In this document: positions 1 to 64,000 of the stretch, piece by piece
Layout of the letters: each line of letters begins with the position of its first letter
How positions within the stretch are numbered: the first letter of the stretch is position 1
Source of the DNA: a virus
IMG/VR virus record: IMGVR_UViG_3300028197_001024
Location: 10,468-74,467 of that record
Strand: one strand, 5' to 3'
DNA length: 64,000 nt
The notes under the pieces: model-generated
What the model saw: only the letters and a program-made list of their open reading frames with translations
Database searches by the model: none
What the model was told of the DNA's origin: nothing
Translations under genes and position numbers: made by a program

Positions 1-52
1 ACTCTGGTAGTCAAGTAGAATTAGATTGGTTAGTGACTCAAATAAATAATAT

Positions 53-1102
53 ATGAATCTAGACTATACTAAGTTACTTAATCGTAATCCTATTTCTACC
101 GATCTTGATAAAATCCAAGAATACATAAAAGGAAAAAGAATACTTGTTACAGGTGGTGCTGGCTCAATAGGTAGTGAAATTGTACATCAACTTGTAAAAT
201 TTGGTGCTTCTACTGTTACTGTTTATGATAATGCCGAGGCTTCTGTTTTTCATTTAGAACAAGAGATAAGCAAATTATATCCTAAGTCTCATATTAAATA
301 TGTAATAGGTGATGTAAGAGATAAGTATAGATTAGAAGAAGTTTTTGATTCCTTTAAGCCTAGTATAGTTTTTCATGCAGCTGCTTATAAACATGTGCCA
401 ATGATGGAGGCTAATCCAGTTGAAGCAATAAAGACTAATGTATTAGGTACTATGAATGTCTCAAATATCTCATATATGAATGAGGTAGAAAAATTTGTAA
501 TGGTATCAACTGATAAAGCAGTTAATCCAACAAACATAATGGGTGCAACTAAAAGAATTGCAGAATTATATACTCAGTTTTTAGAAACAAAATCAGCAAC
601 TAAATTTATTGTTACAAGATTTGGTAATGTATTAGGATCTATAGGCTCTGTAATTCCAACATTTATAAAACAGATTGAAGGAGGAGGACCGGTTAGTGTT
701 ACTCATAGAGAAGTTATTAGATATTTTATGACTATACCTGAAGCATGCCAATTAGTATTACAGGCAAGTGTACTAGGAGAAGGTGGTGAAATATTATTAT
801 TTGATATGGGAGAACCTGTAAGTATTACAGATTTAGCAAAAAATTTAATAAAACATTTTAATAGTGATGCTAAAATAGAATATGTAGGATTAAGACCAGG
901 TGAAAAATTATATGAAGAACTGTTATGTGATGGTGAAAATATGGTACCTACCGATGATCATAATATTATGAAGTTAAACCACGAGGCTTATGATTTTAAA
1001 ACTTTAATACCTAAAATAGAAAAGCTATCAAAAATAAGATCAAATGATTTTTATAAAATACTCTTGTTAATGAAAAGTATTGTACCAGAATTTAAAAGAT
1101 AA
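53..1102 (+). CDS. UDP-GlcNAc 4,6-dehydratase (PglF/CapD-like catalytic domain)
   Basis: TGGAGSIGSE Rossmann motif, FHAAAYKHVP, STDKAVNP, MGATKR, RFGNVLGS, RPGEKLYEEL. Confidence 0.92.
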   Translation: MNLDYTKLLNRNPISTDLDKIQEYIKGKRILVTGGAGSIGSEIVHQLVKFGASTVTVYDNAEASVFHLEQEISKLYPKSHIKYVIGDVRDKYRLEEVFDSFKPSIVFHAAAYKHVPMMEANPVEAIKTNVLGTMNVSNISYMNEVEKFVMVSTDKAVNPTNIMGATKRIAELYTQFLETKSATKFIVTRFGNVLGSIGSVIPTFIKQIEGGGPVSVTHREVIRYFMTIPEACQLVLQASVLGEGGEILLFDMGEPVSITDLAKNLIKHFNSDAKIEYVGLRPGEKLYEELLCDGENMVPTDDHNIMKLNHEAYDFKTLIPKIEKLSKIRSNDFYKILLLMKSIVPEFKR

Positions 1103-1104
1103 AT

Positions 1105-2175
1105 ATGATAAAAGAATTATTAGTTAATACGTTATCACCTGAAAATGGTACTTATTTTCATATAGAAAATTTAAATCAGTGGGCATCTAAAGTAGAACTT
1201 AATGGTAAATTAGAAACTATTGAAGTAAATGGTAAAATAGCTTCTTATGTTGCATACTATGTTAATGATGAGAGGTATTTTATTACAATGGTATGGACGG
1301 ATCCTATCCATCGAGGAAAGGGTCTTTCAAAAAAGATAATTAAAAAATTAGTATCATCAACAGATCTTCCAATTGATTTAAGAGTTCATAAAGATAACCC
1401 TGCATATTGGTTATATAGGAATCTTAAATTTGAAGACGTTTCAGTCCATGGTGAAGAAATAGAATTAAGAAGAGTTAAAAAGATAGGAGTTATGCAACCT
1501 TATCTTTTTCCTTATGCCGGTTATTTTGGTTTAATAAATTCATGCGATAAGATTTTGTTTTATGATGATGTTAATTTTATTATGAGAGGTTTTATTAATA
1601 GGCAAAAAATATTGGTAAATGGATCTTCTCATACATTTAATATTTGTTTAAGTAAAGCAAGCCACAATAAATTTATTAACGAAATTGATCTTTTAAATGA
1701 TAAAAGAAAAAATTTAAAGGTACTAAAGACAATAGAATCTTCTTATAAAAAGGCTCCTTATTTTAATGATGTTTATCCTATAATTGAAAAGGTCATTAAT
1801 AGCGATTATAAAAAGTTAGATGAATTGGTAATATCTTCTATAGTAAGTGTATGTGATTATTTAGGAATGGATATAAATTGGGAAAGATCCTCGGTTGCAG
1901 AAGGTGATACTTGTGGAATGGAAAGAGGTAAGCGCCTTACTCAAATAGCAAAAAACCAAGGTTTTAATAATTACATAAATGTTGGCCCATCAGAACTTTA
2001 CACAAAAGAACAATTTAAAAGAGATGGTATAAATTTATTTTTTAATAAACATAATGTTAAAGAATATGATCAATTTGAAAAGCCATTTTTATCTCACTTA
2101 TCATGTATAGATTTTCTCATGTTTAATTCAAAAAGAAAATGCAAAGAATTAATTTTAAGTTATAATGTAATATGA
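1105..2175 (+). CDS. GNAT acetyltransferase fused to a WbqC-like domain
   Basis: N-terminal HRGKGLS acetyl-CoA motif and NPAYWLY; C-terminal MQPYLFPYAGYF, YDDVNF, YKKAPYF, LSCIDFLM typical of WbqC. Confidence 0.8.
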   Translation: MIKELLVNTLSPENGTYFHIENLNQWASKVELNGKLETIEVNGKIASYVAYYVNDERYFITMVWTDPIHRGKGLSKKIIKKLVSSTDLPIDLRVHKDNPAYWLYRNLKFEDVSVHGEEIELRRVKKIGVMQPYLFPYAGYFGLINSCDKILFYDDVNFIMRGFINRQKILVNGSSHTFNICLSKASHNKFINEIDLLNDKRKNLKVLKTIESSYKKAPYFNDVYPIIEKVINSDYKKLDELVISSIVSVCDYLGMDINWERSSVAEGDTCGMERGKRLTQIAKNQGFNNYINVGPSELYTKEQFKRDGINLFFNKHNVKEYDQFEKPFLSHLSCIDFLMFNSKRKCKELILSYNVI

Positions 2176-3287
2176 AAAGAATTTACTTATCACCACCTCA
2201 TATGTCAGGTAAAGAACTTGACTACATAAAAGAAGCCTTTGATCAAAATTGGATTGCACCGATAGGACCTCATCTTAATTTATTTGAAGAAAAGGTAAAA
2301 GAATATACTGGTGCTAAGCACGCAGTAGCTGTTACTTCAGGTACTGCCGGTATTCATTTAGGATTAAATGTATTAGGAGTAGGAGAAGGTGACTATGTAA
2401 TATGTTCTTCTTTAACATTTATAGGAACTGTAAATCCAATATTATATTGTGGAGCTGAGCCTATTTTTATAGATTCGGAAGAAGGGTCATGGAATATGGA
2501 TCCTCTTTTATTAGAAAAGGCAATACTTAATTCTTCTGCTATAGGTAAAAAACCTAAAGCTATTATACCTGTTCATATTTTTGGTATACCTTGTAATATG
2601 GACGCAATAAAAAAATTATCAAATGAATATGACATACCTATTCTTGAAGATGCAGCAGAAAGTCTGGGATCTAAATTTAATAATCAACATACTGGAACCT
2701 TTGGCACTATTGGGGTTTATTCTTTTAATGGAAATAAATTATTATCTACCTCTGGTGGTGGAGTAATAATAACAGATAATAAAGAAAAGGCTAACAAGAT
2801 GAGGTTCTTGTCTACACAGGCAAAAGATCCTATGCCATATTATCATCACACTGAAATAGGATATAATTATAGAATGAGTAATGTACTTGCTGCTATTGGG
2901 GTTGGTCAAATGGAAGTAATAGAAGATAGAATCAAAAGGACTAGAGAAATGAATGAAACTTATAGAAAGGAATTAGGAAAATATTTTTATTCATTTCAAG
3001 AAGAGTTAGAAACAGATAGGTCTAACATGTGGTTAACATGTGCTATCTTAAATGCTGAAAATAAACCAGATGATTTAATTGCTCATTTAGAAAAAGATAA
3101 CATTGAAGCAAGAAGAATTTGGAAGCCTATGCATGAACAGCCAATTCTAACTAAGTATTTGAAATATATAAATGGAAATAGTTCTTTATTATTTTTACAA
3201 GGTATATGTTTACCATCTGGGTCTAATATGACTGATGTAGATTTAAAAAGAGTAATAAGGTCAATAAAAACATTTTTTAACAAATGA
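2172..3287 (+). CDS. DegT/DnrJ/EryC1/StrS family NDP-sugar aminotransferase (PglE-like)
   Basis: IYLSPPHM, SGTAGIHL, EDAAESLGS, SFNGNK PLP lysine, GYNYRMSN, CLPSG. Confidence 0.93.
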   Translation: MKRIYLSPPHMSGKELDYIKEAFDQNWIAPIGPHLNLFEEKVKEYTGAKHAVAVTSGTAGIHLGLNVLGVGEGDYVICSSLTFIGTVNPILYCGAEPIFIDSEEGSWNMDPLLLEKAILNSSAIGKKPKAIIPVHIFGIPCNMDAIKKLSNEYDIPILEDAAESLGSKFNNQHTGTFGTIGVYSFNGNKLLSTSGGGVIITDNKEKANKMRFLSTQAKDPMPYYHHTEIGYNYRMSNVLAAIGVGQMEVIEDRIKRTREMNETYRKELGKYFYSFQEELETDRSNMWLTCAILNAENKPDDLIAHLEKDNIEARRIWKPMHEQPILTKYLKYINGNSSLLFLQGICLPSGSNMTDVDLKRVIRSIKTFFNK

Positions 3288-4180
3288 TAAATTTTGAAGA
3301 TTTCAAATTATTAGAGTCTTATATAGGAGAAGAAAACTTTGAAATTTTACTAGAAAAAAATCTTACTAGTGAAATTAACAAAAAGATTAAATTTGGTGTT
3401 GTGATGGCAACTCATAAGATAGCAGATGGTAGCGCTCAGACAGGCAGACAGAAGTACATGGATACACCTGCTATATTAAAAGATTCTTTAGGTTCAATCA
3501 AAAACCAAAAGTATGATAATTATGTAGTTTATTTAATTGGGGATAAATATGACGGTGACGAAGAAATTAAGACTGTAATGGATAGCGTAATTCCTAAAGG
3601 TAAACTTAAATATCACAATCTATCTACACCCGGTGAAAGAAATAAAGGTTTTACTAAAAAACAATTTAGATATACTGCAGGCTGTGGTGCAGTAAATAAA
3701 GGTCTACAAATGGCAAAGAATGATGGTTGTGATTATATTGTTAGACTTGATCATGATGATAAATGGACACCTAATCATTTAGAACTTTTAGCAAAAGCAT
3801 ACACACAGTACCCTGAATTAGCATATGTATTTACTAGAAGCCGTAAAAAGGTAGATGCAACAAATAGTTCAAAAAAGTTTATGTACCAACCTAGAGATGA
3901 AAGACATACTAATTTAATAGAGCCTAATAATCTAGGATACACTCACGGTGATGTTAGTCATTCTGCAGTTTCATGGAGACCTTCTATGTGTGGAGATCTA
4001 AGGTATCGTGATGCTGATGCTCAATGTAATACCGAACCTAAAATATCTAAAGAAAAAACTAATCCTGCTGACGTTGATATGTTTAATAGAATGATGAAAG
4101 CTATAAAGGATAAAGGTCACAAATACATGTACATACCAAAACTTACCAGTTTCTATAGAAACAGAAAAGGTAAATTCTAA
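3284..4180 (+). CDS. GT2 family glycosyltransferase with possible capsid-targeting N-terminus
   Basis: GVVMATH, SIKNQKY, AVNKGL, RLDHDDKW (DxD) and HLE motifs; N-terminus MINFEDFKLLES. Confidence 0.75.
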   Translation: MINFEDFKLLESYIGEENFEILLEKNLTSEINKKIKFGVVMATHKIADGSAQTGRQKYMDTPAILKDSLGSIKNQKYDNYVVYLIGDKYDGDEEIKTVMDSVIPKGKLKYHNLSTPGERNKGFTKKQFRYTAGCGAVNKGLQMAKNDGCDYIVRLDHDDKWTPNHLELLAKAYTQYPELAYVFTRSRKKVDATNSSKKFMYQPRDERHTNLIEPNNLGYTHGDVSHSAVSWRPSMCGDLRYRDADAQCNTEPKISKEKTNPADVDMFNRMMKAIKDKGHKYMYIPKLTSFYRNRKGKF

Positions 4181-4181
4181 T

Positions 4182-4191
4182 GAATATATAA
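4182..4191 (+). promoter_or_regulatory. Putative late promoter GAATATATAA
   Basis: Same motif precedes many virion genes in the window. Confidence 0.55.
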
Positions 4192-4214
4192 AAAAACAAT
4201 AAAAATTAACTATT

Positions 4215-4391
4215 ATGGAAAAATTTGAAGAAATTAAAGCACTTATCGAATCAGTAGGTGAAGACGTAGATAAGTTCTATGCTAAAGGTAACAAAGCAGC
4301 TGCTGTGAGAATTAGAAAATCAATGCAAGAAGTTAAGAATCTTGCACAAGAATTAAGATTACACGTCCAAGAGACTAAGAACAATATGTAA
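4215..4391 (+). CDS. Histone H1-like protein (Hc1 family, Bacteroidota type), 58 aa; not in the ORF track
   Basis: Translated by hand: MEKFEEIKALIESVGEDVDKFYAKGNKAAAVRIRKSMQEVKNLAQELRLHVQETKNNM; KGNKAAxxRxRK signature. Confidence 0.8.
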   Translation: MEKFEEIKALIESVGEDVDKFYAKGNKAAAVRIRKSMQEVKNLAQELRLHVQETKNNM

Positions 4392-4410
4392 CCTTACATA
4401 ACCACCTTTA

Positions 4411-4443
4411 AAAGGGCTATCTTTAATTAGATAGTCCTTTTTT
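4411..4443 (+). terminator. Rho-independent terminator
   Basis: AAAGGGCTATCT-ttaatt-AGATAGTCCTTT followed by a T tract. Confidence 0.75.
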
Positions 4444-4467
4444 AGTTTTTATTATCCTATTATACTT

Positions 4468-4494
4468 GAAACTTTTTTTAAAACTTCTATATAA
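4468..4494 (+). promoter_or_regulatory. Putative middle promoter AAAC-N17-TATAA driving the sugar/DNA-modification operon
   Basis: GAAAC, 17 nt, TATAA; same geometry at 11 other sites. Confidence 0.6.
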
Positions 4495-4514
4495 TAATAA
4501 ATCAGTTAATTTAT

Positions 4515-5066
4515 ATGGAAAGGTGCTTAATATTAGATTTTGACGATACTTTAGTTTCAACTATAGATACTCATGCAAATTCTTGGAAACTTGCAATAGA
4601 AAGAGTTCTAAATAGAGATATTCCTATAGAAACAATAATGTCAGATATTAATTATGGCATGGACGTTCTATTAAAGAAATATCAACTAACCGAAAAGGAA
4701 TCTAAATTAGCACAAGATTATAAAAGAAAAATATTTTCAAAGAATCTCCATAAAACCAAAATAAATCAATTACTTTTATGGGTAATTAAAAATTCTAAAT
4801 TTGAAAAAGTTATTATAGCTTCTAATTCATCTAGAGAAAATGTAGATAGAATTATGGCTTACCATAATATAAGCCCTGATTTATTCGATCTTATTGTAAC
4901 TAGAGATGATGTTAAAAATAAAAAGCCACACTCAGAAATGGCAGATTTAATTTTTTCAGTATTTCATGGTTATGAACCTAATGATTTTCTTATGGTTGGT
5001 GATTCAGAAGTAGATTCAACATTCGCACTTAAAAACAAAATGAAATGCATACTGGTAAAGTTTTAG
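4515..5066 (+). CDS. HAD-family phosphatase
   Basis: DFDDTL motif I, SNS motif II, KKP and GDSEVD motifs. Confidence 0.88.
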   Translation: MERCLILDFDDTLVSTIDTHANSWKLAIERVLNRDIPIETIMSDINYGMDVLLKKYQLTEKESKLAQDYKRKIFSKNLHKTKINQLLLWVIKNSKFEKVIIASNSSRENVDRIMAYHNISPDLFDLIVTRDDVKNKKPHSEMADLIFSVFHGYEPNDFLMVGDSEVDSTFALKNKMKCILVKF

Positions 5067-5791
5067 TAGGAAATAGTGGAGATAGAGTATATCTTCAAGA
5101 TGACAAAGTTATTAAAGAAGCAGGTGTTTATCCTATAAAGTTTAAACAACAAATGGATTGGTTAGCAAACTGTACCCATCCTAATTTTATAAAAATTAAA
5201 CCTATTTCAGATACTTCATTTGAAATGAAAAAGTACCCTACATGGTATGACAAGATTTGTGAACAGCCTTTAATTAAATCAATTGATCAATTGGATGATC
5301 TTATTCATATTGCTAATGATTTTGATGGATATGGTGCTGATGTAGATACAAGATCATATTTAGATAAATTAGAAGGTAGAACCGGGTATAAGTATGAAGG
5401 TAATTTAGATGCGGCATCTTCATGGGGTTTTGTACACGGAGACTTAACAGTAAGCAATATTCTTTATGATAAAGATTTTATATTTATAGATCCAAGAGGC
5501 ACAGAAGAACAGAATTATTATGATTATGGAAAACTGATGCAATCATTTGTAATGAAATATGAGGCCCATATATACAATGAAAGGAATTCTAAATATCTTA
5601 AGTTCTGTAGAGAAGCTGAAAATATAATGTATGAATGGTATGACGAATATCAATTAAAATTCTTTTTAGCAGTTCACCTATTAGGGGCCGTGCCTTTCTT
5701 TGAGCTAAATGAAAGATATGAATTGGCTGGTATGTTCCTTAAAAAAGGTCATGAATTATTTGATGAATTAGAAATAAAATATAGTAAATGA
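5045..5791 (+). CDS. APH/choline-kinase-fold phosphotransferase (probable sugar kinase)
   Basis: GNSG, HGDLTVSNIL, FIDPRG, YDYGKL. Confidence 0.75.
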   Translation: MHTGKVLVGNSGDRVYLQDDKVIKEAGVYPIKFKQQMDWLANCTHPNFIKIKPISDTSFEMKKYPTWYDKICEQPLIKSIDQLDDLIHIANDFDGYGADVDTRSYLDKLEGRTGYKYEGNLDAASSWGFVHGDLTVSNILYDKDFIFIDPRGTEEQNYYDYGKLMQSFVMKYEAHIYNERNSKYLKFCREAENIMYEWYDEYQLKFFLAVHLLGAVPFFELNERYELAGMFLKKGHELFDELEIKYSK

Positions 5792-6492
5792 AAAGAGTAA
5801 GTAAAGCAATTATATTAGCAGCAGGTCGTTCAACAAGATATGGCAAAAACAAATTAGTAGATCCTATCTTAGGTAAATCAACTGTTGAATATTGTATTGA
5901 ATTTTGTATTGAGAATGGAATAGAAGATTGCTATATTACAATCAGTAAAGCAGATTTCTTTTTTAAAGATAACGTAAAACTTTCTCATCCTATTATTGAA
6001 AAACTAAACAAATACAAAAAGGATATTAATATCTTTTATGAATTTCAAAAGGATGATGAATATGGACCAGGCGCCGCTATAAAGGTTTGGTCTGGTAAAT
6101 TTAATGAAGCTTTCTTATGTTTATTTGGAGATAATTACTACCAAGGAAATATAGGATTAGAATATCATGATCCAAACAGTACAGTTGTTACTTATAAAGA
6201 TTATGAAACAAGAGCTAGGAATTTACAATTAGCATCTATATTAGAAAATGTTGTTATTGAAAAACCGCATGGAATTGTTTCAGGAAGGTACTTCTGTGGT
6301 TATATGATATTTTCAAAAGAAGCATTTAATAATCTTGACAGTATTAAAATGTCAAATAGAAATGAATATGAAATTACCCATTTGATTAACTCAATGGATA
6401 ATTTAAAATTTGAAGAATTAGATATATGTTGGTATGACTTAACATATGAAAATGATAAAGAAGTAATAGAAGAATTAATAAAAACATGTTAA
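5788..6492 (+). CDS. Sugar-1-phosphate nucleotidyltransferase (RmlA-like fold)
   Basis: AIILAAGRSTRY, FGDN, IEKP, SNRNEYEIT. Confidence 0.85.
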   Translation: MKRVSKAIILAAGRSTRYGKNKLVDPILGKSTVEYCIEFCIENGIEDCYITISKADFFFKDNVKLSHPIIEKLNKYKKDINIFYEFQKDDEYGPGAAIKVWSGKFNEAFLCLFGDNYYQGNIGLEYHDPNSTVVTYKDYETRARNLQLASILENVVIEKPHGIVSGRYFCGYMIFSKEAFNNLDSIKMSNRNEYEITHLINSMDNLKFEELDICWYDLTYENDKEVIEELIKTC

Positions 6493-7755
6493 ATGGAAAA
6501 TGTTAAAAAAATAGGTTTCTTTAAACTAGGTAAAGCGATTAAGTTTAATGAAAACAGTTGGAGTGCAATCGGTGGTGATTGTGAACCTAAACAATTAATC
6601 TGTTCAATTGCAAAAAGAAACCCTAATATTGAATATTGGTTATTAAGCCCAAATGATTTAGGTAAGTTTAGAGCTAAACAAAAACCTAAAGTAAATTCTT
6701 TATTTGGCCCTCCTCCTACAGATGAACCCGTAGTTCCTAATAATATTAAGGAATTTCATTCAACTATGAAGGAGAGAAAATCTACTGATGAAACTGTTGA
6801 AATTATTCAAGGTTTAGATTTAGATTTTATTTTCTTTTATACTGGTCCAACAAGTACCGTTAATATTCCAGAGTATATTAATAAGAAAGATGGTACTGGT
6901 CAAGTTAAGTCATTAGACTTCTTTAAGTATTATGCTGCTCCTATTATTAAATCAATGAATGAGTTGGAAAAGAAAGTTCCTATTGTTGGTTTACTTGTTG
7001 ATAACCGTTATATTCTTGCATGTAAAGACTGGGGAATTAATAATAGACCAACTTATTACTTAGCACAAAATACATTTACTAAAGAAGAACAATATTTCTG
7101 TAACCCACCACTAAGAGATGTTAAAACTATTACATCTACTTATGAATATTCAGGCATTGAAACGGTATTCTTATTAGATAAGAAAAGATATGATACTGAT
7201 GAATTATTTAAAATGAAAAAGACTGATTCATTTATGATGTTACAGAATCAAGGTAAAGGTTCAGGTGGAATGGATCGTTGGGATCCAGTAAAAGAATATA
7301 TTGTTGATCAAGAAATAGAGACTGATATTTACGGAAAATGGGATGATGAGATTAAGGAAATGTATCCTAAATGGTTTAAAGGAGAAACGAGAATTGAAAC
7401 AATGACCGATGAATTACTTGGTACTAAATATACATTCTGTGTACCTATTAAAGAAGGTATGGTAACCTCTAAGTATGCCGAAATGCTACACTATGGTATT
7501 ATACCATTCTTACACCCGTCTTACGACACCGACTTTAATGTCTTTCCAGAAGGTCATTTTATTAGATGTAAATCAGCAGAGGATTTAAAAAAGAAAATTG
7601 AATTCTTAAATGCAAACCCAGAGCATTATAAGAAATTATTTTATAACCTACAAGAAAAGTATCTTAAGGATTCTTATTATACCGGAGAACATGTAGACAA
7701 CAAGATCTGGGAATCTTATGAACGAGTAACTAAAACTGAAACTATAAATGTATAA
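6493..7755 (+). CDS. GT-B glycosyltransferase resembling T4 beta-glucosyltransferase (candidate DNA glycosyltransferase)
   Basis: C-terminal DIYGKW...VTSKYAEML..IIPFLHPSYDT...SAEDLKKKIEFL parallels the BGT C-domain; N-terminal KIGFFKLG; operon context. Confidence 0.6.
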   Translation: MENVKKIGFFKLGKAIKFNENSWSAIGGDCEPKQLICSIAKRNPNIEYWLLSPNDLGKFRAKQKPKVNSLFGPPPTDEPVVPNNIKEFHSTMKERKSTDETVEIIQGLDLDFIFFYTGPTSTVNIPEYINKKDGTGQVKSLDFFKYYAAPIIKSMNELEKKVPIVGLLVDNRYILACKDWGINNRPTYYLAQNTFTKEEQYFCNPPLRDVKTITSTYEYSGIETVFLLDKKRYDTDELFKMKKTDSFMMLQNQGKGSGGMDRWDPVKEYIVDQEIETDIYGKWDDEIKEMYPKWFKGETRIETMTDELLGTKYTFCVPIKEGMVTSKYAEMLHYGIIPFLHPSYDTDFNVFPEGHFIRCKSAEDLKKKIEFLNANPEHYKKLFYNLQEKYLKDSYYTGEHVDNKIWESYERVTKTETINV

Positions 7756-8770
7756 TTCCGAAACAAAAATCCTAGTCACTGGTGGTGCTGGGTTCGTTGG
7801 TACAAATTTTATTAACGATTTATTAAATAGAGGTCATAATCCAAAATGCATTGCGGTTATTGATAACATGGAGCACGGTACTTATATTGCAAAGGTACAT
7901 GACCAAATTGAAAATTTTCATAAAGTAGATATTAGAAATCAATATGTAGAAAACATTATCCAAGAGTTTTCACCCGATTATGTTTACCACTTTGCTGGTT
8001 TAGTTTCTATTTATGACTGCCATGAAGATCCGTATGAAGCCGTAGATAATAATATCTTAGGAAGTATTAATGTAATGAATGGTTGTGTAAAGGCAGATGT
8101 AAAAAGAATTATCTTTAGTGAAACTTCTGCAGTATATGAAAATTGTGAAATGCCTAAAGAAGGATTTAACGAAAAGCAATCTGATCCTACTACAATTTAT
8201 TCTACTACTAAAGCATGCCTTGCTCTATTGGCAGAATCATATCAGAGAACTAAAGGTTTAAATTATACTGCATTAAGATACTTTAATGTTGCAGGGCCTC
8301 TACAAGATTATAATAGAACCATCCCACCTGTATTTGCTGGGTTTATTTTAAGAATTAAAGGTAATCATAATCCTATAGTGTTTGGTGATTATATGAAAGC
8401 AAGAGATTATATTGATGTATCTGATGTTAATGCATTTCATATTCTTTGTATGGAAAATGAAAACACTGCAAACCAAACATTTAATTTAGGTACTGGTAAA
8501 ATGACAAACTTAATGGATCTTAAAAATATGATTGGTGAGATTATGGGAGTTGGTGAACCTACATTTGATCACTATGATCCTATTGCAGGTGAAGCTCTAA
8601 ATATTAGAGGAGATATTTCTAAAGCTAAGTCAATGGGATGGGAACCTAAAAAAGATATCAGAGATACGATAAAAGAAACGATAGTTTATCTTGAAGAAGA
8701 AATTAACCAAGGGACTATTGATCCACTAACATTTATGGAAAATTTAGAAATCGAAAAAGTAAAAATTTAA
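7748..8770 (+). CDS. NAD-dependent NDP-sugar epimerase/dehydratase (GalE-like SDR)
   Basis: TGGAGFVG, YSTTK (YxxxK), LRYFNVAG, RDYIDVSD, FNLGTG. Confidence 0.9.
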   Translation: MYNSETKILVTGGAGFVGTNFINDLLNRGHNPKCIAVIDNMEHGTYIAKVHDQIENFHKVDIRNQYVENIIQEFSPDYVYHFAGLVSIYDCHEDPYEAVDNNILGSINVMNGCVKADVKRIIFSETSAVYENCEMPKEGFNEKQSDPTTIYSTTKACLALLAESYQRTKGLNYTALRYFNVAGPLQDYNRTIPPVFAGFILRIKGNHNPIVFGDYMKARDYIDVSDVNAFHILCMENENTANQTFNLGTGKMTNLMDLKNMIGEIMGVGEPTFDHYDPIAGEALNIRGDISKAKSMGWEPKKDIRDTIKETIVYLEEEINQGTIDPLTFMENLEIEKVKI

Positions 8771-8771
8771 T

Positions 8772-10034
8772 ATGGAAAAAGAATTAAAATGGGGTACTAT
8801 GATTCCGTTAATCGGTGGGAGTGCAATAGGTTGTAAAAAATCTGCAGGTAATGAGCCAGCATTTCATTTAAGCTATGAAGCAATGGCTGCTAATGAAAGT
8901 CATATCGAAAAATATTGGCCAGAAGTACCTATGTACAGATTAGATCATGAAGATTTAGATATACCTGAGAAAACATTTCAAGAAGTAGATTATGTAAATT
9001 CTGTTTGCCCGTGTGCAGGTTTGTCACAGTTAAATTCTGCGAAAGGTAGTGCATCATCTAGAGGATCCGATGCGGTTCAAAATCAATGGATGTATAATTC
9101 AGCAGAGTATGTTTTGGAGAATGTTAAACCTAAAGTACTTTGGGGAGAAAATGCACCAGGGCTTTTTACTAAAATGGGAGAAGGTGTTGTTGACAATCTT
9201 AAAGCCATCGGTGAGAAATATGGATATAGCTTTTCATTAATTAAAACTAACACTGAGTTGCATGGAATTCCACAAAGAAGAATAAGAACATTTTATTTCT
9301 TTTGGAATACACCAACAGTTCCTATGTTAAGTTGGAAGTTTAGAGAAAAGAAAAATCTTATTGATTATCTTAATGAAATACCAGAAGATGCTACACAACA
9401 GGATATGTTTATGGTTGAAGGCAAAGTCAGTGATCATTTTAAACCTTACGAATATGTTTTAGAAAAAGAAGGTTTAACGCATTCTGAATTTGCTGCCAAA
9501 TTTAAAAAGGGTACTATCGCTCAATATCTAGAAAAGAATGAATTAATACCTGATTGTATTAAATGGTTAGAAAAACATTATCCTAAAAGAGGGTTTTCAA
9601 ATAAAAAATCTACAAAGACTTTTATTGATATGCTAGAACACCAAGAATACAAAACGAGCCAAGGTTTAGGTTACTGGGATGCATCACCGCATTTCTTCCA
9701 TGATTCTTTTTCTGCCCTTATAGGTAGAAACATGTTTAATGGTGTTCATCCTATAGAAAACAGATATCTTAATGTAAGAGAAATGCTTCACTTAATGGGG
9801 CTACCTTTAGATTTTGGTATTGAAAGTTCAAGGCAAGTAAATCATATTGCACAAAATGTACCAGTTACTACTGCAATGGATATGGCAGATGAAGTAAAGA
9901 AATTTTGTAATGGAGAAGCTAAGATGACAAATTACACCTTCTTAAAACAAGATAATACTAGTCACAAAATAATTGACTCTACTGAAATTGGAGCAGAACC
10001 AAAAAAGAAGTATAAAGTAAAAAGTATAATTTAA
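8772..10034 (+). CDS. DNA cytosine-C5 methyltransferase-fold protein with atypical motif I
   Basis: Motif IV CPCAGLS, VI ENAPGL, VIII PQRRIRTF, IX RYLNVRE, X IAQNVP; motif I reads IPLIGG rather than FxGxGG. Confidence 0.8.
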   Translation: MEKELKWGTMIPLIGGSAIGCKKSAGNEPAFHLSYEAMAANESHIEKYWPEVPMYRLDHEDLDIPEKTFQEVDYVNSVCPCAGLSQLNSAKGSASSRGSDAVQNQWMYNSAEYVLENVKPKVLWGENAPGLFTKMGEGVVDNLKAIGEKYGYSFSLIKTNTELHGIPQRRIRTFYFFWNTPTVPMLSWKFREKKNLIDYLNEIPEDATQQDMFMVEGKVSDHFKPYEYVLEKEGLTHSEFAAKFKKGTIAQYLEKNELIPDCIKWLEKHYPKRGFSNKKSTKTFIDMLEHQEYKTSQGLGYWDASPHFFHDSFSALIGRNMFNGVHPIENRYLNVREMLHLMGLPLDFGIESSRQVNHIAQNVPVTTAMDMADEVKKFCNGEAKMTNYTFLKQDNTSHKIIDSTEIGAEPKKKYKVKSII

Positions 10035-10041
10035 ATTAATT

Positions 10042-11058
10042 ATGAAAGATAAAGGATTAGCCATAGGTATATCAAGCCTAGAGTTTACTAATATCTTATG
10101 TAGTTATTATCCTAAAGGGATCAAAGAAAAATTTGATATCTATTTATTTGTGGATGATACTAAAATAGATTTAGAAAAGCTTCAGTGTATTTTTGAAGAG
10201 CATGATTTAGATATTTTTAAAAATGCAAAGATTATAATTTTAAATGACCTTTATAACCATTACATAGAAAAACATGGTTACGAAGGAAGATCAAAAGAAT
10301 TTCTATTAAGTCATGGCTGCCTCTTTAAAATATTAATGCCTATATACTTAAAGGAAAAATTTGGAGTAAAAAGAACATTAGTATCAGATGATGATGTATT
10401 TATTTTAAACGATCTTAGTTATATGTGGGATGAATATGAAGAGTTTGGCATAAAAAAGGAAAACTTATTTTACATTAGAAATAAAGATAAGTATGAAGTC
10501 ATGGATTGTTTTAACGGTATTTTTGAATCTAATTTTAGCTTAGATGAAATGAATGCCCTTTCCATAAATGCAGGCAATATAATATATGGAGAAGATCCTA
10601 AATTAGAATATTACTTTGAGAGATTTATGAAACACCCATTTATACATCATCAGTATTTTAATTTTACTGGGTATACAAGTTGGACTGTAGAACAAAGATT
10701 CCATCACTTTAATGTTCATAGGTATTTAGCAGAAGGAAGAAAGGTTAAATTTACTGAAAGTAAAGACTTAAGATTAATGCAGAATAGAGACAAGATGATG
10801 AAAGCAGGTACACCACCAGACAAATATCTTAAAGTAGTTGTACCTTCTATAATTCATTATGCAATAGGTGTAAAGAAGCCTCTATGGTTAAATGATTTTT
10901 TACCAGGATTAGAATGGAGATACGGTTTTAAGTATGAAGCAAAATACGAACTTAAAAATATCTTATACGATAAAAATTGGTCACCGCCTTCGTTTAAAAG
11001 TATACAAAAGAATGGATTTATATTAAAAAAGGAATTAAAAACAAAATCAATATTTTAA
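10042..11058 (+). CDS. Putative GT-A fold glycosyltransferase
   Basis: VSDDDVFIL DxD motif, INAG, EQ and IIHY elements as in GT8-like proteins; operon context. Confidence 0.55.
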   Translation: MKDKGLAIGISSLEFTNILCSYYPKGIKEKFDIYLFVDDTKIDLEKLQCIFEEHDLDIFKNAKIIILNDLYNHYIEKHGYEGRSKEFLLSHGCLFKILMPIYLKEKFGVKRTLVSDDDVFILNDLSYMWDEYEEFGIKKENLFYIRNKDKYEVMDCFNGIFESNFSLDEMNALSINAGNIIYGEDPKLEYYFERFMKHPFIHHQYFNFTGYTSWTVEQRFHHFNVHRYLAEGRKVKFTESKDLRLMQNRDKMMKAGTPPDKYLKVVVPSIIHYAIGVKKPLWLNDFLPGLEWRYGFKYEAKYELKNILYDKNWSPPSFKSIQKNGFILKKELKTKSIF

Positions 11059-11084
11059 AAGATAAAATTACAAAAAGAAAATAG

Positions 11085-11882
11085 ATGAAAGATAGAAAAA
11101 GTATACCTGTTATTGGAGTTCCTGTAGTAAATGGAGTTCATTGGGTAAAAAGATTAATGCTATCAGTTGATTACCCTGTAGATAATTTATTTATAATTAA
11201 TAATAATGGAAGAGGAGAAATTAATGAAGAATTAGATAAGTTAAAAAATATATCTAATAAATTTATTAAGAATATACACATTACACATTTACCTAGTAAT
11301 TTAGGAGTCCCGGCAGCTTGGAATTTAATTATTAAATCATTTTTAATGGAGCCTTATTGGATAATTTCTAACCATGATGTTGCCTTTTCACCTGGTTTAT
11401 TAGAAGAATTTTCAAATATGGCTCAGGATAAACAAATAAGTATGATTCATCCTAGAGCAGGTGTATTTGGTGTAGGTACATATGATTTATTTGCTATAAC
11501 TGAAATAGGGGTAAAAACGATAGGATTATTTGATGAAAATTTATATCCTGCTTATGGAGAAGATACTGATTATATAATGAGAGTTCTAAATTTAAATCCA
11601 AAGGTTTGTAGAGGATTGACTTATACTTATTTACATGGAAAAGAAATAGCCGATTGTGTCAATTATGAAAATAATGGTCGACAAACGTCTAAAGAAGAAC
11701 CTCAAATGCAAGAAAAATTAAATAATGTTAATTATAAAAATTACAAATATTTAGATGAAAAATGGGGAGAGCATTGGAGAGGTTTAACTCCTTATAAATT
11801 TCCTTTTAATAATAAAGAATATTCTAATTCTTACACTTCATGGGATATAGATTATATAAGAGAAAAATATTTAGACTTTTAA
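11085..11882 (+). CDS. GT2-like glycosyltransferase
   Basis: NLGVPAAWN, NHDV, IGLFDENLYPAYGEDTDY. Confidence 0.75.
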   Translation: MKDRKSIPVIGVPVVNGVHWVKRLMLSVDYPVDNLFIINNNGRGEINEELDKLKNISNKFIKNIHITHLPSNLGVPAAWNLIIKSFLMEPYWIISNHDVAFSPGLLEEFSNMAQDKQISMIHPRAGVFGVGTYDLFAITEIGVKTIGLFDENLYPAYGEDTDYIMRVLNLNPKVCRGLTYTYLHGKEIADCVNYENNGRQTSKEEPQMQEKLNNVNYKNYKYLDEKWGEHWRGLTPYKFPFNNKEYSNSYTSWDIDYIREKYLDF

Positions 11883-11928
11883 AAATAAGGTATTAAGTAT
11901 TTACTAATAATAATTTTGTACAAATAAG

Positions 11929-11955
11929 TAAACTAAGTAACAATAATCAATATAA
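11929..11955 (+). promoter_or_regulatory. Putative middle promoter
   Basis: TAAAC-N17-TATAA. Confidence 0.6.
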
Positions 11956-11977
11956 TAATAAACAAATAATATTTTAA

Positions 11978-12727
11978 ATGGAAACAAAAATTAACAAAAT
12001 TGACGGTTATGAATTAAGTTCATTCGTTCGCAAATTACTTCCAATTGACAAATTCATCTTTATGAAAATCGCAAAAGAGGGTACTGTATCTTCTGTGTAT
12101 TTCCCTGAGAGGGATGCCGTAAAATTGGTTAACACACCTACCTCAGATATATTTGAGGCTGATATTGAAAACCCAGTAAAGGTAAGCTTTTACAATGGTA
12201 CTAAAGTTATTGATGCATTAAGCCATTTTAATGGTGATGTAAAAGGTCGCATTAAATATACTGAATATGATGGAGAATTAATGGCAAGTGATTTTATTTT
12301 AGAAAATGAAGATCTTCAGATTAATTTAGCCTGTACAGATCCTTCGTTATCTTTTATGGAAATGAGTAAAGAAGAAACTGACCGAGCGTTTGATGTGGAT
12401 TCTAAAATGTTTAGTTTTGATTTACTTACTACTCATGTAGATAAAATGAAATCATTATTTAATTTAGATAAAGATGAGGATATCTTTACTCTCTATATTG
12501 GAGAAAAAGGAATTAACATTAAAGGTACTTCTTATGACGCTACGCTATGTCACTCTTATGATTCTGATGTAGAGAAAGGTTCAAAGGTTGTCATATACAA
12601 AAAATATGTTAATCTTCTAGATAAAGAAAATTATAAGGTAAGTGTATGTGAAAACAAGGTTGTTTTCAAATCATTAGATACAAATACACACCTTACTGTG
12701 GCTGTGGCCATTACTGATGAGGATTAA
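11978..12727 (+). CDS. Probable DNA sliding clamp (gp45-like)
   Basis: About 250 aa, acidic and beta-rich, directly upstream of the polymerase; clamp loader is present in the window; no diagnostic motif. Confidence 0.55.
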   Translation: METKINKIDGYELSSFVRKLLPIDKFIFMKIAKEGTVSSVYFPERDAVKLVNTPTSDIFEADIENPVKVSFYNGTKVIDALSHFNGDVKGRIKYTEYDGELMASDFILENEDLQINLACTDPSLSFMEMSKEETDRAFDVDSKMFSFDLLTTHVDKMKSLFNLDKDEDIFTLYIGEKGINIKGTSYDATLCHSYDSDVEKGSKVVIYKKYVNLLDKENYKVSVCENKVVFKSLDTNTHLTVAVAITDED

Positions 12728-12742
12728 TAATACCTCAAATAT

Positions 12743-12771
12743 AAAAAGGGCATCATAATCGGTGCCCTTTT
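12743..12771 (+). terminator. Rho-independent terminator
   Basis: AAAAAGGGCATC-ataatc-GGTGCCCTTTT. Confidence 0.7.
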
Positions 12772-12797
12772 AAACTTTCTTTAATCTTACCGTATAA
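12771..12797 (+). promoter_or_regulatory. Putative middle promoter
   Basis: TAAAC-N17-TATAA. Confidence 0.6.
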
Positions 12798-12805
12798 AAA
12801 TAAAA

Positions 12806-13924
12806 ATGACAGAGGAATTACAAAAAATCAACGAAGAAGCATCAAAATTCTATAATTACGAACAGGCTGTTAAATTAATGCTTAACTCTATTTACGGTGC
12901 ATTTGGTAATCCTTATTTTTATTTCTTTAATGTTGATATTGCAGAAACTATTACACTCCAAGGTAAAGATGCAATTCTATATACTGAACAATTAGTTAAT
13001 AAGTATTTTAAGGAATTCTGGCATAAGGATTTACCAGCTCATGCTGCTATGGGTATTACTGTAACTGGTAAAATTGAAAAACCTGTAGGTATTTATATTG
13101 ATACAGATTCAGTGTATGTTAAATTTGATGAAGTAATTCAAAAATCAGAAGGCTGGGTTGGTGATGAAAAAGAATTTATACTTAAGCTTTATAAGGTTAG
13201 GTTAAATGGTTACATAGAAAAGATTCTACAAAAATATGCAGATGATAATAATGCAGAAAACTTTTTATCTTTTGAATTAGAAAGTATTGCTAAAAATGCA
13301 ATATGGTTGGCAAAGAAAAAGTATATGCAGAATATAGTTTGGAAGGATCCTGATATTCATTACGATGATCTCTCTAAGATTAGTTCAAAAGGATTTGAAA
13401 TCATTCAGTCATCTACCCCTATTTTTGCAAGAGAAAAACTAAAAGAACTATTAACTTATATCTTTTCTGTTAGTGAATTAGATATGGGAGCCTTTGCTTC
13501 TTTACTTAAAGATGTTAAAAGGCAATTTAGATTAGCCAATGTTGATCAAATTAGTTTTTCAAGAAAAGTAAATAATTATCAAAAGTATATTGTAAATGAT
13601 TATGAGCAATTTGAAATTGCATCAAAATGTCCAATTGGTGTAAGATCTGCAGGCTATCATAATTACTTACTAAATAATTCAGGCAAGAAAGGTAAATATC
13701 AACCACTAGGAAATGGTGAAAAATGTAAAATGTATTTTTCTGAAGATAAGTCATGTGATGTGTTTGCTTATGCACCAGGTGATTTTCCTTATGAGTTCGC
13801 GCCTAAAATAGATTATGATAGGCAATTTGAAAAAACAATATTGGATCCTATAAACAGAGTTGTTACTGCTATGGGTTTTAAAGGATTTAACAGAAATCTT
13901 ATTTACACAACCAGCCTATTTTAA
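12806..13924 (+). CDS. Family B DNA polymerase, C-terminal subunit of a split enzyme (gp43B-like)
   Basis: Motif B KLMLNSIYG, motif C YIDTDS, KKKY, thumb region; no exonuclease domain or motif A. Confidence 0.9.
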   Translation: MTEELQKINEEASKFYNYEQAVKLMLNSIYGAFGNPYFYFFNVDIAETITLQGKDAILYTEQLVNKYFKEFWHKDLPAHAAMGITVTGKIEKPVGIYIDTDSVYVKFDEVIQKSEGWVGDEKEFILKLYKVRLNGYIEKILQKYADDNNAENFLSFELESIAKNAIWLAKKKYMQNIVWKDPDIHYDDLSKISSKGFEIIQSSTPIFAREKLKELLTYIFSVSELDMGAFASLLKDVKRQFRLANVDQISFSRKVNNYQKYIVNDYEQFEIASKCPIGVRSAGYHNYLLNNSGKKGKYQPLGNGEKCKMYFSEDKSCDVFAYAPGDFPYEFAPKIDYDRQFEKTILDPINRVVTAMGFKGFNRNLIYTTSLF

Positions 13925-13940
13925 TAAAAATAAAATAAAG

Positions 13941-15647
13941 ATGAAAAAAGATTATGAATTTGTTAAAAGAATAGTTATGAATAATAAAATAAATAGCCCA
14001 GATAAGACAAACACAAAAGATTTTCATAACCTATGTAAACTAGCATTAGATCATGGTGGTGATATATCAAAATTATTATTACCATCAAGTGAAACCATCG
14101 GTGATGGAATAACTAATGGTTCAATTTTATATCATGAAGGTAAATGGTTATTAAATTTACGAAGAGTCGGTTATTTATTTTATCATAGCGAAAATGAACA
14201 AAAGTTTCCTTCTCCGTGGGGGCCTTTAGTTTATCTAAACCCAGAAGACGATGTCGTATTAAGAACTAAAAATTATGTTTGTGAATTAGACGATAATTTT
14301 GAAGTATCAGATTGGAAAAAAACAAATACCGGTGGGCTAGATAAAAAACCTAAATGGTCTTTTATTGGTTTAGAAGACGCAAGACTTCAGTTTTGGAATA
14401 ACACATTATACCAAACAGGAGTGAGGCGAGATACTACTACAAACGGTGAAGGTAGAATGGAACTATCAACTGTAAAAAAATTAGATACAGAATATTTAGA
14501 AACAGATAGAGTTAGAATAACTCCACCAGATCCTAGGACTCATGCAAATGGAGGTTCTTACTGTGAAAAGAATTGGATGCCAATTAATGATATGCCTAAT
14601 CATTACATTAAATGGACATTACCAACTGAAGTAGTAAAAGTTGATCCTGAAAGAGGCACATCAGAAGTAGTACATTTAGTAGACCAACCACATCTAAAGA
14701 ATATAGTAAGAGACCCAAGAGGATCATCCAATATTATTAAATACAAAGATTACTGGGTAGGTATAATACATGAAGTTGATTTATGGTTTAATGTAGAAAA
14801 GGAAAAAGATTCTATTTATTATCATAGATTTATTGTATGGGATAAGGATTGGAATATTAAATATACTAGTGATACTTTTGATTTTATGACAGCCCGAGTT
14901 GAATTCACATGCGGTTTAGGTTTTGATGGTAAAGATTTTTTAATCCCATTTGGATTCCAGGATAGTACTTCATATTTATTAAAATTACCGACGGCTGTGT
15001 TTGAAAATATTACAAGTATGTCAAACAAAAAGCTTAAACCAAAAAAGACATATGATGAAACTAATAAAAAAAATAAAAATTTATACAATTTCATAAATGA
15101 TCCTTATAATTCAATTAATGCATTTAATTTAGCAGATGAATATTTTAAAGATGGTCATTGGGCGTCAGCCTTAAGTTTTTATTTAAGGTCTGTTGAATTT
15201 ACAGATGATCCTATATTGGAATATGACTCGCATTTTATGGTATGCAGATCTATGGCAAATAGACAAAGCAGACCGATTTGCGAATTAAAGATGTGGTATC
15301 AATTAATAGAACATAGCCCAAATAGACCAGAAGGATACCAGGCAATTTCAAATTATCATTCATGGAGAGGCAATTTTCAAGAAGCTTATTTATGGTCTGA
15401 TATAGGTTTAAGAAATAGTACAGTTGAACCTAAGCAGATAAGTATTAATCAAGGGCCTATAGGATATAAAAAACACTTTGAAATTCAGAAAAATTTATAT
15501 GGTGGTAATGCTTATACTAAAACAGAAGACAAATTAAATCAGCTTAAACATTATCTATCACTTGATGATAAATCTTCTTATCCACCAGATCTTCATACTT
15601 GGATTAAGGAAGAAGCTGAAAAATATAATTTAATAAACAAATCATAA
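13941..15647 (+). CDS. Beta-propeller glycosidase/phosphorylase-like domain plus TPR repeats (start moved to ATG 13941)
   Basis: GLEDARL, EKNWMP, RGSS, EFTCGL motifs (GH130/GH43-like propeller); C-terminal TPR-like ALSFYLR, PNRPEGY. Confidence 0.6.
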   Translation: MKKDYEFVKRIVMNNKINSPDKTNTKDFHNLCKLALDHGGDISKLLLPSSETIGDGITNGSILYHEGKWLLNLRRVGYLFYHSENEQKFPSPWGPLVYLNPEDDVVLRTKNYVCELDDNFEVSDWKKTNTGGLDKKPKWSFIGLEDARLQFWNNTLYQTGVRRDTTTNGEGRMELSTVKKLDTEYLETDRVRITPPDPRTHANGGSYCEKNWMPINDMPNHYIKWTLPTEVVKVDPERGTSEVVHLVDQPHLKNIVRDPRGSSNIIKYKDYWVGIIHEVDLWFNVEKEKDSIYYHRFIVWDKDWNIKYTSDTFDFMTARVEFTCGLGFDGKDFLIPFGFQDSTSYLLKLPTAVFENITSMSNKKLKPKKTYDETNKKNKNLYNFINDPYNSINAFNLADEYFKDGHWASALSFYLRSVEFTDDPILEYDSHFMVCRSMANRQSRPICELKMWYQLIEHSPNRPEGYQAISNYHSWRGNFQEAYLWSDIGLRNSTVEPKQISINQGPIGYKKHFEIQKNLYGGNAYTKTEDKLNQLKHYLSLDDKSSYPPDLHTWIKEEAEKYNLINKS

Positions 15648-15660
15648 TTTTTCTATATAA
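15634..15660 (+). promoter_or_regulatory. Putative middle promoter
   Basis: TAAAC-N17-TATAA. Confidence 0.6.
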
Positions 15661-15678
15661 TAATAAAATAAAACAAAT

Positions 15679-16875
15679 ATGGCAAAAGAATTCTCATTCG
15701 CAGATTTAAATAAAGAAATGTCAAAACACTCCACATACGGAGAGACATTAGATAAATCAACTATTTCAGAAATAGATCATTATATACCAACAGGAAATTG
15801 GCATCTTAATGCATGTTTAACTGGCTCTCTGTTTGGAGGATATCCTAATAATAGAGCAGTTGCATTAGCCGGGCCTTCCGGTACTGGTAAAACTTATCTT
15901 ATTTTAAATGCAATTAAACAAGCACAAGCACAGGGTTATAGCATTGTATTTTATGATTCTGAAAATGCTGTAGATAAAACATTAGTAGAGAAGTTTGGTA
16001 TTGATCCAACAAAATTCCGTTATGAGCCATGTAATACTGTTCAAGAATTTAGAACCTCGGTAACTGCTATTACTGATGTATTAATTGAACAAAAGGCAAA
16101 AGGTATTGCTTTACCTAAAATCATGGTGGTATTAGATTCTGCAGGTAACTTGGCAACGCAAAAAGAAATTGATGATGCTAAAACCGGAAGTAGTAAAGCT
16201 GATATGACAAGAGCTAAACTTTTAAAATCTACATTCCGAATCATTATGACGCAATTCGGTATATGTAAAATTCCATTCTTATTTACAAATCATACTTACC
16301 AAACACAAGATTTATTTTCAAGGCAAGTAGGTGGTGGTGGAACTGGTCCTGAGTATGCTGCTTCTATTATTTTATTTTTAGGTAAAGCTAAACTAAAAGA
16401 AGGCATAGAACAAACCGGTATTATTGTTACTGCTAAACCAAATAAGAATAGATTTGCAAAACCAACAAACATTAAATTCCATATATCTTTTAATAAAGGT
16501 ATGAATCCTTATATTGGATTAGAAGAATATATTAGCTGGGATACTTGTGGAGTTGAAAGAGGAAGGTTTATAAATGAAAACGCATTTAAGAAATTAACTG
16601 ATATAGGCAAGGCTGAGTGTAGAGAACATACTTATGAAAAAGACGGTAAAGATGTTACTATTTATTTTCAACCTGCTGCAACTGCACGTAAGATTTGTGT
16701 TAAACATTTAAATGATACCGTTGACCTTAATCAATTATTTACACCACAAGTAATGACCGATGATGTATTAAAAGCATTAGAACCAATCGTTGCCGCTAAA
16801 TTTAAATATGGTGAAGAACTTGATGTTGAAAATTTAACCGAAATGCTAGAAGCCGATGTTACCGAAAAATCTTAA
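15679..16875 (+). CDS. uvsX: RecA/UvsX recombinase
   Basis: GPSGTGKT Walker A, YDSENA, VLDSAGNL, DMTRAK, TNHTY, GGGTG. Confidence 0.92.
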   Translation: MAKEFSFADLNKEMSKHSTYGETLDKSTISEIDHYIPTGNWHLNACLTGSLFGGYPNNRAVALAGPSGTGKTYLILNAIKQAQAQGYSIVFYDSENAVDKTLVEKFGIDPTKFRYEPCNTVQEFRTSVTAITDVLIEQKAKGIALPKIMVVLDSAGNLATQKEIDDAKTGSSKADMTRAKLLKSTFRIIMTQFGICKIPFLFTNHTYQTQDLFSRQVGGGGTGPEYAASIILFLGKAKLKEGIEQTGIIVTAKPNKNRFAKPTNIKFHISFNKGMNPYIGLEEYISWDTCGVERGRFINENAFKKLTDIGKAECREHTYEKDGKDVTIYFQPAATARKICVKHLNDTVDLNQLFTPQVMTDDVLKALEPIVAAKFKYGEELDVENLTEMLEADVTEKS

Positions 16876-17155
16876 TACTGCAAAACTTAAAGTAAAGCAC
16901 GTATTAGGAAATCATACAACATTGCCTAACTATCCAGATGCTGAGGATATTATATATGAACTAATACGAGATTATTGTGGAAAGGTTGCAAAGGAGATTA
17001 AATTTACTAATGTATCCTTAAAGAAAAAGTATAGCCTAGATGACAAAAAGGCTAATGCTATAATTATGCAACTTAGAAACGATAAGATAATTAAAGTATC
17101 ATTATCTAATTCTGCTTATACAACGTATGAAGTAATAAAAAATCCATATAAATGA
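16856..17155 (+). CDS. Hypothetical protein (possible winged helix)
   Basis: ORF overlapping both neighbours; basic, with helix-helix-strand pattern. Confidence 0.5.
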   Translation: MLPKNLNTAKLKVKHVLGNHTTLPNYPDAEDIIYELIRDYCGKVAKEIKFTNVSLKKKYSLDDKKANAIIMQLRNDKIIKVSLSNSAYTTYEVIKNPYK

Positions 17156-17877
17156 TATATTTAAACCCTACCGCTACATGGCATGAACCTTTGCCTTTTA
17201 CACAAAATGATTATGAAAATTTTAAATTTAAGTTTAATGGCTTAAAGGGTGTAAGTAAAAATTATTCACAGTGTTATCAAGATTTATTTGTTTTGGCAGC
17301 TCATAATGGCAAAAGAAACGGAACATTTTTAGAAATAGGTGGTGGTGCTCCATTTTACGGAAATAACACTGCTCTTTTATCAGAATTTGGATGGTCAGGG
17401 ATATCATTAGAGTGGGATGAATCTCTATGTAACGACTGGAAGGCATTTAGACCTGACAGTAATATTCTTCATGCCAATGCGCTTGAGTTTGATTATTATA
17501 CTGAATGTAAAAAAATATCTAAAGATAATCATATTGATTATTTACAATTAGATATTGACCCTGCGGTTAATACTTATAATCTACTAGAGTTAATACCTTT
17601 TGATAAAATTACTTTTGGTGTAATAACCTATGAACATGATTGGTACATAGAGACTAGCGAATACCGAGATTTATCCAGAAAGTTTTTAATTGATAAAGGC
17701 TATATTTTAATTGTTGCAAATATATCACCAGATGATGATAGCCCATATGAAGATTGGTGGATACATAAAGATTGTATTAATTCTTTAAATGAAAACATAA
17801 AAATTGATACTAATAAGCATGTATTATTCGCAAAAGATTATATGATAGAAAAACCTAATTTATCTACACTTAAGTAA
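17152..17877 (+). CDS. FkbM-family SAM-dependent methyltransferase
   Basis: YSQCYQD, GTFLEIGG, NNTALL, GWSGISLE, IDYLQLDID, EDWW. Confidence 0.75.
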   Translation: MIYLNPTATWHEPLPFTQNDYENFKFKFNGLKGVSKNYSQCYQDLFVLAAHNGKRNGTFLEIGGGAPFYGNNTALLSEFGWSGISLEWDESLCNDWKAFRPDSNILHANALEFDYYTECKKISKDNHIDYLQLDIDPAVNTYNLLELIPFDKITFGVITYEHDWYIETSEYRDLSRKFLIDKGYILIVANISPDDDSPYEDWWIHKDCINSLNENIKIDTNKHVLFAKDYMIEKPNLSTLK

Positions 17878-17880
17878 GAT

Positions 17881-17908
17881 TAAACTAAATATAGTTTTTG
17901 CTATATAA
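17881..17908 (+). promoter_or_regulatory. Putative middle promoter
   Basis: TAAAC-N18-TATAA. Confidence 0.5.
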
Positions 17909-17920
17909 AAATAAACAAAG

Positions 17921-19204
17921 ATGAACTCCAGTACAGATCACGAAAAAATATTTTTTAATTACTTTCTTAAAAAGCCTCACTATCTAAAAAGTACTGGTCC
18001 TGGTTTCTTTTCCAACAATGATTTAGATCATATAGCAAAATTATCAAAAAAGTTTTATACTGATTTTGGTGAAAGTCCATCAAGAGAACAAATGAAGGCT
18101 CTTATTAAAGATGACCCTAATGAAATTCCCGATAGCATAGTATCCAGTATTTATGATATTAATATTAATGAATATGATCAAGATTGGTTAAAAAGAACTG
18201 GAGAGTCCTGGGTTAAATGGAAACATTTTGATAAGCAGTTAGTAAGAACAATTGAATATGTAAAAACTCAAGATGTATCTCCAGAGAATGTTGAAGATGT
18301 AGTAACTCGTGCAATTGGTATGATTTCAACAGAAGGATCATTAAACTTTGATACTGATATTGGATTAGACTTTTTTAAACCAGAAGATCATGTTCAGAGA
18401 ACATCAAAGAAAATAGAGACAGGTTGGACTTTCGTAGATAATGTATCAGGTGGTGGGTATGATACAAAATCATTAATTGTTTATGCAGGAGAACAAAATA
18501 TCGGTAAATCTATATGGTTAGCAAATGATGCTGCAAATTTTGTTAGGATGGGTCATAACGTAGTTTTTATTACTGCTGAAATGTCAGCACAAAAAGTATT
18601 AAAAAGAATAGGTTCTAATCTACTAAGTATTCCGATGCCACAGTATGATGAAAAAACTGGTAATAGAGATTATATGAAAAGGCGTTTAGAAAAAATATCT
18701 CGAGGTTTATTACCACCAGGTAAACTTTTTGTAAAAGAAATGCCAACATCACAAGGTACTGTTTTAGATATAGAAGCATACCTAAAAGATTTAGAGGAAG
18801 CACAAGATCATAAAGTAAATGTATTAGTTGTAGATTATATTAACATTCTTGCAAATTATAGAAATCCTAATACTGAAAATACTTATATGAAGATTAAACA
18901 AATTGCAGAAGATCTTAGAGCATTAGCGGTTAAGAGAGATATGTTAGTTATATCAGCAACTCAAATTAATCGTGGCGCATGGGATGCAACAGAAGTAAGA
19001 ATGGAAAATATAGCAGAATCTGCAGGTCTTGCGCATACTGCTGATGTAATGTATGCTTTGATACAGGATTCTATGATGCATGCAAATAGAGAATATTGGT
19101 TAAAGGTTTTAAAAATTAGAGATGGGCAAGGTAAAGGAACTCGTTGTAGATTCAATATAGATTATGATCACATGAGGTTAACAGAAACAGATGATATAAA
19201 TTAA
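17921..19204 (+). CDS. gp41: DnaB-like replicative helicase (gp41)
   Basis: GEQNIGKS Walker A, TAEMS, VVDYINI, SATQINR, AESAGLAHTAD. Confidence 0.92.
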   Translation: MNSSTDHEKIFFNYFLKKPHYLKSTGPGFFSNNDLDHIAKLSKKFYTDFGESPSREQMKALIKDDPNEIPDSIVSSIYDININEYDQDWLKRTGESWVKWKHFDKQLVRTIEYVKTQDVSPENVEDVVTRAIGMISTEGSLNFDTDIGLDFFKPEDHVQRTSKKIETGWTFVDNVSGGGYDTKSLIVYAGEQNIGKSIWLANDAANFVRMGHNVVFITAEMSAQKVLKRIGSNLLSIPMPQYDEKTGNRDYMKRRLEKISRGLLPPGKLFVKEMPTSQGTVLDIEAYLKDLEEAQDHKVNVLVVDYINILANYRNPNTENTYMKIKQIAEDLRALAVKRDMLVISATQINRGAWDATEVRMENIAESAGLAHTADVMYALIQDSMMHANREYWLKVLKIRDGQGKGTRCRFNIDYDHMRLTETDDIN

Positions 19205-19214
19205 ATAAAAATAT

Positions 19215-19712
19215 ATGTGGGGTAAAAAGAAAAAGCCTAAATTAGATGAGAATGGAAAACCTATTCCACCTAAATTAGCAGATAAAGATAAAATCTTTAA
19301 TAATACATACGGTGATCAAGATGTAACCGAAAACAAAGTAAACTTCACTGTTGCTGCTACTTATGGTGATAGTATGGATCCGGATGATAGGATGCATTAT
19401 GAATTATTAATAAAGAAAATTGATAAGATTATAAAAGGTAGTGAATACGAGCATTTAAATGAAGCAACACCAGAAGGTGTTATTAAAAAATTAAATAAGG
19501 TACAAATTAATCGAGTATATTCTCATATTATTGAACATTTAGGTGATGGATATACAAGAGTAGATTTATTTAGTGTCATATCAGATTACTTTGATGTATT
19601 CCCTAATAAATTTTATAACTCACTTTCTAATAAATTTAAGGATGAACTTATTAAAGAATTAGATGACAAATATAATATCCTAGAAAAAAGAAAAATCAGA
19701 AAATTATTTTAA
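19215..19712 (+). CDS. Hypothetical protein, possibly a gp33-like late-transcription coactivator
   Basis: Helical C-terminus LSNKFKDELIKEL weakly recalls gp33; ends in KIRKLF (putative clamp-binding tail). Confidence 0.35.
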   Translation: MWGKKKKPKLDENGKPIPPKLADKDKIFNNTYGDQDVTENKVNFTVAATYGDSMDPDDRMHYELLIKKIDKIIKGSEYEHLNEATPEGVIKKLNKVQINRVYSHIIEHLGDGYTRVDLFSVISDYFDVFPNKFYNSLSNKFKDELIKELDDKYNILEKRKIRKLF

Positions 19713-19713
19713 T

Positions 19714-20799
19714 ATGGCAAAAGTTTGGATGGTAAGTGATTCGCATTTAGGCTGCAGGTCAAATTCTGTATTATGGTTAAGCATTATTGAGGATTACTTT
19801 TTTGAATTTTTTATACCTTTAGTTAAAAAGGAATATAAAGAAGGTGATGTTCTTTATCATTTAGGAGATGTGTTTGATAATCGTCAGAGCGTTAATTTAG
19901 CTGCACAGGATTTAGCGATAAGAGTATTTGAAGAACTCGGTAAAATATTTCCAGATATACATATCATAGTTGGCAATCATGATATTATGAGAAAGAACTC
20001 CAATGATATAGCATCTGTAGATTGTTTAAAATATTTACCTAATGTTACTGTTCATAAGCAACCTAAGATTTTAAAGTATGGGAATACTAAATGTTTACTT
20101 ATGCCGTGGCGTAGAGACCACGCACATGAAAAAGAAACTTTAGATTCTATTAAAGAAAATATTGATTATATGTTTTGTCATACTGAAACAAGAGGTGTAC
20201 AAACTTCTCCTAGTACAAAACATTTACATGAAGGTGGTAATGATGTAGGTATATTTAAAAGATTTAAAAGAGTTTACTCTGGACATATTCATTATAGACA
20301 AGATAAACAAAACTTTGTGCTTGTAGGTAACCCTTACCAAATGACAAGATCTGATAGAGGCAATCAAAAAGGTATCTATGTATTGGATTTAGATACTGGT
20401 AAGCATGAATTCTTTATGAATAAGAGGAGTCCAGAATTTATAAGGTATTATATTAATGATATCTTGGAGATGCGTATGGATGATATAAAGAAAGAAATAA
20501 AGGATAATTTTGTGGATGTTTTTATACCATCAAATGTACTAGGTAAATATAACATTAATATGTTTATGGATTATTTAGATGGTGTTGCCAGAAAATTAGA
20601 ACCTAGAATATATGATGAAGAAAATCCGTATGATAGAGAAGATGGGGAACTTTCTGATTTTAACGGAGAACTTAATTTAATGAATATAGCAGCCGAGTAT
20701 ATTAATTCTTTAGAATATGAAGATGATTTAAAAGAAAGATTAAAAACATCAGTACAGGATTTATATAAAAGAACATTATCACCTAACTATGAAGATTAA
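19714..20799 (+). CDS. gp47: Recombination nuclease, Mre11/SbcD-like (gp47)
   Basis: SDSHLG, LGDVFDNR, VGNHD, SGHIH. Confidence 0.92.
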   Translation: MAKVWMVSDSHLGCRSNSVLWLSIIEDYFFEFFIPLVKKEYKEGDVLYHLGDVFDNRQSVNLAAQDLAIRVFEELGKIFPDIHIIVGNHDIMRKNSNDIASVDCLKYLPNVTVHKQPKILKYGNTKCLLMPWRRDHAHEKETLDSIKENIDYMFCHTETRGVQTSPSTKHLHEGGNDVGIFKRFKRVYSGHIHYRQDKQNFVLVGNPYQMTRSDRGNQKGIYVLDLDTGKHEFFMNKRSPEFIRYYINDILEMRMDDIKKEIKDNFVDVFIPSNVLGKYNINMFMDYLDGVARKLEPRIYDEENPYDREDGELSDFNGELNLMNIAAEYINSLEYEDDLKERLKTSVQDLYKRTLSPNYED

Positions 20800-22459
20800 A
20801 AAGGTAGAATTTAAAAACTTTGCAAGCTATGGTAACCGAACACAGGTAATAGAATTTGATAAAGATAAAAGTGATCTTTATTTAGTTCTTGGTGGAAACG
20901 GTGCTGGTAAAAGTACTCTTGCAAAAGTTATAACTTATTTATGCTATGGTAAGGTGGAAGGATCCACTTTAAAGGACTTACCTAACAGGGTAAATGGCGC
21001 TCTTTGGGGTAAGATACATTTAGAATCTAAAAATAATACCGTTGAGATAGAAAGAGGAATTAATCCTGGTATATTTAATGTTAAAATAAATGGATCTGAA
21101 TATGATGTTGCAGGTAAAGTAAACTTGCAAGATTTTTTAGAAACAGAAATTTATGAAATCCCTTATCATGTTTTTAAGAATGTAATTATTTTATCTGTAA
21201 ATGATTTTAAGTCTTTTATTACAATGTCACCTTATGATAAGAAAAGGATTATTGATAAAATATTTGGATTTTCTATTATTAATGAAATGGCTGAAGCTGT
21301 TAAAGAAAAGCGGAGATCTATTATTGAAGAGATAAGAACGTATGATGATGAAATAAGAACCCTTAATGAATCTATAGAATCTGTAATTGATAAGATAAAG
21401 CATTTTGAAAAAGTTAGTAAAAACAAAGATGCTGAAAAGATTAAAATTCTTAAAGAAAAATTGTTACAGTTAAATGAAAATAGAAAAAAATTAAAAGATC
21501 TTACTTCTGCTACAAAAATCAATCTAGAAAAATTAGATGAAAATTCAAGAAAGCAAAATAATAAAAAGTCAACATTAAATTCTAAGATTAATACAGTTAA
21601 GAAAGAACTTAAGCTATATGAAAACAATGCATGCCCTACATGTACTGCCCCTCTTAATTCTGATTTTCATTTAGATATTAAAAAGGAAAAACAAGATTCT
21701 TTAGATTTATTATTTATTGAATGGAATCAAATAAAGGACGATGCAGAAAAAGCAGAAGCTGAATTAACTGATCTTAGGCAAAAAGGTAGAAAGATACATG
21801 TTAAGGTTGGGCAGTTAGAAACTCAGATGGAAGCCATTAAAGATAAGTTAATTGAAATGGCTGATAAAGATGAATCTGAATCAGGTTCCCATCTTAAGCA
21901 ATTAGTAAAAGATTTTAAAATTAGGAAAGACGATAAATCAACCGGTAAGTTAAAGAGTGAAGGGGAGGATTATTATTTAACTATCCTAGAAAATATTATG
22001 GGTGAAAATGGAATTAAGAACTTAGCAGTAAGATCTATTCTCCCTTCGTTTAATAATCATATTCTTTTAATGGGCCGGGAGATGGGCATACCTTTTGGTA
22101 TTAGATTTAATGAAAAGTTTTATTGTTCATTACATCATCTAGGTACAGAGATTAGCCCTAAGACGTTAAGTACTGGTGAAAAGAAAAAGGTTGATTTTGT
22201 AATTATTATGGCATTAATGAAAATGATTAAAGTTAGATTCCCATCTCTTAATATTTTATTCTTGGATGAAATATTTTCTTCTATTGATTCAGATGGTGTT
22301 CATCACATAATTAATATACTTCATAACACTATTCAAGATATAGGACTTAATACCTTTGTTATCAATCATACAGTTTTACCAAGTGAGTATTTTGATAAAA
22401 AGATTGAAATAACTAAAGATGGTGGCTTCAGTGAATTTAACATTGAATCTATTGGATAA
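20789..22459 (+). CDS. gp46: Recombination ATPase, Rad50/SbcC-like (gp46)
   Basis: GGNGAGKS, CPTC zinc hook, coiled coil, LSTGE signature, LDEIFSS. Confidence 0.93.
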   Translation: MKIKKVEFKNFASYGNRTQVIEFDKDKSDLYLVLGGNGAGKSTLAKVITYLCYGKVEGSTLKDLPNRVNGALWGKIHLESKNNTVEIERGINPGIFNVKINGSEYDVAGKVNLQDFLETEIYEIPYHVFKNVIILSVNDFKSFITMSPYDKKRIIDKIFGFSIINEMAEAVKEKRRSIIEEIRTYDDEIRTLNESIESVIDKIKHFEKVSKNKDAEKIKILKEKLLQLNENRKKLKDLTSATKINLEKLDENSRKQNNKKSTLNSKINTVKKELKLYENNACPTCTAPLNSDFHLDIKKEKQDSLDLLFIEWNQIKDDAEKAEAELTDLRQKGRKIHVKVGQLETQMEAIKDKLIEMADKDESESGSHLKQLVKDFKIRKDDKSTGKLKSEGEDYYLTILENIMGENGIKNLAVRSILPSFNNHILLMGREMGIPFGIRFNEKFYCSLHHLGTEISPKTLSTGEKKKVDFVIIMALMKMIKVRFPSLNILFLDEIFSSIDSDGVHHIINILHNTIQDIGLNTFVINHTVLPSEYFDKKIEITKDGGFSEFNIESIG

Positions 22460-22484
22460 ATAGAATATAAACAAAGTCTAATAG

Positions 22485-23441
22485 ATGTCAGCATATAATC
22501 AAGAATTTAATAAAGATAACACCATACTTCGGTATCTAACCGTAGGCATGTTAGCCGAGCTTAGTAAAAAGGTATATTATTATAATCAAATAGATGAAGA
22601 TACTTTAAAGAAAATTGAAGTACCTTTCTTTTATTCTATTTCTGGTAATGAGAGATTTCTTTTAGATAATTTTATGTTTGATGCTGAAGCAGCAGGAAAG
22701 GCAATTGGAGATTATGAAGTTGTACCTCGTGGTATTATACAGATGAATTCAATGTCCATTAATGCAGATGAACAAACTAATAAATTTACAAGAGCTGAGT
22801 TTGTAAGAGAATGGGATGGTGTTCTAAAAACATTTTCTTTAATGACCAACTTTTTACCTATAACTATAGGATTTGGTGTAACTATAATATGTTCTAATAA
22901 TTTAGAAATGTTAAAAGTTACTGATTCTATTATGAGTAAATTATATAAAGGTACGTTATTTAATGTAGATTTAGGCATGTTCAGGGTTAATGCTTCAATG
23001 TCAGTACCAGAAGATTATTCACAAGATAGATTATTTGAATGGGGTCTTAATGATAAAAAGGAATTTCAAGTTACTTTTGATATGGAATTAAAATCATTTA
23101 TGCCAGTATTTGAAAGTGGTATTTTATTGCCTGAAATTGATTTTATTACTAGGGAAGCTATAAAATCAAATCCTAGCTCAAGTGGAGTAGGCCAATTAAG
23201 ATGTGATAGCAACGGCAATATGGGAATTTATTTTGGAGGGGTATTTCAAACGTTCGATTTTAATAGCGATGATATAAAAGTTGCACCAATTAAAACAATG
23301 GATAGTAATAGTGGATTTAATAGTACTACGAGCAAAGAAGCTGGTGGACCGTTTGATGAAAGACAAATAGATTCTTCACCACCACAGACAGAAACATCTG
23401 CTAGTAAGACTTATCGTAATGCTAGTAATGATGAAGGATAA
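22485..23441 (+). CDS. Tail completion/sheath stabiliser (gp15-like)
   Basis: IEVPFFY...ERFL and VPRG..M..M pattern as in gp15 homologues; late-type motif upstream. Confidence 0.5.
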   Translation: MSAYNQEFNKDNTILRYLTVGMLAELSKKVYYYNQIDEDTLKKIEVPFFYSISGNERFLLDNFMFDAEAAGKAIGDYEVVPRGIIQMNSMSINADEQTNKFTRAEFVREWDGVLKTFSLMTNFLPITIGFGVTIICSNNLEMLKVTDSIMSKLYKGTLFNVDLGMFRVNASMSVPEDYSQDRLFEWGLNDKKEFQVTFDMELKSFMPVFESGILLPEIDFITREAIKSNPSSSGVGQLRCDSNGNMGIYFGGVFQTFDFNSDDIKVAPIKTMDSNSGFNSTTSKEAGGPFDERQIDSSPPQTETSASKTYRNASNDEG

Positions 23442-23458
23442 TTAACTCTAAGTTCTTA

Positions 23459-23468
23459 GAATATATAA
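23459..23468 (+). promoter_or_regulatory. Putative late promoter
   Basis: GAATATATAA. Confidence 0.6.
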
Positions 23469-23488
23469 AACAAATCAAATTCTATAAT

Positions 23489-25561
23489 ATGGAAAAAGTT
23501 ATTAAAGAAGGACAAACTCAAGTTTATGCAGATGGTGCTATTGACCGTCAATTTGGTATTAATACTGATGCTCCTTACCTTAATATGCCACCACAGCAAT
23601 TAATTGATATTGTTGGGGTTTTATTTGCACAGAGTGGCAAAACTAAACTAGATGGTAAAAACGGTAAAGTAGTTGAAAGTGGACCAATGTCGGATTCACA
23701 AGTACTTGCAATTCTTGTAGGTATGGGAACTCCTCAACAATTAGCAATGAGTGCTATTAATGCCTTCAAAGGAAATCAAACAGAAATTACAGAAAATAAT
23801 AATAAACAAAAAAATCATAACGAAATGAAATTTACAATTGCTGAACTGCACGAAAATGTTATGAAGAGCATCGAAGCTTTAAAGGTAATGAATTCGGATA
23901 ACTCCAGAGTTTCTTATTCTGCTAAGAATGCCCTCAACATTTTAGAAGAATCTCTTAAGGTATTCCCTATGAGATTTAAAAACGAAGAAACTGAAGTTAT
24001 CAGTGAAGAGATAGAAAATAGTGTTAACCCTATGTTAAAGTTTAACATTGCAAAATCCCTTCATTCAAAATTAGCTTCTTCTGATTGGTTAAATCCAATT
24101 AAAGAATTAAGATCTTATATTACAGGAGCTTATGAAGATACTAAATGGTCATTCAGAGTAACTGAGGCTATCACTCGTACACAATCACAAAAAGGTAAAA
24201 TGTATGAAGGATTAGTAAATGACCTAGAAGGTTTATTAAATGAGTCTTCGGATACTATTAAATCTAAATTTTCTACTATAGCTGCTAAGAATCCATGGTC
24301 AATGGATTGTAAAGCCATTCTTAATGAAATGAAAGCTGAAGATAATAAAGCTACTGCGAATGGAGGTGGAACTATTTCTACTATTCTTTCACCAGTTTTA
24401 GAATCAGAAAACGGATTAACATTCCACTTACATGGAAAGAATTATAACTTTGACGGAAAAACAATTACTGAAGCTGAAGTTAAAGATCCAAGATTCTTTG
24501 ATATATTAGAAGGCTTAGGTATGTTTAAGAATATGAATAATACTTTAGTTACTTTTGGTGAAGGTAATGACAGAACGTTAGAATACAATTTAACTGAAGG
24601 TACTATTAAATTAGGAAGTAATGATTTAACAAATGCTAGTATAATTGAATTAAAAGAATCTTTAATGGCTCTAAACTTTTTCGGTTATAGAAATCAATGG
24701 AAAATTGATAAAGTATGTAAATTCTTTGAATCTGTAGATCTTCTTGCTGAAATGGATAATTTTACTAACATTACATCAAACGAATACAAAAATCTTAGTT
24801 TAACTATGATTAATGTAAATGAAGGTATTTATGTAAATAAAGTTAATTCAGCAATGCACGTAAATGAAATGGTATTTGTATCATCTGCAACAGAGACAGT
24901 TAAATTGGTTAAAGAATTTATTAATTATGATGCTTCTCCAATTTTATCAGAACAACTAATTGCTGAAAATAATGAAGTTGCTAAGGTTGAAAAATCAAGA
25001 TCTGATATTTCAGATAAGATTTCATTTTTAGAAGAAAAGAAAGCAAAGGTAAAAGAAGCTATTAATAAACTCGGCGAAACTGAAGAACTTACAGAAGCAA
25101 TGAATCTTTTAGAAGAAGAAATTTCTAAGTTTGAAAAATCTTTACAAGAAACTTATGATAGAGTTGTTTTAGGTGGTAATAAAGGCGATAAGTCTAAAAC
25201 CAAAAAAGGTGATGAGGATTATGAAGATGAAGAAAAGAAAGATGAAGCATATGATAAAGTTGTCTTAGGTGGTAATAAAGGCGATAAGTCTAAAACACAC
25301 GACGGCGAAGATTATGAAGATGAAGATGAAAAGAAAGATGAAGCAGTAACAGAAAAAAAAAGTCGTAACGATTATTTAAACGACGGTTTTGTTGAAGCTG
25401 AAATTAATAAAAACGGAAATGGTCTTAAAAGAGGCCAGGAAGTTATGGTAAGTGCTGAAGATTATACTTCTTTAGGAGATGATGATTCTTTAGAATGTAT
25501 TGATCCTAAAAGTGGAAAATCTACAATCTGCCCAAAAGGTCAACTGAATGTTAAGATTTAA
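23489..25561 (+). CDS. Large hypothetical late (probably prohead/virion) protein
   Basis: 690 aa, late motif upstream, many [L/I/V]-x-E sites, coiled coil and duplicated C-terminal peptide. Confidence 0.55.
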   Translation: MEKVIKEGQTQVYADGAIDRQFGINTDAPYLNMPPQQLIDIVGVLFAQSGKTKLDGKNGKVVESGPMSDSQVLAILVGMGTPQQLAMSAINAFKGNQTEITENNNKQKNHNEMKFTIAELHENVMKSIEALKVMNSDNSRVSYSAKNALNILEESLKVFPMRFKNEETEVISEEIENSVNPMLKFNIAKSLHSKLASSDWLNPIKELRSYITGAYEDTKWSFRVTEAITRTQSQKGKMYEGLVNDLEGLLNESSDTIKSKFSTIAAKNPWSMDCKAILNEMKAEDNKATANGGGTISTILSPVLESENGLTFHLHGKNYNFDGKTITEAEVKDPRFFDILEGLGMFKNMNNTLVTFGEGNDRTLEYNLTEGTIKLGSNDLTNASIIELKESLMALNFFGYRNQWKIDKVCKFFESVDLLAEMDNFTNITSNEYKNLSLTMINVNEGIYVNKVNSAMHVNEMVFVSSATETVKLVKEFINYDASPILSEQLIAENNEVAKVEKSRSDISDKISFLEEKKAKVKEAINKLGETEELTEAMNLLEEEISKFEKSLQETYDRVVLGGNKGDKSKTKKGDEDYEDEEKKDEAYDKVVLGGNKGDKSKTHDGEDYEDEDEKKDEAVTEKKSRNDYLNDGFVEAEINKNGNGLKRGQEVMVSAEDYTSLGDDDSLECIDPKSGKSTICPKGQLNVKI
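25154..25345 (+). repeat. Tandem 96-bp (32-aa) duplication
   Basis: YDRVVLGGNKGDKSKTKKGDEDYEDEEKKDEA followed by YDKVVLGGNKGDKSKTHDGEDYEDEDEKKDEA. Confidence 0.9.
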
Positions 25562-25580
25562 TATTCTTTACTAAAATAAT

Positions 25581-25616
25581 AAAGCCGGTAGTAATAATAA
25601 ACTATCGGCTTTTTTT
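25581..25616 (+). terminator. Rho-independent terminator overlapping the next promoter
   Basis: AAAGCCGGTAGT-aataataa-ACTATCGGCTTT plus T tract. Confidence 0.75.
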
Positions 25617-25624
25617 GTATATAA
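25598..25624 (+). promoter_or_regulatory. Putative middle promoter for the late sigma gene
   Basis: TAAAC-N17-TATAA. Confidence 0.6.
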
Positions 25625-25646
25625 TAATAAATAAAACATTTACAAA

Positions 25647-26012
25647 ATGGCAAGAAAAAGAAATTACTTAAATAATAGGGATCTTCTTGAAGAAATAGTT
25701 AAATCTAAAGAATTAGATGAATTAACCCCAAAGGCATTGGAATTTCTAATGTTATTGGCAGACAAATGTTCTAGAAAATTATCATATGCAAATCCTGATG
25801 ATAGACAAGACTGTATAGCATCTGCTTATATGGACTTATTTAAATATTGGAGAAACTTTAACCCTGAAAAATCTACTAATGCATTTGCTTATTTTACTGA
25901 AATATGTAAAAGGGGGTTTGCAAAAGGTTGGAATAAATTACATCCTAGGAAATATGCTGGTACTGTATCAATTAATGGTAGTGCTGACAGTGATGGGATT
26001 TATACAATATAA
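25647..26012 (+). CDS. gp55: Late-transcription sigma factor (gp55-like, minimal, 121 aa)
   Basis: NYLNNRDLL and NFNPEKSTNAFAYFTEI are characteristic of gp55. Confidence 0.82.
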   Translation: MARKRNYLNNRDLLEEIVKSKELDELTPKALEFLMLLADKCSRKLSYANPDDRQDCIASAYMDLFKYWRNFNPEKSTNAFAYFTEICKRGFAKGWNKLHPRKYAGTVSINGSADSDGIYTI

Positions 26013-26019
26013 TTTTTAA

Positions 26020-26496
26020 ATGAGCATCAAAAAGGTAAAGCCTACTTCTAAGTCCGGATTTAAGCAAGGGTATTATAATCCTATAAATCCTCAAAAGTAT
26101 ATAGGACCTCATCCTATCATATATAGAAGTAGTTGGGAAAGAAAATTTTGCCATTGGTGCGACCACAATGAAGATGTAATAAAATGGGCATCTGAACCTT
26201 TTTCTATAAAATATTTTAATATGCTAGATAAAAAGTTTCATAATTATTATCCTGATTTTTATATTAAAATGGATAAGGACGGAATAACAGAAGAATATGT
26301 AGTTGAAATAAAACCAAAGGCACAATTACAAAAACCAAAGGCACCAAAAAGAAAAACAGCAAAGGCATTAAAAAACTTTCAACATGGTTATGAAACTTAT
26401 GTTAGAAACCTTTGTAAAACTGAAGCATTAAATAAAATGGCTAAACAAAGAAATTTTAAAGTAATGCTTTTAACAGAAGACTCAAAATTATTCTAA
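26020..26496 (+). CDS. gp4: Head completion nuclease (gp4, TnsA-like)
   Basis: YRSSWERKF, WASE, YYPDF, VEIKP. Confidence 0.88.
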   Translation: MSIKKVKPTSKSGFKQGYYNPINPQKYIGPHPIIYRSSWERKFCHWCDHNEDVIKWASEPFSIKYFNMLDKKFHNYYPDFYIKMDKDGITEEYVVEIKPKAQLQKPKAPKRKTAKALKNFQHGYETYVRNLCKTEALNKMAKQRNFKVMLLTEDSKLF

Positions 26497-27071
26497 TGGC
26501 AATAATAGGATCCTTTCAAGAAGATTTAGATATTTACCTCGCAGATTATAAAGGGAGGTCTGGAGCATCCAAACAATCTGAAAAAGACCTCAGTGGTATT
26601 GGGAGTATCGCAAAAGGATTATTAGATAACGGTAAGATGTATTCTTTTGAATATTTTACTCCAGACGAAACTTTCTATGATACTTATCCTTTAGTATTAG
26701 GTTTAGGCAAAAGTGACAATGATCATCAATTAGGTGTAAACATCCACTACATTCCTTATGATGCTAGAATACCTTTTCTTTCTGATGTTTTTAAATCATT
26801 TAAAAGTACGATCACTTCTGCAATAAATAAGGCACCAGGTAATCCTATGGCTCAACCTAGGTTAAATGAATTTACATATGATAATTTAAAAAAATCACTA
26901 GGTAGAAAATATAATCTTACTTATGCAGTTAGACAGTATAGATTAGATAGAATGAGAAAACCTAGAATGTTAGGTTATGAAGATTGGTATATAGGTGCTG
27001 TAAACAATCAAAATCATTTCTTTGGTGGAAATATTAATGAAGCACAAGCATTATATTACAAGAATATATAA
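26496..27071 (+). CDS. DNA end protector (gp2-like)
   Basis: FYDTYPLV and LGVNIHYIP; position after gp4. Confidence 0.65.
   Translation: MAIIGSFQEDLDIYLADYKGRSGASKQSEKDLSGIGSIAKGLLDNGKMYSFEYFTPDETFYDTYPLVLGLGKSDNDHQLGVNIHYIPYDARIPFLSDVFKSFKSTITSAINKAPGNPMAQPRLNEFTYDNLKKSLGRKYNLTYAVRQYRLDRMRKPRMLGYEDWYIGAVNNQNHFFGGNINEAQALYYKNI
27062..27071 (+). promoter_or_regulatory. Putative late promoter
   Basis: GAATATATAA upstream of the portal gene. Confidence 0.6.
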
Positions 27072-27091
27072 ACAATAAAAGATAAAACAAT

Positions 27092-28738
27092 ATGGCAGGT
27101 TTTACTGACAGAAGAGGACCCTTAAGTACAGGTAATCCAGTAAGGAAGATTTTAAAGGATCTTTCTAATTTAGGCATGGCTTATGATGATATGATCATTC
27201 GTAATTCACGTGCAGTAGGGTTTACTGAAAACCAAATGGGTTATACGTTTAATCCAATGGGCTCAGACGCTGATGATATGTATAGTGCATTTGCTGCTCT
27301 ATCATTAACGGATACTACAATGAAAAAGAATATCTCTATTTTTGATAGAGATTATGAAAGAAAGAGAGATGAGCTTAGACAATATGCGGTACAAGATGAG
27401 ATAGAAGATATCCTAGATGTAATTACAGATGAAGCAATTGTATTTGATGAATCTAATTTTATGGCATACTCTGATTTTCATGGACATATTGCAAGTTCTA
27501 TTGAAGATGAAATTGGTGATGTATATAATAACCTTTATAATTATTTTGGTTTTAACGATTCAGTTCAGCCTTGGAATTATTTTAGGAAATGGTTAGTAGA
27601 CGGATTCCTTGCCTTTGAGATAGTATATAATGATAAACAGACGGAGATTATAGGATTTAAGGAATTAGACCCTATTTCATTAATGCCTGGTATTGATACT
27701 GACACTGGAAAGAAGCAATGGGTACAATATAAAGGACAGGGTGCAAAAGAAAGAAAGTTATGGGATTCACAAATTATATACCTTTCATATTCTCAGGTTA
27801 ATTCACCAATGAGAATATCTTATGTTGAAAGATTAATAAGATCATTTAACCTTTTAAGAATTATGGAAACTACTAGAATTATCTGGGCTGTTTCTAATGC
27901 TTCATTTAAAACCCAATTTATTATACCGGTAGGTGGTAAATCTAAAACAAGAGCAAAACAATCTCTAGCTTCATTAATGAATTCGTATAGAGAGGTTGTT
28001 GATTTTAATCAAGAGAGTGGTGAAATTGTAACTAACGGTAAACCAATGATGCCATTCAATAAAGAATACTGGTTACCTTCTAAAGATGGCGAATCTCCAG
28101 AGATTAGTACAATTGGTGGTGATGGACCAGATCTTGGTGATACAGAATCTCTTAAGTATTTTGCAGATAGATTAAAATTAGCTTCTAAAATACCTTTTTC
28201 TAGGTTTGATAAAGAAGGTGGTAATACTTATGATATGGATGCTAGTGGAATGCTAAGAGATGAAATTAAATTTTCTAAATTTGTTGATAGGTTAAGATCT
28301 ATATTCCAGGAAGTACTTGTTAAACCTATGTATCTTCAAATGTGTCTTAATCACCCTGAATTAAAAAATGATGTTTCTTTTAAATCTGGTTTAGGTCTTA
28401 ATTTCGTTAAGGATAATGTTTTTGAAGAAATGAAAGAAATGGAATTACAAACAAAAAGAGTTGATTTTATTGGTAATCTAAAAACTCAATTAAGTACCAT
28501 GACTGCTGAAATGGAGGAAATTCCATACTTCGATTTAGGATTCTTGGTTAAGAGGTATGGTGGATTTACTCGTGAAGATTTAAAGGCTAATGCTAGAGCA
28601 AAAGAAAGGGCTGATTTAGAGAAGGAAAATTATTCAGATGAAGATATTGAAAAGATCCTTTTAGGTGCTGATAAGGCAGATTTTAAACCTGAGAAGAAAG
28701 AGGGAGCAGCAGATGAAGATCCATTAGCAGACCTCTAA
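27092..28738 (+). CDS. gp20: Portal protein (gp20)
   Basis: FRKWLVDG, ELDP, EYWLP, SKIPFSRF, RDEIKFSKFVDRLR. Confidence 0.92.
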   Translation: MAGFTDRRGPLSTGNPVRKILKDLSNLGMAYDDMIIRNSRAVGFTENQMGYTFNPMGSDADDMYSAFAALSLTDTTMKKNISIFDRDYERKRDELRQYAVQDEIEDILDVITDEAIVFDESNFMAYSDFHGHIASSIEDEIGDVYNNLYNYFGFNDSVQPWNYFRKWLVDGFLAFEIVYNDKQTEIIGFKELDPISLMPGIDTDTGKKQWVQYKGQGAKERKLWDSQIIYLSYSQVNSPMRISYVERLIRSFNLLRIMETTRIIWAVSNASFKTQFIIPVGGKSKTRAKQSLASLMNSYREVVDFNQESGEIVTNGKPMMPFNKEYWLPSKDGESPEISTIGGDGPDLGDTESLKYFADRLKLASKIPFSRFDKEGGNTYDMDASGMLRDEIKFSKFVDRLRSIFQEVLVKPMYLQMCLNHPELKNDVSFKSGLGLNFVKDNVFEEMKEMELQTKRVDFIGNLKTQLSTMTAEMEEIPYFDLGFLVKRYGGFTREDLKANARAKERADLEKENYSDEDIEKILLGADKADFKPEKKEGAADEDPLADL

Positions 28739-28758
28739 TAAAAACTTTACAGAACTTA

Positions 28759-28768
28759 TAATATATAA
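28759..28768 (+). promoter_or_regulatory. Putative late promoter
   Basis: TAATATATAA. Confidence 0.55.
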
Positions 28769-28786
28769 ATCAAATAACTAGAGAAA

Positions 28787-30592
28787 ATGTCAGGAAAAAA
28801 ATTATTAATTCTTGAAAGACAGAAATCAAATTTAGATATAACCACCGGTGAAGACGGTTCAGTTGTATTAGAAGGTGTATTTACTGAGTTTGATGTCAAG
28901 AACAAGAATAACCGAATTTATGAGGAGAAAGAAGTAATGCCTCACATTAATGAATTACAGGAAAAGGTTAAGACCAATAAGCTTTTAGGAGAATTAGACC
29001 ATCCTAAGGATTTTGATGTTAGTTTGGCTAACGTCTCTCATGTTGTAGAATCTTTAGATTATGATAAAGATAAAAAACAAGTTATTGGTAAAATAAGATT
29101 ATTAAATACTTCTAAAGGTAAAGAAGCGCAAGCTCTTATTAAAGATGGTATTCCTTTACATATTTCAAGTAGAGCTGCTGGTACAGTAGATGAAAATGGT
29201 AAAGTTAAAATTAAAAAGTTTTTTACTTATGACTTGGTCGCAGATCCTGGTTTTGAAAATGCTGAACTGTCTAGAGTAAATGAATCTTTTGGCCTAAGCA
29301 ATGACGATGGCATATTAATTTACGAAATGGAAGAAACTGAAAATAACAACAATAATAAAAAAGATCTAACAATGGAAAATAAAAACTATGTATCCGTCGA
29401 AGATTTTCAAAAGTATACTGAATATGTATCTGGAGTTCTAAGTAATGTTAAAGAATCTACTAATTCTAATAATGATGAGGTAATGGAAAAACTTATTAAG
29501 TACACTGAGCATATTGCAGATAAAGTAAATCAGGTTACTGATTATGCTGAGTACTTATCAGAAAACTTAGACAAAAATATTTCTTACTCTGACTACTTAG
29601 CAGAGAATGTAAATTCAATTAAAGATTATGCTACATATTTAGCTGAAGAGCTTGATGGTAGTATTCAATACGCAGAGCATGTTGCTGAGATGGCTGACAA
29701 AGGAATTCAATATTCTAACTATGTTGCTGAAAACGTAGAAAAGAGTATTGATTATTCAGAATATGTTGCTGAAAAGGTTGATCAGAATATTGCTTATTCT
29801 GAATATCTTGGAGAAAATGTAGATAAGAGTATTAAGTATTCTGAATACATTGCTGAAAACATTAATACACCAAAGGCTGATTCAATTAACGAAGGTACTG
29901 TTAATGAATACGGTAAAATGGAAGGTGCAACTCCAACAATGGAAGAAGTTTCAAAATGTATGGGAGAAGGTATGACTTACGAACAAGTTTGTGAAAAGTA
30001 TCCTGACGCAGATAAAGCAAAATTAAAAGAAATGTGTGAATCATGTGGTAAAACTCATGAGACTGTAGATTATAAAAATTCTATTGAAGAAAAATTAGAA
30101 AAGTTAATTGCAGCTGCTGAAGTTAAGAATGTATCTGAAATGCACTTTATGAATTTCTTAGGAGAATCTAAAAAGAATGAATTTAATTCTTTATCTACAG
30201 AGAAGCAAGCTATGATTGTAGAATCAATGAATTCTAAACCAATTATGTCAACTATACAAGCTGAAAATATTTGGGAATCTAATTTTATTGAAAAGAAAAA
30301 TGAATTAGATGTAGTTACTGATATGCCAGAAAAATTTAAAGAAAAGTGGAATAACCTTTCTGAGGCAAGACAAGGTCAAATTATTTCAGAATCAAGGTTT
30401 CACCCAGTTGGCAATCAATATGGAATTAATAATTTCTGGGCAACGAGAGATTTAAGAAGTTCTCAAATAGTAACAGAATCTATTAATGAAAGTAAAACTG
30501 CTGCTGAGTCTGCAAACAAAAAAGAACCATTAGTAAATGAATCTTTTGCAACTGACTTAGTAAACAAAATGAAATTCAGATTAAATAGATAA
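28787..30592 (+). CDS. gp21: Prohead protease (gp21-like) fused to scaffold (gp22-like)
   Basis: NKNNRIY, LGELDHP, ISSRAAG, YDLVADPGF; long acidic helical repeat C-terminal part. Confidence 0.88.
   Translation: MSGKKLLILERQKSNLDITTGEDGSVVLEGVFTEFDVKNKNNRIYEEKEVMPHINELQEKVKTNKLLGELDHPKDFDVSLANVSHVVESLDYDKDKKQVIGKIRLLNTSKGKEAQALIKDGIPLHISSRAAGTVDENGKVKIKKFFTYDLVADPGFENAELSRVNESFGLSNDDGILIYEMEETENNNNNKKDLTMENKNYVSVEDFQKYTEYVSGVLSNVKESTNSNNDEVMEKLIKYTEHIADKVNQVTDYAEYLSENLDKNISYSDYLAENVNSIKDYATYLAEELDGSIQYAEHVAEMADKGIQYSNYVAENVEKSIDYSEYVAEKVDQNIAYSEYLGENVDKSIKYSEYIAENINTPKADSINEGTVNEYGKMEGATPTMEEVSKCMGEGMTYEQVCEKYPDADKAKLKEMCESCGKTHETVDYKNSIEEKLEKLIAAAEVKNVSEMHFMNFLGESKKNEFNSLSTEKQAMIVESMNSKPIMSTIQAENIWESNFIEKKNELDVVTDMPEKFKEKWNNLSEARQGQIISESRFHPVGNQYGINNFWATRDLRSSQIVTESINESKTAAESANKKEPLVNESFATDLVNKMKFRLNR
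29501..29860 (+). repeat. About nine 14-aa (42-bp) tandem repeats in the scaffold region
   Basis: Units such as YSEYVAEKVDQNIA, YSEYLGENVDKSIK, YSNYVAENVEKSID. Confidence 0.85.
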
Positions 30593-30611
30593 TCATTTAA
30601 TCTAAAAGATA

Positions 30612-30672
30612 TTAATCGAATGGTCAAGAAGAAAAGGACCGAGGCGATTAAAAACCGGAATTGAAAAATTCC
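30612..30672 (+). promoter_or_regulatory. Structured RNA leader upstream of the major capsid gene
   Basis: TTAATCG/CGATTAA stem with inner GGTC/GACC, then a GGAATT-GAAA-AATTCC hairpin. Confidence 0.55.
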
Positions 30673-30696
30673 AAAATGCGAAAATAAAATTTAAAA

Positions 30697-32472
30697 ATGT
30701 ACGCAAATCAATTAATCAATGAGGCCGAGGTTCAAAAGACTTGGGGCCCAATCATTGAGGAGGCTACTGGAATTACTGAAAAGTCTAAGTTATCTTGGAT
30801 GTCTAAGTACTGCCATTACCATAACCTTAATGAAAGTGTATATAATACTGTACACTTAAATCCAAACATGAATGTTCAAGGTATGAACGCTACGTCTTTT
30901 CCTAGTGATCCTACTACAATGAACAACTTCAACAACGGTATGACTCCAGGTTCTGGAGATAGACCATTTTCTTTGTTACCACTTGCTATGCAAGTTGCTG
31001 CTCAGACTGTAGGTTTAGACTTAGTACCAGTTGTACCAATGCAAGGTCCTATGGGAGTATTAACTTACCTAGACTTCGTATATGGTGGAGGTAGAATACA
31101 AGATGCAGGTGGTAAAGCTACTGATTCTGCACCTTTATTAATTAAATGTGGAATTACTGCCGTAGGTGGTGCTGCTTTAGCACTTGCTGTCGATGATGTA
31201 ATTTTTGCTCAAGCTGCTGTAACTGCTGCTGCTGGAACTTCTGTTGCTCCTTATGAATTAACTTTTGTTGGTTTATCAAGAATCGATGGAAAGTCAATCT
31301 TCAGAGTAAGAGGTAACGATAACGCTGCTGCGGTATTCGCTAACACTCCTGCTCCTTACCAACAAGGTGAAGTAGGATATGAGCCAATTTATACTTCTAT
31401 TGCTGATAATGTAGATTTCTATAATCTTTCTTCTTGTTTAGCTGCTGATGTAGCTGGAGAATGGGATGGTGCTGCTGAATTAGTAAAAGCTTTAGAAGAC
31501 CATATTTCTGGTTTCTCAGGTAATGCTTTTGAATCATCTAACGTTGCTAACGCTGCTCCTAGCTTTACTGCTGAGAGTATTGACGGAACTGATCCATACC
31601 AAAGAGGTGTTGGGGAATCAACTCCAGATAACATTATGGGACTAAGCTTATTCAATAAGTCTATTGCTGCAAAAACTTTCCAAGTTGCTGCCGCTGTAAC
31701 TAGAGAACAAGTTCAGGATCTTAAGCAATTCGGAATTGATGCTGTTGCTCAAGTAGAAGCTGTATTGGTAAATGAGTTAACTCAATCTATCAACAAATAC
31801 ATCTTGGACAGAATCTTCAGAAATGGAGCTACTAACGCTGCTAACACGTTTGCTGTTGATACTTTAAACCTATCTGCTAATTTCCAAACTGCTGCTGGTG
31901 GTGGTGCCGCTGTTAACATTGACTTAGGACCAGGTTCTGGATCTAACGCTGCAGTGCAAATAGCTACAGCTGTAACTGTTATTGGAACAGGTGGAGAAAC
32001 ACAAGGATCATTACAACGTAGGTTGTATACTAAGATTCTTGCTGCATCTAATCTAATTGCTACAAGAGGAAGAAGAGGACCTGCTACGTTCGCAGTAACT
32101 TCTGGAGAAATTGCTACGGCACTTCAGGATGTTGCAGGATTTATTGCATATCCTTTATCTAACACAATCAACCAAGCTGGTGGATCTTTATATCCAATTG
32201 GCGCGTTGGCTGGTGTAACTATTTATGTTGATCCAAACATGGCTTGGACTGACTATAGAGTTGCTGTAGGTAGAAAAGGTGATGGTAATTCTCCTGGTTT
32301 AGTATTCATGCCTTACTTAATGGCTGAATCTGTTGAAACAATCGCAGAAGGAACTATGGCTCCTAAAATCGCGGTTAAATCTAGATTCGCTTTAGTAGAC
32401 GCTGGATTCCACCCAGAAACTATGTATTACACAATTGGATTCAGCTTCGGTGCTGGAGTTAATATCCTGTAA
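30697..32472 (+). CDS. gp23: Major capsid protein (gp23-like)
   Basis: DLVPVVPMQGPMG, EQVQDLK, ELTQSINK, IATRGRRG, FMPY, PKIAVKSRF. Confidence 0.93.
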   Translation: MYANQLINEAEVQKTWGPIIEEATGITEKSKLSWMSKYCHYHNLNESVYNTVHLNPNMNVQGMNATSFPSDPTTMNNFNNGMTPGSGDRPFSLLPLAMQVAAQTVGLDLVPVVPMQGPMGVLTYLDFVYGGGRIQDAGGKATDSAPLLIKCGITAVGGAALALAVDDVIFAQAAVTAAAGTSVAPYELTFVGLSRIDGKSIFRVRGNDNAAAVFANTPAPYQQGEVGYEPIYTSIADNVDFYNLSSCLAADVAGEWDGAAELVKALEDHISGFSGNAFESSNVANAAPSFTAESIDGTDPYQRGVGESTPDNIMGLSLFNKSIAAKTFQVAAAVTREQVQDLKQFGIDAVAQVEAVLVNELTQSINKYILDRIFRNGATNAANTFAVDTLNLSANFQTAAGGGAAVNIDLGPGSGSNAAVQIATAVTVIGTGGETQGSLQRRLYTKILAASNLIATRGRRGPATFAVTSGEIATALQDVAGFIAYPLSNTINQAGGSLYPIGALAGVTIYVDPNMAWTDYRVAVGRKGDGNSPGLVFMPYLMAESVETIAEGTMAPKIAVKSRFALVDAGFHPETMYYTIGFSFGAGVNIL

Positions 32473-32498
32473 TTAACAATAGTTAATATTACTTTAAG

Positions 32499-32527
32499 AA
32501 AGGTTCGCTTAACGGCGGACCTTTTTT
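32499..32527 (+). terminator. Rho-independent terminator
   Basis: AAAGGTTCGC-ttaacg-GCGGACCTTTTTT. Confidence 0.8.
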
Positions 32528-32541
32528 GTCTTATATAAGTT

Positions 32542-32551
32542 GAATATATAA
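32542..32551 (+). promoter_or_regulatory. Putative late promoter
   Basis: GAATATATAA. Confidence 0.6.
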
Positions 32552-32568
32552 AAAAATTAAATCTAACT

Positions 32569-33747
32569 ATGAAAAGAGTAAAATCATATAATGAGTTTAT
32601 AGCAGAATCTAACACTAAGAATGTAGATGAAGGTATTACCGATATTAAAGGTATTATGAGTAATCCTATTAAATATAAGAAGATTAAAAATAATGCTAAG
32701 AAGTATCAACAGACTAAAGTTCAAGTAGCTTTAAATAATGTTGATTATGAAAAGAAGAAACAAGCATCCAAAGGAGAATTAGATAAAAAGACTAGTGATA
32801 CATTAAAAGCTGCAAACGCTGCTAAGAATCAAGCTCTAAAAGATAAAGCATCTGCAATTAGCCAAAGAATGAAAGATCTGGCTACAACAGATCCACTTAA
32901 AGCAGTGGTAACTATTGCAACTACAAAATCAAACCTAGCAGCAGCAGAAACCGCGCTGAAGGCAGCAGATGGTGAAGAATCAAAACAGCTTAAGATAAGA
33001 ATTAAAAAATTAGCAGGTAAAGCAGCTGATGCTAAAAAAGATCTTCAAGATTATGAATCTGATAGTGGAGATAAAGAACAGGTTGAATTACCAGGTGAAA
33101 AGGAAAAGGCTGCTAAAGCAGAAAAGGAAAAGTTAGATAAAGAAAAAGCTGATAAGGCTAAAGAAGCGGCCGAGGCTGAGATTACTAAAGCTAAAACTGC
33201 ATATGATGCTGTAAAAGATGGTGATGATGAAAAAGCCAAATTACAAGCAGAGATTAAATTTAAACAAGCTCAACAGAAAAAAGCTAAGTTAGATGCTAAT
33301 GATGAATTATTTCAAGGACTAGGGGATGACATTGGAGAAATAATGAAAAAGGTAAAGGCACTTGATCCAGATGCTAATACTGAAACGGAGACTGAAACTG
33401 ACACAAACGATGATACGGAAGTTGATGATAATACTCCTGATGATCCAGGCGCAAAATTAGAAGCTGATATTAAAGCATTTAATGATAACATAGAAACTGA
33501 AAGAACTACAATGAATAAAGCTACTAAAGATTTAGAACAGGCTAAAAGAGATCTAAAAACTGGTAGAGGTTCTGATGAAAAAGTTCAAAAGTTACAAAAG
33601 GCAATTGAAGATAGTAAAGAAGATATTGCTGGACTTAAGAGAAAGGAAGCAGATGCTAAAAAGAAATTAGCTGCATTACCAGAATCTTTTAATCCACTAG
33701 AAGAAACTGTTTCTGAAAAGTTTAGAAGGTTAATGAATAATGTATAA
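32569..33747 (+). CDS. Probable internal head protein (K/A/E-rich coiled coil) with T4-like capsid-targeting sequence
   Basis: N-terminus MKRVKSYNEFIAES resembles T4 CTS MKTYQEFIAE; follows the capsid gene; late motif upstream. Confidence 0.6.
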   Translation: MKRVKSYNEFIAESNTKNVDEGITDIKGIMSNPIKYKKIKNNAKKYQQTKVQVALNNVDYEKKKQASKGELDKKTSDTLKAANAAKNQALKDKASAISQRMKDLATTDPLKAVVTIATTKSNLAAAETALKAADGEESKQLKIRIKKLAGKAADAKKDLQDYESDSGDKEQVELPGEKEKAAKAEKEKLDKEKADKAKEAAEAEITKAKTAYDAVKDGDDEKAKLQAEIKFKQAQQKKAKLDANDELFQGLGDDIGEIMKKVKALDPDANTETETETDTNDDTEVDDNTPDDPGAKLEADIKAFNDNIETERTTMNKATKDLEQAKRDLKTGRGSDEKVQKLQKAIEDSKEDIAGLKRKEADAKKKLAALPESFNPLEETVSEKFRRLMNNV

Positions 33748-34231
33748 AGTCCGTAAGATAAACTTTGGATGGTATAAAAGGAGGCATGGTATTCTATTAG
33801 AGAATCTGCCTCCTTTAAAGCAAAAACTTTTATTAGAAAATAATCATATGAAATGGTTAGATTCTGATGTGAATGCTTTTGAGATTATATTTAAGGTTGA
33901 GGATATGAATGAACATGAAAAGAATCCTAACCGTATACTTTGGAATCCTTTTAGAGAAACTTTTACAAATATTAAAGAATTAGAAAAAGATTCGGATTTA
34001 GTAGATTGGAATTGTGGTATCTGTAAAGTTGAGATAAAATCTAGAATGGATTCTAAAAAAGTTGAAAACTTTGTATGTAGTAAATGTTCAGAAGCTCATA
34101 ACTCACGGAATAACAGAGTTGATCAAAGAATAATAGATTCATCTGTTAGATTTTTGAAACACTGTAAATCTTTATTAAAAGGCGAACAGAGGGAGTTTAT
34201 GACTTATGTCCGTAGGTCATCAAAAGGCTAA
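33740..34231 (+). CDS. Hypothetical zinc-finger protein
   Basis: CGIC and CSKC pairs. Confidence 0.5.
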   Translation: MYKVRKINFGWYKRRHGILLENLPPLKQKLLLENNHMKWLDSDVNAFEIIFKVEDMNEHEKNPNRILWNPFRETFTNIKELEKDSDLVDWNCGICKVEIKSRMDSKKVENFVCSKCSEAHNSRNNRVDQRIIDSSVRFLKHCKSLLKGEQREFMTYVRRSSKG

Positions 34232-35005
34232 TGATTCTTCTATTGTTATTTTTCTAAACACGCCTAATTTACTTGTAGGGCATGCATTAAAAATTTGTAT
34301 ACCTTTCCCTTTAATATCTTTGCTAATAGCATCAAACGCAGGTAAAAATTGATTTTTATAAATATTATCTGCAGTTACCTTAGTAGGATAGCCTTCATGA
34401 AAATGACTTTCTTTATTATGTCTTCCCATATCATATCCTAAAAGTATTATTCTTTTTGCACCAAGATGAATTGCTAAATTAATTGCAGCAGCTCCACTAT
34501 TATTACCATGAGCTATAGAATCAGCTGACCATTCTATGCCAAGTTTTTTCCCTCTCTTTAATAATGTTACTTCGCATGGATAAGATCTTGGTGCTAGAGT
34601 AAATCTTTTGCCTTTAAATTTTATTATATCATTTTTAAGCCATGACCAAACTCTACCATCAGTCCAATAAACTGCATTGGCTTCTGGCCAAAATTGTATA
34701 GCTTTATTTAATGCAATAGTTTTTTTACCTCTAAGTTTATTCCACTCAAATCCTTTTAGTGATGGTCCACCACCAATAATATAAACAGTCTCACCTTTCC
34801 ATAATGGAATTACTTTACTATAATGCTTATGAGCATTTTTAGGAATGTTATGCGATGACCGTCTTTCTACTTGTGTAGGGGAATTTACCTTTATGATATT
34901 ATTCTTTCGTGTATTACCTCTAGATATTCTACTCTGTGAATTTGCAGATTGGCTAGCTGGCACAGTAACCTTAACAATCTTTCTTATTTTTCTCGTTCTT
35001 CTCAT
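34220..35005 (-). CDS. Maf/DUF115-like (sialyltransferase-like Rossmann fold) putative glycosyltransferase with basic N-terminal tail
   Basis: IIGGGPSL, IALN, NSGAAAINLAIHLGAKRIILLGYDM; the only convincing minus-strand gene. Confidence 0.6.
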   Translation of the reverse strand: MRRTRKIRKIVKVTVPASQSANSQSRISRGNTRKNNIIKVNSPTQVERRSSHNIPKNAHKHYSKVIPLWKGETVYIIGGGPSLKGFEWNKLRGKKTIALNKAIQFWPEANAVYWTDGRVWSWLKNDIIKFKGKRFTLAPRSYPCEVTLLKRGKKLGIEWSADSIAHGNNSGAAAINLAIHLGAKRIILLGYDMGRHNKESHFHEGYPTKVTADNIYKNQFLPAFDAISKDIKGKGIQIFNACPTSKLGVFRKITIEESLAF

Positions 35006-35032
35006 TGGTGTATTTTTTTATTTATTTACATT

Positions 35033-35059
35033 AAAACAAATGCTATTTTTTCCATATAA
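35033..35059 (+). promoter_or_regulatory. Putative middle promoter
   Basis: AAAAC-N17-TATAA. Confidence 0.6.
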
Positions 35060-35078
35060 AAATAAATCTAACTCATAT

Positions 35079-36041
35079 ATGAAGAATATCCAAAACGTGC
35101 TATTAACAGAGAAGTACAGGCCGCAATCCTTAGATGATTTAATTACACCACAGAGAGTTGGTGAAAAATTAAGCAAAGGGGTTTATCAACATTTATTACT
35201 ACACGGTAGTCCAGGTACCGGCAAAACATCTGCTGCAAAGGCATTAGTAAAACATTTTAAGCATCCTTATTTATACATTAATGCGTCAACTGATACATCT
35301 GTTGATATTGTAAGAAATAGAATAACTGATTTTTGTGCTAATCGTTCTATAATGGATGAACCAGGAAAAATGAAGGTTATTATTCTTGATGAGATTGACG
35401 GTGTATCTGATCAATTCTTTAAAGCATTAAGAGCTACTATGGATCAATTTGCTGTAAATGCAAGATTCGTTGCAACATGTAATTATATTAATAAAGTACC
35501 AGATCCAATTCAGTCAAGATTTGAAATGATTGATTTTGATTTTAGTAAAGAAGAAGAAACTGAAATAATGAAAAGTTACATTATGAGGATTTTTCAAATA
35601 TGTAAAGAAGAAGGTATTGGGATTGATAAACATGCAGCGGTTGAATTAGTAAAAAGAAAGTTTCCTGATTTAAGAAATATGTTAAATCAGTTACAGGGAT
35701 TCAAATCACAAGGTGTAGAAACAATAACAGTTGAAAATATAAAACAATTTAGTTCAGTATATAAAGACATTTATGATTTGGTTATAGATGGAGAAGATCC
35801 TGTAAAAAATTATCAATATATGTTATCAAATTATGCAAATAGATCTGATGATGTTTTATCTTCTTTAGGTGCTGAGTTTATCGAGTTTATAAAACAAGAT
35901 AGGCAATCATATATTCAATTTATTCCGCAGATAATTATAACTGTGGCAAAGTACCAAGCACAAAGACAACAAGTAATTGATCCTGCAGTATCAATGCTTG
36001 CTTGTATTTATGAACTGCAATCAATATTAAATGGAGTATGA
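35079..36041 (+). CDS. gp44: Clamp loader ATPase subunit (gp44/RFC-like); start moved to ATG 35079
   Basis: EKYRP, GSPGTGKT, INAS, ILDEID, SRF, FPDLR. Confidence 0.92.
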   Translation: MKNIQNVLLTEKYRPQSLDDLITPQRVGEKLSKGVYQHLLLHGSPGTGKTSAAKALVKHFKHPYLYINASTDTSVDIVRNRITDFCANRSIMDEPGKMKVIILDEIDGVSDQFFKALRATMDQFAVNARFVATCNYINKVPDPIQSRFEMIDFDFSKEEETEIMKSYIMRIFQICKEEGIGIDKHAAVELVKRKFPDLRNMLNQLQGFKSQGVETITVENIKQFSSVYKDIYDLVIDGEDPVKNYQYMLSNYANRSDDVLSSLGAEFIEFIKQDRQSYIQFIPQIIITVAKYQAQRQQVIDPAVSMLACIYELQSILNGV

Positions 36042-36193
36042 GATCACAATTCTTAAAAGCACTAATAGAAAAGTTTCCTAATTGGATGGAGTTAGGTGGA
36101 GCAGTTAAAAGATATCATGATTTAAGGCAATCAAAATTAAGTAAAGAAGAATGCGAGAAAATTGTATTAGGTTCCTCTTTCAGTATTAATTAA
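36038..36193 (+). CDS. Small hypothetical protein, 51 aa; not in the ORF track
   Basis: ATGA-coupled to gp44: MRSQFLKALIEKFPNWMELGGAVKRYHDLRQ... Confidence 0.5.
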   Translation: MRSQFLKALIEKFPNWMELGGAVKRYHDLRQSKLSKEECEKIVLGSSFSIN

Positions 36194-36226
36194 AACTTGT
36201 TATAATTAAATTAAATAACACATAAT

Positions 36227-37450
36227 ATGAAAAAAACAGGCAGACATACATTTGTTATAGATGGAAATTATTTTCTATTTAGGACCTTATATGTAATTCC
36301 TAGCAGATCTAAAAAAGCAGGTCTATTAGGTACAGATGAAGACGTACAAACTTTTGTCAAAAAATTGGCAACTGACTTTGCATATCAAATCAGATTATTT
36401 GAAGGTCTTATCGATAAGGTTGTTTGGACGGTAGATTCAAGATCATGGAGAAAGGACTTTTACCCAGAGGCAGAATATAAAGGTAATCGTAAACAAAATG
36501 ATGCTCTTAACTGGGAGAACTTTTCAAAAGCAACAGCAGACTTTATTTCTATCCTATCTAAGCAAGGTGTTATTATTTCTAAAATTGACGGTGCTGAAGG
36601 AGATGATCTAATGTATGCATGGAATACTGAATGTCTTGCAAATGACAAATCAGTTATTATGTTTACTGGTGATAGAGACTTAGTTCAATTAGTAGATAAG
36701 AGTACAAATAATAATACTCATACTATTCTATTTTCCCCAGCTCATAAAAAATTATATACTTACCAAGGTTTTTCTGAATGGATGGATTCTCAAACTGAAG
36801 AAGAACAATCTGATGATATATTTGATGTACTAAAAACTTCTGTATCACCAGAGAATCAGGCTAAGAAATTACTTAAAGCATTGGTCGCAAAGAAAAAGGT
36901 TTCTATTATAGAAGTTGACCCTGAAGACTTTCGTTTCCGTAAAGTACTCACAGGAGATGCTGGTGATAATGTACCACCTGCTTACTATTATAAAAAAGGT
37001 AATAGGAGATACGGAATCAGCGAAAATAAGGCAACTGCTATCATCGCTGAGTTCAAAGAAAAGCATGGTCACTTATCTCATATGTATCTTTACAATGATG
37101 AGTATATTACTGACCTTGCAAATATGACTGTAAGAGTTATGAATGCAAAACATATGAGTAGAGAACAGATTATTACTAATCTAAAATCCAACGTCAATCT
37201 TATGGTACTTGCTGCTGAATCAATACCAGAAGGTATCTTAGATGAAATGTTTAAATCAGTAGAATCAAAAATGAATGTAAAAGGTTTGCAATTAAAAACG
37301 ATATCTACAATGAAATCTATTTTAGAGAATACTGAATACTCAAAAGAAACTGATAGTTCTTTTAAGGCTTCGTTCTTTAAAGATGATGATAGTGATTCTG
37401 ATGATATGTCTTTTATAAAAGGTGGTAAAAAACAAGATAAGATTTTTTAA
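36227..37450 (+). CDS. rnh: 5'-3' exonuclease / RNase H (T4 Rnh, FEN-like)
   Basis: IDGNY, SWRKDFY, YKGNR, EGDD, TGDRDLVQL, GDAGDNVP. Confidence 0.88.
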   Translation: MKKTGRHTFVIDGNYFLFRTLYVIPSRSKKAGLLGTDEDVQTFVKKLATDFAYQIRLFEGLIDKVVWTVDSRSWRKDFYPEAEYKGNRKQNDALNWENFSKATADFISILSKQGVIISKIDGAEGDDLMYAWNTECLANDKSVIMFTGDRDLVQLVDKSTNNNTHTILFSPAHKKLYTYQGFSEWMDSQTEEEQSDDIFDVLKTSVSPENQAKKLLKALVAKKKVSIIEVDPEDFRFRKVLTGDAGDNVPPAYYYKKGNRRYGISENKATAIIAEFKEKHGHLSHMYLYNDEYITDLANMTVRVMNAKHMSREQIITNLKSNVNLMVLAAESIPEGILDEMFKSVESKMNVKGLQLKTISTMKSILENTEYSKETDSSFKASFFKDDDSDSDDMSFIKGGKKQDKIF

Positions 37451-37474
37451 ACTTTTTACAATTTCTTCATATAA
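37448..37474 (+). promoter_or_regulatory. Putative middle promoter
   Basis: TAAAC-N17-TATAA. Confidence 0.6.
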
Positions 37475-37492
37475 TAAATATAAAATAACTCA

Positions 37493-37909
37493 ATGAAATT
37501 ATTTGATTATATAAAAGTTCTTTTCGGTAAGGATGAACACTGGGACAAAGTTACAAATTATGATAAATCTAAAAATTCATTTATGACTAATAGATTTATG
37601 AGTATTAAATTTCCTGTTCAGGCAAATCTTTTTAATACTCTTAAAATAGATCCCGTAGGCCAAGCAGAAGCATGGCGTTTAGTTTCGTCTAAATTTAATA
37701 GAGTACCAGGCTTTATTTATACTAAAGTAAAAAAGTCTGCAAAACAAAAGGCAAAGGAATGGAATCCTAACCCAAAGGCATTAGAACTTTATATGAAATT
37801 TAACGAAATAGGAGAAAGAGAATACAAAGAAGCTCTAAAACACGACCCATTACTAGTTCAGACATCGATAGATATACTAGAAAAACAAATGGGTAATGAT
37901 GTTAATTGA
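37493..37909 (+). CDS. Probable clamp loader small subunit (gp62-like)
   Basis: LFDYI...FMTNRFMS...AN pattern, size, and proximity to gp44. Confidence 0.55.
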   Translation: MKLFDYIKVLFGKDEHWDKVTNYDKSKNSFMTNRFMSIKFPVQANLFNTLKIDPVGQAEAWRLVSSKFNRVPGFIYTKVKKSAKQKAKEWNPNPKALELYMKFNEIGEREYKEALKHDPLLVQTSIDILEKQMGNDVN

Positions 37910-38564
37910 TAATACTTTTGAATTAGGAATACCAACTCACATTTCATTTACTTTATTTAAGTATGATTATTTTGATAGCATACTTATAAGTAGAGTAAAA
38001 AAAGAATGTAAAAATATCTCCAAGGTAGATGGAGAGTATATTGTTAAAAAGGAATCTTTTTTAACTGCAATCAAAACAAGCAAAAGGGTACTTAATATAA
38101 TTAAAAAGGCTGAAGACTTTGGTTACATACCTAATCCAGCAGTAAAACCTAATTCTGTCTATTTCTTATGTTCTATATTTAATAGGTTACCTAACCTTGA
38201 ATTTTTAACTATCAAAGTTAACGATGATAAAAAATACTCTAGGCTAATAAAAAATGAAGCCGGGTTTAATGTAGTAAGTTTTCATTTTAGCATACTTGAA
38301 GGTATTTTTGATTTAACAAAATTATTAGATAGGAAAGAATTAGATCTTTTTAATAAAACTCTTATAGATTTTAAAATTCTTAAAAATAAATATCTTGAAA
38401 GAAAGCCATACTTTTATATGAAAGCCACGGCTATTATAGATATTTTAACTTCTATGGAAATAGAAGGTAAGCTAACCACATTTCACATGATTGATCATAT
38501 TGATTCTAAATTAGAAGAAGATGATCCTATCTTAGTTGTAAAAACCGACTATACACCTTATTGA
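37896..38564 (+). CDS. Hypothetical protein
   Basis: 222-aa ORF in operon. Confidence 0.5.
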   Translation: MMLIDNTFELGIPTHISFTLFKYDYFDSILISRVKKECKNISKVDGEYIVKKESFLTAIKTSKRVLNIIKKAEDFGYIPNPAVKPNSVYFLCSIFNRLPNLEFLTIKVNDDKKYSRLIKNEAGFNVVSFHFSILEGIFDLTKLLDRKELDLFNKTLIDFKILKNKYLERKPYFYMKATAIIDILTSMEIEGKLTTFHMIDHIDSKLEEDDPILVVKTDYTPY

Positions 38565-38566
38565 TG

Positions 38567-38576
38567 GAATATATAA
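38567..38576 (+). promoter_or_regulatory. Putative late promoter
   Basis: GAATATATAA. Confidence 0.6.
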
Positions 38577-38593
38577 ACAAATAATGTTTGTAT

Positions 38594-38851
38594 ATGAAAA
38601 AGATAATTAGTTGGCTTAGTGGATTGTTAAGAGATGAAAAAGGTACACCTTCATCTAAAAGATTTATTGGAATAGTCGCAGGTCTTTCTTTGTGTACAGC
38701 ACTTTTTATTAATCTTTATACTGAGCATCCAGTAGAACCATCATTAGTCAATGCGGTAGCTGCTATATGTGTTGGTGGCTTAGGGTTGGCATCTGCTGAT
38801 AAAATCTGGGCAAAGAAGATTGACAAAAAAGACCAACAAATAAATTCATAA
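38594..38851 (+). CDS. Small two-TM membrane protein (holin-like)
   Basis: SSKRF followed by two hydrophobic helices and a charged C-terminus; late motif upstream. Confidence 0.5.
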   Translation: MKKIISWLSGLLRDEKGTPSSKRFIGIVAGLSLCTALFINLYTEHPVEPSLVNAVAAICVGGLGLASADKIWAKKIDKKDQQINS

Positions 38852-38854
38852 TTA

Positions 38855-40816
38855 ATGGCAGTTAATGGAAGAACAACAGACGCCAACGGCGATGCTATAT
38901 TAATTAGTTTACAAGAACCTTATAAAAACGTAGTAGAAGTAATAGGATATACTGATATTACTAAAGGTGAAACTACAAGCACCTTTTATAATAAACAATT
39001 TAGGTGGGGAACTGATGGTGTAACATATTCGGATTATATAACACTTTCTAATGCGAATCTAGAAGCTTTATTGCTAAATCCAAATAAACCATTTTGGGTA
39101 CAATATAGATATGAACAAGTAGGCGATGGAACTTTAGAATTCGAATCTATTGCATTAGAGTTAGTAACAGATGGTGGTGTAATTTGTAGAGTACCTCAAG
39201 TTGAGTGTGGATCTGAGGGGTGTATAGGTACTCCTAATTTAGTTGTTGACTGTTGTGGGCAAGCTTGGAATCCTTATGACTTATCTAGAGCCTCATCAAT
39301 GTATAATCAATTATCAGCTATAACATCAAACATGTTTGGTTTTTGTGTTGACTATTTTAAAACAAAAGCAGACCAAAGAAGCCGTGATGTTATCCTAAAA
39401 GAATATTCTTTATTTGATGTTATTAAAGAAGCTGAGGTTAAAATTTTAATTCCTGACAACGAACTCCCAACTAGAGAGATTCAATTTAATCCTATGATGA
39501 TGGATTTTCCGGTTCAGTTTGAAATACATATTGTTAAATCTGCATTTGAGGCTGTCTTTGGTTTAGGATCTAAACCTGAAATGAGAGACTATTTATATTT
39601 TAAAGATTATATGAATAGAATGTATGAGGTTGATGCAATCGCAGAAGCTGATGATTTTATGTATGCAGGATCTTATTGGAGGGTAAGCTTAGTACCTTAT
39701 CAAAAAAGAACTGCTGTGATGTTTGAAAATACGGCAGATAGCAAAAAGGCCGAGGCTGATACTGATGCACTAATTTCAAATGTAGAAGATAAGTTTAGAG
39801 TAGAAAGAGAAAATGAATTTAGAGACGTAATAAAAGATAATCAATATAAGACTATAGGTACACAATGTAATGATTATGTTAGAAGATCATTAGATAAGAG
39901 ATTAGTTATAAAGGAAGAAAATGTTTATAATGAATGGACAATTATTTCAAAATATCATTACAAATTATCTTCAATTAAAAATGGAAATGTTTCTATGAAA
40001 TATCAATATGAAGGAGGTTGGAAGAAAGAAGAAGACAGGGCCTTTACATTTTGGGTGAGACCTCAGTTTATAAAACCCATAGGAAACAATGTACTTATTT
40101 TATCAATTGTAAATAAAAATGGGAAGACCCAATTTAATAGTGCAAAATTACCTACATTCGGTAATGCTATATCAGTTGGCGATTGGGTAAACATAAGAGG
40201 AACAGAATCATACAATGGAATTTCTAAAGTAATTGAAGTTATAGGTGATTCAATTGTTATTGATGAAAAATACATTAATGATACCTTAACAACAAGTTCA
40301 CCTAGTTTTAATAAAGAAGCAAGCAATAATTTTATGATTTATGAAAATGATTTATTACCTCCTACTCAATATGTGTCATTTACATATACATCTAATTGGT
40401 TTATTATGAAAGTTAATGAAACCTATTATAAATGGAAAATTACAAAACCTTTTATCAATAATAAATGGTATGCTATAGTAATTAATTTAAACGCAACCGC
40501 AAGACAGTTAGGATTATTTTTATACAACACTATAGAAAATTCAACTCAGCCTAATCCAGAGATGACTGCAAATTTAAATCTAATTTATAATAACACACAA
40601 GTATATACACCAGCTGAGGTAATAGATAACAACAGTTGGAAGGTATTAGGATGTGAAACAGATTTAACTAATATAAGAATTTGGAAAAAACCAATAGAGG
40701 AAGAATTACAAGAATTAATATTAAGTCAGTATGTAGTTAAAGATACTCATCTTACTTTACTTTTAGATAATGCATCACCTGAATTAATGCTTCAAGATGT
40801 AACGGATGCCAGATAA
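38855..40816 (+). CDS. Neck protein (gp14-like core) with N- and C-terminal extensions (LamG-like)
   Basis: FGFCVDYF...DVILKEYS...KPEMRDYLYF..RMYEV resembles gp14; C-terminal KWYAIVI...TNIRIW. Confidence 0.5.
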   Translation: MAVNGRTTDANGDAILISLQEPYKNVVEVIGYTDITKGETTSTFYNKQFRWGTDGVTYSDYITLSNANLEALLLNPNKPFWVQYRYEQVGDGTLEFESIALELVTDGGVICRVPQVECGSEGCIGTPNLVVDCCGQAWNPYDLSRASSMYNQLSAITSNMFGFCVDYFKTKADQRSRDVILKEYSLFDVIKEAEVKILIPDNELPTREIQFNPMMMDFPVQFEIHIVKSAFEAVFGLGSKPEMRDYLYFKDYMNRMYEVDAIAEADDFMYAGSYWRVSLVPYQKRTAVMFENTADSKKAEADTDALISNVEDKFRVERENEFRDVIKDNQYKTIGTQCNDYVRRSLDKRLVIKEENVYNEWTIISKYHYKLSSIKNGNVSMKYQYEGGWKKEEDRAFTFWVRPQFIKPIGNNVLILSIVNKNGKTQFNSAKLPTFGNAISVGDWVNIRGTESYNGISKVIEVIGDSIVIDEKYINDTLTTSSPSFNKEASNNFMIYENDLLPPTQYVSFTYTSNWFIMKVNETYYKWKITKPFINNKWYAIVINLNATARQLGLFLYNTIENSTQPNPEMTANLNLIYNNTQVYTPAEVIDNNSWKVLGCETDLTNIRIWKKPIEEELQELILSQYVVKDTHLTLLLDNASPELMLQDVTDAR

Positions 40817-40820
40817 CCTG

Positions 40821-40830
40821 GAATATATAT
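40821..40830 (+). promoter_or_regulatory. Putative late promoter
   Basis: GAATATATAT. Confidence 0.5.
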
Positions 40831-40846
40831 TACAAATAACTTATTA

Positions 40847-41455
40847 ATGGAAGATAACTCAAAAGATAAATTTAGAGACAGTATAGGTGATTTACTTAGT
40901 GAATTACCAGATGAAGTACCAGGTTTAGATGAAACTCCAGAATTACCTAAAGTTAGGTTAGAAAGTACACAAGCAGTTGCATTAACTAAGGCAAAAGGCA
41001 AAGCTAAAAAAGTAATGTCAAGTTTACTTAAGTTTTATTTAAGTGAAGAGATTATTGCAGAGCATGAATATATTCAAGCAAAATCTAATTTAGATGAATA
41101 TGCTTTAGGAATGCTTATAAGACAAATGGAAAATAGTGAGATTGCAATTTCATCATTAATGGATATTATTAATGAAGGTGATGTTTCACCAAGAATGTTT
41201 GAGGTACTTAGTGATTTGCAAAGAACTTTATTAGATATTATTAAAAGTCAAACTATGTACATGGTGGCTATTGAAGAAAACGCCAAAAAGACTTCTAGGG
41301 ATATTGATGTTTATCATGGAAATTCAGAGAGCAGTAGCAATAAAAAACAAAGCGGTGTTAAGTCAAGAGGTACTAAAGATTTAATGAGAGCATTACAAGA
41401 AACAATTAACGAAGAAGATATACAAGATGTCGATAGTGATGAAAATGAAGAATGA
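40847..41455 (+). CDS. Terminase small subunit (gp16-like)
   Basis: SPRMFEVL and RGTKDLM motifs; upstream of the large terminase. Confidence 0.65.
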   Translation: MEDNSKDKFRDSIGDLLSELPDEVPGLDETPELPKVRLESTQAVALTKAKGKAKKVMSSLLKFYLSEEIIAEHEYIQAKSNLDEYALGMLIRQMENSEIAISSLMDIINEGDVSPRMFEVLSDLQRTLLDIIKSQTMYMVAIEENAKKTSRDIDVYHGNSESSSNKKQSGVKSRGTKDLMRALQETINEEDIQDVDSDENEE

Positions 41456-41714
41456 TTACATTCTTACACAGGAAATAGAGCAAGGAGAAAGAATAACTGA
41501 TAGTGGATTAATTATTCCTGAAGAAAAATATAATAGGATAGCTTTAGTAATTGAGGCATCCAATAACCTTGAGGTAAAGAAAGGTGATAAAATAGTAAAA
41601 ACAATAGGCAAGGGTACTGAATACACGTTTGATGGAAATAAGTTTGAAATCCTTCATATAAATCATATTCTTGCTGTAATAGAAGAAGATGGCACAGAAA
41701 CCACAAGCACCTAG
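41427..41714 (+). CDS. groES: GroES-like co-chaperonin
   Basis: TDSGLIIP mobile loop, VKKGDKI, GTEYTFDG, ILAVIE; exact start uncertain. Confidence 0.8.
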   Translation: MSIVMKMKNDYILTQEIEQGERITDSGLIIPEEKYNRIALVIEASNNLEVKKGDKIVKTIGKGTEYTFDGNKFEILHINHILAVIEEDGTETTST

Positions 41715-43506
41715 CGCAGGATTTGATTTTAATGTTGGTAAAGCTAAACAAGCATTTTCATGGTCAAGTGAAAGTGTGGAACAGTTAATGTTTGCAATAG
41801 AAGAAGGCTATAAACCTGCTTCTACTCCATTCTATGAAGGTAATCCTAATTTAAGAAAAGGTAATATTGTATTTAATTATTCTTCTGAAGAAATAAAAGA
41901 AATTAAAAAGTGTGCAAAAGATATTGTATACTTTGCAAATACATATTGTACTGTAATGACCGATCATGGTTTACAGACAATTAATTTAAGACCTTATCAG
42001 GAAGATATGTTAAGGCAATTTCAAGCAGAAAGATTTAATGTATGTTTAGCAAGTAGACAAGTAGGTAAAACAATTTGCTCATCTATTTTTATTGCTTGGT
42101 ATTCATTATTTAATTTTGATAAGAATTCTTTAATACTTTCAAACAAAGGCGCAACTACAAGAGAAATTATTGATAAAGGTAAAACTATATTAGAGCATCT
42201 ACCTTTCTTTTTAAAACCTGGTACACTTAAATGGGATGTATTTAATTCTAAGTTTGATAACGGTTGTAGAATAATTGGTCAGACAACTACAAAGAAAGCA
42301 GCAATCGGTTTTACTATTCATTTATTATTTATGGATGAGTTTGCGCATATACCTGCAAACTTTGTTGATACTTTTTATGAAAACGTGTATCCAACGGTAT
42401 CCGCATCAACAAACTCAAAAGTAATAATAACAAGTACACCTAATGGCTTTAATAAATTCTATGACATATATACTGCTGCTGATAAAGGATTAAGTGAATA
42501 TACACCATTCCGAGTTGATTGGTGGGATGTACCTGGAAGAGATGACGCATGGATGAAGCAAGAAGTTGCTAACTTAGGTAGTGATGAAGCATTCAATAGA
42601 CAATATGGAAATCAGTTTATAGCAGGATCATCATTACTATTAGGTGCTGATAGCCTTAAAAAATTAACAACAAATCAAATAGATTTTGTACATAGAGAAG
42701 TAATTGAGTTTGAAGATGAGCAAGTAGATTATTCTGGTTTACTATGGGATCCTAGTTTTAATTTAGATGATGCTGAAGAAGATGAAAATTACTGGTGTTT
42801 TTCTGTTGATATTGCTGAAGGTACTGGTGGTGATTATTCTATTATAAATATCTTTAAGATAGAACTTATGGATGAAGCAGATTGGAAAAAGGTTACATCC
42901 CCAGGTAGCTTTATTGATTTTTATAGAATTAGACAGGTTGGAAGATTTAGAAGCAATGACCATACTATTGAAGAATTTGCAAAAGCTCTTTATATTTTAG
43001 CTTATGATGTTTTTTACTCTGAAAATGTAAAACTAATTATTGAGTGGAATTTATTTGGGGGTGAATTAATAAAAAGAATGGAAACCGTATTTCCGCAGAG
43101 AAATGATTTTGATGAAGAATCTGTTGTAAAGTTTAAGCACCGAATAGATGCTAAAACAAAACAATTTGGTTTAAAGGTTAAAAAAGATAACAAACCTATA
43201 TTTTGTCAAAACTTTAAAAAATATATTACACAAAATAGAATTATATTAAAAGATAAGCAAACCGTTTATGAAGCAGCAACATTTGGTAAGTTACCGAATG
43301 GCACATATGCTGGGCAATTAGGTCATGATGATCTAATAATGACATGCATAAATAGTTCTGAATTCTTTTTTACATTAGACTTTTCCGATTTTGCTGAAGA
43401 GATTCATGATGTGGCTGAGCAGAATGTTCAAGATAAAATTGATACTATCTTAGAGCAAGATGCAAAAGGAGGCCAGCTGAATTTTGATATCTATGACTTA
43501 GTATAA
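41689..43506 (+). CDS. gp17: Terminase large subunit (gp17)
   Basis: LRPYQ, SRQVGKT, DEFAH, TSTPNG, SVDIAEG, HDDLIM. Confidence 0.95.
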   Translation: MAQKPQAPSAGFDFNVGKAKQAFSWSSESVEQLMFAIEEGYKPASTPFYEGNPNLRKGNIVFNYSSEEIKEIKKCAKDIVYFANTYCTVMTDHGLQTINLRPYQEDMLRQFQAERFNVCLASRQVGKTICSSIFIAWYSLFNFDKNSLILSNKGATTREIIDKGKTILEHLPFFLKPGTLKWDVFNSKFDNGCRIIGQTTTKKAAIGFTIHLLFMDEFAHIPANFVDTFYENVYPTVSASTNSKVIITSTPNGFNKFYDIYTAADKGLSEYTPFRVDWWDVPGRDDAWMKQEVANLGSDEAFNRQYGNQFIAGSSLLLGADSLKKLTTNQIDFVHREVIEFEDEQVDYSGLLWDPSFNLDDAEEDENYWCFSVDIAEGTGGDYSIINIFKIELMDEADWKKVTSPGSFIDFYRIRQVGRFRSNDHTIEEFAKALYILAYDVFYSENVKLIIEWNLFGGELIKRMETVFPQRNDFDEESVVKFKHRIDAKTKQFGLKVKKDNKPIFCQNFKKYITQNRIILKDKQTVYEAATFGKLPNGTYAGQLGHDDLIMTCINSSEFFFTLDFSDFAEEIHDVAEQNVQDKIDTILEQDAKGGQLNFDIYDLV

Positions 43507-43522
43507 AAAGTTACAGGTAGTT

Positions 43523-43532
43523 GGATATATAA
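43523..43532 (+). promoter_or_regulatory. Putative late promoter
   Basis: GGATATATAA. Confidence 0.55.
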
Positions 43533-43560
43533 AAAAAGCAAATAAAAAAAATAATATAAG

Positions 43561-46500
43561 ATGGCACTAGATCCGAAAATCGCTTCGATTAAAGCAGCAG
43601 GTACTTACAGATTTGAATTTGATAAATCTCAAGTAGTTAGTATTCCTGCTAATCAGACAAGATTAATTGTCGGTTTCTCTAAAACAGGTCCTTTTAATAC
43701 TCCGGTATTTGTACCTGACACCTCATTCTTTAAACAAGTATATGGTGATATTGACAGAAACTTAGAAAGAAAGGACTCATTTTTCCACAGAAGCTGTTTA
43801 GCTGCATTGGAAAGAGGACCAATTCTTGCACTTAATCTATTAAACTTAACAGCTGCCGATAAGGTAGAGTATATTAAATTTGGTACAGCAGCAACGCCTG
43901 AAGTTCAGGATAATGCTGGAGCCTTAGGAGAATATCAAAAAATGTACAACAGAGATAAATTCTTTTATCCTGATTCAGATTCATTCTTAGACAATGTAGG
44001 TGCAAATAAATTACAATTTAGTTCTTCAACTACTAATGATTTATTGGACTTTACTAATTTAGGACAAAATCCCGTTTCAGTTATTGTAAGAAAAGCATCA
44101 GCTGCAAACTCTACCGGTTTTAATGTAACCGCAGAACAATGGTATGGTGCTGCAAATGTACCAGGTTATTTAAATAAAGATAGTTTAGTATCTGACTTCT
44201 TAGTAGATGTATTTTTAATAGACGGAAACTTTGGTGGAGATTTTTCTTCGGCAACTCCTTATGAAAGGTTTGTAGCAGATCCAATATTCCAAACATATTT
44301 TGATAAGACACAAGGATTAAAAAGAAAATTCTTTGATGCTGATTCAACTGATACTAAAATTGCTGAATTCTTTAATGAATCAGAAGTTAATGTAATTGCA
44401 ACTTATACTGCATCATTGCTTCCTAACTTTACAGATTTATTAGGTAATAACCTTTTCGTGGAAAAAGTTATTAATGCTGATACGGCAAGTACAGGTATAT
44501 TCGTCGCAGTAAATGAAGATTTATTTGATGGTGATACATTAATTGATGGTGTTGCAGGTGGAATTGATTTAATAGGTCATAACCTTGAATATACTCAAGC
44601 TACTTCAATCCAAGATGATGTTAGATTCTTATCTTATGGTGGATCTATTGTATCTGACTTAAGTTATGCAGGTACTGGGGTAACTCCTAATACTACAACA
44701 CAAACTACAGAGCTTATTTCATCAACAACAGTAACAAGCGGAGAAATCCAAATACAAGTTCAGGGTACTGCAGGTGATGCGTTATTTGATGCATTCTCTA
44801 CCTTTACCCCAAATTCTGCCACAGCGGTAGGAACTTATATACTTGTAGCAGGTAAAGGATATGTTCCAGTAACATCTGTTCAAATTATAGGTAATACTGT
44901 TACCTTATTATTATCGGATGCAGGTGGTGTAATAGATACAGACTTTCCAACTGCGGCTGCAACTTATACTTATATAAATGAAGCTGACTTTGGTTTTGTA
45001 ACTGATCAAGTACCAGTTGCTGACTCTGCCAGTTCAAATATTATAGGTGGATATGGTTCAGCATTATATAGTCAATTTGCAAACGGTACTTTAACCGATG
45101 GTGATGAAGCTGTATTTGTAGATTCATTTGGAACTCAATATTCTTCATGGTTAGTATTTAATGCTATAAACTATGGATTCGTTCATACTGCTAATCCAAC
45201 AACATTAGGAACTACAATTGCTATAACAGATCCAGATTACTATTTACCATCTGTTGCTGTTACTCCTTATGAGGAAGATGCATTTAATAATGTAACACCA
45301 CATAGTGAATTTAATTTAGGTCCAAATGGAACATTTTTAAATTCTGATGCCGTTGCATATGCTAATGGAATATTTGGAATTCAAACACTAAAAGGTGCAA
45401 ATAATGTTTCTATAGATATTATTTCAGATTCATTAACTGAAACTGGATTAAAACCTAACCAAGTATTAATAGCATCTGATAATCCTGATGCTGCTGATGT
45501 TAAGGTTGGAAATTATTTAGTACATTTTGAAGGTGATGTTAATACCCCACACTCAAGGTTAACAAGAATTAATGTTGTACAAGGTGGATTAACAAATGCT
45601 GAATATAGTACTATTCCTGGAAACAAAACTGCACTGTTAGTAACATGTCAAAGTGAAATATCAACAACAACTGCTGCAGGTATTGTTAAAGTAGAATTAT
45701 ACTACCCAATAGATGCATGGGTTGATTACTTAAATGTATTTACATTAGATGGTTTTAAATTAACTGCTAATCATGTACCTAATGGAACTAATGATAGACA
45801 AGTTGAAATCTTAAATGGTACTTTAAATGGAACTAATTTATTTAAAGCATTAACTGATAGAGATGTAATTAACTTTAGATATATTGTAGATACATTCGGA
45901 AACGGTATTGAAAGTGGATCTAAAAACATCTATACAGTATTAGCTTCTACTAGAAAGAATGCATTCGCAATACTGAATGCTCCATCTGCTAAAGACTTTA
46001 AGAGTAATTTAGATCCAACGTTTAAAGATCTAACTGGAAGTTTATCATCTAAGTTTATATCTGAAGGTGGTGATCTTGCAAAGAATCCAACAATAAGATA
46101 CTCATTACCTTCACCAACACAAGGTGCAAGTTTCGGAGCATTCTATTATCCGTTTATTACTGTTAGGGATTTAGGAAGAAATATAAATGTTGTACCAGCT
46201 GCATACGTTTCAAATAACTTTATTGCAAAATATGAAAACGCTTTACCGTGGTCATTAGTTGCAGGAGTTCGTAGAGGTGTTGTAGGTGGAACAGGAGTTG
46301 TAGGATTAGAGATTAATCTTGGAAAAGAGGACAGAGAATTCTTAGAACCATTTGGATTAAATCCAATTGTATTCCAAAGTGGAACTGGTCCAACAATCTT
46401 TGCAAATAAAACTGCACAGCAGGTTACAAAATCTGCTTTAAGTTCTATTAACTGTAGAGAGGTTGTAATTTACATCCAAGATGGTATTGAAGCAATTCTT

Positions 46501-46767
46501 AAAAACTATCTATTCGAATTTAATACAGCACAAACTAGATTAGAAATTAAAACACTTGCTGACAATTTCTTAGCAACGGTTCAAAATGATGATGGTGTTT
46601 ATGATTATAAAAACGTAATGGATGAAACTAATAATACACCAGAAGTTATTGATCAAAATGTAGGTATCTTAGATACATATATTGAACCAGTAAGAGGAAT
46701 GGAAATTCTCGTACAGAGAACTACAATTCTTAAGACAGGTGCTATTAGTGCAGGAAATTTTGAATAA
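43561..46767 (+). CDS. gp18: Contractile tail sheath protein (gp18-like, with large insertions)
   Basis: GFSKTGPFNTPV, PWSLVAGVRRG, NPIVF, SALSSINCRE, FEFNT, NNTPEVID. Confidence 0.92.
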   Translation: MALDPKIASIKAAGTYRFEFDKSQVVSIPANQTRLIVGFSKTGPFNTPVFVPDTSFFKQVYGDIDRNLERKDSFFHRSCLAALERGPILALNLLNLTAADKVEYIKFGTAATPEVQDNAGALGEYQKMYNRDKFFYPDSDSFLDNVGANKLQFSSSTTNDLLDFTNLGQNPVSVIVRKASAANSTGFNVTAEQWYGAANVPGYLNKDSLVSDFLVDVFLIDGNFGGDFSSATPYERFVADPIFQTYFDKTQGLKRKFFDADSTDTKIAEFFNESEVNVIATYTASLLPNFTDLLGNNLFVEKVINADTASTGIFVAVNEDLFDGDTLIDGVAGGIDLIGHNLEYTQATSIQDDVRFLSYGGSIVSDLSYAGTGVTPNTTTQTTELISSTTVTSGEIQIQVQGTAGDALFDAFSTFTPNSATAVGTYILVAGKGYVPVTSVQIIGNTVTLLLSDAGGVIDTDFPTAAATYTYINEADFGFVTDQVPVADSASSNIIGGYGSALYSQFANGTLTDGDEAVFVDSFGTQYSSWLVFNAINYGFVHTANPTTLGTTIAITDPDYYLPSVAVTPYEEDAFNNVTPHSEFNLGPNGTFLNSDAVAYANGIFGIQTLKGANNVSIDIISDSLTETGLKPNQVLIASDNPDAADVKVGNYLVHFEGDVNTPHSRLTRINVVQGGLTNAEYSTIPGNKTALLVTCQSEISTTTAAGIVKVELYYPIDAWVDYLNVFTLDGFKLTANHVPNGTNDRQVEILNGTLNGTNLFKALTDRDVINFRYIVDTFGNGIESGSKNIYTVLASTRKNAFAILNAPSAKDFKSNLDPTFKDLTGSLSSKFISEGGDLAKNPTIRYSLPSPTQGASFGAFYYPFITVRDLGRNINVVPAAYVSNNFIAKYENALPWSLVAGVRRGVVGGTGVVGLEINLGKEDREFLEPFGLNPIVFQSGTGPTIFANKTAQQVTKSALSSINCREVVIYIQDGIEAILKNYLFEFNTAQTRLEIKTLADNFLATVQNDDGVYDYKNVMDETNNTPEVIDQNVGILDTYIEPVRGMEILVQRTTILKTGAISAGNFE

Positions 46768-46782
46768 GAGAAAACTAAAAGA

Positions 46783-46792
46783 GAATATATAA
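46783..46792 (+). promoter_or_regulatory. Putative late promoter
   Basis: GAATATATAA. Confidence 0.6.
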
Positions 46793-46807
46793 AAAAAATA
46801 AAATAAT

Positions 46808-47362
46808 ATGCCACTACCACATTATACCCAATCAAGGGCCAGTAGCCAAAGGTACGAACCTGTTCAGCCTAACCTATTCGAGGTGACTGTATTTTCACCA
46901 TTAGGAGATGATACGGGTTTAATCTTGGAGCAAGTTAAAACTATCGGGGGTTTAAATAACTTAAATCCTGCTGTAGATGCAATAGGACAGAAATATAAAT
47001 TTGCTGACCGTTCATTTGCAAGTATGCCAGCTTCCACAGTTATGGATCTGACTGTTAACTTTAGTCTTAACTTAAATGAAGCTAACGAAAATTACATTTA
47101 CAATACATTCCGTAATTGGTATAAATTAATCTATGATCCATTGACTGGTGAAATGGGATTAAAGAAAGACTATGTTGGAAGTATGATCATTGTACAATAT
47201 AACAGAGCAGGTGATGTTTTCAGAAAGATCACATGTAAAGATGTATTCCCTACAGGTCAACCTGATTTTGTAGATGAATTAAGTTATGAAACTCCAGACG
47301 CAGTTGATTTAACAATGACTTATCGTTGTGATCACTGGGTTGAAGAAAATGTAGGAGCATAA
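46808..47362 (+). CDS. gp19: Tail tube protein (gp19-like)
   Basis: PNLFEV, FRNW, DYVG, QYNRAG, VFPT; follows the sheath gene. Confidence 0.8.
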   Translation: MPLPHYTQSRASSQRYEPVQPNLFEVTVFSPLGDDTGLILEQVKTIGGLNNLNPAVDAIGQKYKFADRSFASMPASTVMDLTVNFSLNLNEANENYIYNTFRNWYKLIYDPLTGEMGLKKDYVGSMIIVQYNRAGDVFRKITCKDVFPTGQPDFVDELSYETPDAVDLTMTYRCDHWVEENVGA

Positions 47363-47383
47363 TAAACTCTTAAATATTTTTAT

Positions 47384-47411
47384 AAAAACTGGCTTTAGGG
47401 CCAGTTTTTTT
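47384..47411 (+). terminator. Rho-independent terminator
   Basis: AAAAACTGGC-tttagg-GCCAGTTTTTTT. Confidence 0.8.
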
Positions 47412-47454
47412 GTCTTCACTCTAATATATATTATAAATTATATAATCTAAACAT

Positions 47455-47925
47455 ATGACAATCTTTAAAGTAATTAATGAAACAGATGGAAAGGTTTATG
47501 TAGGTTATTCGATTAATGATAATCCTAATAATTTAGGGGCAGGTAAATATATTAAAAGAGCAGTTAAAGATTTTGGAACAAGATCTTTTCAAAAAACTAT
47601 TCTTGAAGAATTTGAATCTGAAGAATCATTAAGCCATATAATGGAAAGGCTAGAATTTTGGATAAAAAATTATAAAGCTGATAATCCTAAATATGGATAT
47701 AACGAAAGCGTACAGGAATTAATTCCACAAAAAAAGAGACTTACAAAAAAATTACAAGTACTCTTAACACCAGAAGATGAAGATAATTTAAATGCAATTA
47801 TCATTGAAAAATCAATGGAAAATAAATCAAAACCGTTGCCTGTATCCAGGTATGTAAGACAATTAATTGTCGAGCATATAGTAGAGGAAACAGCACCTGA
47901 AAAACAATTAATAAAAACTAAATAA
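47455..47925 (+). CDS. Degenerate GIY-YIG (Seg-like) domain fused to a ribbon-helix-helix-like domain
   Basis: TIFKV..GKVYVG, LGAG, GYN; C-terminal KLQVLLT...VSRYVRQLI. Confidence 0.6.
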   Translation: MTIFKVINETDGKVYVGYSINDNPNNLGAGKYIKRAVKDFGTRSFQKTILEEFESEESLSHIMERLEFWIKNYKADNPKYGYNESVQELIPQKKRLTKKLQVLLTPEDEDNLNAIIIEKSMENKSKPLPVSRYVRQLIVEHIVEETAPEKQLIKTK

Positions 47926-47927
47926 TT

Positions 47928-48935
47928 ATGAGTAGTCACGAAGACAACATTAAGAAAGAATTTGAGGCGGCTGAAGGTATAGTAGATACTAAGGCTGAAG
48001 TAAAAACAACAAATGCCGATGGTAAAATTACCGACTTAGGCAAGGTAGATACTAGTAGAGGTTCTGGTGTAACATCAATAGATGATCCAGAAATACAAAG
48101 AATACAATCTTTGACTGGTTATGTTAAATTAGATTTATCAATTTTTCCATCAGGTGGACAATTTTATAGAGAAGATTTTGAAATTCATATCAGAGCCGCA
48201 AGAGTTGGTGAGATTAGAGAATTTTCTACATTAGATGAAGAAAACATTTTAGATGTGGATGAAAAGCTAAACTCACTTCTAGTGAACTGTACAAAAATTA
48301 TGTATGGTAACCAAAGAGGATCGTATAGAGATGTATTAGAAGAAGATAGAATATATCTAATCCTATCTATTAGGGAACTAACCTTTAAGGATGGTGAAAA
48401 TAAACTGATGATGCCAGTTGGAAAAAAGAATTGTAAAACAGGAACTTGTAAATCACAAGAATCCGTCGAACTTAGAACAGGTAATCTTCAATTTAATGAT
48501 AAAGATGATTTATTAGAAAAGTATTATGATTATGAAAATAAATGTTTTACTATTCCAACTAAAAGTCATGGATCATTAACTATTGCACCACCAACAATTG
48601 GTGTAATGAGAGCTATTACAGATTGGATACGAAAAAGAGAAGAAGAAAATAAACCTTGGGATAAATCATCACTAGGTATTTTACCTTACATTCAAAGAGA
48701 ATGGCGAGGATTTAATGATAAAGAAATATTTTCAGCCATTACAAATTTTCAAGGTTGGGATGCTAGCAAATTTTCAGTTATTTATAGATTAGTTGAAAAA
48801 GCAAAAATAGGAGTAAAGCCGGAATTTGCATTTCCGTGTGAAAGCTGTGGTGAGGAGGTCGCAGTCCCGCTCACGTTTCCCGGCGGGATCAAAGCTCTCT
48901 TTATTATTCAAGATATCTCTTCTGAACTTTTATAA
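47928..48935 (+). CDS. Baseplate hub / tail assembly chaperone (gp26/gp51-like)
   Basis: FPSGGQFY, EEDRIYLILSIR, PPTIG, CESCG zinc pair; between the tube and tape measure genes. Confidence 0.6.
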   Translation: MSSHEDNIKKEFEAAEGIVDTKAEVKTTNADGKITDLGKVDTSRGSGVTSIDDPEIQRIQSLTGYVKLDLSIFPSGGQFYREDFEIHIRAARVGEIREFSTLDEENILDVDEKLNSLLVNCTKIMYGNQRGSYRDVLEEDRIYLILSIRELTFKDGENKLMMPVGKKNCKTGTCKSQESVELRTGNLQFNDKDDLLEKYYDYENKCFTIPTKSHGSLTIAPPTIGVMRAITDWIRKREEENKPWDKSSLGILPYIQREWRGFNDKEIFSAITNFQGWDASKFSVIYRLVEKAKIGVKPEFAFPCESCGEEVAVPLTFPGGIKALFIIQDISSELL

Positions 48936-49185
48936 AGTACGAGTACTATTATTAGAAAAGTTGCATCTCCAGCCTTCAGAGCTGGATTTGCTTCCTTTCT
49001 ATGAGTATGAATATACTTTAGAAATGTTTAATGAGATTCTCAAGGATCGTAACGACGAGGATAAACAGAATACTCAATCCTATTCGGATAAATATAATAC
49101 GGACAGCATGTCTAAGTCTATGAATAAACAGATGAGCTCATTTAAAACTCCATCTATGCCAAAGATTAGTATGCCGAAGTTCTGA
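48879..49185 (+). CDS. Downstream tail-chaperone segment in the +1 frame, probably reached by frameshift; boundary approximate
   Basis: LLNFYKVRVLLLEKLHLQPSELDLLPFYEYE resembles small T4-like hub-assembly proteins; no suitable own start. Confidence 0.5.
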
Positions 49186-49201
49186 TAAATAAATAGATTG
49201 A

Positions 49202-52200
49202 ATGGCTGCTGTAACTCTTAAAGATTTAATGGATCCTCTATCAAAAATAGAGGCTGCTGCAAAAGAGACTAATGAAAAATTAGATGCTCTTATTGCAGTT
49301 TCTGGTAGTAGTAACTCTGGTGGTGGATTAGATGCCGCTATTGTAGCTCAATTAACAGCACAAACAGATTTATTAACTGCTATTGAAGCAAACACATCCA
49401 GAAATCCTTTAGGCGGAATGTTTAGTAAAAAAGGTGGTGGTGCTAAGAAAAGTAATGCTGGTGCTACATTAGAAGATTTAGGTCTTGGTGCAAAAATAAC
49501 AGCCAAAGCAATGATGCTATGGTTATTAGTACCAAAGAAAGCTTTAGGTAAATTTAAAGGTTTTGTAGTAGATACACTTGAGGCCTTTGAAGGTATAAAA
49601 CCTAAAAAAGTAAAAGCAGGTGCTGATGCTCTTGCTGTTGCTTCTGGTGCTGCAATGATATCTGCAAAGGCATTAATGATTTGGGCTTTTGTACCTGAAT
49701 CAGCTATTGATAAATTTACAGCTTATATAACAAAATTAGATAAAGCTTTATCTAAGACTACACCTAAAAAGGCTAAGAAAGGTGCAGAGACTTTAGGTAT
49801 GATGGGGGATGCACTTTTAAAATTTGCAAAAGGATTAGCTTTAGCTGCAATATTAGTTCCATTAGGTTTAATAGCAATACCGTTCTTATTATTAGCCGTG
49901 ACTGCCGTTGGTGGTATTATGGCTCTAATAGGTGGTAAGAAATTTTCTCAAAGAATAGGTAGAGGAGCAAGGACTTTAGATAAAGTAGGAGATGCATTAA
50001 AATCTTTTGCAATAGGAATCGGTTTATTTGCACTTTCTACAATGTTTATTATATTAGCTCCACCTATTTTAATAGGAATGGTTGCTTCGTTGGTATTAAT
50101 ACCTGGTGCGATTGCAATCTTAGGTGGTAAGAAAATGTCTAAAAGAATCAGAAGAGGTGCATTAGGTCTCGCAATTTTAGGTGTAGCATTAATACCTTTT
50201 GCTTTAGGTTTAGCAATCTTTTCAATGGCTACAAAAGGTAATGGTATTGGTGATGTTCTTATTCAAGGTGCTACAATATTAGCAATTGGCGTATCTGCTG
50301 CCTTAGTTGGAAAATTTGGAATATCTAATATTTTACAAGGTGCATTAGCATTAGCAGTTAACGGTTTAGGGTTAATGGTATTTAGTTTAGGATATACCCC
50401 ATTTGCTGAATCAACAAAAGGGTTAGGATTAACTGATATATTAGTACAATCTGGAATATTAATTGCAATAGGTGGAATTATGGCATTAGCAGGATTAGCT
50501 GTTGCTGCAACTGCAGGTGCTGCGTTACTAGGTCCTGCATTATATGCAGCTGCTGGTTTAGCATTACAGGAATTAGCACCTGGTTTAATTGCAATGAAAA
50601 AGGTAGACTATAAGAAAAAAGATGCGGAAGACTTGTCATTTACATTAGGTGCTGTTGCTGCTGCGTTTTCAGGAGTAGATCCTGAGGCTGGTTTCTTATC
50701 TAATATAGGTAATGTATTTAGTAGAGTTGTACAAAGTGGGACTGGTTTAGCTGCAGCTGCTATGTATGGAGCTGCTGGGTTAGCATTACAAGAATTATCA
50801 AAAGGTCTAACTAAATTTAAGGCTATAGGATTTACTGAAGAAGATTCAAAAGAACTTGCTGTTGCGTTAGGTTCTGTTAGTGGAGCCTTTGCCCAGGCCG
50901 GTGGGGAACCTGCAAGCCCTGGTGGATTATTTGGTGCAGTATTTGGAAATACATTTAGCCCTAATGCTACAGAGAGAGGTATTGATTCTGTAATGGATTC
51001 TGGTAAAGCTCTTGCTTCTATAGTTGATGGTCTTGCTTCATTTTTAGATCTTAAGAAAAAATATAAATTAGATGCAGCTGCATTTCAAGAAGGTGGATTC
51101 TTAGCTGTATCAATCGCAGATACATTAGGTTTCTTAAGTAAAGCTTTTGCTTCTATCGGTGGAATGGAAACCGAGGATTCCTGGGGTCCGTTTAAATGGG
51201 ATGAGAATAAAGTTGAAAAAGGTATTGATGCAGTTAAAGGTTCAGGTAAAGCATTAGCTGATATAACTACAGGGTTAAAATCATTCTTGGATTTACAACA
51301 AAATTATGGATTAACTTCTGAATCTTTCAAAGAAGGCGGATTCCTACAAACGGCAGTAGTAGATACTTTAGGATTTGTTAGTAAAGCCTTTGGTACAATT
51401 GGCGGAATGGAAGTACAAGACGGTTGGGGTCCATTTAGTTGGGATGAGAATGTGGTAGAGAAAGGAGTTGATGCTGTTAAAGGCGCAGGCCAAGAACTTA
51501 CTAATATTGCAACAGGATTAAAAACATTCCAAGAGCTGGTAGAAAAAGAAATTGACTTTAAACCTGGTGGTAAACTTGCAAACGCTGTTACTAATTCACT
51601 ATCATTTGTATCAACTGCATTTAGTGCGATTGGAGGAATGGAAGAATCAGATGGATGGTTTATATTTTCATGGGATGAAAACTCTGTAGAGAAAGGTATT
51701 GATGCTGTAAAAGGAGCTGGTGCAGAACTTAGTAATATTGCAAACGGATTAAAAACATTCGCGGATATGTCTACAACAGTTGACTTCAGTAAAAAAGGTA
51801 AACTTGCTACTGCGGTTAAAAATGCCCTATCATTTGTAGGTAGCGCATTTATGAAAATTGGTGGAATGGAAGAGACTGATGGTAATTGGTTATTTTCTTG
51901 GGATGAAAACTTAGTACAAAAAGGTATTGAAAATGTAGATGGTGCTGGTGCTGCATTAACTGATATTGCTAAAGGTTTACAATCATTTGCAGATTTAGAA
52001 AATCCTGGAGCCATAGCACAAGGCATTGAATCTATATTTACCTCTATAGGTGATACATTTGCTAAGTATTATAAAGACACCGCATTCCGAACTGACTTAG
52101 ATCATATGCAAGGATTTATTACAGAATTATCTACTTATGCACAAGATGGGTCATTGGCAAAAGCCGCAACGGATATTCAATCAATCTCTAATGCTGTTAA

Positions 52201-52528
52201 TTCTATTGATTCTATGAAAGCTGAATCATTTGCAAATCTATTTAAAGGCGCAGGCGAATTAAGTTCTAATAAAAGAGCATATTCTGCATTAGCTGATGCG
52301 GTCGAAGAGATAAGAGATATTTTAGGTAGCCAAGGTTCAAGTATTGGTGATGCCGTTGGTGGTGCTATTAGTAATGCATTCGGTGGAGGTGGAGATGAAA
52401 AGAAATCAACAAACAGTAATGGTGGAATAAACAAATCAATGAATAAAATCAATTCTACATTATCTCAGTTAAATACTACAATGAAATCATTACCTGTATC
52501 CATATCTAATTTAATACCTGATGATTAA
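49202..52528 (+). CDS. Tape measure protein
   Basis: 1108 aa, Ala/Gly-rich helical, hydrophobic segments, about 80-aa repeats; follows the chaperone genes. Confidence 0.75.
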   Translation: MAAVTLKDLMDPLSKIEAAAKETNEKLDALIAVSGSSNSGGGLDAAIVAQLTAQTDLLTAIEANTSRNPLGGMFSKKGGGAKKSNAGATLEDLGLGAKITAKAMMLWLLVPKKALGKFKGFVVDTLEAFEGIKPKKVKAGADALAVASGAAMISAKALMIWAFVPESAIDKFTAYITKLDKALSKTTPKKAKKGAETLGMMGDALLKFAKGLALAAILVPLGLIAIPFLLLAVTAVGGIMALIGGKKFSQRIGRGARTLDKVGDALKSFAIGIGLFALSTMFIILAPPILIGMVASLVLIPGAIAILGGKKMSKRIRRGALGLAILGVALIPFALGLAIFSMATKGNGIGDVLIQGATILAIGVSAALVGKFGISNILQGALALAVNGLGLMVFSLGYTPFAESTKGLGLTDILVQSGILIAIGGIMALAGLAVAATAGAALLGPALYAAAGLALQELAPGLIAMKKVDYKKKDAEDLSFTLGAVAAAFSGVDPEAGFLSNIGNVFSRVVQSGTGLAAAAMYGAAGLALQELSKGLTKFKAIGFTEEDSKELAVALGSVSGAFAQAGGEPASPGGLFGAVFGNTFSPNATERGIDSVMDSGKALASIVDGLASFLDLKKKYKLDAAAFQEGGFLAVSIADTLGFLSKAFASIGGMETEDSWGPFKWDENKVEKGIDAVKGSGKALADITTGLKSFLDLQQNYGLTSESFKEGGFLQTAVVDTLGFVSKAFGTIGGMEVQDGWGPFSWDENVVEKGVDAVKGAGQELTNIATGLKTFQELVEKEIDFKPGGKLANAVTNSLSFVSTAFSAIGGMEESDGWFIFSWDENSVEKGIDAVKGAGAELSNIANGLKTFADMSTTVDFSKKGKLATAVKNALSFVGSAFMKIGGMEETDGNWLFSWDENLVQKGIENVDGAGAALTDIAKGLQSFADLENPGAIAQGIESIFTSIGDTFAKYYKDTAFRTDLDHMQGFITELSTYAQDGSLAKAATDIQSISNAVNSIDSMKAESFANLFKGAGELSSNKRAYSALADAVEEIRDILGSQGSSIGDAVGGAISNAFGGGGDEKKSTNSNGGINKSMNKINSTLSQLNTTMKSLPVSISNLIPDD
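51140..51990 (+). repeat. Four roughly 80-aa repeats in the tape measure protein
   Basis: GGME..D.W..F.WDEN.V.KG.D.V.G.G..L..I..GL..F occurs four times, with a more divergent copy upstream. Confidence 0.85.
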
Positions 52529-52551
52529 TAACAATCATTTTATAAAATCTT

Positions 52552-52579
52552 AAAACCTTTTTACTTTTTAGCTATATAA
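52552..52579 (+). promoter_or_regulatory. Putative middle promoter
   Basis: AAAAC-N18-TATAA. Confidence 0.45.
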
Positions 52580-52624
52580 AATATAACAGAGAGATTCTGA
52601 AATAGTATAGTTTAAAAGTATAAT

Positions 52625-53422
52625 ATGGAAAATGTAAAAAACATAGTTTGGTTTGACTTAGAAACCACAGGAGTAAACACAAGTAGCGATAGAATTATCG
52701 AGATCGCAATGATAAAAACCGATTCTGAAGGAAATGAAATAGATTCTTTTCAGTCATTAGTTAATCCCGGCCCAGATGCAGTTATGAGAGAAGAAGCTCA
52801 GGACAAGCATGGCATATCACCAGAACAATTAAAAGATGCACCACAATTTGATTTAATAGCAAAAGAAGTTTTAGACTTTATTGATGATAGTGACTTAGGT
52901 GGATATAACGCACTTTACTTTGATGTACCAATGCTCGTAGAGGAATTTATGAGAAGTGGTATTGCATTCTCGCATCGCCAAAGAGCTGTAGTAGATCCTT
53001 TTTTAATTTATTCAAAATATGAACGTAGAGATTTAAGTACTGCATATAAAAAATATACAGGAAAAGATTTAGAAGGTGCTCATAGAGCCGACGTTGATAT
53101 CCGTGCAACAATGGAAATATTCCAAAAACAAAAAGAACTTTATGATATGCCTACAACAGCAAAAGAAATTGATGATGTAGTAAATGAATCAAGAAAAGAT
53201 CAAGTAGACCTTAGTGGTAAATATAAATTTGCTGAAATAAACGGTAAACGAGAAATTGTATTTAACTTTGGTAAAAACAAAGGCAAACCGTTTAAAGAAG
53301 TTTATGAAACGGATGCAAGGTATATTCAATGGATTATTGATAAGGGTGAATTCTCAAAAGAGGTAAAAATTATATCTCGTAAACTCTTAGAGAAAATGAG
53401 AGCAGAAAACCCTGTTTTGTAA
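52625..53422 (+). CDS. DEDDh 3'-5' exonuclease (DnaQ/epsilon-like)
   Basis: FDLETTG, GYNALYFD, AHRADVD; C-terminal FGKNKG. Confidence 0.88.
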   Translation: MENVKNIVWFDLETTGVNTSSDRIIEIAMIKTDSEGNEIDSFQSLVNPGPDAVMREEAQDKHGISPEQLKDAPQFDLIAKEVLDFIDDSDLGGYNALYFDVPMLVEEFMRSGIAFSHRQRAVVDPFLIYSKYERRDLSTAYKKYTGKDLEGAHRADVDIRATMEIFQKQKELYDMPTTAKEIDDVVNESRKDQVDLSGKYKFAEINGKREIVFNFGKNKGKPFKEVYETDARYIQWIIDKGEFSKEVKIISRKLLEKMRAENPVL

Positions 53423-53449
53423 ATTGTTAATAACTTTTAGAAAAAAGAT

Positions 53450-53498
53450 CTCATTTTATTTTCAATTCCCAATTAAATTTATTATATTTATAATATAA
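53450..53498 (+). promoter_or_regulatory. Putative early (host-sigma) promoter, copy 1 of a roughly 48-bp repeat
   Basis: CTCATTT..TTTCAATTCCCAA.TAA.TTTATTATATTTA.A.TATAA is shared with 62679-62726. Confidence 0.6.
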
Positions 53499-53514
53499 TT
53501 AAACAATACGGAAT

Positions 53515-53811
53515 ATGTCTAAATATCAAGAACTACTACAAAATCCTCCAAGGCTAACAGTAAAGAAAGAAGCAAGAGAGGTAATTATTAAAACGGTAAG
53601 CTGTATGTGTGATAATGTACATTACCTTAAATTTAAGAAAAATCTAGAAGGTGATTTTAAAATGTCTGGTGGCGGATTTGCTTTATCTAATTGGCAAATG
53701 AAACATAAACCACATGATATTGAATGGATCGCTGATGAAGGTAAGTGGAATCAAGTATTTAGAATGATTAATACCGGAACAGAAAAAATTGAATCTTTAA
53801 AAAGTAGATAA
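53515..53811 (+). CDS. Hypothetical protein
   Basis: ORF after the early-type promoter. Confidence 0.55.
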   Translation: MSKYQELLQNPPRLTVKKEAREVIIKTVSCMCDNVHYLKFKKNLEGDFKMSGGGFALSNWQMKHKPHDIEWIADEGKWNQVFRMINTGTEKIESLKSR

Positions 53812-54044
53812 TGGCAATAACAACAAAACCTATGCCTGGATCTGAAATGATCCATGTAGATTTAAGTGGACCAGATGGTAATGCATTTGCATTAATTGGA
53901 CTGGCCCAAAAATTAGCAAAACAACTTCACTATCAACCTGGTGAGAGAGGAGAACTCACAGCAGAAATGATGGGTGGAGATTACGATAACCTGTTAGAAA
54001 TCTTCGATAAACATTTTGGAGAATTTGTAACATTACATAAATAA
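53811..54044 (+). CDS. Hypothetical phage protein (GPDGNAF motif)
   Basis: DLSGPDGNAFALIG...GDYDNLL. Confidence 0.65.
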   Translation: MAITTKPMPGSEMIHVDLSGPDGNAFALIGLAQKLAKQLHYQPGERGELTAEMMGGDYDNLLEIFDKHFGEFVTLHK

Positions 54045-54045
54045 T

Positions 54046-54231
54046 ATGAAAGAAACGACACCATACCGAATGATCACCGAAGAAGAACACATTGAAGAAA
54101 TTCTAACCGAAGCAAATGCGCATGGCTTAAGAGCCGAGGTAAAAGCATATGCTGAAAACTTATTAAATGAATCTCCAGAGATGGATCCTATCGATGCCTA
54201 TACACATGGGTTTGAAGAATGGATTAAATAA
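54046..54231 (+). CDS. Hypothetical protein
   Basis: 61-aa acidic ORF; resembles 60095..60274. Confidence 0.55.
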   Translation: MKETTPYRMITEEEHIEEILTEANAHGLRAEVKAYAENLLNESPEMDPIDAYTHGFEEWIK

Positions 54232-54234
54232 ATT

Positions 54235-54381
54235 ATGGAAAAAGATAACGAAGACAAAAAACTTAAAGAAGTTAATTTAACTCAACAAGAATGGTTTGAT
54301 GCTCTTCGTGTACCTACACCTGTAAGAAATAAGAAAAAATATAGGAGAAAGAAAAAACATAAAGGTAAAGATGATGAATAG
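54235..54381 (+). CDS. Small basic protein, 48 aa; not in the ORF track
   Basis: MEKDNEDKKLKEVNLTQQEWFDALRVPTPVRNKKKYRRKKKHKGKDDE fills the gap between neighbours. Confidence 0.55.
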   Translation: MEKDNEDKKLKEVNLTQQEWFDALRVPTPVRNKKKYRRKKKHKGKDDE

Positions 54382-54718
54382 CATATTAGAAAAAATAAGT
54401 TGGTGGACTCGTAAATGGAATTATAGTTTTGATTTACTCCAGATAGATTTACGTGATAACCATGGCTCTTGGGGTTTTAAGGTTTTTAATTTTAAGACTA
54501 ATTTCTATGATCATTCTCTTTTGGCTTTTTACTTTAGGTTGCCTAATAAAACAACAGTTAAGCACTTTCATATAGATCATATAGATTTACTTTATTTAAA
54601 TAGGCCTCTTTATAAAGTTTACGATAAACTAAATGATAGAGAATTATGGAATCCTAATTCCTTTTCAAAATTAGATAAAATTAAATTAGCAATCTTAGAT
54701 AAAATATTTAATAGATGA
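54371..54718 (+). CDS. Hypothetical protein
   Basis: ORF in the small-gene cluster. Confidence 0.5.
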   Translation: MMNSILEKISWWTRKWNYSFDLLQIDLRDNHGSWGFKVFNFKTNFYDHSLLAFYFRLPNKTTVKHFHIDHIDLLYLNRPLYKVYDKLNDRELWNPNSFSKLDKIKLAILDKIFNR

Positions 54719-54960
54719 TAAATAGTGGAAAAGAATGGGATTGGATAGATACTAAAGTTCCTATGAATGTTATTAGGGATGAAATGAAATGGGTAGAAAA
54801 AGTTTTAACTCATAAAGATAATAACAATTTACATTACCCAGCCCTTAAACAGCTTATAAATAATTTTTATAATAAATGGGCAAATAAAGATAATAAAACA
54901 ATTGTGAATGTTTACCGATCATATCTTAAGTCAATTTTAAGAAGTGAATTTGGTAGGTAA
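54715..54960 (+). CDS. Hypothetical protein
   Basis: ATGA-coupled ORF. Confidence 0.5.
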   Translation: MINSGKEWDWIDTKVPMNVIRDEMKWVEKVLTHKDNNNLHYPALKQLINNFYNKWANKDNKTIVNVYRSYLKSILRSEFGR

Positions 54961-54961
54961 T

Positions 54962-54988
54962 TAAACCTTTATTAATTTATCAATATAA
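54962..54988 (+). promoter_or_regulatory. Putative middle promoter
   Basis: TAAAC-N17-TATAA. Confidence 0.6.
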
Positions 54989-55003
54989 AAATAAATTTAA
55001 AGT

Positions 55004-56881
55004 ATGGCAGTGAGCATTGAAAAGAAATACCAGAAACTTACCGACACAGAACATGTATTACTCAGACCAGGTATGTATATTGGTTCTGTTAAGCCACATA
55101 CTGAAGAAGTTTATTTATTGGATAGAAGAAGCTGGAAATTAATACCTAAAGAAATTACCTATAATCCTGGATTCTTAAAACTCTTTGATGAGATCGTATC
55201 TAACTCTGTTGATGAACATAAAAGAAATCCTAAACTTAACCAAGTAAAAATTAACATTGATATTAAAACTAATAAAATATCAATTTGGGATAATGGTGGT
55301 ATTCCTGTAGAAATTCATAAAGAGTATAATGAATGGGTACCTGAAATGATTTTTAGTAATCTAAAGACAGGTAGTAATTTTGATGATACTGAAGAGAGAA
55401 CTGTTGTAGGAACTAATGGTGTAGGTAGTACATTAACAAATATATTTAGTAAAGAATTTACAATTGATACTTGTGATAAAAAGAAAAGATTTACACAAAC
55501 CTTTTCAAATAATATGGCAAAGAAAACTAAACCTGCTATAAAACCACAAAAGAAAGGATTTACTGAAATTTCATACATTGCAGATTTTAAAAGATTTGGT
55601 ATGAGTAAGATTGATAAAGCATCAATCCAAATGATTGAAAAAAGACTTTATGATATTGCTGCATGTAATCCTAAATTAAAAATCTGGCTAAACGGTGATT
55701 CTATTACATTTAAATCTTTTAAAGAATACTCTGAATTATATACCACACCAGTATTTTATGAACAATCAGAAAATTGGCAAATAGGTATAGGTCATTCTAC
55801 CTCAGGGTTTAAAGCTATCTCATTTGTAAATTCTGTTGAAACAAAAGATGGCGGTAAACATGTAGATAACATTACTTGGCAAATTACACAATTCCTTAGA
55901 GATAAGATTAAAAGAAAGCATAGAGTTGATGTAAAGCCATCAGAATTAAAAAATCACTTGTACCTTTTTATTAACAGTACAATTATTAATCCAGCATTTT
56001 CGTCTCAGACAAAAGAGAAGCTTATTACTGAACCTAAAGACTTTGGAAGTATTCATGTACTTTCCGATAAGACATTAAGACAAGTTTTAAATTCAGAAAT
56101 AATTCAATCAGTATTAGATTGGATTAAACAAAAGAAAGACGCTGAGGAAAGATCTAAGCTTAGGAGATTAAATAAAGGTTTAGATAAGAAAAAGGTTGTA
56201 AAGCTAATTGATGCAAAAAAGAGAGGTGACAGAAGTAACTGTACTCTTGCAATTTTTGAAGGTGATTCTGCATCATCTGCATTTAGGCAATATAGAAATC
56301 CAAATATGCAAGGTGCATTTCCACTTAGAGGTAAATTCGTAAACGTAAGAGAATCTATCCCTTCTAAGGTTGTACAAAATAAAGAAGTACAATCTCTTAT
56401 GGCTGCATTAGGTTTAAAGATAGGTCATGAGCCAAAAGATTTAAGATATGGTAAAATATTATTATATACCGATGCTGATGTAGATGGCAATTCTATTTCT
56501 GCCTTATTAATTAATTTCTTAGGTAAGTATTGGCCAGAGTTATTTGAACAAGGAAGGGTGTTAAAAGTAGAGACACCTTTAATGGTTGCTAAAAAGGGTA
56601 AAGATACATTAAGTTTTTATTCTGATGATGATTATAAAGAATGGGAATCTAAACAAAAGTCATTATCTTCATGGTCAATTGAATATAAGAAAGGTCTTGC
56701 TGCATTGGAGAATACAGAATACCAAGAAATTATTAGTAATCCTAAAACATTTATTTTAACAAAAGATAAAGATTTTGAAAATACATTAGATACATGGTTC
56801 TCTAAAGATTCTGAGCCAAGAAAGAAAAAGATTTTAGGAGAAGAGTTAATTTATAGCACAAACAAAAAATCATTATTTTGA
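55004..56881 (+). CDS. gp39: Type IIA topoisomerase ATPase/TOPRIM subunit (gp39 and gp60 fused)
   Basis: HVLLRPGMYIGS, EIVSNSVD, GTNGVGS, EGDSA, PLRGK, DADVDG, KGL. Confidence 0.95.
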   Translation: MAVSIEKKYQKLTDTEHVLLRPGMYIGSVKPHTEEVYLLDRRSWKLIPKEITYNPGFLKLFDEIVSNSVDEHKRNPKLNQVKINIDIKTNKISIWDNGGIPVEIHKEYNEWVPEMIFSNLKTGSNFDDTEERTVVGTNGVGSTLTNIFSKEFTIDTCDKKKRFTQTFSNNMAKKTKPAIKPQKKGFTEISYIADFKRFGMSKIDKASIQMIEKRLYDIAACNPKLKIWLNGDSITFKSFKEYSELYTTPVFYEQSENWQIGIGHSTSGFKAISFVNSVETKDGGKHVDNITWQITQFLRDKIKRKHRVDVKPSELKNHLYLFINSTIINPAFSSQTKEKLITEPKDFGSIHVLSDKTLRQVLNSEIIQSVLDWIKQKKDAEERSKLRRLNKGLDKKKVVKLIDAKKRGDRSNCTLAIFEGDSASSAFRQYRNPNMQGAFPLRGKFVNVRESIPSKVVQNKEVQSLMAALGLKIGHEPKDLRYGKILLYTDADVDGNSISALLINFLGKYWPELFEQGRVLKVETPLMVAKKGKDTLSFYSDDDYKEWESKQKSLSSWSIEYKKGLAALENTEYQEIISNPKTFILTKDKDFENTLDTWFSKDSEPRKKKILGEELIYSTNKKSLF

Positions 56882-56971
56882 TAAAGAAAAACTTTAAAGA
56901 CATTGATAAGAAAATGCTATCTATGATGACATTACAAGAAAGGTTTAAATATATTAATAAAAAGAAAGAGC

Positions 56972-58321
56972 ATGAGTTCAACAAAAAGAACAGTAAGTAA
57001 TTTTTTTGATAAAGAATATTTAGAGTATGCTAAATATGTTGTAGAGAATAGAGCTATTCCTAGTTGTATAGATGGATTAAAACCTACACAAAGAAAGGTA
57101 GTTTATATTGCAAATAAAATTTGGAAAAGTGGTAATGAAAAACCAATGAAACTTTTTCAACTTGCAGGTAGAGTAGCGGCCGAGGCATATTATCATCATG
57201 GTAACACTTCTTTGGAATCTTCTATGGTAGGTATGGCACAAGAGTTTAAAAATTCTTTACCTCTTTTAGATGGTATAGGTCAATTCGGTTCTTTAAGATC
57301 TCCATCCGCAGGTGCACCTCGTTACATTAGTGGGAAGTTGCATCCTAATTTTAGATTACTTTATAAAGACTTTGAATTACTAGAAAATAAAATAGAAGAA
57401 GGCGAAAAAATTGAACCTGAATATTTTTTACCTATTATCCCAACAGTAATTTTAAATGGTTCATCTGGTATTGCTGTAGGTTTTGCTACAAATATTTTAA
57501 ATAGAAATCCTAAGGACGTTGTAAATGCATGCATCGCTGTTCTTAAGGGTAAAAAGATGCCAGTCTTAGCACCTTGGTTAAAAGAGTTTAGCGGCACTTT
57601 TACTAGAGATACAGTTAATCCAAAAACATGGAAGATAAGTGGGTTATATGAGGTGTTAAACACAACAACGGTTAAGGTAACTGAAATTCCTCCAGGTTTT
57701 ACATATGAAAGGTATGAAGAGCATTTAAATAACTTAACGGAAAAAAGAATCATATCAGGATATGATGATAATTCATCAGGGCAAGTAGAATATGTACTTA
57801 AGTTCCAAAGGGCCATTCTTAAAGATTATGTAAGCAGAAATAAATTAGAAGCTTTATTAAAAATTAATACACAAGAAACTGAAAACCTTACAACGATAGA
57901 CGAAAACGGTAAACTTAAAATTTTTAATAAGGTAGAAGAAATAGTAAAACATTTTGTAGAAGTAAGATTAAAATGGTATGATACCAGAAAGGCTTATCTA
58001 ATTGAAAAGTTAGAAAGAGAATTACTTATTATTTCAAATAAAGCAAGATTTATAAAAGATATTATTGATGGCAAACTTACCGTGAATAATGCCCCTAAGA
58101 AATCTATTATACTTTATTTAGAAGCAAATAAGTTTGATGAGGTTGATGGTTCATATAACTATCTTTTAAATATGCCTATCTATTCTTTAACGAAAGAAAG
58201 ATTTGATGAGTTATTAAAACAAGAAGCTGATAAGAAAGCTGAAAAGAAAATCATAGAAGGTACTAATCCTAAAGATATGTATCTTTCCGATTTAGAAATA
58301 TTAAAGAAGGCAATAAAGTAA
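56972..58321 (+). CDS. gp52: Type IIA topoisomerase breakage-reunion subunit (gp52)
   Basis: RAIP, DGLKPTQRK, YHHG, GAPRYI catalytic Tyr, GIAVGFAT. Confidence 0.95.
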   Translation: MSSTKRTVSNFFDKEYLEYAKYVVENRAIPSCIDGLKPTQRKVVYIANKIWKSGNEKPMKLFQLAGRVAAEAYYHHGNTSLESSMVGMAQEFKNSLPLLDGIGQFGSLRSPSAGAPRYISGKLHPNFRLLYKDFELLENKIEEGEKIEPEYFLPIIPTVILNGSSGIAVGFATNILNRNPKDVVNACIAVLKGKKMPVLAPWLKEFSGTFTRDTVNPKTWKISGLYEVLNTTTVKVTEIPPGFTYERYEEHLNNLTEKRIISGYDDNSSGQVEYVLKFQRAILKDYVSRNKLEALLKINTQETENLTTIDENGKLKIFNKVEEIVKHFVEVRLKWYDTRKAYLIEKLERELLIISNKARFIKDIIDGKLTVNNAPKKSIILYLEANKFDEVDGSYNYLLNMPIYSLTKERFDELLKQEADKKAEKKIIEGTNPKDMYLSDLEILKKAIK

Positions 58322-58345
58322 ACCTTTTATAAAAATGCAATATAA
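58319..58345 (+). promoter_or_regulatory. Putative middle promoter
   Basis: TAAAC-N17-TATAA. Confidence 0.6.
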
Positions 58346-58359
58346 AAATAAACAGTAAT

Positions 58360-58512
58360 ATGAGTAGATATAAATTTGTTACAAAAAACGGAAGCAATGT
58401 ATCAGCATGTGAAACTGATGATGAACAAAAAGCATGGGCATGGATATGTCAAATTAAAAAGCTAACCATTGATCAAGCAAAAGATCTTTACAAAATTACA
58501 AAAATTAATTAA
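58360..58512 (+). CDS. Small hypothetical protein, 50 aa; not in the ORF track
   Basis: MSRYKFVTKNGSNVSACETDDEQKAWAWICQIKKLTIDQAKDLYKITKIN, right after a promoter motif. Confidence 0.55.
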   Translation: MSRYKFVTKNGSNVSACETDDEQKAWAWICQIKKLTIDQAKDLYKITKIN

Positions 58513-58513
58513 T

Positions 58514-58741
58514 ATGATGATAGAACAAAATTCTTCAATAGACTCATCAATGATAAACAGAGTCATTTACAATTTTCCAAATAAGTCACTTAAGATTGAA
58601 TTTAATTCAGGTGCTCTTTATGAATACAATAATGTAGAACCAGACGTTTATGACAATCTATGTAAAGCTGAATCTCAAGGAAAATTCTTTAACGAACAAA
58701 TAAAAAATAATTACGATCACACACAACTTTTAATAAACTAA
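58514..58741 (+). CDS. KTSC domain protein (start moved to ATG 58514)
   Basis: SSMI..V.Y....L.IEF.SG..YEY..V....Y..L..AES.GKFFN..IK. Confidence 0.85.
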   Translation: MMIEQNSSIDSSMINRVIYNFPNKSLKIEFNSGALYEYNNVEPDVYDNLCKAESQGKFFNEQIKNNYDHTQLLIN

Positions 58742-58744
58742 ATT

Positions 58745-58981
58745 ATGGCAACAAACACAAATGCACTTTACGAAGCACTTAAAGCTCAATTCGTAGCACA
58801 AAGAGAAAAAGCAAGAGCAACACTAACAGTTTACTTAACTAACCCAGTAGGTATTGGCGAACATCCACAAATTATTGATGAAATGGTTGAACAAACAAAA
58901 TCATTAGCCGAGGCAGAAGATTGTTTAGAAAGATTAGTTTCTACATTTGAAGTTAATGACGAGGTAAAGACTGAGGATTAA
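58745..58981 (+). CDS. Hypothetical phage protein
   Basis: NPVGIGEHP motif, helical. Confidence 0.6.
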   Translation: MATNTNALYEALKAQFVAQREKARATLTVYLTNPVGIGEHPQIIDEMVEQTKSLAEAEDCLERLVSTFEVNDEVKTED

Positions 58982-58983
58982 TA

Positions 58984-59466
58984 ATGAATAAAATTATCTT
59001 AGTAGGTAAAGCTGCTGCTGGAAAAGATCATATGAGAAAGATCCTTAGCGGTCGAGGTTTTCAATATGGAATTTCATATACAACTCGACCGCCTAGAGAA
59101 GGTGAAATAGATGGTAAAGATTATTTCTTTTTAACTGAAGATATGTTTAAAAGAAAAATCAATCAAGGGTATTGGTATGAATGGATAGAATTTAACGGTT
59201 GGTATTATGGGACTAGCCAAAGACAGTTTACTACAAGCTGTAATCTTTTTATTATGACTCCTAAAGGTATAGGTCATATTGATCCAGTTGATAGGAAAGA
59301 ATGTACAATCATTTATCTGAATGTTCCTGAAAAAATTAGAAGGGAAAGATTAGAGGAAAGAGGGGATAGTTTTAGTGATTCAATAGATCGAAGAATGGAG
59401 GCAGATAACAAAGACTTTGAAAACTTTACTGATTTTGATTTAGAGATAAACAATTCTAACTTTTAA
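58984..59466 (+). CDS. gmk: Guanylate kinase
   Basis: GKAAAGKD, SYTTRPPREGEIDGKDYFF, WYYGT. Confidence 0.88.
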   Translation: MNKIILVGKAAAGKDHMRKILSGRGFQYGISYTTRPPREGEIDGKDYFFLTEDMFKRKINQGYWYEWIEFNGWYYGTSQRQFTTSCNLFIMTPKGIGHIDPVDRKECTIIYLNVPEKIRRERLEERGDSFSDSIDRRMEADNKDFENFTDFDLEINNSNF

Positions 59467-59474
59467 CAATATAA
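59447..59474 (+). promoter_or_regulatory. Putative middle promoter
   Basis: TAAAC-N18-TATAA. Confidence 0.5.
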
Positions 59475-59484
59475 AAATAAAACA

Positions 59485-60102
59485 ATGAGTAAATTTATTA
59501 TCATAGAGGGTACTGATAACACAGGTAAAGATACACAACAAGATCTAATAATTAAAAAGATGAATAATAATGTATTTCATAAATTACATTATTCATCTCT
59601 TCCTTTTAAAGATGATAAAAATAAACATGCTACTTACTCTAAAAAGATGTATGATGGTATGTTTAAATTAATGATGAAATCTAAATTAGGTGAACAGCCT
59701 ACTGATGAACCTATCAATCTTATATTTAATAGATCCCATTTAGGTGAAACTGTTTATTCTCCACTTTATAGAGGTTACTCTGGTGATTATGTTTTTGATA
59801 TTGAAAAGAAATACACTAAAGCATTAAGAGAAGATTTATATTTAATTACATTAACAAATGATCCTCATACTATTCTAAAAAGAGATGATGGTAAATCATT
59901 CTATGGTAATGAAGAAGAAGTAAAGGCAGAGGTTGATGGTTTTAATAGAGCTCATCGTTTAAGTACAATTAAAAATAAGTTATTACTAAATATTGGTACT
60001 ATGAGTGCTGAAGAAGTATCAAATATTATTATAGATTTTCTTAATCATAAAAATACTATCACTGGAGATTCTAAACAATTAAATATATTCAACGATGTGT
60101 AA
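59485..60102 (+). CDS. Thymidylate-kinase-like dNMP kinase (candidate modified-dCMP kinase)
   Basis: IIIEGTDNTGKDT P-loop, FNRSHLGETVYSPLYR. Confidence 0.75.
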   Translation: MSKFIIIEGTDNTGKDTQQDLIIKKMNNNVFHKLHYSSLPFKDDKNKHATYSKKMYDGMFKLMMKSKLGEQPTDEPINLIFNRSHLGETVYSPLYRGYSGDYVFDIEKKYTKALREDLYLITLTNDPHTILKRDDGKSFYGNEEEVKAEVDGFNRAHRLSTIKNKLLLNIGTMSAEEVSNIIIDFLNHKNTITGDSKQLNIFNDV

Positions 60103-60274
60103 AGCAGAAGATATATTATATGAAGCTCATAATGAAGGAATACGAGATGAGGTCCTTAATGAAAGTAGAAAATTATTAAATGAAGGTGGTAAATATACTT
60201 ATATGGAATTTGCTGACCGATTAGAAATAGCAATAAGAAACATTAGAGAAATAAAAAAAAATGAGAGTATTTAA
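60095..60274 (+). CDS. Small hypothetical protein, 59 aa; not in the ORF track
   Basis: MCKAEDILYEAHNEGIRDEVLNESRKLLNEGG...; overlaps both neighbours. Confidence 0.5.
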   Translation: MCKAEDILYEAHNEGIRDEVLNESRKLLNEGGKYTYMEFADRLEIAIRNIREIKKNESI

Positions 60275-61169
60275 AGGAGAGACATTTGCAGAGGCATATA
60301 ACTATGCACTAGGTAGTATTATTCATAATCCTAATTATGTATCATCACCAAGAGGTATGAAGATTAATGAAATATCAGATGCCGCTATTGTAATTGAAGA
60401 TCCTACGTTTTGTTTATATGACAATTCTCGTAGGAGTAGTCAATTTAAATATATTGCAGCAGAATTAGTTTGGTATTTCACTGGTCGTAAAGATGCTGAT
60501 TTTATTACACCTTATGCAAAATTCTGGGATCAGATTAAAAATAAAGATGGTTCAGTAAATTCAGCTTATGGTAATCTTATCTTCACTGAAGAATTAGAAG
60601 ATGGTAGAAATCAATATCGCTGGGCGTTAGATTCTTTAATTCAAGATAAAGATTCAAGACAAGCAATTTTACATTTCAATAAACCATCACATCAATGGTA
60701 TGGTAATAAAGATTTTGTATGTACGCTTAATGGCATATTTCAAATAAGAGATAATAAATTAAACTTTACTATTGATATGAGATCTAATGATCTTATCTTA
60801 GGTACACCTACGGATGTTGCATTCTTTTGTCTTTTACAAATACAAATGCTAGAACATTTAAGAAAATACTATCCTGAATTAGAATTAGGTACTTATACTC
60901 ATATTGCACATTCTTTACATTTATATGAAAGGCATTTTAATCTTGCGAGTGAAATGTTAGAAAAATCATTTAACCCTCAATCATTTCCAGATATGACAGA
61001 GTTTTTAATTGATCCAAACGGTAAACCCTTAGATGGTTTAAATCAATTAGAAGAAGAAATGATTCAGATGAATGATTTAGTTTTTAATGGTAATGCAAGT
61101 TACACTGTAGATAAACATGATGATCTTTTACATCAATGGATATCTGATGCAATCTTTGGAAATATATAA
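60261..61169 (+). CDS. Thymidylate-synthase-fold dCMP-modifying enzyme (gp42-like dCMP hydroxymethylase or hydroxylase)
   Basis: ELVWY, NSAYG, DSRQA, DFVCT catalytic Cys, MRSNDLILGTPTD (Asp at the dCMP specificity position), SLHLYERH. Confidence 0.78.
   Translation: MRVFKGETFAEAYNYALGSIIHNPNYVSSPRGMKINEISDAAIVIEDPTFCLYDNSRRSSQFKYIAAELVWYFTGRKDADFITPYAKFWDQIKNKDGSVNSAYGNLIFTEELEDGRNQYRWALDSLIQDKDSRQAILHFNKPSHQWYGNKDFVCTLNGIFQIRDNKLNFTIDMRSNDLILGTPTDVAFFCLLQIQMLEHLRKYYPELELGTYTHIAHSLHLYERHFNLASEMLEKSFNPQSFPDMTEFLIDPNGKPLDGLNQLEEEMIQMNDLVFNGNASYTVDKHDDLLHQWISDAIFGNI
61160..61169 (+). promoter_or_regulatory. Putative late promoter
   Basis: AAATATATAA just upstream of 61187. Confidence 0.5.
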
Positions 61170-61186
61170 ACAAAATAAAATTTGTT

Positions 61187-62665
61187 TTGAAGTACTTAAA
61201 ATTATTTGAACAGTTCGTAAATGAAAAGAAGCCAGCCGGTGCTCCTGATTGGCATGACTCTGATGCACCTGATGCAAACGGTAGATTTAAAGATCTTTCT
61301 ATAAAGGATTTAGCAGCATGGTTAATTAAAACTAGAAAGAAAGATGTTAAAAAGATTAGCGGTTCTTTAACTCAGCAAATAGTTTTTAACAGAAAGAGTG
61401 ATCCTAAGTATGCTGAAAAGATGGAGAAAACCAGAAAAGAAGTATATAAACAATTAGGTAGAGAAGATTTATTAAAAGAATCAGATATTACTATTGGTGG
61501 TAAAGAATATAAGCTTATTCAAAAAGGAAGTAAAATTACTCTAATTAATACTAAGTTATCAGCTGATAAGTTTATATTTAGAAATGAAAAAGAATTTAAA
61601 GCATGGGCTGATGACCAAGTAGAACCAATTGGTGGAACTCAATCATCTCATTTTGGTATTAGTGAATCGGTTGATCATAAAAGCTATTTAAATAAAGTTA
61701 ATTTTTTATTAGCAGGAGAAAAGATAGAAGGTCTTACTGGTAAAAATAATAAAAGAATTTATGGCAAAATAAATGATGTTTGTTTAGAAAAGCTATATAA
61801 TTCATTTTATGCAAAAGGTGACTATAAAAAAGTATTAGAAGTTAATTCAGAATTGCCTCTTATTTATTATGGTGGAAATTCAAAAGAGGGGTTAGATTTT
61901 ATAAAGAAGTACAGCATATCAGAAGATGTAATGTATAACTCACCTAAAGCAATGAAGATTAGTGGTAATAAGAGTGATTTTTATAAAATGTTTAAAGATA
62001 CTGATTTTATTCCAAAGGCGGTTTATAAAAAGGAAGATGCAAAAGATTTACAATTTCCTGTGATTGCAAAACCAGATGATGGGCATTCAGGTTTAGGTAT
62101 TGAAATATTTGATACTTATGAAGACTTAGAAAAAAGCAAAGGTAAATTTGAAAACTATTCAGAAGCAAAAGATCTTGATAGAGAATTTAGAGTTTTATTA
62201 ATGAATGATAATCCTGTATTAGTTCATGAAAGAGTTTCTTTAAATGAAAATGAAATTAAAGATAAAGAAGCAGATGAACAAACTGAATTTACTTATGTTG
62301 ATCAGGATATAAATAAGATAGATTTTATGGATAAAGTAAATGATATATCCAGAAAGGTTAGAGAAAAATTAAAACTTGGACTTTGGTCAATTGATTTAAT
62401 GATTGATAAAAGTGGAGACTGTTGGGTTGCTGAAATTAATTCTGCTTCTGGTATGGCTGCAGATAAAATGGCAAGAGTATATGTTAAAGTGTATGAAGAT
62501 TTTTATGGAGAGAAATTACCTAAAGAACTAAAGAATCATTTAAATGAAGAATACATCAAGCCTATTTATAAAATTAATTTAAAGGAAAATGCAGAACAGA
62601 TTAAAAGATCTAAGTGCAGTGTAAACTACCAAGATGTCATAGACGGTAAAGAAACAATTCTTTAA
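61187..62665 (+). CDS. Multidomain protein with C-terminal ATP-grasp (RimK-like) ligase and CTS-like N-terminus
   Basis: PVIAKPDDGHSGLGI, EFRV, IDLMID, AEINSASG; N-terminus MKYLKLFEQFVNE (TTG start). Confidence 0.7.
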   Translation: MKYLKLFEQFVNEKKPAGAPDWHDSDAPDANGRFKDLSIKDLAAWLIKTRKKDVKKISGSLTQQIVFNRKSDPKYAEKMEKTRKEVYKQLGREDLLKESDITIGGKEYKLIQKGSKITLINTKLSADKFIFRNEKEFKAWADDQVEPIGGTQSSHFGISESVDHKSYLNKVNFLLAGEKIEGLTGKNNKRIYGKINDVCLEKLYNSFYAKGDYKKVLEVNSELPLIYYGGNSKEGLDFIKKYSISEDVMYNSPKAMKISGNKSDFYKMFKDTDFIPKAVYKKEDAKDLQFPVIAKPDDGHSGLGIEIFDTYEDLEKSKGKFENYSEAKDLDREFRVLLMNDNPVLVHERVSLNENEIKDKEADEQTEFTYVDQDINKIDFMDKVNDISRKVREKLKLGLWSIDLMIDKSGDCWVAEINSASGMAADKMARVYVKVYEDFYGEKLPKELKNHLNEEYIKPIYKINLKENAEQIKRSKCSVNYQDVIDGKETIL

Positions 62666-62678
62666 TTAAAAAAAGTTG

Positions 62679-62726
62679 CTCATTTCCTTTCAATTCCCAA
62701 CTAATTTTATTATATTTAAACTATAA
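62679..62726 (+). promoter_or_regulatory. Putative early (host-sigma) promoter, copy 2
   Basis: Near-identical to 53450-53498. Confidence 0.6.
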
Positions 62727-62750
62727 CAGTTAATCTGTAAATAAAAACAT

Positions 62751-63284
62751 ATGCTTAAAGATTTAGAAATTCCTAAAGATTTTTATATAACATCTGATAC
62801 GTGGTTTGGAAGACCACAGATACTTCAAATTGCAAATAGAAAATTTAATGATGTAGATGAAATGAATGCTACACTTATTAAAAATTGGAATAAGGTTGTA
62901 AAAAAGAATGATATTATATTTCACTTAGGAAATTTCGCGTGGGATCCACAAACTGCTAGGCAAGTTTTAAAGAAACTCAACGGGCAAATCTATTTTATGA
63001 TAGGTAGTTCTGATGAGGCTTTTTTAGATGTTCAACATGAATTTGAAAATATATCTATATTAGAGGATCAAATTTTGGAATTACCTCAATTTGATTCTGT
63101 AATTTGCCATTATCCACTAGAGGCATGGAATGGTAAAGATTCAGGTACTCTTCATTTTCATGGTCATACAGTATTCTCTCATAAGACAGATTTATCTAAA
63201 ATGAATAGAATAAATGTATGTACAGATTTTTGGAATTATACACCAGTAAATTATTTAACTATTAAAGATTTTATAAATGAGTAA
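62751..63284 (+). CDS. Calcineurin-like metallophosphoesterase homologue with substituted metal ligands
   Basis: TSDTWFG, HLGNF, IGSSD, CHYP, HGH, INVCTD. Confidence 0.75.
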   Translation: MLKDLEIPKDFYITSDTWFGRPQILQIANRKFNDVDEMNATLIKNWNKVVKKNDIIFHLGNFAWDPQTARQVLKKLNGQIYFMIGSSDEAFLDVQHEFENISILEDQILELPQFDSVICHYPLEAWNGKDSGTLHFHGHTVFSHKTDLSKMNRINVCTDFWNYTPVNYLTIKDFINE

Positions 63285-63915
63285 AACAAAAAAGAAAACT
63301 TACAAAGAACTAGCGATTGAATTTAAAAAGACAAGAAATGAAAAGGTATATAATGAGTTATATGCTAAGATGAGGCCAGGATTATGGTCTTATGTTAATA
63401 ACATTGTAAAAGATCCTACTATCGCTAATGATATTGTATCAACAACATTAACAACTGTATATTTAAAAATAGATCAATACAATGAGGATTACCAAATTAC
63501 TACATGGGCATATCGTATTGCATATAATGAATGTATAGGTTGGATTAGATTTAGAAATAAGAAAATCAGTATGAATGTTTTTACTGATGCTGGTGTTGAA
63601 CCGCCTATGGAACCTTCTATTACTTTAAGAACAGATTCTTACTTACCTAAAACTGAGATTGATTGGGAAGATGAGCAGACAATATTAGATGAGCAAGTCA
63701 GATTAACACATGAGGCAATTAACGCGTTACCTCCAATGTATAAGAGATATATGATTGAAAGATTTTTAAATCATAGGTCTTATCAAGATATTTTAGAGAT
63801 AATGCAAGAATCTGAAAAGGGTATAAACCTACAAACAGTTAAGAATAGAATATTTAGAGGGAGGAAAATAGTTAAAAAACAACTAGAAGGTATGAAACTT
63901 TTTGCTGAAGCCTAA
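63277..63915 (+). CDS. ECF-like sigma-70 family sigma factor
   Basis: Region 2 ANDIV...TTWAYRIAYN; region 4 AINALPPMYK...SYQDI...TVKNRIFRGRK. Confidence 0.85.
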   Translation: MSKTKKKTYKELAIEFKKTRNEKVYNELYAKMRPGLWSYVNNIVKDPTIANDIVSTTLTTVYLKIDQYNEDYQITTWAYRIAYNECIGWIRFRNKKISMNVFTDAGVEPPMEPSITLRTDSYLPKTEIDWEDEQTILDEQVRLTHEAINALPPMYKRYMIERFLNHRSYQDILEIMQESEKGINLQTVKNRIFRGRKIVKKQLEGMKLFAEA

Positions 63916-63938
63916 ATAGATAATAAACAATAAAAAAT

Positions 63939-64000
63939 ATGTACATAAGTAAACTTTATAAAGAACTCCGCATTTGGCAAAAGATAAGAAAGGTTGCCAA
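63939..64000 (+). CDS. Start of a CDS truncated by the window edge
   Basis: ATG after an A-rich leader; frame open to the end of the window. Confidence 0.4.
   Translation, partial: MYISKLYKELRIWQKIRKVA

Follow-up and report, generated by a model that had tools for sequence, protein, structure and literature searches.

Why would a phage keep, beside its replication genes, an operon that joins sugar-activating enzymes and glycosyltransferases (GTs) to a fold typical of DNA cytosine-C5 methyltransferases (MTases)? We analysed this question in a window of 64,000 nucleotides (positions 10,468 to 74,467 of IMG/VR record IMGVR_UViG_3300028197_001024); the source is an uncultured, abundant, marine T4-like phage. 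The first-pass annotation had suggested that an NDP-sugar made by the phage itself is put on hydroxymethylcytosine by an enzyme resembling T4 beta-glucosyltransferase (BGT). This is largely supported by homology to BGT, a hydroxymethylase signature of gp42 type, a dCTPase of gp56 type, the joint occurrence of the genes in different phage groups and the clamp-type tails, whereas the proposed extension of the glycan is unproven. The operon likely provides the post-replicative half of a cytosine hypermodification system of the T4/RB69 type, in which a phage-made activated sugar would be placed on 5-hydroxymethylcytosine (5hmC) in DNA. The mechanism is built from folds, homologies, signatures, gene linkage and tail statistics, and its chemistry is predicted.

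A conserved operon among replication genes

Positions 4515-11882 form a single tight transcription unit of eight plus-strand ORFs with overlaps or gaps of at most 26 nt, in the order HAD hydrolase, APH-fold kinase, sugar-1-phosphate nucleotidyltransferase, GT-B, GalE-type epimerase, C5-MTase-like enzyme, GT8-type GT-A and GT2 (Table 1). All eight ORFs of the tightly packed operon described earlier are present with agreeing domain calls, and the unit is not a chance arrangement, since it is kept in 42 related viral contigs. Terminator-like hairpins flank it, the upstream one (4410-4441) following the conserved Hc1 gene. A promoter-like site agrees with the proposed replication-class promoter: the motif AAAC-N17/18-TATAA is over-represented, occurring 18 times in the window where 6.5 +/- 2.4 sites would be expected, and the form at 4469 is common to replication genes and to the Tmk-like/hydroxymethylase operon (copy at 59448).

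The position given earlier, directly upstream of clamp and polymerase, is right for the polymerase, although only its C-terminal half lies there; the clamp was not recovered by sequence, as p249 reached 2% in hhalign and its assignment has a language-model (atlas) lead only. The boundaries hold for the unit itself but miss an upstream amino-sugar module with its own GT2 and, farther upstream, the gp56-type dCTPase. The modification genes of T4 and RB69 sit between uvsX and gene 43, and the position in this phage is comparable.

Table 1. Features of the predicted modification locus and associated genes (window positions unless stated otherwise)
Feature	Position	Strand	Basis or remark
Amino-sugar module: PglF/PseB-like 4,6-dehydratase, GNAT+WbqC, DegT aminotransferase, GT2	53..4180	+	separate transcription unit; bacillosamine-like
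Hc1 histone-H1-like DNA-binding protein	4215..4391	+	conserved directly 5' of operon
Promoter-like site AAAC-N17-TATAA	4469..4494	+	also TTGAAA-18-TATAAT at 4466-4495; 11/12 sigma-70-type match
HAD-IA hydrolase, predicted sugar-phosphate phosphatase, AfhF-like role	4515..5066	+	HAD_2, E 2e-21
APH/ePK-fold sugar kinase, homologous to kinase half of AfhE-type nucleotidyltransferase-kinase fusions	5045..5791	+	HGDLTVSN and IDPRG
Sugar-1-phosphate nucleotidyltransferase, RmlA/GlmU-N/ST0452 type	5788..6492	+	NTP_transferase; AAGKSTRYG signature
GT-B, remote T4 BGT homologue, predicted 5hmC-DNA glycosyltransferase	6493..7755	+	profile and structure searches
GalE-type NDP-sugar 4-epimerase (SDR)	7748..8770	+	Epimerase, 2e-46
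C5-cytosine-MTase-like enzyme	8772..10034	+	DNA_methylase, 2.5e-19; catalytic motifs intact; motif I PLIGG; tail KVKSII
GT-A, GT8-like, retaining type (X338), predicted second-sugar transferase on DNA	10042..11058	+	C-terminal tail KTKSIF, polymerase-like
GT2 glycosyltransferase (GT2b)	11085..11882	+	Glycos_transf_2, 1e-5; phrog_29879, 5e-27
Conserved 249-aa protein (p249), putative gp45-type sliding clamp	11978..12727	+	position and size fit
Terminator-like hairpin ending unit	12744..12771	+	
C-terminal (polymerase) half of split family-B DNA polymerase (PolB)	12806..13924	+	ends YTTSLF
Tmk-like (thymidylate-kinase-like) dNMP kinase	59485..60102	+	5' of hydroxymethylase; promoter motif at 59448
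gp42-type dCMP hydroxymethylase	60261..61169	+	L143D, D169 kept, N177D; diagnostic residues from PMC13326640
gp56-type dCTPase	contig 4951-5475, upstream of window		gp56 homologue match, E 6e-25

The first glycosyltransferase and its probable acceptor base

According to profile and model comparisons, the nearest solved relative of the GT-B is T4 DNA beta-glucosyltransferase, which bears out the earlier claim that its C-terminus parallels this enzyme. The Pfam match of the protein (Glyco_trans_1_2) is weak. The family profile found T4 BGT as the top PDB sequence (E 3e-7), the sole other family at E<=1 being a fucosyltransferase (1.3e-3), and hhalign against BGT gave 91.8%. With the AF2 model (pLDDT 92) the top six Foldseek matches were all BGT, and the model aligned with BGT (VIA) at Z 22.7 and rmsd 3.6 over 315 residues spanning both domains (next family Z 20.3). 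BGT residues R195, R269 and E272 align with R262, K327 and E330 of the GT-B; the catalytic Asp100 was not aligned with the invariant D170 by MAFFT. Identity to BGT is 11-13%, which means remote homology, and the GT-B did not reach Pfam's BGT family, to which no member of set A2 matched at E<=0.01. GT-B folds are alike in general, GT4 enzymes scoring Z about 20; the HY126 GT 9iqz scored only Z 16.5.

The gp42-like call at 60261 was upheld by both sequence match and active-site signature: its nearest sequence in the PDB is T4 dCMP hydroxymethylase (9e-23, versus about 1e-10 for ThyA), and the enzyme has D at C-3, D169 and D177, like T4 gp42 and unlike RB69 gp48. We suggest that the gp56-type enzyme would remove dCTP, the gp42-type enzyme would make 5-hydroxymethyl-dCMP and the Tmk-like kinase would pass it toward the polymerase, with 5hmC replacing C in the phage DNA. 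The supply of dTMP would fall to a true ThyA encoded elsewhere in the genome; relatives carry such a second ThyA. It is very improbable that the acceptor is instead 5-hydroxycytosine (5hoC) carrying the sugar by an ether link, the arrangement of RB69, DLP3 and RL38J1. The AfhE-like kinase logic is common to 5hoC phages, and thymidylate synthase (TS) homologues with L143D/E and N177D are known in both classes, but every experimentally tested 5hodCMP synthase has D169N (PMC13326640). D169 is kept in the window enzyme and in all 43 TS homologues of distant loci, as in T4 gp42, whereas RB69 gp48 has N in the same alignment; the closest PDB sequence likewise argues against 5hoC.

Just as little credence is given to a post-replicative route, in which the C5-MTase would form 5mC, a 5mYOX/TET oxidase would turn this into 5hmC and the GTs would then add sugars to it. 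The C5-MTase fold does lie among GT-A and GT-B enzymes, as in phage MT/5mYOX/GT clusters (PMC8256090; available text of bioRxiv 10.1101/2023.12.21.572611), whose GTs decorate 5hmC with mono- to trisaccharides (Burke et al. 2021; available text of the Pyle et al. 2023 preprint). However, the 74-kb contig gave no Tet_JBP match, and neither did four related contigs reaching up to 181 kb, though all of these are incomplete. As this phage's contig, unlike those clusters, yielded no dioxygenase, the predicted source of 5hmC is the nucleotide pool, and the GTs could not then have the MTase product as their substrate. The phage has a complete pre-replicative gene set instead, and ThyS and 5mYOX are reported to occur together very rarely (six contigs, in the available text of bioRxiv 10.1101/2023.12.21.572611).

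The preferred reading, glycosylated 5hmC, resembles the T-even system (T4 gp56 dCTPase, gp42 dCMP hydroxymethylase, gp1 kinase, alpha- and beta-glucosyltransferases) in its gp56 homologue (E 6e-25), its gp42 homologue with the same active-site signature, its BGT-related GT-B and the closeness of the genes to the polymerase and a UvsX-like gene. Unlike T4, which uses host UDP-glucose, this phage would make its donor sugar; it has extra GT8 and GT2 enzymes and a C5-MTase-like partner absent from T4, its kinase is Tmk-like and not gp1-like, and its GT-B falls outside Pfam's BGT family.

Proposed supply of the sugar and possible extension of the glycan

The gene combination was not recognised in the first-pass annotation, but phosphatase, APH-kinase and nucleotidyltransferase are the elements of the AfhE/AfhF scheme, which has been worked out in RB69, DLP3 and HY126 (PMC13326640). 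The sugar-activation logic is therefore already characterised, since the window kinase is homologous, via an intermediate profile, to the kinase half of RB69-type AfhE: a nucleotidyltransferase-kinase fusion profile matches the N-terminal domain of RB69 AfhE (1.5e-9), its C-terminal domain (3.6e-10) and the window kinase (1.8e-8), the latter two in the same region. The Pfam APH match of the kinase is weak (E 0.008), but the HGDLTVSN...IDPRG catalytic core is present, phrog_21938 matches at 4e-11, and comparison with phage G gp311 gave 96.5%. Neighbourhoods of GT-B and ThyS with epimerase, APH phosphotransferase, methyltransferase and clamp genes were also noted earlier by metagenome mining (bioRxiv 10.1101/2023.12.21.572611, available text).

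The arabinosyl-5-hydroxycytosine system of these phages (AfhE nucleotidyltransferase-kinase, AfhF HAD phosphatase, arabinose-5-phosphate (A5P) isomerase, GT-B arabinosyltransferases, D169N TS homologue) also shares with the present locus the pairing of a TS homologue with a neighbouring Tmk-like kinase, several GTs (oligosaccharides) and the adjoining polymerase. In contrast, kinase and nucleotidyltransferase are here separate genes in reverse order, and the nucleotidyltransferase (NCBIfam sugar-1-phosphate nucleotidyltransferase, 1e-17; PDB 2ggo, 3e-10) is of another lineage, with no detectable kinship to that half of AfhE (profile E 0.11). The HAD enzyme is of IA type, not GmhB-like, and conserved in 34/42 relatives with enough flank; it could instead be a phosphomutase, the beta-phosphoglucomutase family matching at 1.6e-13, under the curated cut-off. 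No sugar-phosphate or A5P isomerase was found in the contig, and the locus encodes an additional epimerase of GalE type (best PDB match UDP-glucose 4-epimerase 4zrm, 4e-40; SETSAVY...YSTTK present, dehydratase DE dyad absent). Furthermore, the TS homologue is of the 5hmC type (D169), an MTase-like partner is present, and the first GT is BGT-like, not BshA/PimA-like.

By analogy with AfhE/AfhF, the APH-fold kinase would phosphorylate a sugar or sugar-phosphate at C1 and the HAD enzyme would remove or move the distal phosphate, after which the nucleotidyltransferase would form the NDP-sugar, the GalE-type enzyme would epimerise it at C4 and the BGT-like GT-B would transfer it to DNA, onto the hydroxymethyl group of 5hmC. 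Where present, the GT8-like enzyme may add a second sugar, and GT2b possibly a third in this phage. X338 has no Pfam match, a predicted GT-A/GT8 fold and is fast-evolving or missing in relatives; GT2b is confined to this contig (0/42 relatives) and has the lowest GC in the window. A di- or trisaccharide, as suggested before, is plausible from these genes, and X338 has the only clamp-type tail among the extension GTs, but the suggestion is weakened for GT2b, which is unique to the contig and tailless.

Linkage and polymerase-type tails across phages

Among 59 distant GT-B loci, 57 carry the MTase-like gene, making it a near-obligate partner of the GT-B family, and 43 carry a TS homologue, always D169/D177. 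The order is fixed: PolB-TS-GTB-(AfhE-like or GT8)-MTase. Cultured examples are Pseudoalteromonas phage XG4, Enterococcus Denvervirus phages, Bacillus phage G and Agathobaculum phages. Within 6.5 kb (0.1-6.6 kb), vB_Psh_XG4 has the TS homologue, an AfhE-like fusion (559 aa; Pfam NTP_transferase and APH), GT-B (32%), MTase-like gene (33%, E 2e-64) and a second GT-like gene. Phage G (gp301-gp319) shares C5-MTase, nucleotidyltransferase, HAD, kinase homologue, Tmk-like kinase and D169/D177 TS homologue, and also holds a dCMP deaminase; it differs in using alpha-GT-type transferases (two alpha-GT-like GTs). The GT8/GT2 extension and epimerase were not found in the stretches examined of either phage. 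Our literature search found no published DNA chemistry for these two uncharacterised examples or any other cultured carrier of the GT-B family.

Protein ends were scored for the pattern L..F[FLMIVT]x0-2, which resembles the ends of T4 gp43 (...SLDFLFG) and RB69 (...SLFDMFDF). It ends 14/24 PolB, 29/40 MTase-like and 18/46 GT-B proteins and is rare elsewhere (0/32 TS, 0/11 kinase, 4/866 other ORFs as background), and it co-varies by lineage. In the window clade the tails are YTTSLF in PolB (41/41), K..S[VL]F in X338 (26/26) and KV.S[IVT][IF] in the MTase; the GT-B has an internal K..[SP]LFG instead, the window GT-B carrying K-x-x-S-L-F-G in a loop (residues 64-72) and no C-terminal tail. There is precedent for clamp recruitment of a DNA glycosyltransferase, as T4 alpha-GT binds gp45 (PMC13216743).

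It is unlikely that the GTs and sugar-nucleotide genes build a non-DNA glycan, either host LPS, O-antigen or capsule (superinfection exclusion) or virion-protein glycans, in an incidental replication setting. GT8, GT2, GalE, PglF/PseB, DegT, PglD/WbqC and KdsA-type genes encode the usual enzymes of surface-polysaccharide synthesis, and a comparative review interprets the variable GT clusters that cyanophages and jumbo phages carry as outer-polysaccharide diversification (PMC7824862); in the available text of bioRxiv 10.1101/2023.12.21.572611, most GT-bearing viral contigs are without a base-modification partner. The restriction of GT2b to one contig, the variability of X338 and the separate transcription of the upstream module, whose GNAT+WbqC slot holds a PglD-type acetyltransferase in most relatives, fit such a role too. 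However, it leaves unexplained why T4 BGT is the closest solved relative of the GT-B, why a DNA C5-MTase fold and dCMP-specific TS homologues are its near-obligate partners, and why polymerase-type tails occur on GT-B, MTase and GT8 and never on soluble-metabolite enzymes. For the upstream module and GT2b alone, a non-DNA role is a serious possibility, a little short of even.

The MTase-like fold had been listed earlier without explanation. A C5-MTase makes little sense when C5 is already substituted everywhere, which counts against our main reading. The best explanation from its sequence is a predicted active, cytosine-directed enzyme cooperating with the GT-B, and our best guess for its role is that it methylates, as a backup, any cytosines left unreplaced. 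New here are the order of PolB, TS homologue, GT-B and MTase-like genes in 59 distant loci and the polymerase-type clamp tails; the GT-B/MTase pairing and such tails were not found described in Burke et al. 2021 or the available text of Pyle et al. 2023. These motifs suggest that the GT-B, GT8-like and MTase-like enzymes are probably recruited by the sliding clamp to newly made DNA, via a short motif common to the polymerase tail.

Source phage and layout of the operon

The window covers bases 10468-74467 of its source, an IMG/VR viral contig (74,467 bp, G+C about 30%, completeness estimated at 27%). The T4-type genes of this contig code for a gp44-type clamp loader, a DnaB-like helicase, an SbcC-like protein, a gp15-like tail protein, a UvsX/RecA-like recombinase, a type II topoisomerase and a ribonucleotide reductase. 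The close relatives are marine and their contigs reach 219 kb, which together with the T4-type genes makes the source a marine T4-like phage, abundant and uncultured, with a genome of about 200 kb or more. None of 50,697 phage records matched the operon in a nucleotide search.

The first-pass annotation described a packed operon of eight ORFs behind a replication-class promoter. All eight ORFs were found, tightly packed, and their fold assignments stand after domain, motif and structure searches. The sequence AAAC-N17/18-TATAA occurs at 4469 and also precedes the replication genes and the kinase/hydroxymethylase operon (59448), with 18 sites across the window against 6.5 +/- 2.4 expected. Hairpins resembling terminators lie at 4410 and 12744, and the operon coordinates therefore match a single transcription unit, to which p249 (the 249-aa putative clamp) is added with a separate copy of the motif in front of it. 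Beside this enriched motif, the contig encodes two ECF-type sigma-70 family factors.

Features of the window, of the whole source contig (L003) and of related viral loci (other L numbers)
Feature	Position	Evidence or remark
Amino-sugar module	53-4180	PglF/PseB-like dehydratase, N-acyltransferase, DegT aminotransferase, GT2
Hc1 (chlamydial histone H1-like) DNA-binding protein	4215-4391	E 3e-23; kept in all relatives, just upstream of operon
HAD hydrolase	4515	E 2e-21
ePK/APH-fold kinase	5045	HGDLTVSN...IDPRG core
Sugar-1-P nucleotidyltransferase (NTase)	5788	AAGKSTRYG signature; closest relative with a solved structure is ST0452, a dual Glc/GlcNAc-1-P enzyme
GT-B	6493	AF2 model, pLDDT 92
GalE-type 4-epimerase	7748	Best PDB match UDP-glucose 4-epimerase, 4e-40; SETSAVY...YSTTK, dehydratase dyad missing
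C5-MTase fold	8772	PF00145 2.5e-19; intact motifs IV, VI, VIII, IX, X
Predicted GT-A, GT8 type (X338)	10042	DDD and HYxxGxKKPxW motifs
GT2 (GT2b)	11085-11882	Domain searches; lies where GC in the window is lowest (0.259)
Family-B DNA polymerase, polymerase/C-terminal half	12806-13924
595-aa ORF	13860-15647	Between polymerase C-half and RecA/UvsX-like gene
Small ORF beside helicase	19215-19712	[K/S]-x-[L/I]-F polymerase-like tail
TnsA-like endonuclease	26020-26496	[K/S]-x-[L/I]-F polymerase-like tail
5'-3' exonuclease (RNase H/FEN type)	36227-37450	[K/S]-x-[L/I]-F polymerase-like tail
Topoisomerase II large subunit	55004-56881	[K/S]-x-[L/I]-F polymerase-like tail
Thymidylate synthase (TS) homologue, gp42 type	60261	Preceded by Tmk-like kinase gene
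ATP-grasp enzyme (RimK-like)	61187-62665	phrog 'ribosomal protein S6 glutaminyl transferase'; directly downstream of hydroxymethylase gene
ECF-type sigma factor	63277-63915
ECF-type sigma factor	L003:3014-3586
Fpg/Nei-family DNA glycosylase	L003:4100-4936
gp56-type dCTPase/dUTPase homologue	L003:4951-5475	Directly 3' of the Fpg/Nei gene, 5' of polymerase N-half
Family-B DNA polymerase, exonuclease/N-terminal half	L003:5498-6904
205-aa SAM-methyltransferase	L029:12277-12894	Slot between epimerase and MTase-like gene
WavE-like gene	L006:15384-16325	3' of p249
Second GT-like gene, phage XG4	L005:4238-5344

In 42 related viral contigs (GT-B identity 75-99%) the order Hc1, HAD, kinase, NTase, GT-B, epimerase, MTase-like gene, p249 and PolB is kept. 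X338 is fast-evolving (45-93% identity) or missing among them, and GT2b, present in 0 of the 42, is probably a recent acquisition. In other lineages the same operon slots carry a helicase, a cyclophilin or tailoring-type genes such as a WavE-like gene and a small SAM-methyltransferase. The two polymerase halves are about 16 kb apart, and between them lie the ribonucleotide reductase, a KdsA-like gene, the amino-sugar module and the entire modification operon. The 595-aa ORF has no Pfam or PHROG family and is 49-60% identical or absent in relatives that are otherwise 90%+ identical.

A BGT-like transferase and a set of pre-replicative genes

The GT-B family comprises 379 clusters at 50% identity, and the window GT-B is a remote homologue of T4 DNA beta-glucosyltransferase (BGT), with the same two-domain GT-B fold and BGT as its nearest structure. 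The family profile, searched against all PDB sequences, found T4 BGT as its top match (1bgt, E 3e-7), the only other match listed being a fucosyltransferase (E 1.3e-3), and hhalign aligned GT-B and BGT over 194 columns (91.8% probability, E 7e-7). A parallel with BGT had been proposed for the C-terminus, and Foldseek with the GT-B model bears it out, the best six matches all being BGT entries. With VIA-align both domains superposed (Z 22.7, rmsd 3.6, 315 residues), and scores were lower for the next family (20.3), T4 alpha-glucosyltransferase (18.8) and the HY126 arabinosyltransferase (16.5). Single-sequence PDB searches with GT-B and X338 returned nothing, which left the family profile and the folds as the informative comparisons. 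A Pfam scan of the window GT-B and 59 family members gave no BGT-family (GT63 / PF09198) match at E<=0.01; the same scan found Glyco_trans_1_2 in 31/60 and Glyco_transf_10 in 13/60. Of the UDP-binding residues of BGT, R195 corresponds to the nearly invariant R262, R269 to the invariant K327 and E272 to E330, and R191 is aligned to G258 and is not conserved in GT-B. The hhalign alignment left uncovered the N-domain with the catalytic base Asp100. By eye, the invariant D170 in LLVDNRY of the GT-B family resembles LFTD100IRL of BGT, and MAFFT places BGT D100 on E157.

The TS homologue at 60261, earlier called gp42-like, proved to have T4 dCMP hydroxymethylase as its best PDB sequence (9e-23), and it matches this enzyme and MilA far better than thymidylate synthases. 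It has the catalytic Cys, L143D and N177D, with D169 kept, and the motifs DFVCT and MRSNDLILGTPTD; in an alignment with T4 gp42, RB69 gp48 and true ThyA it has D at Cys-3, D169 and D177. Judged by the 5hmdCMP-synthase criteria in PMC13326640 (sections 24 and 28), which include D169N as the signature of 5hodCMP synthases, the putative hydroxymethylase carries the 5hmdCMP-synthase signature and not D169N. The gp56 homologue upstream on the contig is 34% identical to T4 gp56 (E 6e-25), and longer relatives also have a canonical ThyA.

Gene linkage was scored by HMM on 59 viral loci with distant GT-B members (27-33% identity), outside the window clade. The MTase-like gene was present in 57/59 and the TS homologue in 43/59, the loci without the latter being mostly short contigs; D169 and D177 occur in all 43 of these TS homologues. 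The order is always PolB, TS, GT-B, an optional ~500-aa protein or GT8, and MTase, on one strand throughout, and the GT-B and MTase genes frequently overlap. Among cultured phages, Pseudoalteromonas phage XG4 has TS, AfhE-like, GT-B, GT-like and MTase-like genes inside 6.5 kb, and other carriers are Enterococcus Denvervirus phages, Agathobaculum phages and Bacillus phage G, the last with alpha-GT-type transferases. Literature searches turned up no experiments on the DNA chemistry of phage G, XG4, S-TIM5 or the Denvervirus phages. The module is common in ocean viromes: close viral contigs number 42 and distant ones at least 282.

Polymerase-type tails and the upstream amino-sugar genes

In T4, the tail of gp43 binds the gp45 clamp. 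PolB of the distant loci ends in ...SLEDFF(G/S/A), close to ...SLDFLFG of T4 gp43 and ...SLFDMFDF of RB69, and a tail of this polymerase type was found in 29/40 MTase-like and 18/46 GT-B proteins, in 0/32 TS, 0/11 kinase-fusion and no SDR, NTase or Tmk proteins, and in 4/866 other ORFs. The tails co-vary by lineage, so that PolB ...ELDDW pairs with GT-B ...GLDDW and MTase ...EAEQW. In the window clade the tail is YTT[SN]LF in PolB (41/41), K..S[VL]F in X338 (26/26) and KV.S[IVT][IF] in the MTase-like protein (KSII in the window), and in GT-B K..[SP]LFG is kept in a variable, low-confidence loop. From these tails we infer that the tailed neighbours of PolB (GT-B, MTase and X338) would ride the sliding clamp, and T4 alpha-glucosyltransferase binds gp45 according to PMC13216743, citing Sommer et al. 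2004.

Six of the 66 window genes end in [LIVM]F against 0.8 expected: the polymerase C-half, topoisomerase, 5'-3' exonuclease, TnsA-like endonuclease, the small ORF beside the helicase, and X338. The tails on the topoisomerase, exonuclease, endonuclease and small ORF suggest that a broader set of clamp clients may exist. As a clamp, p249 has a weak atlas lead, an hhalign probability of 2% against T4 gp45 and an empty profile search of PDB sequences. The complex predicted for p249 and the X338 tail (residues 289-338) scored 0.02, which is counted neither way on binding.

X338 gave no match in a Pfam search. Its AF2 model, confident over residues 1-244, matches XXYLT1, glycogenin, LARGE1 and Mnt2 at E 1e-6, the family invariants are DDD116-118 and HYxxGxKKPxW, and an atlas lead points to PF01501. 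The H..G..KPW-type motif defines GT8, and X338 is classed as a GT-A-fold, GT8-type retaining glycosyltransferase.

Four independent lines, namely BGT homology, the pre-replicative set, gene linkage and the clamp-type tails, indicate that the core operon probably acts on DNA; for a predicted sugar transfer to 5hmC in duplex DNA, the linkage to dCMP hydroxymethylase-type genes and the tails give indirect support. The product of the upstream module may go onto DNA or onto a surface or virion glycan, and a surface-glycan role is a reasonable reading for it and for GT2b. The module is a separate transcription unit with a GT2 that lacks a tail, flanked by a KdsA-family gene before and the Hc1 histone-like gene after, and it looks like a 2,4-diamino-2,4,6-trideoxyhexose (bacillosamine-type) pathway. 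Its N-acyltransferase is GNAT+WbqC in the window and PglD-type in most relatives. Such clusters are read as surface-glycan genes in PMC7824862.

Sugar supply and the methyltransferase-like enzyme

Where other lineages have ~500-aa proteins between GT-B and MTase, these are fusions of a nucleotidyltransferase and a kinase (Pfam NTP_transferase and APH). Their profile matches both halves of RB69 AfhE, the NTase-kinase fusion of the arabinosyl-5hoC systems (NTase half 1.5e-9; kinase half, p052, 3.6e-10), as well as gp309 and gp311 of phage G, and it matches the window kinase (1.8e-8) in the same region as RB69 p052. Direct hhalign comparisons with the AfhE halves are weak (for the kinase 57%, 29 columns), and the link therefore needs the fusion profile and holds for the kinase only, which through this profile is a homologue of the C-terminal kinase domain of AfhE. 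The window NTase reached only E 0.11 with the fusion profile, and its match to RB69 p053 was limited to the GxGTR loop. As the kinase is matched by a profile that also matches AfhE, the window would have the AfhE/AfhF scheme for NDP-sugar in split and rearranged form. This scheme is described for RB69, DLP3 and HY126 (PMC13326640, section 27); it includes AfhF, a HAD phosphatase that takes off the distal phosphate, and an arabinose-5-phosphate isomerase.

The window scheme differs from these systems in having an NTase of another lineage (a separate, ST0452/RmlA-type gene downstream of the kinase, where the N-terminal domain of AfhE is MurU-like and fused to the kinase), a type IA HAD (beta-PGM or phosphoglycolate phosphatase-like), and an added GalE-type epimerase, and no isomerase was found in the available part of the genome. 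A SIS-domain sugar-phosphate isomerase was absent from the 74-kb contig, only about 27% of the genome, and a host enzyme could serve for that step. The SDR matches GalE (9e-40) better than it does heptose 6-epimerase (3e-29), the NTase is not HldC-like and GmhA is lacking, and on these grounds ADP-heptose was rejected as the specific product. The system as a whole would work like the T4 glucosyl-5hmC pathway, combined with an RB69-type home-made sugar donor.

The MTase-like protein matches PF00145 above the cut-off, starting only at profile position 47. PCAgLS, gENAP, QxRxR, RE..M..P.DF and NHIxQNVPV are conserved across 38 distinct distant members, and motif I is PLIGG family-wide, in contrast to the canonical SAM-binding FxGxG. 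The family is coherent and adjoins a dCMP-specific TS homologue in every locus examined, including that of cyanophage S-TIM5, which has no GT-B. S-TIM5 (L137, NC_019516; gp076, gp080) has this atypical MTase family near an N177D TS homologue, with CPPCH at the catalytic Cys, and it may make C5-modified dCMP despite the absent GT-B.

With a dCTPase and a hydroxymethylase encoded, C5 should be filled already, which leaves little substrate for ordinary methylation. Backup methylation of cytosines escaping replacement is the favoured role, at slightly less than an even chance; new chemistry on 5hmC, or targeting, could instead be the function. It seems rather unlikely, yet worth considering, that the protein is no backup methylase but a clamp-tethered enzyme with new chemistry on C5-substituted cytosine in DNA, which might be C6-attack activation of 5hmC or glycosyl-5hmC for exchange, removal or further substitution, or might use a non-SAM cofactor. 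A TET/JBP dioxygenase (PF12851) had no match at E<=1 in the contig and four related contigs, all incomplete records, and in these records the window system thus differs from the phage clusters of MT, 5mYOX/TET and GT.

In section 9 of a metagenome mining study (bioRxiv 10.1101/2023.12.21.572611), GT-B associates with ThyS, and methyltransferases, epimerases, APH phosphotransferases and clamp genes lie nearby. The main text of the MetaGPA paper does not mention methyltransferases or glycosyltransferases. The literature searched contained no account of a BGT-like family with a near-obligate MTase partner, of polymerase-type tails on GT-B/MTase-type enzymes, or of chemistry for any carrier.

Glycosylated cytosines are a main counter of phages to restriction enzymes, CRISPR nucleases and DNA glycosylases, and the enzymes that make them, such as BGT, are workhorses of epigenomic technology. 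The module predicts an uncharacterised sugar on 5hmC, and the main interest of the operon lies in the methyltransferase paradox and the clamp-tail marker. Two testable questions follow: why genes that already fill C5 always come with an intact cytosine-C5 methylase fold, and whether the sliding clamp recruits DNA-decorating enzymes in general by way of a tail like that of the polymerase. If it does, a tail co-varying with that of the polymerase would be a simple computational marker separating DNA-directed from surface-glycan glycosyltransferases in viral genomes. If the new chemistry is true, a widespread PolB-TS-GTB-MTase module would install an undescribed kind of cytosine derivative at the replication fork.

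Follow-up and report, generated by a model that had tools for sequence, protein, structure and literature searches.

Genes and terminal peptides of the locus

The window, by which we mean the whole 64,000-nucleotide stretch of DNA analysed here, lies within a 74-kb fragment from an uncultured marine T4-like phage with a G+C content of about 30%. Contiguous genes on one strand encode a C5-cytosine methyltransferase (C5-MTase) homologue, the unannotated enzyme 10042, a GT2, the sliding clamp 11978 and, directly downstream of the clamp gene, the C-terminal half of a family-B DNA polymerase (Table 1). Several proteins of the window share a C-terminal consensus, x-[L/I/V]-F-COOH, usually preceded by a variable, Lys-rich linker. 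The C-termini quoted in the initial annotation each match the sequence exactly; the motif is strictly terminal in the polymerase, ORF19215, RNase H, topoisomerase, 10042 and the C5-MTase, and is followed by variable residues in the dNMP kinase (1-3) and in sigma factor 63277 (3). It is a short motif, with only two or three fixed residues.

Table 1. Features of the window, with the position of each tail or related motif
Feature	Coordinates	Strand	Tail or motif	Motif position	Evidence
GT-B-type glycosyltransferase	6493..7755	+	internal KPKVNSLF	6682-6705	weak Pfam Glyco_trans_1_2
C5-cytosine methyltransferase homologue, with C-terminal extension	8772..10034	+	..KYKVKSII	10014-10031	Pfam
Unannotated enzyme 10042, possibly GT8-like/GT-A glycosyltransferase	10042..11058	+	..KTKSIF	11038-11055	language-model lead
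Sliding clamp, two-domain PCNA/gp45-type fold	11978..12727	+			AF2 model, Foldseek, VIA-align
Family-B DNA polymerase, C-terminal half (palm/thumb)	12806..13924	+	..YTTSLF	13904-13921	Pfam, PHROG
ORF19215, gp33-like candidate late-transcription co-activator	19215..19712	+	..KIRKLF	19692-19709	VIA-align
gp4 head-completion homologue	26020..26496	+	..DSKLF	26479-26493	PHROG, Pfam
RNase H / 5'-3' exonuclease (FEN family)	36227..37450	+	..KQDKIF	37430-37447	Pfam, PHROG
Topoisomerase II large subunit (gp39-like)	55004..56881	+	..NKKSLF	56861-56878	PHROG 543, 1e-192
dNMP (thymidylate-kinase-like) kinase	59485..60102	+	KQLNIF then NDV	60073-60090	PHROG thymidylate kinase 2e-13
Sigma-70-family factor (regions 2 and 4)	63277..63915	+	near-terminal MKLF then AEA	63892-63903	Pfam

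Amongst the replication proteins, the polymerase C-half (Pfam DNA_pol_B 1.8e-19; PHROG DNA polymerase 2.8e-67) ends in [STNAG][LV]F in all 54 distinct orthologues. The N-terminal half, whose coding segment falls outside the window (L191:5498-6901), lacks the tail; the half that bears the thumb end is thus the only one to carry it, and the sequence of this C-half bears out the earlier likening of its tail to that of T4 gp43. The polymerase tail, NLIYTTSLF, is not basic. In the RNase H/FEN protein (Pfam 5_3_exonuc_N 8e-16; PHROG exonuclease 3e-23), the tail sits on a C-terminal extension of roughly 100 aa, and a K[IM]F end follows a variable Lys-rich linker in 44/44 distinct orthologues. The topoisomerase II large subunit likewise retains [KN]SLF behind a variable 6-residue linker (17/17 distinct orthologues).

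Two putative modification enzymes precede the clamp. The protein 10042 ends in [LIVM]F in 27/27 distinct orthologues of the locus and, among the 62 database homologues that reach 300 aa, in 56, while remote homologues of about 290-300 aa possess neither the C-terminal extension nor the tail. The tail assigned to it is therefore conserved, but its earlier naming as a GT-A enzyme is only a lead, drawn from a language-model score of 0.96 to the GT8, Nucleotid_trans and Mannosyl_trans3 clusters and from an invariant DDD (D116-D117-D118); Pfam, PHROG and PDB sequence searches with 10042 and ten remote homologues returned no match. The C5-MTase homologue (Pfam DNA_methylase 2.5e-19) ends in II in this window, and not in [LIV]F. 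Its orthologues end in KYKVxS[IVT][IF] (SII, STF or SVI), and a hydrophobic pair closes 53/62 forms of 395-445 aa, 8 of these 53 being canonical xLF, versus 3/45 longer forms. The methyltransferase had been counted with the tailed proteins, which holds in that SII/STF/SVI turns into canonical xLF in distant phage methyltransferases (..KSKKLF, ..KSKNLF, ..RSKVLF), but not for the strict motif here. Considering that both the remote 10042 homologues and the long methyltransferase homologues do without it, the tail is, judged by these alignments, an add-on.

Candidates for late transcription carry the peptide too. ORF19215 ends in xKLF or xRLF in 51/51 distinct orthologues, at identities down to 39%. 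T4 gp33 has a small helical domain that sits on the beta-flap of RNA polymerase and, C-terminal to it, a tail that binds the clamp; a gp33-like role had been proposed for ORF19215. Indeed, gp33 (3tbi_A) ranks first of 48,161 chains compared by VIA-align, with 71/71 residues aligned over the helical model residues 90-163, but the match is weak (Z 5.8, rmsd 2.7), and neither Foldseek, nor a PDB profile search, nor hhalign with T4 gp33 returned a match; ORF19215 has the tail and no similarity to gp33 at the sequence level, and its gp33 identity is weakly supported. Sigma factor 63277 (Pfam Sigma70_r2 8e-10, r4_2 7e-8) keeps [LI]F in 13 orthologues, with variable residues after it.

Three further proteins carry a version of the motif. 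In the GT-B, the internal KPKVNSLF that had been reported is present, at 6682-6705 (6688-6705 covers KVNSLF). Orthologues conserve KPK[VA]x[SP]LFG ahead of a variable Pro-rich loop; in a paralogue sharing about 31% identity an aromatic (KIF/KIY) occupies this point of the loop, and there is a separate C-terminal ..KPKATSLF besides, so the loop of the GT-B may be structural, and we regard its internal motif as an uncertain clamp-binding copy. Across its paralogues and distant homologues the C-terminal versions read ..KPKATSLF, ..KTKSLF and ..KAKSLF. The dNMP kinase does have the KQLNIF described near its end, and in 15/16 distinct orthologues QL[NES][LIM]F recurs with 1-3 variable residues behind it. 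Among 21 orthologues of the gp4 homologue (PHROG head closure 7e-44; Pfam TnsA-like endonuclease N 1.3e-15), 86% retain the tail; its surroundings are acidic, not basic, and the place of gp4 in the set is uncertain. Other proteins end similarly: a membrane-like 150-aa protein in [LI]F, and three families in a conserved KF. A dCMP-hydroxymethylase-like protein has a near-terminal AIF.

A tail commoner than chance and conserved as a peptide

In these proteomes [LIVM]F makes up 1.12% of dipeptides, and this frequency served as the baseline for enrichment. The contig has 83 ORFs, of which 6 end in [LIVM]F (binomial P = 3.5e-4); when families of orthologues are counted instead (85 families, each with 5 or more distinct members), 7 do so (P = 5e-5), or 6 once a membrane-like family is dropped (P = 4e-4). 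Conservation points the same way. The terminal F has an entropy of 0 bits in the polymerase, ORF19215, RNase H, topoisomerase and 10042 (orthologues at 39-99% identity), versus 1-2.8 bits in the variable linkers ahead of it, 1.3-2.8 bits at positions -3 to -12 of 10042, and about 2 bits at the C-termini of the controls UvsX, gp41 and gp47. At the level of DNA, synonymous codons alternate in the tail (TTA/CTT/CTA/CTG, TTT/TTC and all three stop codons), which argues that the peptide, rather than a DNA motif, is under selection. The shared tail is not a matter of chance, and both expectations of the initial annotation, that it would prove commoner than chance and conserved in homologues, stand: terminal F is invariant in five protein families with variable neighbours.

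The peptide also extends beyond this lineage, where K[S/K/N]LF ends occur on unrelated modification enzymes: a C5-MTase, a GT-B, a GT25 (Pfam 1.9e-13) and an AGT-like protein (4e-5, below the cut-off). The polymerase C-half ends in ..AKKLF or ..RTQLF in both records where it was recovered (G001 and G002), and in the 462-kb phage LR756500.1 the polymerase ends in ..SSSLF and a gp33-like protein in ..KKLF. The polymerase, the gp33-like ORF19215 and sigma factor 63277 each carry the local version of the tail.

Could composition nevertheless produce such a pattern? At about 30% G+C, codons for K, L, I and F are favoured and gene ends may be AT-rich; moreover, this is a short motif with a post hoc definition, gp4 and the membrane-like protein match it, and three families have their KF ends. 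Yet the P values were obtained against the proteome's own dipeptides, terminal F falls to background level when the [LIVM]F families are set aside (5/78 vs 5.1%), the invariant F stands beside variable neighbours with synonymous codons beneath it, and in other lineages modification enzymes unrelated to one another bear the tail again. We therefore consider coincidence or compositional bias highly improbable.

The sliding clamp and its probable clients

What might bind such a peptide? The 249-aa product of 11978 gave no match in Pfam, PHROG or PDB sequence searches and has no detectable sequence similarity to T4 gp45. Its AF2 model (pLDDT 87, pTM 0.81) nonetheless has two beta-alpha-beta domains of like topology with an interdomain loop between them, the arrangement of clamps of about 230-260 aa. 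The top Foldseek matches are all PCNA-type clamps (E about 1e-10), at least 500 clamp chains match at E <= 1e-3, and VIA-align superposes the model on H. volcanii PCNA over 219 residues (Z 19.7, rmsd 2.8). By structure, PCNA entries are the best among the matches listed, whereas by sequence the protein is unlike gp45. The earlier designation of 11978 as the clamp is thereby confirmed at the level of fold. Conservation is highest in the interdomain segment 119-138 and at the C-terminus, and the protein presumably forms a trimeric ring that offers three pockets. Among the proteins scanned on the 74-kb fragment, none was identified as a clamp loader.

We think it likely that enzymes of replication, late transcription and DNA modification are brought to this clamp by a docking peptide specific to the clade; we infer that 11978 is the binding partner of the tails, and that the glycosyltransferases act on DNA. 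If T4/RB69 gp45 and PCNA are a guide, the two hydrophobic residues at the end of the tail would enter a clamp pocket under the interdomain loop. Docking of the polymerase C-half would then confer processivity, and that of the FEN/RNase H would serve Okazaki fragment processing; the topoisomerase II large subunit is a further proposed client, and the gp33-like ORF19215, perhaps with sigma factor 63277, would allow clamp-activated late transcription. The remaining candidate clients, whose genes lie shortly before that of the clamp, are the C5-MTase homologue, 10042 and, with less confidence, the GT-B with its internal motif. As the C-terminal peptide of the polymerase also ends replication and modifying proteins, DNA modification is probably hooked to the PCNA-like clamp on freshly copied DNA, where the modifiers would act via clamps at the fork or left behind.

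On the other hand, tails that are basic and then hydrophobic call to mind another signal, that of ClpX C-motif 2, exemplified by MuA ..RRKKAI. The ends KRKIRKLF, KKKYKVKSII and KKQDKIF have this character, and they could represent degradation or remodelling tags, or a regulatory timing signal for early enzymes. We hold this to be very unlikely, as the polymerase tail has no such basic stretch, the set fits known clamp clients (polymerase, FEN, gp33-like) and not a timing class, and the invariant feature is a terminal aromatic, typical of clamp pockets.

If recruitment to the clamp is the right reading, it can be carried a step further, albeit tentatively. Perhaps one PCNA-like ring organises a factory for hypermodified DNA, in which the supply of precursors is physically coupled to replication, base modification and late transcription, with the tail acquired independently by unrelated enzymes; we see this as possible but rather doubtful. 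The tail would have been gained by at least four glycosyltransferase families, C5-MTase-like enzymes, topoisomerase II, FEN and the co-activator, and precursor enzymes may join through the QLxLF of the dNMP kinase and the AIF of the dCMP-hydroxymethylase-like protein. If true, the tail would be a sequence tag for new DNA-acting enzymes in uncultured phages.

Comparison with known clamp-binding systems

Full-text literature searches found no description of the phenomenon, the interaction of T4 alpha-glucosyltransferase (alpha-GT) with gp45 excepted; three clamp systems nevertheless offer parallels. The bacterial beta-clamp-binding motif, reportedly QL[S/D]LF (Dalrymple et al. 2001), is likewise a short peptide, a pentapeptide that is often C-terminal and ends in [S/D]-L-F. 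The full motif occurs here only in the dNMP kinase (QLN[LIM]F; QL[NES][LIM]F across orthologues), whereas the other tails, with no Q and no L at -4, depart from both QL[S/D]LF and QLxLxL and agree in the final two or three positions at most. Could the tails therefore dock on another common hub, be it the host beta clamp DnaN or a phage single-strand DNA-binding protein or helicase loader? The resemblance of the ending and the complete motif of the dNMP kinase speak for it, but the phage has its own clamp beside the polymerase, the polymerase itself is tailed and, as in T4, would be expected on the phage clamp, and Q at -5 is missing from the polymerase, topoisomerase, RNase H, ORF19215, 10042 and the C5-MTase. 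Such a hub thus seems unlikely, and the phage's own clamp, a two-domain PCNA-type protein as opposed to the three-domain DnaN, remains our preferred partner.

The likeness to PCNA lies in a clamp of the same fold serving as a toolbelt, with archaeal FEN-1 bearing a peptide for the clamp at its C-terminus; the top fold matches of 11978 include PDB 1rxm. In the case of DNMT1, a cytosine methyltransferase is brought to replicated DNA through PCNA. The tails nevertheless differ from the PIP box, Qxx[LIM]xx[FY][FY], in having no conserved Q at -7 and one aromatic only.

In T4 and RB69, gp43, gp33 and gp55 dock on gp45 through a short hydrophobic peptide at or near the C-terminus, after a variable linker, so that within one phage the replicative polymerase has it in common with factors of late transcription; in T4 this epitope is interchangeable among the clients (PMC2988020). 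The near-terminal motif of sigma factor 63277 parallels ..SLDFLYEAND of gp55. However, the T4 tails (ASLDFLFG, NTLDFLL, SLDFLYEAND) follow a hydrophobic and acidic consensus, [ST]LDFL[FYL], whereas those described here, x[S/K][L/I/V]F, have fewer residues and a basic character, and the client list is much wider, with FEN, topoisomerase II, C5-MTase, glycosyltransferases and the dNMP kinase.

The closest precedent for a modifying enzyme is T4 alpha-GT, whose interaction with gp45 was reportedly described by Sommer et al. 2004, and which the initial annotation had invoked. This holds: alpha-GT co-purifies with gp45, with confirmation in vitro, in a NAR 2026 study (PMC13216743), the preprint version of which had not seen binding. 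The interaction persists even with a C-terminal His tag, and does not principally decide between alpha and beta glucosylation (PMC13216743). As proposed here, a phage DNA glycosyltransferase meets a phage clamp, with modification suggested to proceed alongside replication. Yet alpha-GT ends in ..QFDIITK, devoid of a polymerase-type tail; in the present phage, unlike in T4, modifiers would be tethered by the motif of the polymerase itself, which several unrelated ones bear.

Gene content and relatives

The window covers 64 kb of a linear contig of 74.5 kb (G000:C1:10468-74467), has ~30% G+C and carries all its genes on a single strand; judged by sequence, its gene content is of the T4-like myophage type. 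Cultured phages are all distant: the polymerase is <35% identical to those of Pelagibacter and Synechococcus T4-like phages, and 59% identical to that of LR756500.1, a 462-kb uncultured assembly. This family-B polymerase is encoded in two halves of 468 aa (N-terminal) and 372 aa (C-terminal). The ~16 kb that separate them hold the RNR genes, the genes of the sugar pathway and of the modification enzymes, and the clamp gene. LR756500.1 shows a second split, within the C-half, around a 567-aa ORF. Between the C-half and UvsX lies a 595-aa ORF with no match in Pfam or PHROG, found in 14/80 related loci and possibly a mobile or accessory insertion. Two further genes are strain-specific accessory genes in otherwise syntenic regions: the 80 loci anchored on the polymerase hold no homologue of a GT2 glycosyltransferase ending ..KYLDF, and only one of them has a match to a 241-aa ORF.

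Features discussed, with positions in the window (+ strand; single numbers are starts) or in the related locus named, and the share of family members ending in [LIVM]F
Feature	Position	[LIVM]F end	Remarks
Sugar-nucleotide and glycosyltransferase cluster	53-11882
GT2 glycosyltransferase	3284-4180		..KGKF
HAD phosphatase	4515-5066		..LVKF
GT-B glycosyltransferase	6493
C5-cytosine methyltransferase homologue (MTase)	8772
ORF 10042	10042	27/27	identity down to 45%
GT2 glycosyltransferase	11085-11882
PCNA-fold clamp	11978
Polymerase N-half	L191:5498-6901		upstream of window
Polymerase C-half	12806-13924	54/54
LR756500.1 polymerase C-half	L259:9416-12816
595-aa ORF	13860-15647
UvsX	15679
241-aa ORF	17152-17877
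gp41-type helicase	17921
ORF19215	19215	51/51	identity down to 39%
gp47/gp46	19714, 20789
gp4 head completion	26020-26496	86%
RNase H/FEN	36227	44/44
119-aa ORF	48826-49185		..MPKF
Topo II subunits	55004, 56972	17/17 (large subunit)
Nucleotide kinases, thymidylate-synthase-like enzyme, sigma-70-family factor	58984-63915
Thymidylate-synthase-like protein	60261-61169
150-aa family	63939-64000; full length in L089:18163-18612	yes; discounted	start ~63939, cut by contig end
RNR small subunit	L191:6977-7969

A terminal peptide under selection

The initial annotation had proposed that modification enzymes and replisome proteins share an [S/K]-[L/I]-F tail, and the C-termini that it quoted are all exact in the sequence. 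We consider this tail, x-[L/I/V]-F-COOH, to be probably a clade-specific clamp-binding peptide which brings a wide set of proteins to the PCNA-like clamp. Could such short ends be chance? Related IMG/VR loci were anchored on the polymerase half (80 loci), topo II (28) and RNase H (80), and their + strand ORFs were clustered into families, 85 of which held at least 5 distinct sequences. Seven of these 85 end in [LIVM]F, at 86-100% of members, on a background of 1.12% for the dipeptide (P = 5e-5). The 150-aa family, which ends xLIF after a membrane-like, hydrophobic C-terminal third, is a false positive (its full-length form has no family match); for six families P = 4e-4, and for 6/83 ORFs of this contig P = 3.5e-4. 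Once the [LIVM]F families are taken out, terminal F is back at background frequency. In all five enzyme families terminal F has zero entropy, with a variable linker before the tail (up to 2.8 bits in 10042), and the control termini of UvsX, gp41 and gp47 stand at ~2 bits.

A DNA-level element, such as a conserved terminator or promoter over the stop codon, is ruled out: the tail codons vary synonymously and stop codons of all three kinds occur, so that selection acts on the peptide. That the selected peptide is a degradation tag is an unlikely alternative.

Separately, a fully conserved KF end occurs in three families, the GT2 at 3284, the HAD phosphatase and the 119-aa ORF, against a chance expectation of roughly 0.4. 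The GT2 and the HAD phosphatase belong to the sugar and modification cluster, and the KF end may be a weak variant of the tail. The RNR small subunit was excluded from the motif: its acidic-aromatic end (DWDDIW; EDIF, DTDF or DDLF in orthologues), which we take to be the known type of peptide that binds the large subunit, is a distinct docking peptide that contrasts with the basic xLF tails of the same genome.

The clamp and its proposed clients

Less probably, the tails bind another hub, host DnaN for example; a candidate partner is encoded by the phage itself, directly upstream of the polymerase C-half. ORF 11978 has no sequence match in Pfam, PHROG or, by profile search, the PDB, and hhalign found no similarity between its alignment and T4 gp45. 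Its model is a two-domain clamp (pLDDT 87, pTM 0.81) for which the Foldseek matches are exclusively PCNA-type clamps, with a VIA-align Z of 19.7 across 219 residues. Conservation is highest in the interdomain segment 119-138 and at the C-terminus; in PCNA, the interdomain segment and the C-terminus form the peptide-binding site. If the tails do dock on this clamp, its clients would include the polymerase, FEN, the topo II large subunit and the putative late-transcription co-activator, and with them the DNA-modification enzymes, whose genes lie a short way upstream of the clamp's.

The gp33-like role suggested for ORF19215 is plausible. The top match of its AF2 model (pLDDT 70) among 48,161 chains is T4 gp33 (3tbi_A; VIA Z 5.8, rmsd 2.7, 71/71 residues), and PDB profile search, Foldseek and hhalign of its alignment against T4 gp33 returned nothing; because the structural score is modest and comes with no sequence support, we place the reading no higher.

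Amongst the modification enzymes, 10042 ends in [LIVM]F in 56/62 homologues of at least 300 aa from a 5.8-billion-protein database, and in a hydrophobic pair in three more, after residues that are merely Lys-rich. Remote homologues from an exhaustive profile search are ~290-300 aa long and without tail, their matches stopping near profile position 285-290; on these alignments, the tail is borne on a lineage-specific extension. Neither 10042, its 17 aligned orthologues nor ten remote homologues fall into a Pfam or PHROGs family, and its profile has no match in the PDB; a GT8-like fold, from a language model and an invariant DDD, is a lead only.

The MTase ends KYKVxS[IVT][IF] in this clade; among database homologues of 395-445 aa, 53/62 have a hydrophobic-pair end, eight of them canonical xLF (TSLF, KSLF, LKLF and others), as against only 3/45 of the longer forms. 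GT-B 6493 is without a terminal tail, and a conserved internal KPK[VA]x[SP]LFG precedes a variable Pro-rich stretch. Its paralogue family (~31% identity) has KIF/KIY at this point of the loop and is extended C-terminally by 25 residues that end ..KPKATSLF, ..KAKPTLF, ..NNKLF or ..KKPALF. The near identity of KPKVNSLF and KPKATSLF argues for the equivalence of internal motif and tail; equally, since the paralogue's loop holds an aromatic, the loop may be structural.

Other copies lie close to the terminus: dNMP kinase has a conserved QL[NES][LIM]F 1-3 residues from its end, and the sigma factor a conserved [KS]LF followed by three residues. In the thymidylate-synthase-like protein, AIF stands three residues from the end (SDAIF[RGL][ND]I) in 94% of orthologues, and may belong to the C-terminal part of the TS fold or be one more copy of the motif near the terminus. 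With a match to the Pfam TnsA-like endonuclease N-terminal domain (1.3e-15), the gp4 homologue is nuclease-like; its mostly conserved ..SKLF tail, set aside as an exception in the initial annotation, may perhaps be more than that.

Other lineages and known systems

Loci of other lineages were collected with a distant MTase as query. MTase and GT-B genes adjoin in several of them, and the tails are mostly canonical.

C-termini of modification enzymes in loci of other lineages
Loci	MTase	GT-B	Other
L241/L242	..KSKKLF	..KTKSLF
L245/L246	..KSKNLF	..KAKSLF	GT25 enzyme ..NKQLF (Pfam 1.9e-13)
L248	..RSKVLF	..QAKSLF
L240	..TCLF, ..KTLF (two MTases)		AGT-like protein ..TKLF (PF11440, 4e-5, below cut-off)
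L194/L195	..TSLF / ..TQLF	..NIGVRI (without tail)

A polymerase search in five of these records gave a clear match in two: one C-half, with a clamp-like protein of 252 aa beside it, ends ..AKKLF, and the other ..RTQLF. LR756500.1 has ..SSSLF at the end of its polymerase and ..KKLF at the end of its gp33-like protein. The polymerase-type tail is therefore borne by several unrelated enzyme families. Scans of Synechococcus phage ACG-2014e and Pelagibacter phage Mosig for polymerase-type 'FFG' tails were uninformative, yielding besides the polymerase only the gp26 baseplate hub, the remainder being on the wrong strand.

Clamp binding by the tails would mean that in these abundant marine T4-like phages a simple peptide, movable from protein to protein, couples DNA hypermodification to the replisome, a mechanism that could shield nascent DNA from restriction without delay. 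For glycosyltransferases with no other means of assignment, 10042 among them, DNA would be favoured as substrate; the large subunit of topo II and dNMP kinase would be predicted as unexpected clients, and the polymerase's own tail would become a cheap sequence marker for new DNA-acting enzymes in metagenomes.

Clamp-binding terminal peptides are already well known; what would be new are such putative peptides on phage C5-MTase-like enzymes, several glycosyltransferase families, topo II and perhaps dNMP kinase, an extension of a known kind, and our full-text literature search found no paper describing such tails on these enzymes. The FEN tail parallels the C-terminal PIP of archaeal FEN-1, and PDB 1rxm is among the fold matches. 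In T4 (NC_000866), gp43 (..ASLDFLFG), gp33 (..NTLDFLL) and gp55 (..SLDFLYEAND) carry the classical common epitope, absent from the T4 alpha-GT, beta-GT and RNase H sequences; these three termini are clamp-binding and interchangeable (PMC2988020). The local tail sits on their counterparts here, the polymerase, ORF19215 and the sigma factor, the last with residues after the motif as in gp55. The nearest case in the literature is the binding of gp45 by T4 alpha-GT, although this enzyme lacks a polymerase-type tail. Versions of the T4 glucosyltransferase paper conflict: the published one (NAR 2026, PMC13216743) has in vitro co-purification after overnight incubation, whereas the bioRxiv one has no alpha-GT-gp45 binding. 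Should the tails prove to bind the clamp, these phages would offer a cleaner system than T4 alpha-GT-gp45 in which to study replication-coupled modification.

Follow-up and report, generated by a model that had tools for sequence, protein, structure and literature searches.

A probable T4 gp42-type deoxycytidylate hydroxymethylase encoded beside two kinase-like genes in a large uncultured marine T4-like phage

The window analysed here is a 64,000-nucleotide stretch (positions 10,468 to 74,467) of IMG/VR virus record IMGVR_UViG_3300028197_001024, a contig that represents only about 27% of a phage genome. It contains a tight string of four genes, all read in the same direction:

58984..59466, + strand: guanylate-kinase-like dNMP kinase, 160 aa (PF00625 9e-24, phrog_1815 7.7e-34), 18 nt upstream of the next gene
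59485..60102, + strand: TMPK-fold nucleotide kinase, 205 aa (phrog_761 2e-13), a proposed 5-hydroxymethyl-dCMP (5hm-dCMP; possibly also dTMP) kinase
60095..60274, + strand: conserved 59-aa ORF with no function assigned, overlapping the kinase stop by 8 nt and the start of the next gene by 14 nt
60261..61169, + strand: thymidylate synthase (TS)-like gene, 302 aa, for a dCMP hydroxymethylase-like enzyme of the gp42 type (predicted 5-hydroxymethyl-dCMP synthase)

A preliminary description of this DNA placed a TMP-kinase-like gene just upstream of the TS-like gene, as is indeed the case, and missed the 59-aa ORF and the guanylate-kinase-like gene. The kinase/TS-like order is kept in about 37 of 45 related IMG/VR loci and in the uncultured 462-kb phage LR756500, with the guanylate-kinase-like gene syntenic in the same contigs, and the 59-aa ORF has tblastn matches of 43–81% identity in about 27 of the 45 loci. 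Both the TS-like gene (dN/dS ~0.09–0.16 against close orthologues) and the TMPK-like kinase gene are under purifying selection. Scans of the flanking DNA for sigma-70 promoters and terminators gave no useful signal in so AT-rich a sequence (25 sites against 33 expected).

The protein encoded by 60261–61169 belongs to the thymidylate synthase superfamily (PF00303 at 1.4e-22, 80.6 bits with the cutoff at 24.3), and the conserved superfamily residues all align: the catalytic C154, E68, the phosphate-binding arginines R133 and R174, and the His/Tyr pair H220 and Y222. Its best phmmer matches among PDB sequences are T4 gp42 (8.8e-23) and MilA (3.4e-22), which surpass the true thymidylate synthases (~4e-10) by twelve orders of magnitude; these scores, and an Asp column that is present in 150 of 158 homologues (below), indicate that the match is not due to chance. 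Pfam and PHROGs nevertheless label it a thymidylate synthase, as RefSeq does T4 gp42 itself, so the preliminary description was right to warn of a thyA mislabel, and this predictable mis-annotation is corrected here. The protein shares only about 30% identity with gp42 and carries a C-terminal extension of about 55 aa that gp42 lacks. Its closest deposited phage homologues are in LR756500 (55% identity) and phage G (gp319, 35%); further homologues come from marine data sets, Tara included, and this phage group probably infects Bacteroidota.

Residues that bear on substrate and product were compared in an L-INS-i alignment with E. coli ThyA, T4 gp42, RB69 gp48, SPO1 gp29 and PaMx74 ThyA; RB69 gp48 shows its published D169N change in this alignment, which validates it. 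The informative features are the following:

60561..60569, + strand: S101-A-Y103, the Ser-x-Tyr pair of the hydroxymethylation signature (gp42 Ser94/Tyr96)
60711..60722, + strand: D151-F-V-C154, in which a putative water-activating Asp stands at -3 from the catalytic Cys (gp42 Asp145/Cys148; ThyA Leu143/Cys146)
60783..60791, + strand: S175-N-D177, of which Ser175 corresponds to ThyA Ser167 (deoxyribose preference) and Asp177 to ThyA Asp169 (folate-type, not flavin-type, chemistry)
60813..60815, + strand: Asp185 codon GAT, the putative cytosine-specifying residue, which aligns with gp42 Asp179 and E. coli ThyA Asn177

Asp185 is the last residue of MRSNDLILGTPTD (residues 173–185, nt 60777–60815), and bears out the earlier observation of an Asp where true thymidylate synthases have Asn. 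An N177D change confers dCMP specificity (PMC8670742, PMC13326640), and the residue signatures thus support the proposed preference for dCMP over dUMP. At ThyA positions 143/146/147/169/177 the protein reads D/C/T/D/D, identical to gp42, and the equivalents of gp42 Glu60, Ser94-x-Tyr96, Asp145, Cys148, Thr149, Ser169, Asp171, Asp179, His216 and Tyr218 are all identical. The motifs DFVCT (151–155), NSAYG (100–104) and ELVWY (68–72), which had been said to match gp42, are present and aligned, and are close rather than identical to its DFMCT, NSNYG and ELEWY. The signature of hydroxymethylation pairs this -3 Asp with Ser-x-Tyr, and when the Asp is mutated (D145N) gp42 no longer forms 5hm-dCMP (PMC6400193). 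Deoxyribose preference is marked by Ser167 and Arg126, which are Ser169/Arg123' in gp42 and Ala/Lys in MilA (PMC5175136); the corresponding Ser175 and Arg133 are present here. Where canonical ThyA has Asn177, His147, Leu143 and Trp83, this protein has Asp, Thr, Asp and Ile. The preliminary description offered 5-hydroxymethyl-, 5-hydroxy- and 5-methyl-dCMP as products; among these the published signatures, which derive from rather few characterised enzymes, fit 5-hydroxymethyl-dCMP and argue against the other two.

In a maximum likelihood tree that includes gp42, as had been suggested, and is rooted on canonical thymidylate synthases, PaMx74 branches first and the protein lies in a clade (support 100/99) with gp42, RB69 gp48, SPO1 gp29 and phage G gp319. 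Long branches make the placement of gp42 within this clade unstable, with a basal position in the rooted tree and a sister relation to P0043/P0102 in another. The D-C-D-D signature is common to 182 of 189 family members, phage G gp319 and the LR756500 homologue have it, and Asp at ThyA 169 is kept in all 45 orthologous loci. The clade also holds two members with Asn177 (P0057 and P0138), and since base specificity and cofactor have been switched repeatedly within it (P0057, P0138, RB69 gp48), phylogeny alone does not fix the product.

T4 gp42 (PDB 1B5E, 1B49, 6A9A) shares the TS fold and works with the gp56 dCTPase, the gp1 dNMP kinase and td. The phage studied here likewise has a gp56 homologue, and its relatives also have a canonical thymidylate synthase:

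contig positions 4951-5475, just before the window: gp56-like dCTPase (BLASTP 6e-25 to T4 gp56)

This gene recurs in five related contigs and was not found in the complete relative LR756500. A 181-kb contig of the same synteny (G007) carries an orthologue of the TS-like gene (63% identical) and a separate canonical ThyA (PF00303 299 bits, 53% identity to E. coli ThyA) with L143/H147/D169/N177 and Phe at 83, and ThyX is carried by contig G010 and LR756500. Searches of the 74-kb contig for Tet/JBP, dCMP deaminase and ThyX found none, which carries little weight in a fragment.

The protein is thus most likely, as judged from its sequence, a T4 gp42-type deoxycytidylate hydroxymethylase (EC 2.1.2.8), and because it has all of the known gp42 sequence hallmarks, the source phage most likely replaces cytosine in its DNA. 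The mechanism that we propose is read from the conserved residues. Cys154 would attack C6 of dCMP, Asp185 would read and protonate the N3/N4 face of the cytosine, and Glu68 would activate methylene-tetrahydrofolate, from which the one-carbon unit would pass to C5. Water held by Asp151 and Ser101/Tyr103, rather than folate hydride, would then resolve the exocyclic methylene to give 5hm-dCMP. In the proposed pathway, the upstream TMPK-fold kinase would convert this to the diphosphate, replacing T4 gp1 together with the guanylate-kinase-like enzyme; host NDP kinase would make 5hm-dCTP, the gp56-like dCTPase would clear dCTP and yield dCMP, and the phage polymerase would build hmC-DNA. We regard this explanation as a whole, enzyme, mechanism and pathway together, as quite probable, and the earlier proposal of a pre-replicative route to a C5-modified dCTP is supported to that extent. 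The hmC pathway has been textbook knowledge since T4, and only the lineage for which it is proposed here, that of a large, uncultured, T4-like marine phage, is new. The explanation predicts cytosine-free, hmC-based DNA in a widespread uncultured group of such phages; if this is true, sequencing, amplification, and restriction and CRISPR recognition of their DNA would be affected. Counting against full replacement is a C5-cytosine DNA methyltransferase-like gene at 8772-10034, whose product would then be left without a substrate.

The weakest link in this proposal is the role of the kinase, because in RB69 a gp1-type kinase, and not the TMPK-like gp45, which has no assigned substrate, was shown to phosphorylate modified dCMP (PMC13326640). 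The enzyme could therefore be a dCMP hydroxymethylase while the neighbouring kinase is not dedicated to it, being a plain phage dTMP kinase or serving another step, as may hold for RB69 gp45, with a different kinase phosphorylating 5hm-dCMP; we consider this possible, though clearly the less likely arrangement. The kinase fold matches ordinary TMPKs. It scores 25.6 bits against PF02223, under the cutoff of 27; its AlphaFold (AF2) model (pLDDT 77) has TMPKs and YorR (3kb2) as top Foldseek matches, with E values of 5e-7 to 1e-5 and TM of ~0.55–0.63 against the TMPKs, and its profile matches PDB sequences only in the TMPK P-loop region (E 0.003). At locus L042 the identities diverge, 93% for the kinase against 67% for the TS-like gene, which shows that they are not always inherited together. 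Against a non-dedicated kinase, the two genes are linked by overlapping ORFs and are paired in LR756500 at 49% and 55% identity, respectively, with the kinase directly upstream, and the pairing recurs in phage G, RB69, DLP3 and RL38J1, where TMPK-like kinases, without an assigned substrate in RB69, DLP3 and RL38J1, adjoin cytosine-modifying TS homologues; the present pair is another such case. By BLASTP the kinase matches phage G gp315 (3e-8), a 'thymidylate kinase' encoded 1.5 kb upstream of gp319 in this Bacillus phage, and RB69 gp45 (3e-5). A gp1 homologue was not detected in seven records of the group in a search run without a positive control, a negative on fragments that carries little weight. 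In contrast to T4, then, the partners encoded beside this enzyme are a TMPK-fold and a guanylate-kinase-like protein, which may simply stand in for gp1; that the former is specific for hm-dCMP we infer.

If the protein were instead a dCMP methyltransferase like those of Xp12 and PaMx74, its folate chemistry would be the same up to a last step of hydride transfer, giving 5-methyl-dCMP and 5mC-DNA. Such enzymes are likewise TS homologues with a retained Asp169, the natural 5-methyl-dCMP synthases also have Asp at ThyA 177, N177D mutants of thymidylate synthase methylate dCMP (PMC8670742), and some distant orthologues of the present gene (L052) adjoin a dCMP-deaminase gene, as has been reported from 5mC phages. 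The residue before the Cys speaks against this product: it is Asp151, not Leu or Asn, and is accompanied by Ser-x-Tyr, whereas the methyltransferases combine Asp177 with a non-acidic residue at 143 (a correlative rule). PaMx74 ThyA, taken as the presumed 5-methyl reference because the phage genome contains 5mC and the protein is homologous to the Xp12 enzyme, which has been assayed, has Asn143/Pro147 where this protein and gp42 have Asp/Thr, and it branches outside the hydroxymethylase clade. The Xp12/PaMx74 type is further linked to DHFR and deaminase genes, neither of which was found near the TS-like gene in the main synteny of this lineage. We consider a methyltransferase improbable.

More improbable again is a flavin- and O2-dependent 5-hydroxy-dCMP synthase that feeds ether-linked glycosylation of cytosine, like RB69 gp48, DLP3 gp80 and RL38J1 gp216 (Lee et al., NAR 2026, PMC13326640). 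These share the Asp at ThyA 177 and an acidic residue at 143 with our protein, have an adjoining TMPK-like 'nucleotide kinase' with the same fold-search matches (3kb2, 4s35, 4gmd), and have sugar-activation genes and GT-B enzymes elsewhere in the genome; the phosphatase, anomeric-kinase-like, nucleotidyltransferase and GT-B genes of the window (below) resemble the RB69 sugar module in architecture. They are marked by Asn at 169 (D169N; PMC13326640), whereas the folate-binding Asp is kept here (Asp177), as it is in 182 of 189 family members, which leads us to expect folate and not flavin chemistry. Our protein also retains Gly181 and a Trp80 equivalent, both lost in RB69 gp48. Least credible of all is an enzyme for uracil nucleotides, be it the genuine thymidylate synthase of the phage, as the database labels would have it, or a dUMP hydroxymethylase like SPO1 gp29, which lies in the same clade as do the two Asn177 members and itself has Asn177, since Asp185 replaces Asn, Thr155 replaces His147 and Asp151 replaces Leu143, true thymidylate synthases score far below gp42, and relatives carry a separate ThyA or ThyX.

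As the preliminary description proposed, the hydroxymethylase could supply an acceptor for a sugar-nucleotide operon about 50 kb away. This operon (~4515-11882) encodes a HAD phosphatase, an APH-like kinase, a nucleotidyltransferase, a GT-B enzyme, an epimerase, the C5-MTase-like protein and two GT-A enzymes, and PseB, DegT and WbqC-GNAT genes lie at 53-4180. One gene of the operon is the following:

6493..7755, + strand: GT-B glycosyltransferase, candidate user of hmC in DNA

We infer that the operon may decorate hmC, on the grounds that the GT-B gene co-occurs with the TS-like gene in five related contigs and that its product is modelled, at low confidence, with a generic GT-B fold. No T4-type alpha- or beta-glucosyltransferase is recognisable by sequence here, and a specific kinship of the GT-B protein to T4 BGT was rejected (BLASTP E 0.32, hhalign probability 4%, low-confidence fold model). 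Its AF2 model (pLDDT 61) finds PimA, BshA and WaaG by Foldseek, and T4 BGT and AGT come at ranks 34 and 38, respectively. Profile comparison with the T4 and VPE25 beta-glucosyltransferases was not significant, and searches gave E 0.76 for the phage G 'alpha-glucosyltransferase' gp313 and E 0.006, over 71 residues only, for the VPE25 b-gt. The sugar-activation genes have motif-level homology only to RB69 gp52/53 (E 0.012 and 0.002). LR756500, which shares the kinase/TS-like pair, differs in showing no homologue of the GT-B, C5-MTase-like or gp56-like genes of this contig. A more far-reaching and tentative suggestion is that the module provides hmC for an undescribed hypermodification in an abundant marine jumbo-phage lineage, in which the ~4515-11882 genes, possibly helped by those at 53-4180, would attach an unusual (possibly amino or acylamino) sugar and the TMPK-fold kinase would be a specific modified-dCMP kinase.

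The 302-aa product of the thymidylate synthase (TS)-like gene is predicted to work like the dCMP hydroxymethylases of the phage T4 gp42 family, to which it belongs by every testable sequence criterion. The gene and its upstream neighbours in the window are:

58984-59466, guanylate-kinase-like gene, 18 nt 5' of the next kinase gene
59485-60102, TMPK-like kinase gene
60095-60274, 59-aa ORF that overlaps both of its neighbours
60261-61169, TS-like gene (302 aa; Pfam Thymidylat_synt, 1.4e-22)

The preliminary description had recognized the kinase beside the TS-like gene, and had missed the guanylate-kinase-like gene and the 59-aa ORF. PHROGs labels the TS-like protein 'thymidylate synthase'; among all PDB sequences it is closest to T4 gp42 (8.8e-23) and the CMP hydroxymethylase MilA (3.4e-22), and genuine thymidylate synthases match no better than ~4e-10. 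Its residues 173–185, MRSNDLILGTPTD, align with gp42 MRSNDVVFGFRND, so that Asp185 falls opposite gp42 Asp179 and E. coli ThyA Asn177, which bears out the earlier reading that Asp replaces the TS Asn; the other motifs quoted at that time are also present, with near-identical gp42 counterparts. The protein is only ~30% identical to T4 gp42, has a C-terminal extension relative to it, and its gene differs from the T4 system in the kinase set, which adjoins it.

Three products, 5-hydroxymethyl-, 5-hydroxy- and 5-methyl-dCTP, had initially been left open. In the gp42 ternary complex solved by Park et al. (PMC6400193), the hydroxymethylation signature combines Ser94-x-Tyr96 with an Asp at position −3 from the catalytic Cys; this Asp (gp42 Asp145) activates the substrate water, and D145N gives no product. 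Asn at ThyA position 169 is the mark of the flavin/O2-dependent 5-hydroxy-dCMP synthases, among them RB69 gp48 and DLP3 gp80 (Lee et al., PMC13326640), and preference for deoxyribose over ribose is set by Ser167 and Arg126', which are Ala and Lys in MilA (Zhao et al., PMC5175136). We aligned our protein with E. coli ThyA, T4 gp42, RB69 gp48, SPO1 gp29, PaMx74 ThyA and others, taking the references from fetched loci; the published D169N of RB69 gp48 was recovered, which validates the alignment. At ThyA positions 58/94/126/143/146/147/167/169/177/207/209 our protein has E/Y/R/D/C/T/S/D/D/H/Y, identical to gp42 throughout, and so, as judged from these residues, it carries the full 5hm-dCMP signature. 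The 5-methyl alternative is represented by PaMx74, a phage with full 5mC replacement whose ThyA is a homologue of the Xp12 5mdCMP synthase, an assayed enzyme; PaMx74 ThyA differs in having Asn143/Pro147. The 5-hydroxy-dCMP synthase signature fails at ThyA 169, which is Asp and not Asn, and the canonical TS signature fails at the Asp aligned with Asn177. The dUMP hydroxymethylase SPO1 gp29 has Asn177.

A full HMMER search, run against 1.8 billion representatives, yielded 6,043 relatives, of which 313 have E-values under 1e-30. Asp occupies the 177 position in 150 of 158 sequences (the top 150 relatives plus references), and D-C-D-D is found at 143/146/169/177 in 182 of 189 members of a second set that includes 45 IMG/VR orthologues. 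A careful maximum likelihood tree with canonical TS as its root has PaMx74 as the earliest branch, and the remainder form one clade (support 100/99) that takes in our protein, gp42, RB69 gp48, SPO1 gp29 and phage G gp319. Because of long branches the placement of gp42 within this clade varies from tree to tree. Asn177 and Asn169 variants are nested inside the clade, and product assignment is therefore based on residues rather than on the tree.

The Asp-type protein is, from gene content, not the thymidylate synthase of its lineage. The related 181 kb contig G007 encodes it together with a canonical ThyA (299 bits, 53% identity to E. coli ThyA, L143/H147/D169/N177), and ThyX accompanies it in the related contig G010 and in LR756500, an uncultured 462-kb phage; T4 likewise has both td and gene 42. 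The LR756500 ThyX match (276524-278152, minus strand) lies in a 577-aa open frame in two pieces ~1 kb apart, suggestive of an insertion, for instance an intein or extra domain. Upstream of the window, and again in five related contigs, is a homologue of the T4 gp56 dCTPase/dUTPase:

contig 4951-5475, gp56 homologue (BLASTP 6e-25; phrog 'NTP pyrophosphohydrolase')

The source contig (74,467 bp, IMG/VR viral, CheckV completeness ~27%), whose positions 10468-74467 make up the window, encodes T4-type gp15, gp20 portal, gp21 protease, gp23 capsid, gp17 terminase and gp18 sheath, with a gp44-type clamp loader, a UvsX-like recombinase and a DnaB-type helicase for replication; topoisomerase II and family-B polymerase are both split. 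Window GC is ~30% and nearly every gene is on the plus strand. The portal shares 62% identity with its LR756500 counterpart and is more remotely related to those of other huge uncultured phages and Lak megaphages of Prevotella, and numerous ocean metagenomes, Tara among them, contain homologues of the genes studied. These T4-type genes, portal relatives and ocean homologues identify the source, at the sequence level, as a large, uncultured, marine T4-like phage. The polymerase ORFs lie ~16 kb apart, at contig 5498-6904 (before the window) and window 12806-13924, the first covering the exonuclease domain and the beginning of the polymerase domain, the second the remainder of the latter; between them are ribonucleotide reductase genes and the entire sugar/glycosyltransferase operon. 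The contig also encodes an Fpg/Nei-family DNA glycosylase (contig 4100-4936, before the window; also matching the Neil1 DNA-binding domain, PF09292, 1.1e-06), two sigma-70-family (ECF-like) factors (contig 3014-3586 and window 63277-63915) and, among the virion genes just 5' of the portal, a TnsA-like endonuclease N-terminal domain protein (window 26020-26496; PF08722, 1.3e-15).

TS-like orthologues (51–90% identity) are encoded by 45 IMG/VR loci, and ~37 of these have the window's order of topoisomerase subunit, small ORFs, guanylate-kinase-like, TMPK-like, (small ORF) and TS-like genes. LR756500 has a kinase homologue (49% identity) directly 5' of its TS-like gene (55%). Both genes are under purifying selection (dN/dS ~0.09–0.2 in close pairs). 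In one related locus, L042, the kinase is 93% identical to the window's (dS 0.27) and the adjoining TS-like gene only 67% (dN 0.33), a contrast that suggests a recombination breakpoint between them. Directly 3' of the TS-like gene is a RimK-like ATP-grasp protein (window 61187-62665) with a ~225-aa N-terminal region without recognised function; related contigs show it replaced, displaced or strongly diverged (29–97% identity). The distant orthologous loci (51–60% identity) lack nearby kinases and have gp46/47-like nuclease genes, then the TS-like gene, then a dCMP-deaminase-family gene (11106-11528 in locus L052), the last two in an arrangement already reported in phages whose cytosine is modified.

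Anything new would lie in the TMPK-fold kinase and in whatever, if anything, is attached to 5-hydroxymethylcytosine (hmC). Only a TMPK-like P-loop is clearly recognisable in the kinase sequence; thymidylate kinases and B. subtilis YorR are the structures that its AlphaFold model (pLDDT 77) resembles, and published work names these same PDB entries for the unassigned 'nucleotide kinases' that adjoin TS homologues in DLP3, RB69 and RL38J1. Similarity to phage G gp315 (3e-8) and RB69 gp45 (3e-5) is weak but significant. Seven records of the phage group yielded no T4 gp1 homologue, and the guanylate-kinase-like and TMPK-like proteins may jointly replace gp1, the latter taking 5hm-dCMP and perhaps dTMP. 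This is the least secure step, since in RB69 phosphorylation of the modified nucleotide was demonstrated for the gp1-type kinase (PMC13326640).

Window 53-11882, the sugar operon ~50 kb away to which the TS-like gene had been linked, encodes a PseB-like dehydratase, a WbqC/GNAT protein, a DegT aminotransferase, three GT-A enzymes, a HAD phosphatase, an APH-like kinase, a nucleotidyltransferase, a GT-B, an epimerase and a C5-cytosine DNA-methyltransferase-like protein. The GT-B was not found in LR756500; its poor model (pLDDT 61) gives hits to generic GT-B/GT4 enzymes, and BLAST and profile-profile comparisons with the T4 and VPE25 beta-glucosyltransferases were non-significant. In every related contig that extends far enough (five), it accompanies the TS-like gene, and elsewhere Asp-type TS homologues adjoin annotated DNA glucosyltransferases (phage G and Enterococcus phage VPE25) or a carbamoyltransferase (Xp15), by analogy with which decoration of hmC by the operon is plausible. 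The order of HAD phosphatase, APH-like kinase, nucleotidyltransferase and GT-B at window 4515-7755 parallels the RB69/DLP3 phosphatase/kinase/uridylyltransferase/arabinosyltransferase module, with similarity to RB69 gp52/53 at motif level only (E 0.002–0.012). The methyltransferase-like gene (window 8772-10034; PF00145, 2.5e-19) lies inside the operon, and if cytosine were fully replaced by hmC its product would be without its ordinary substrate.
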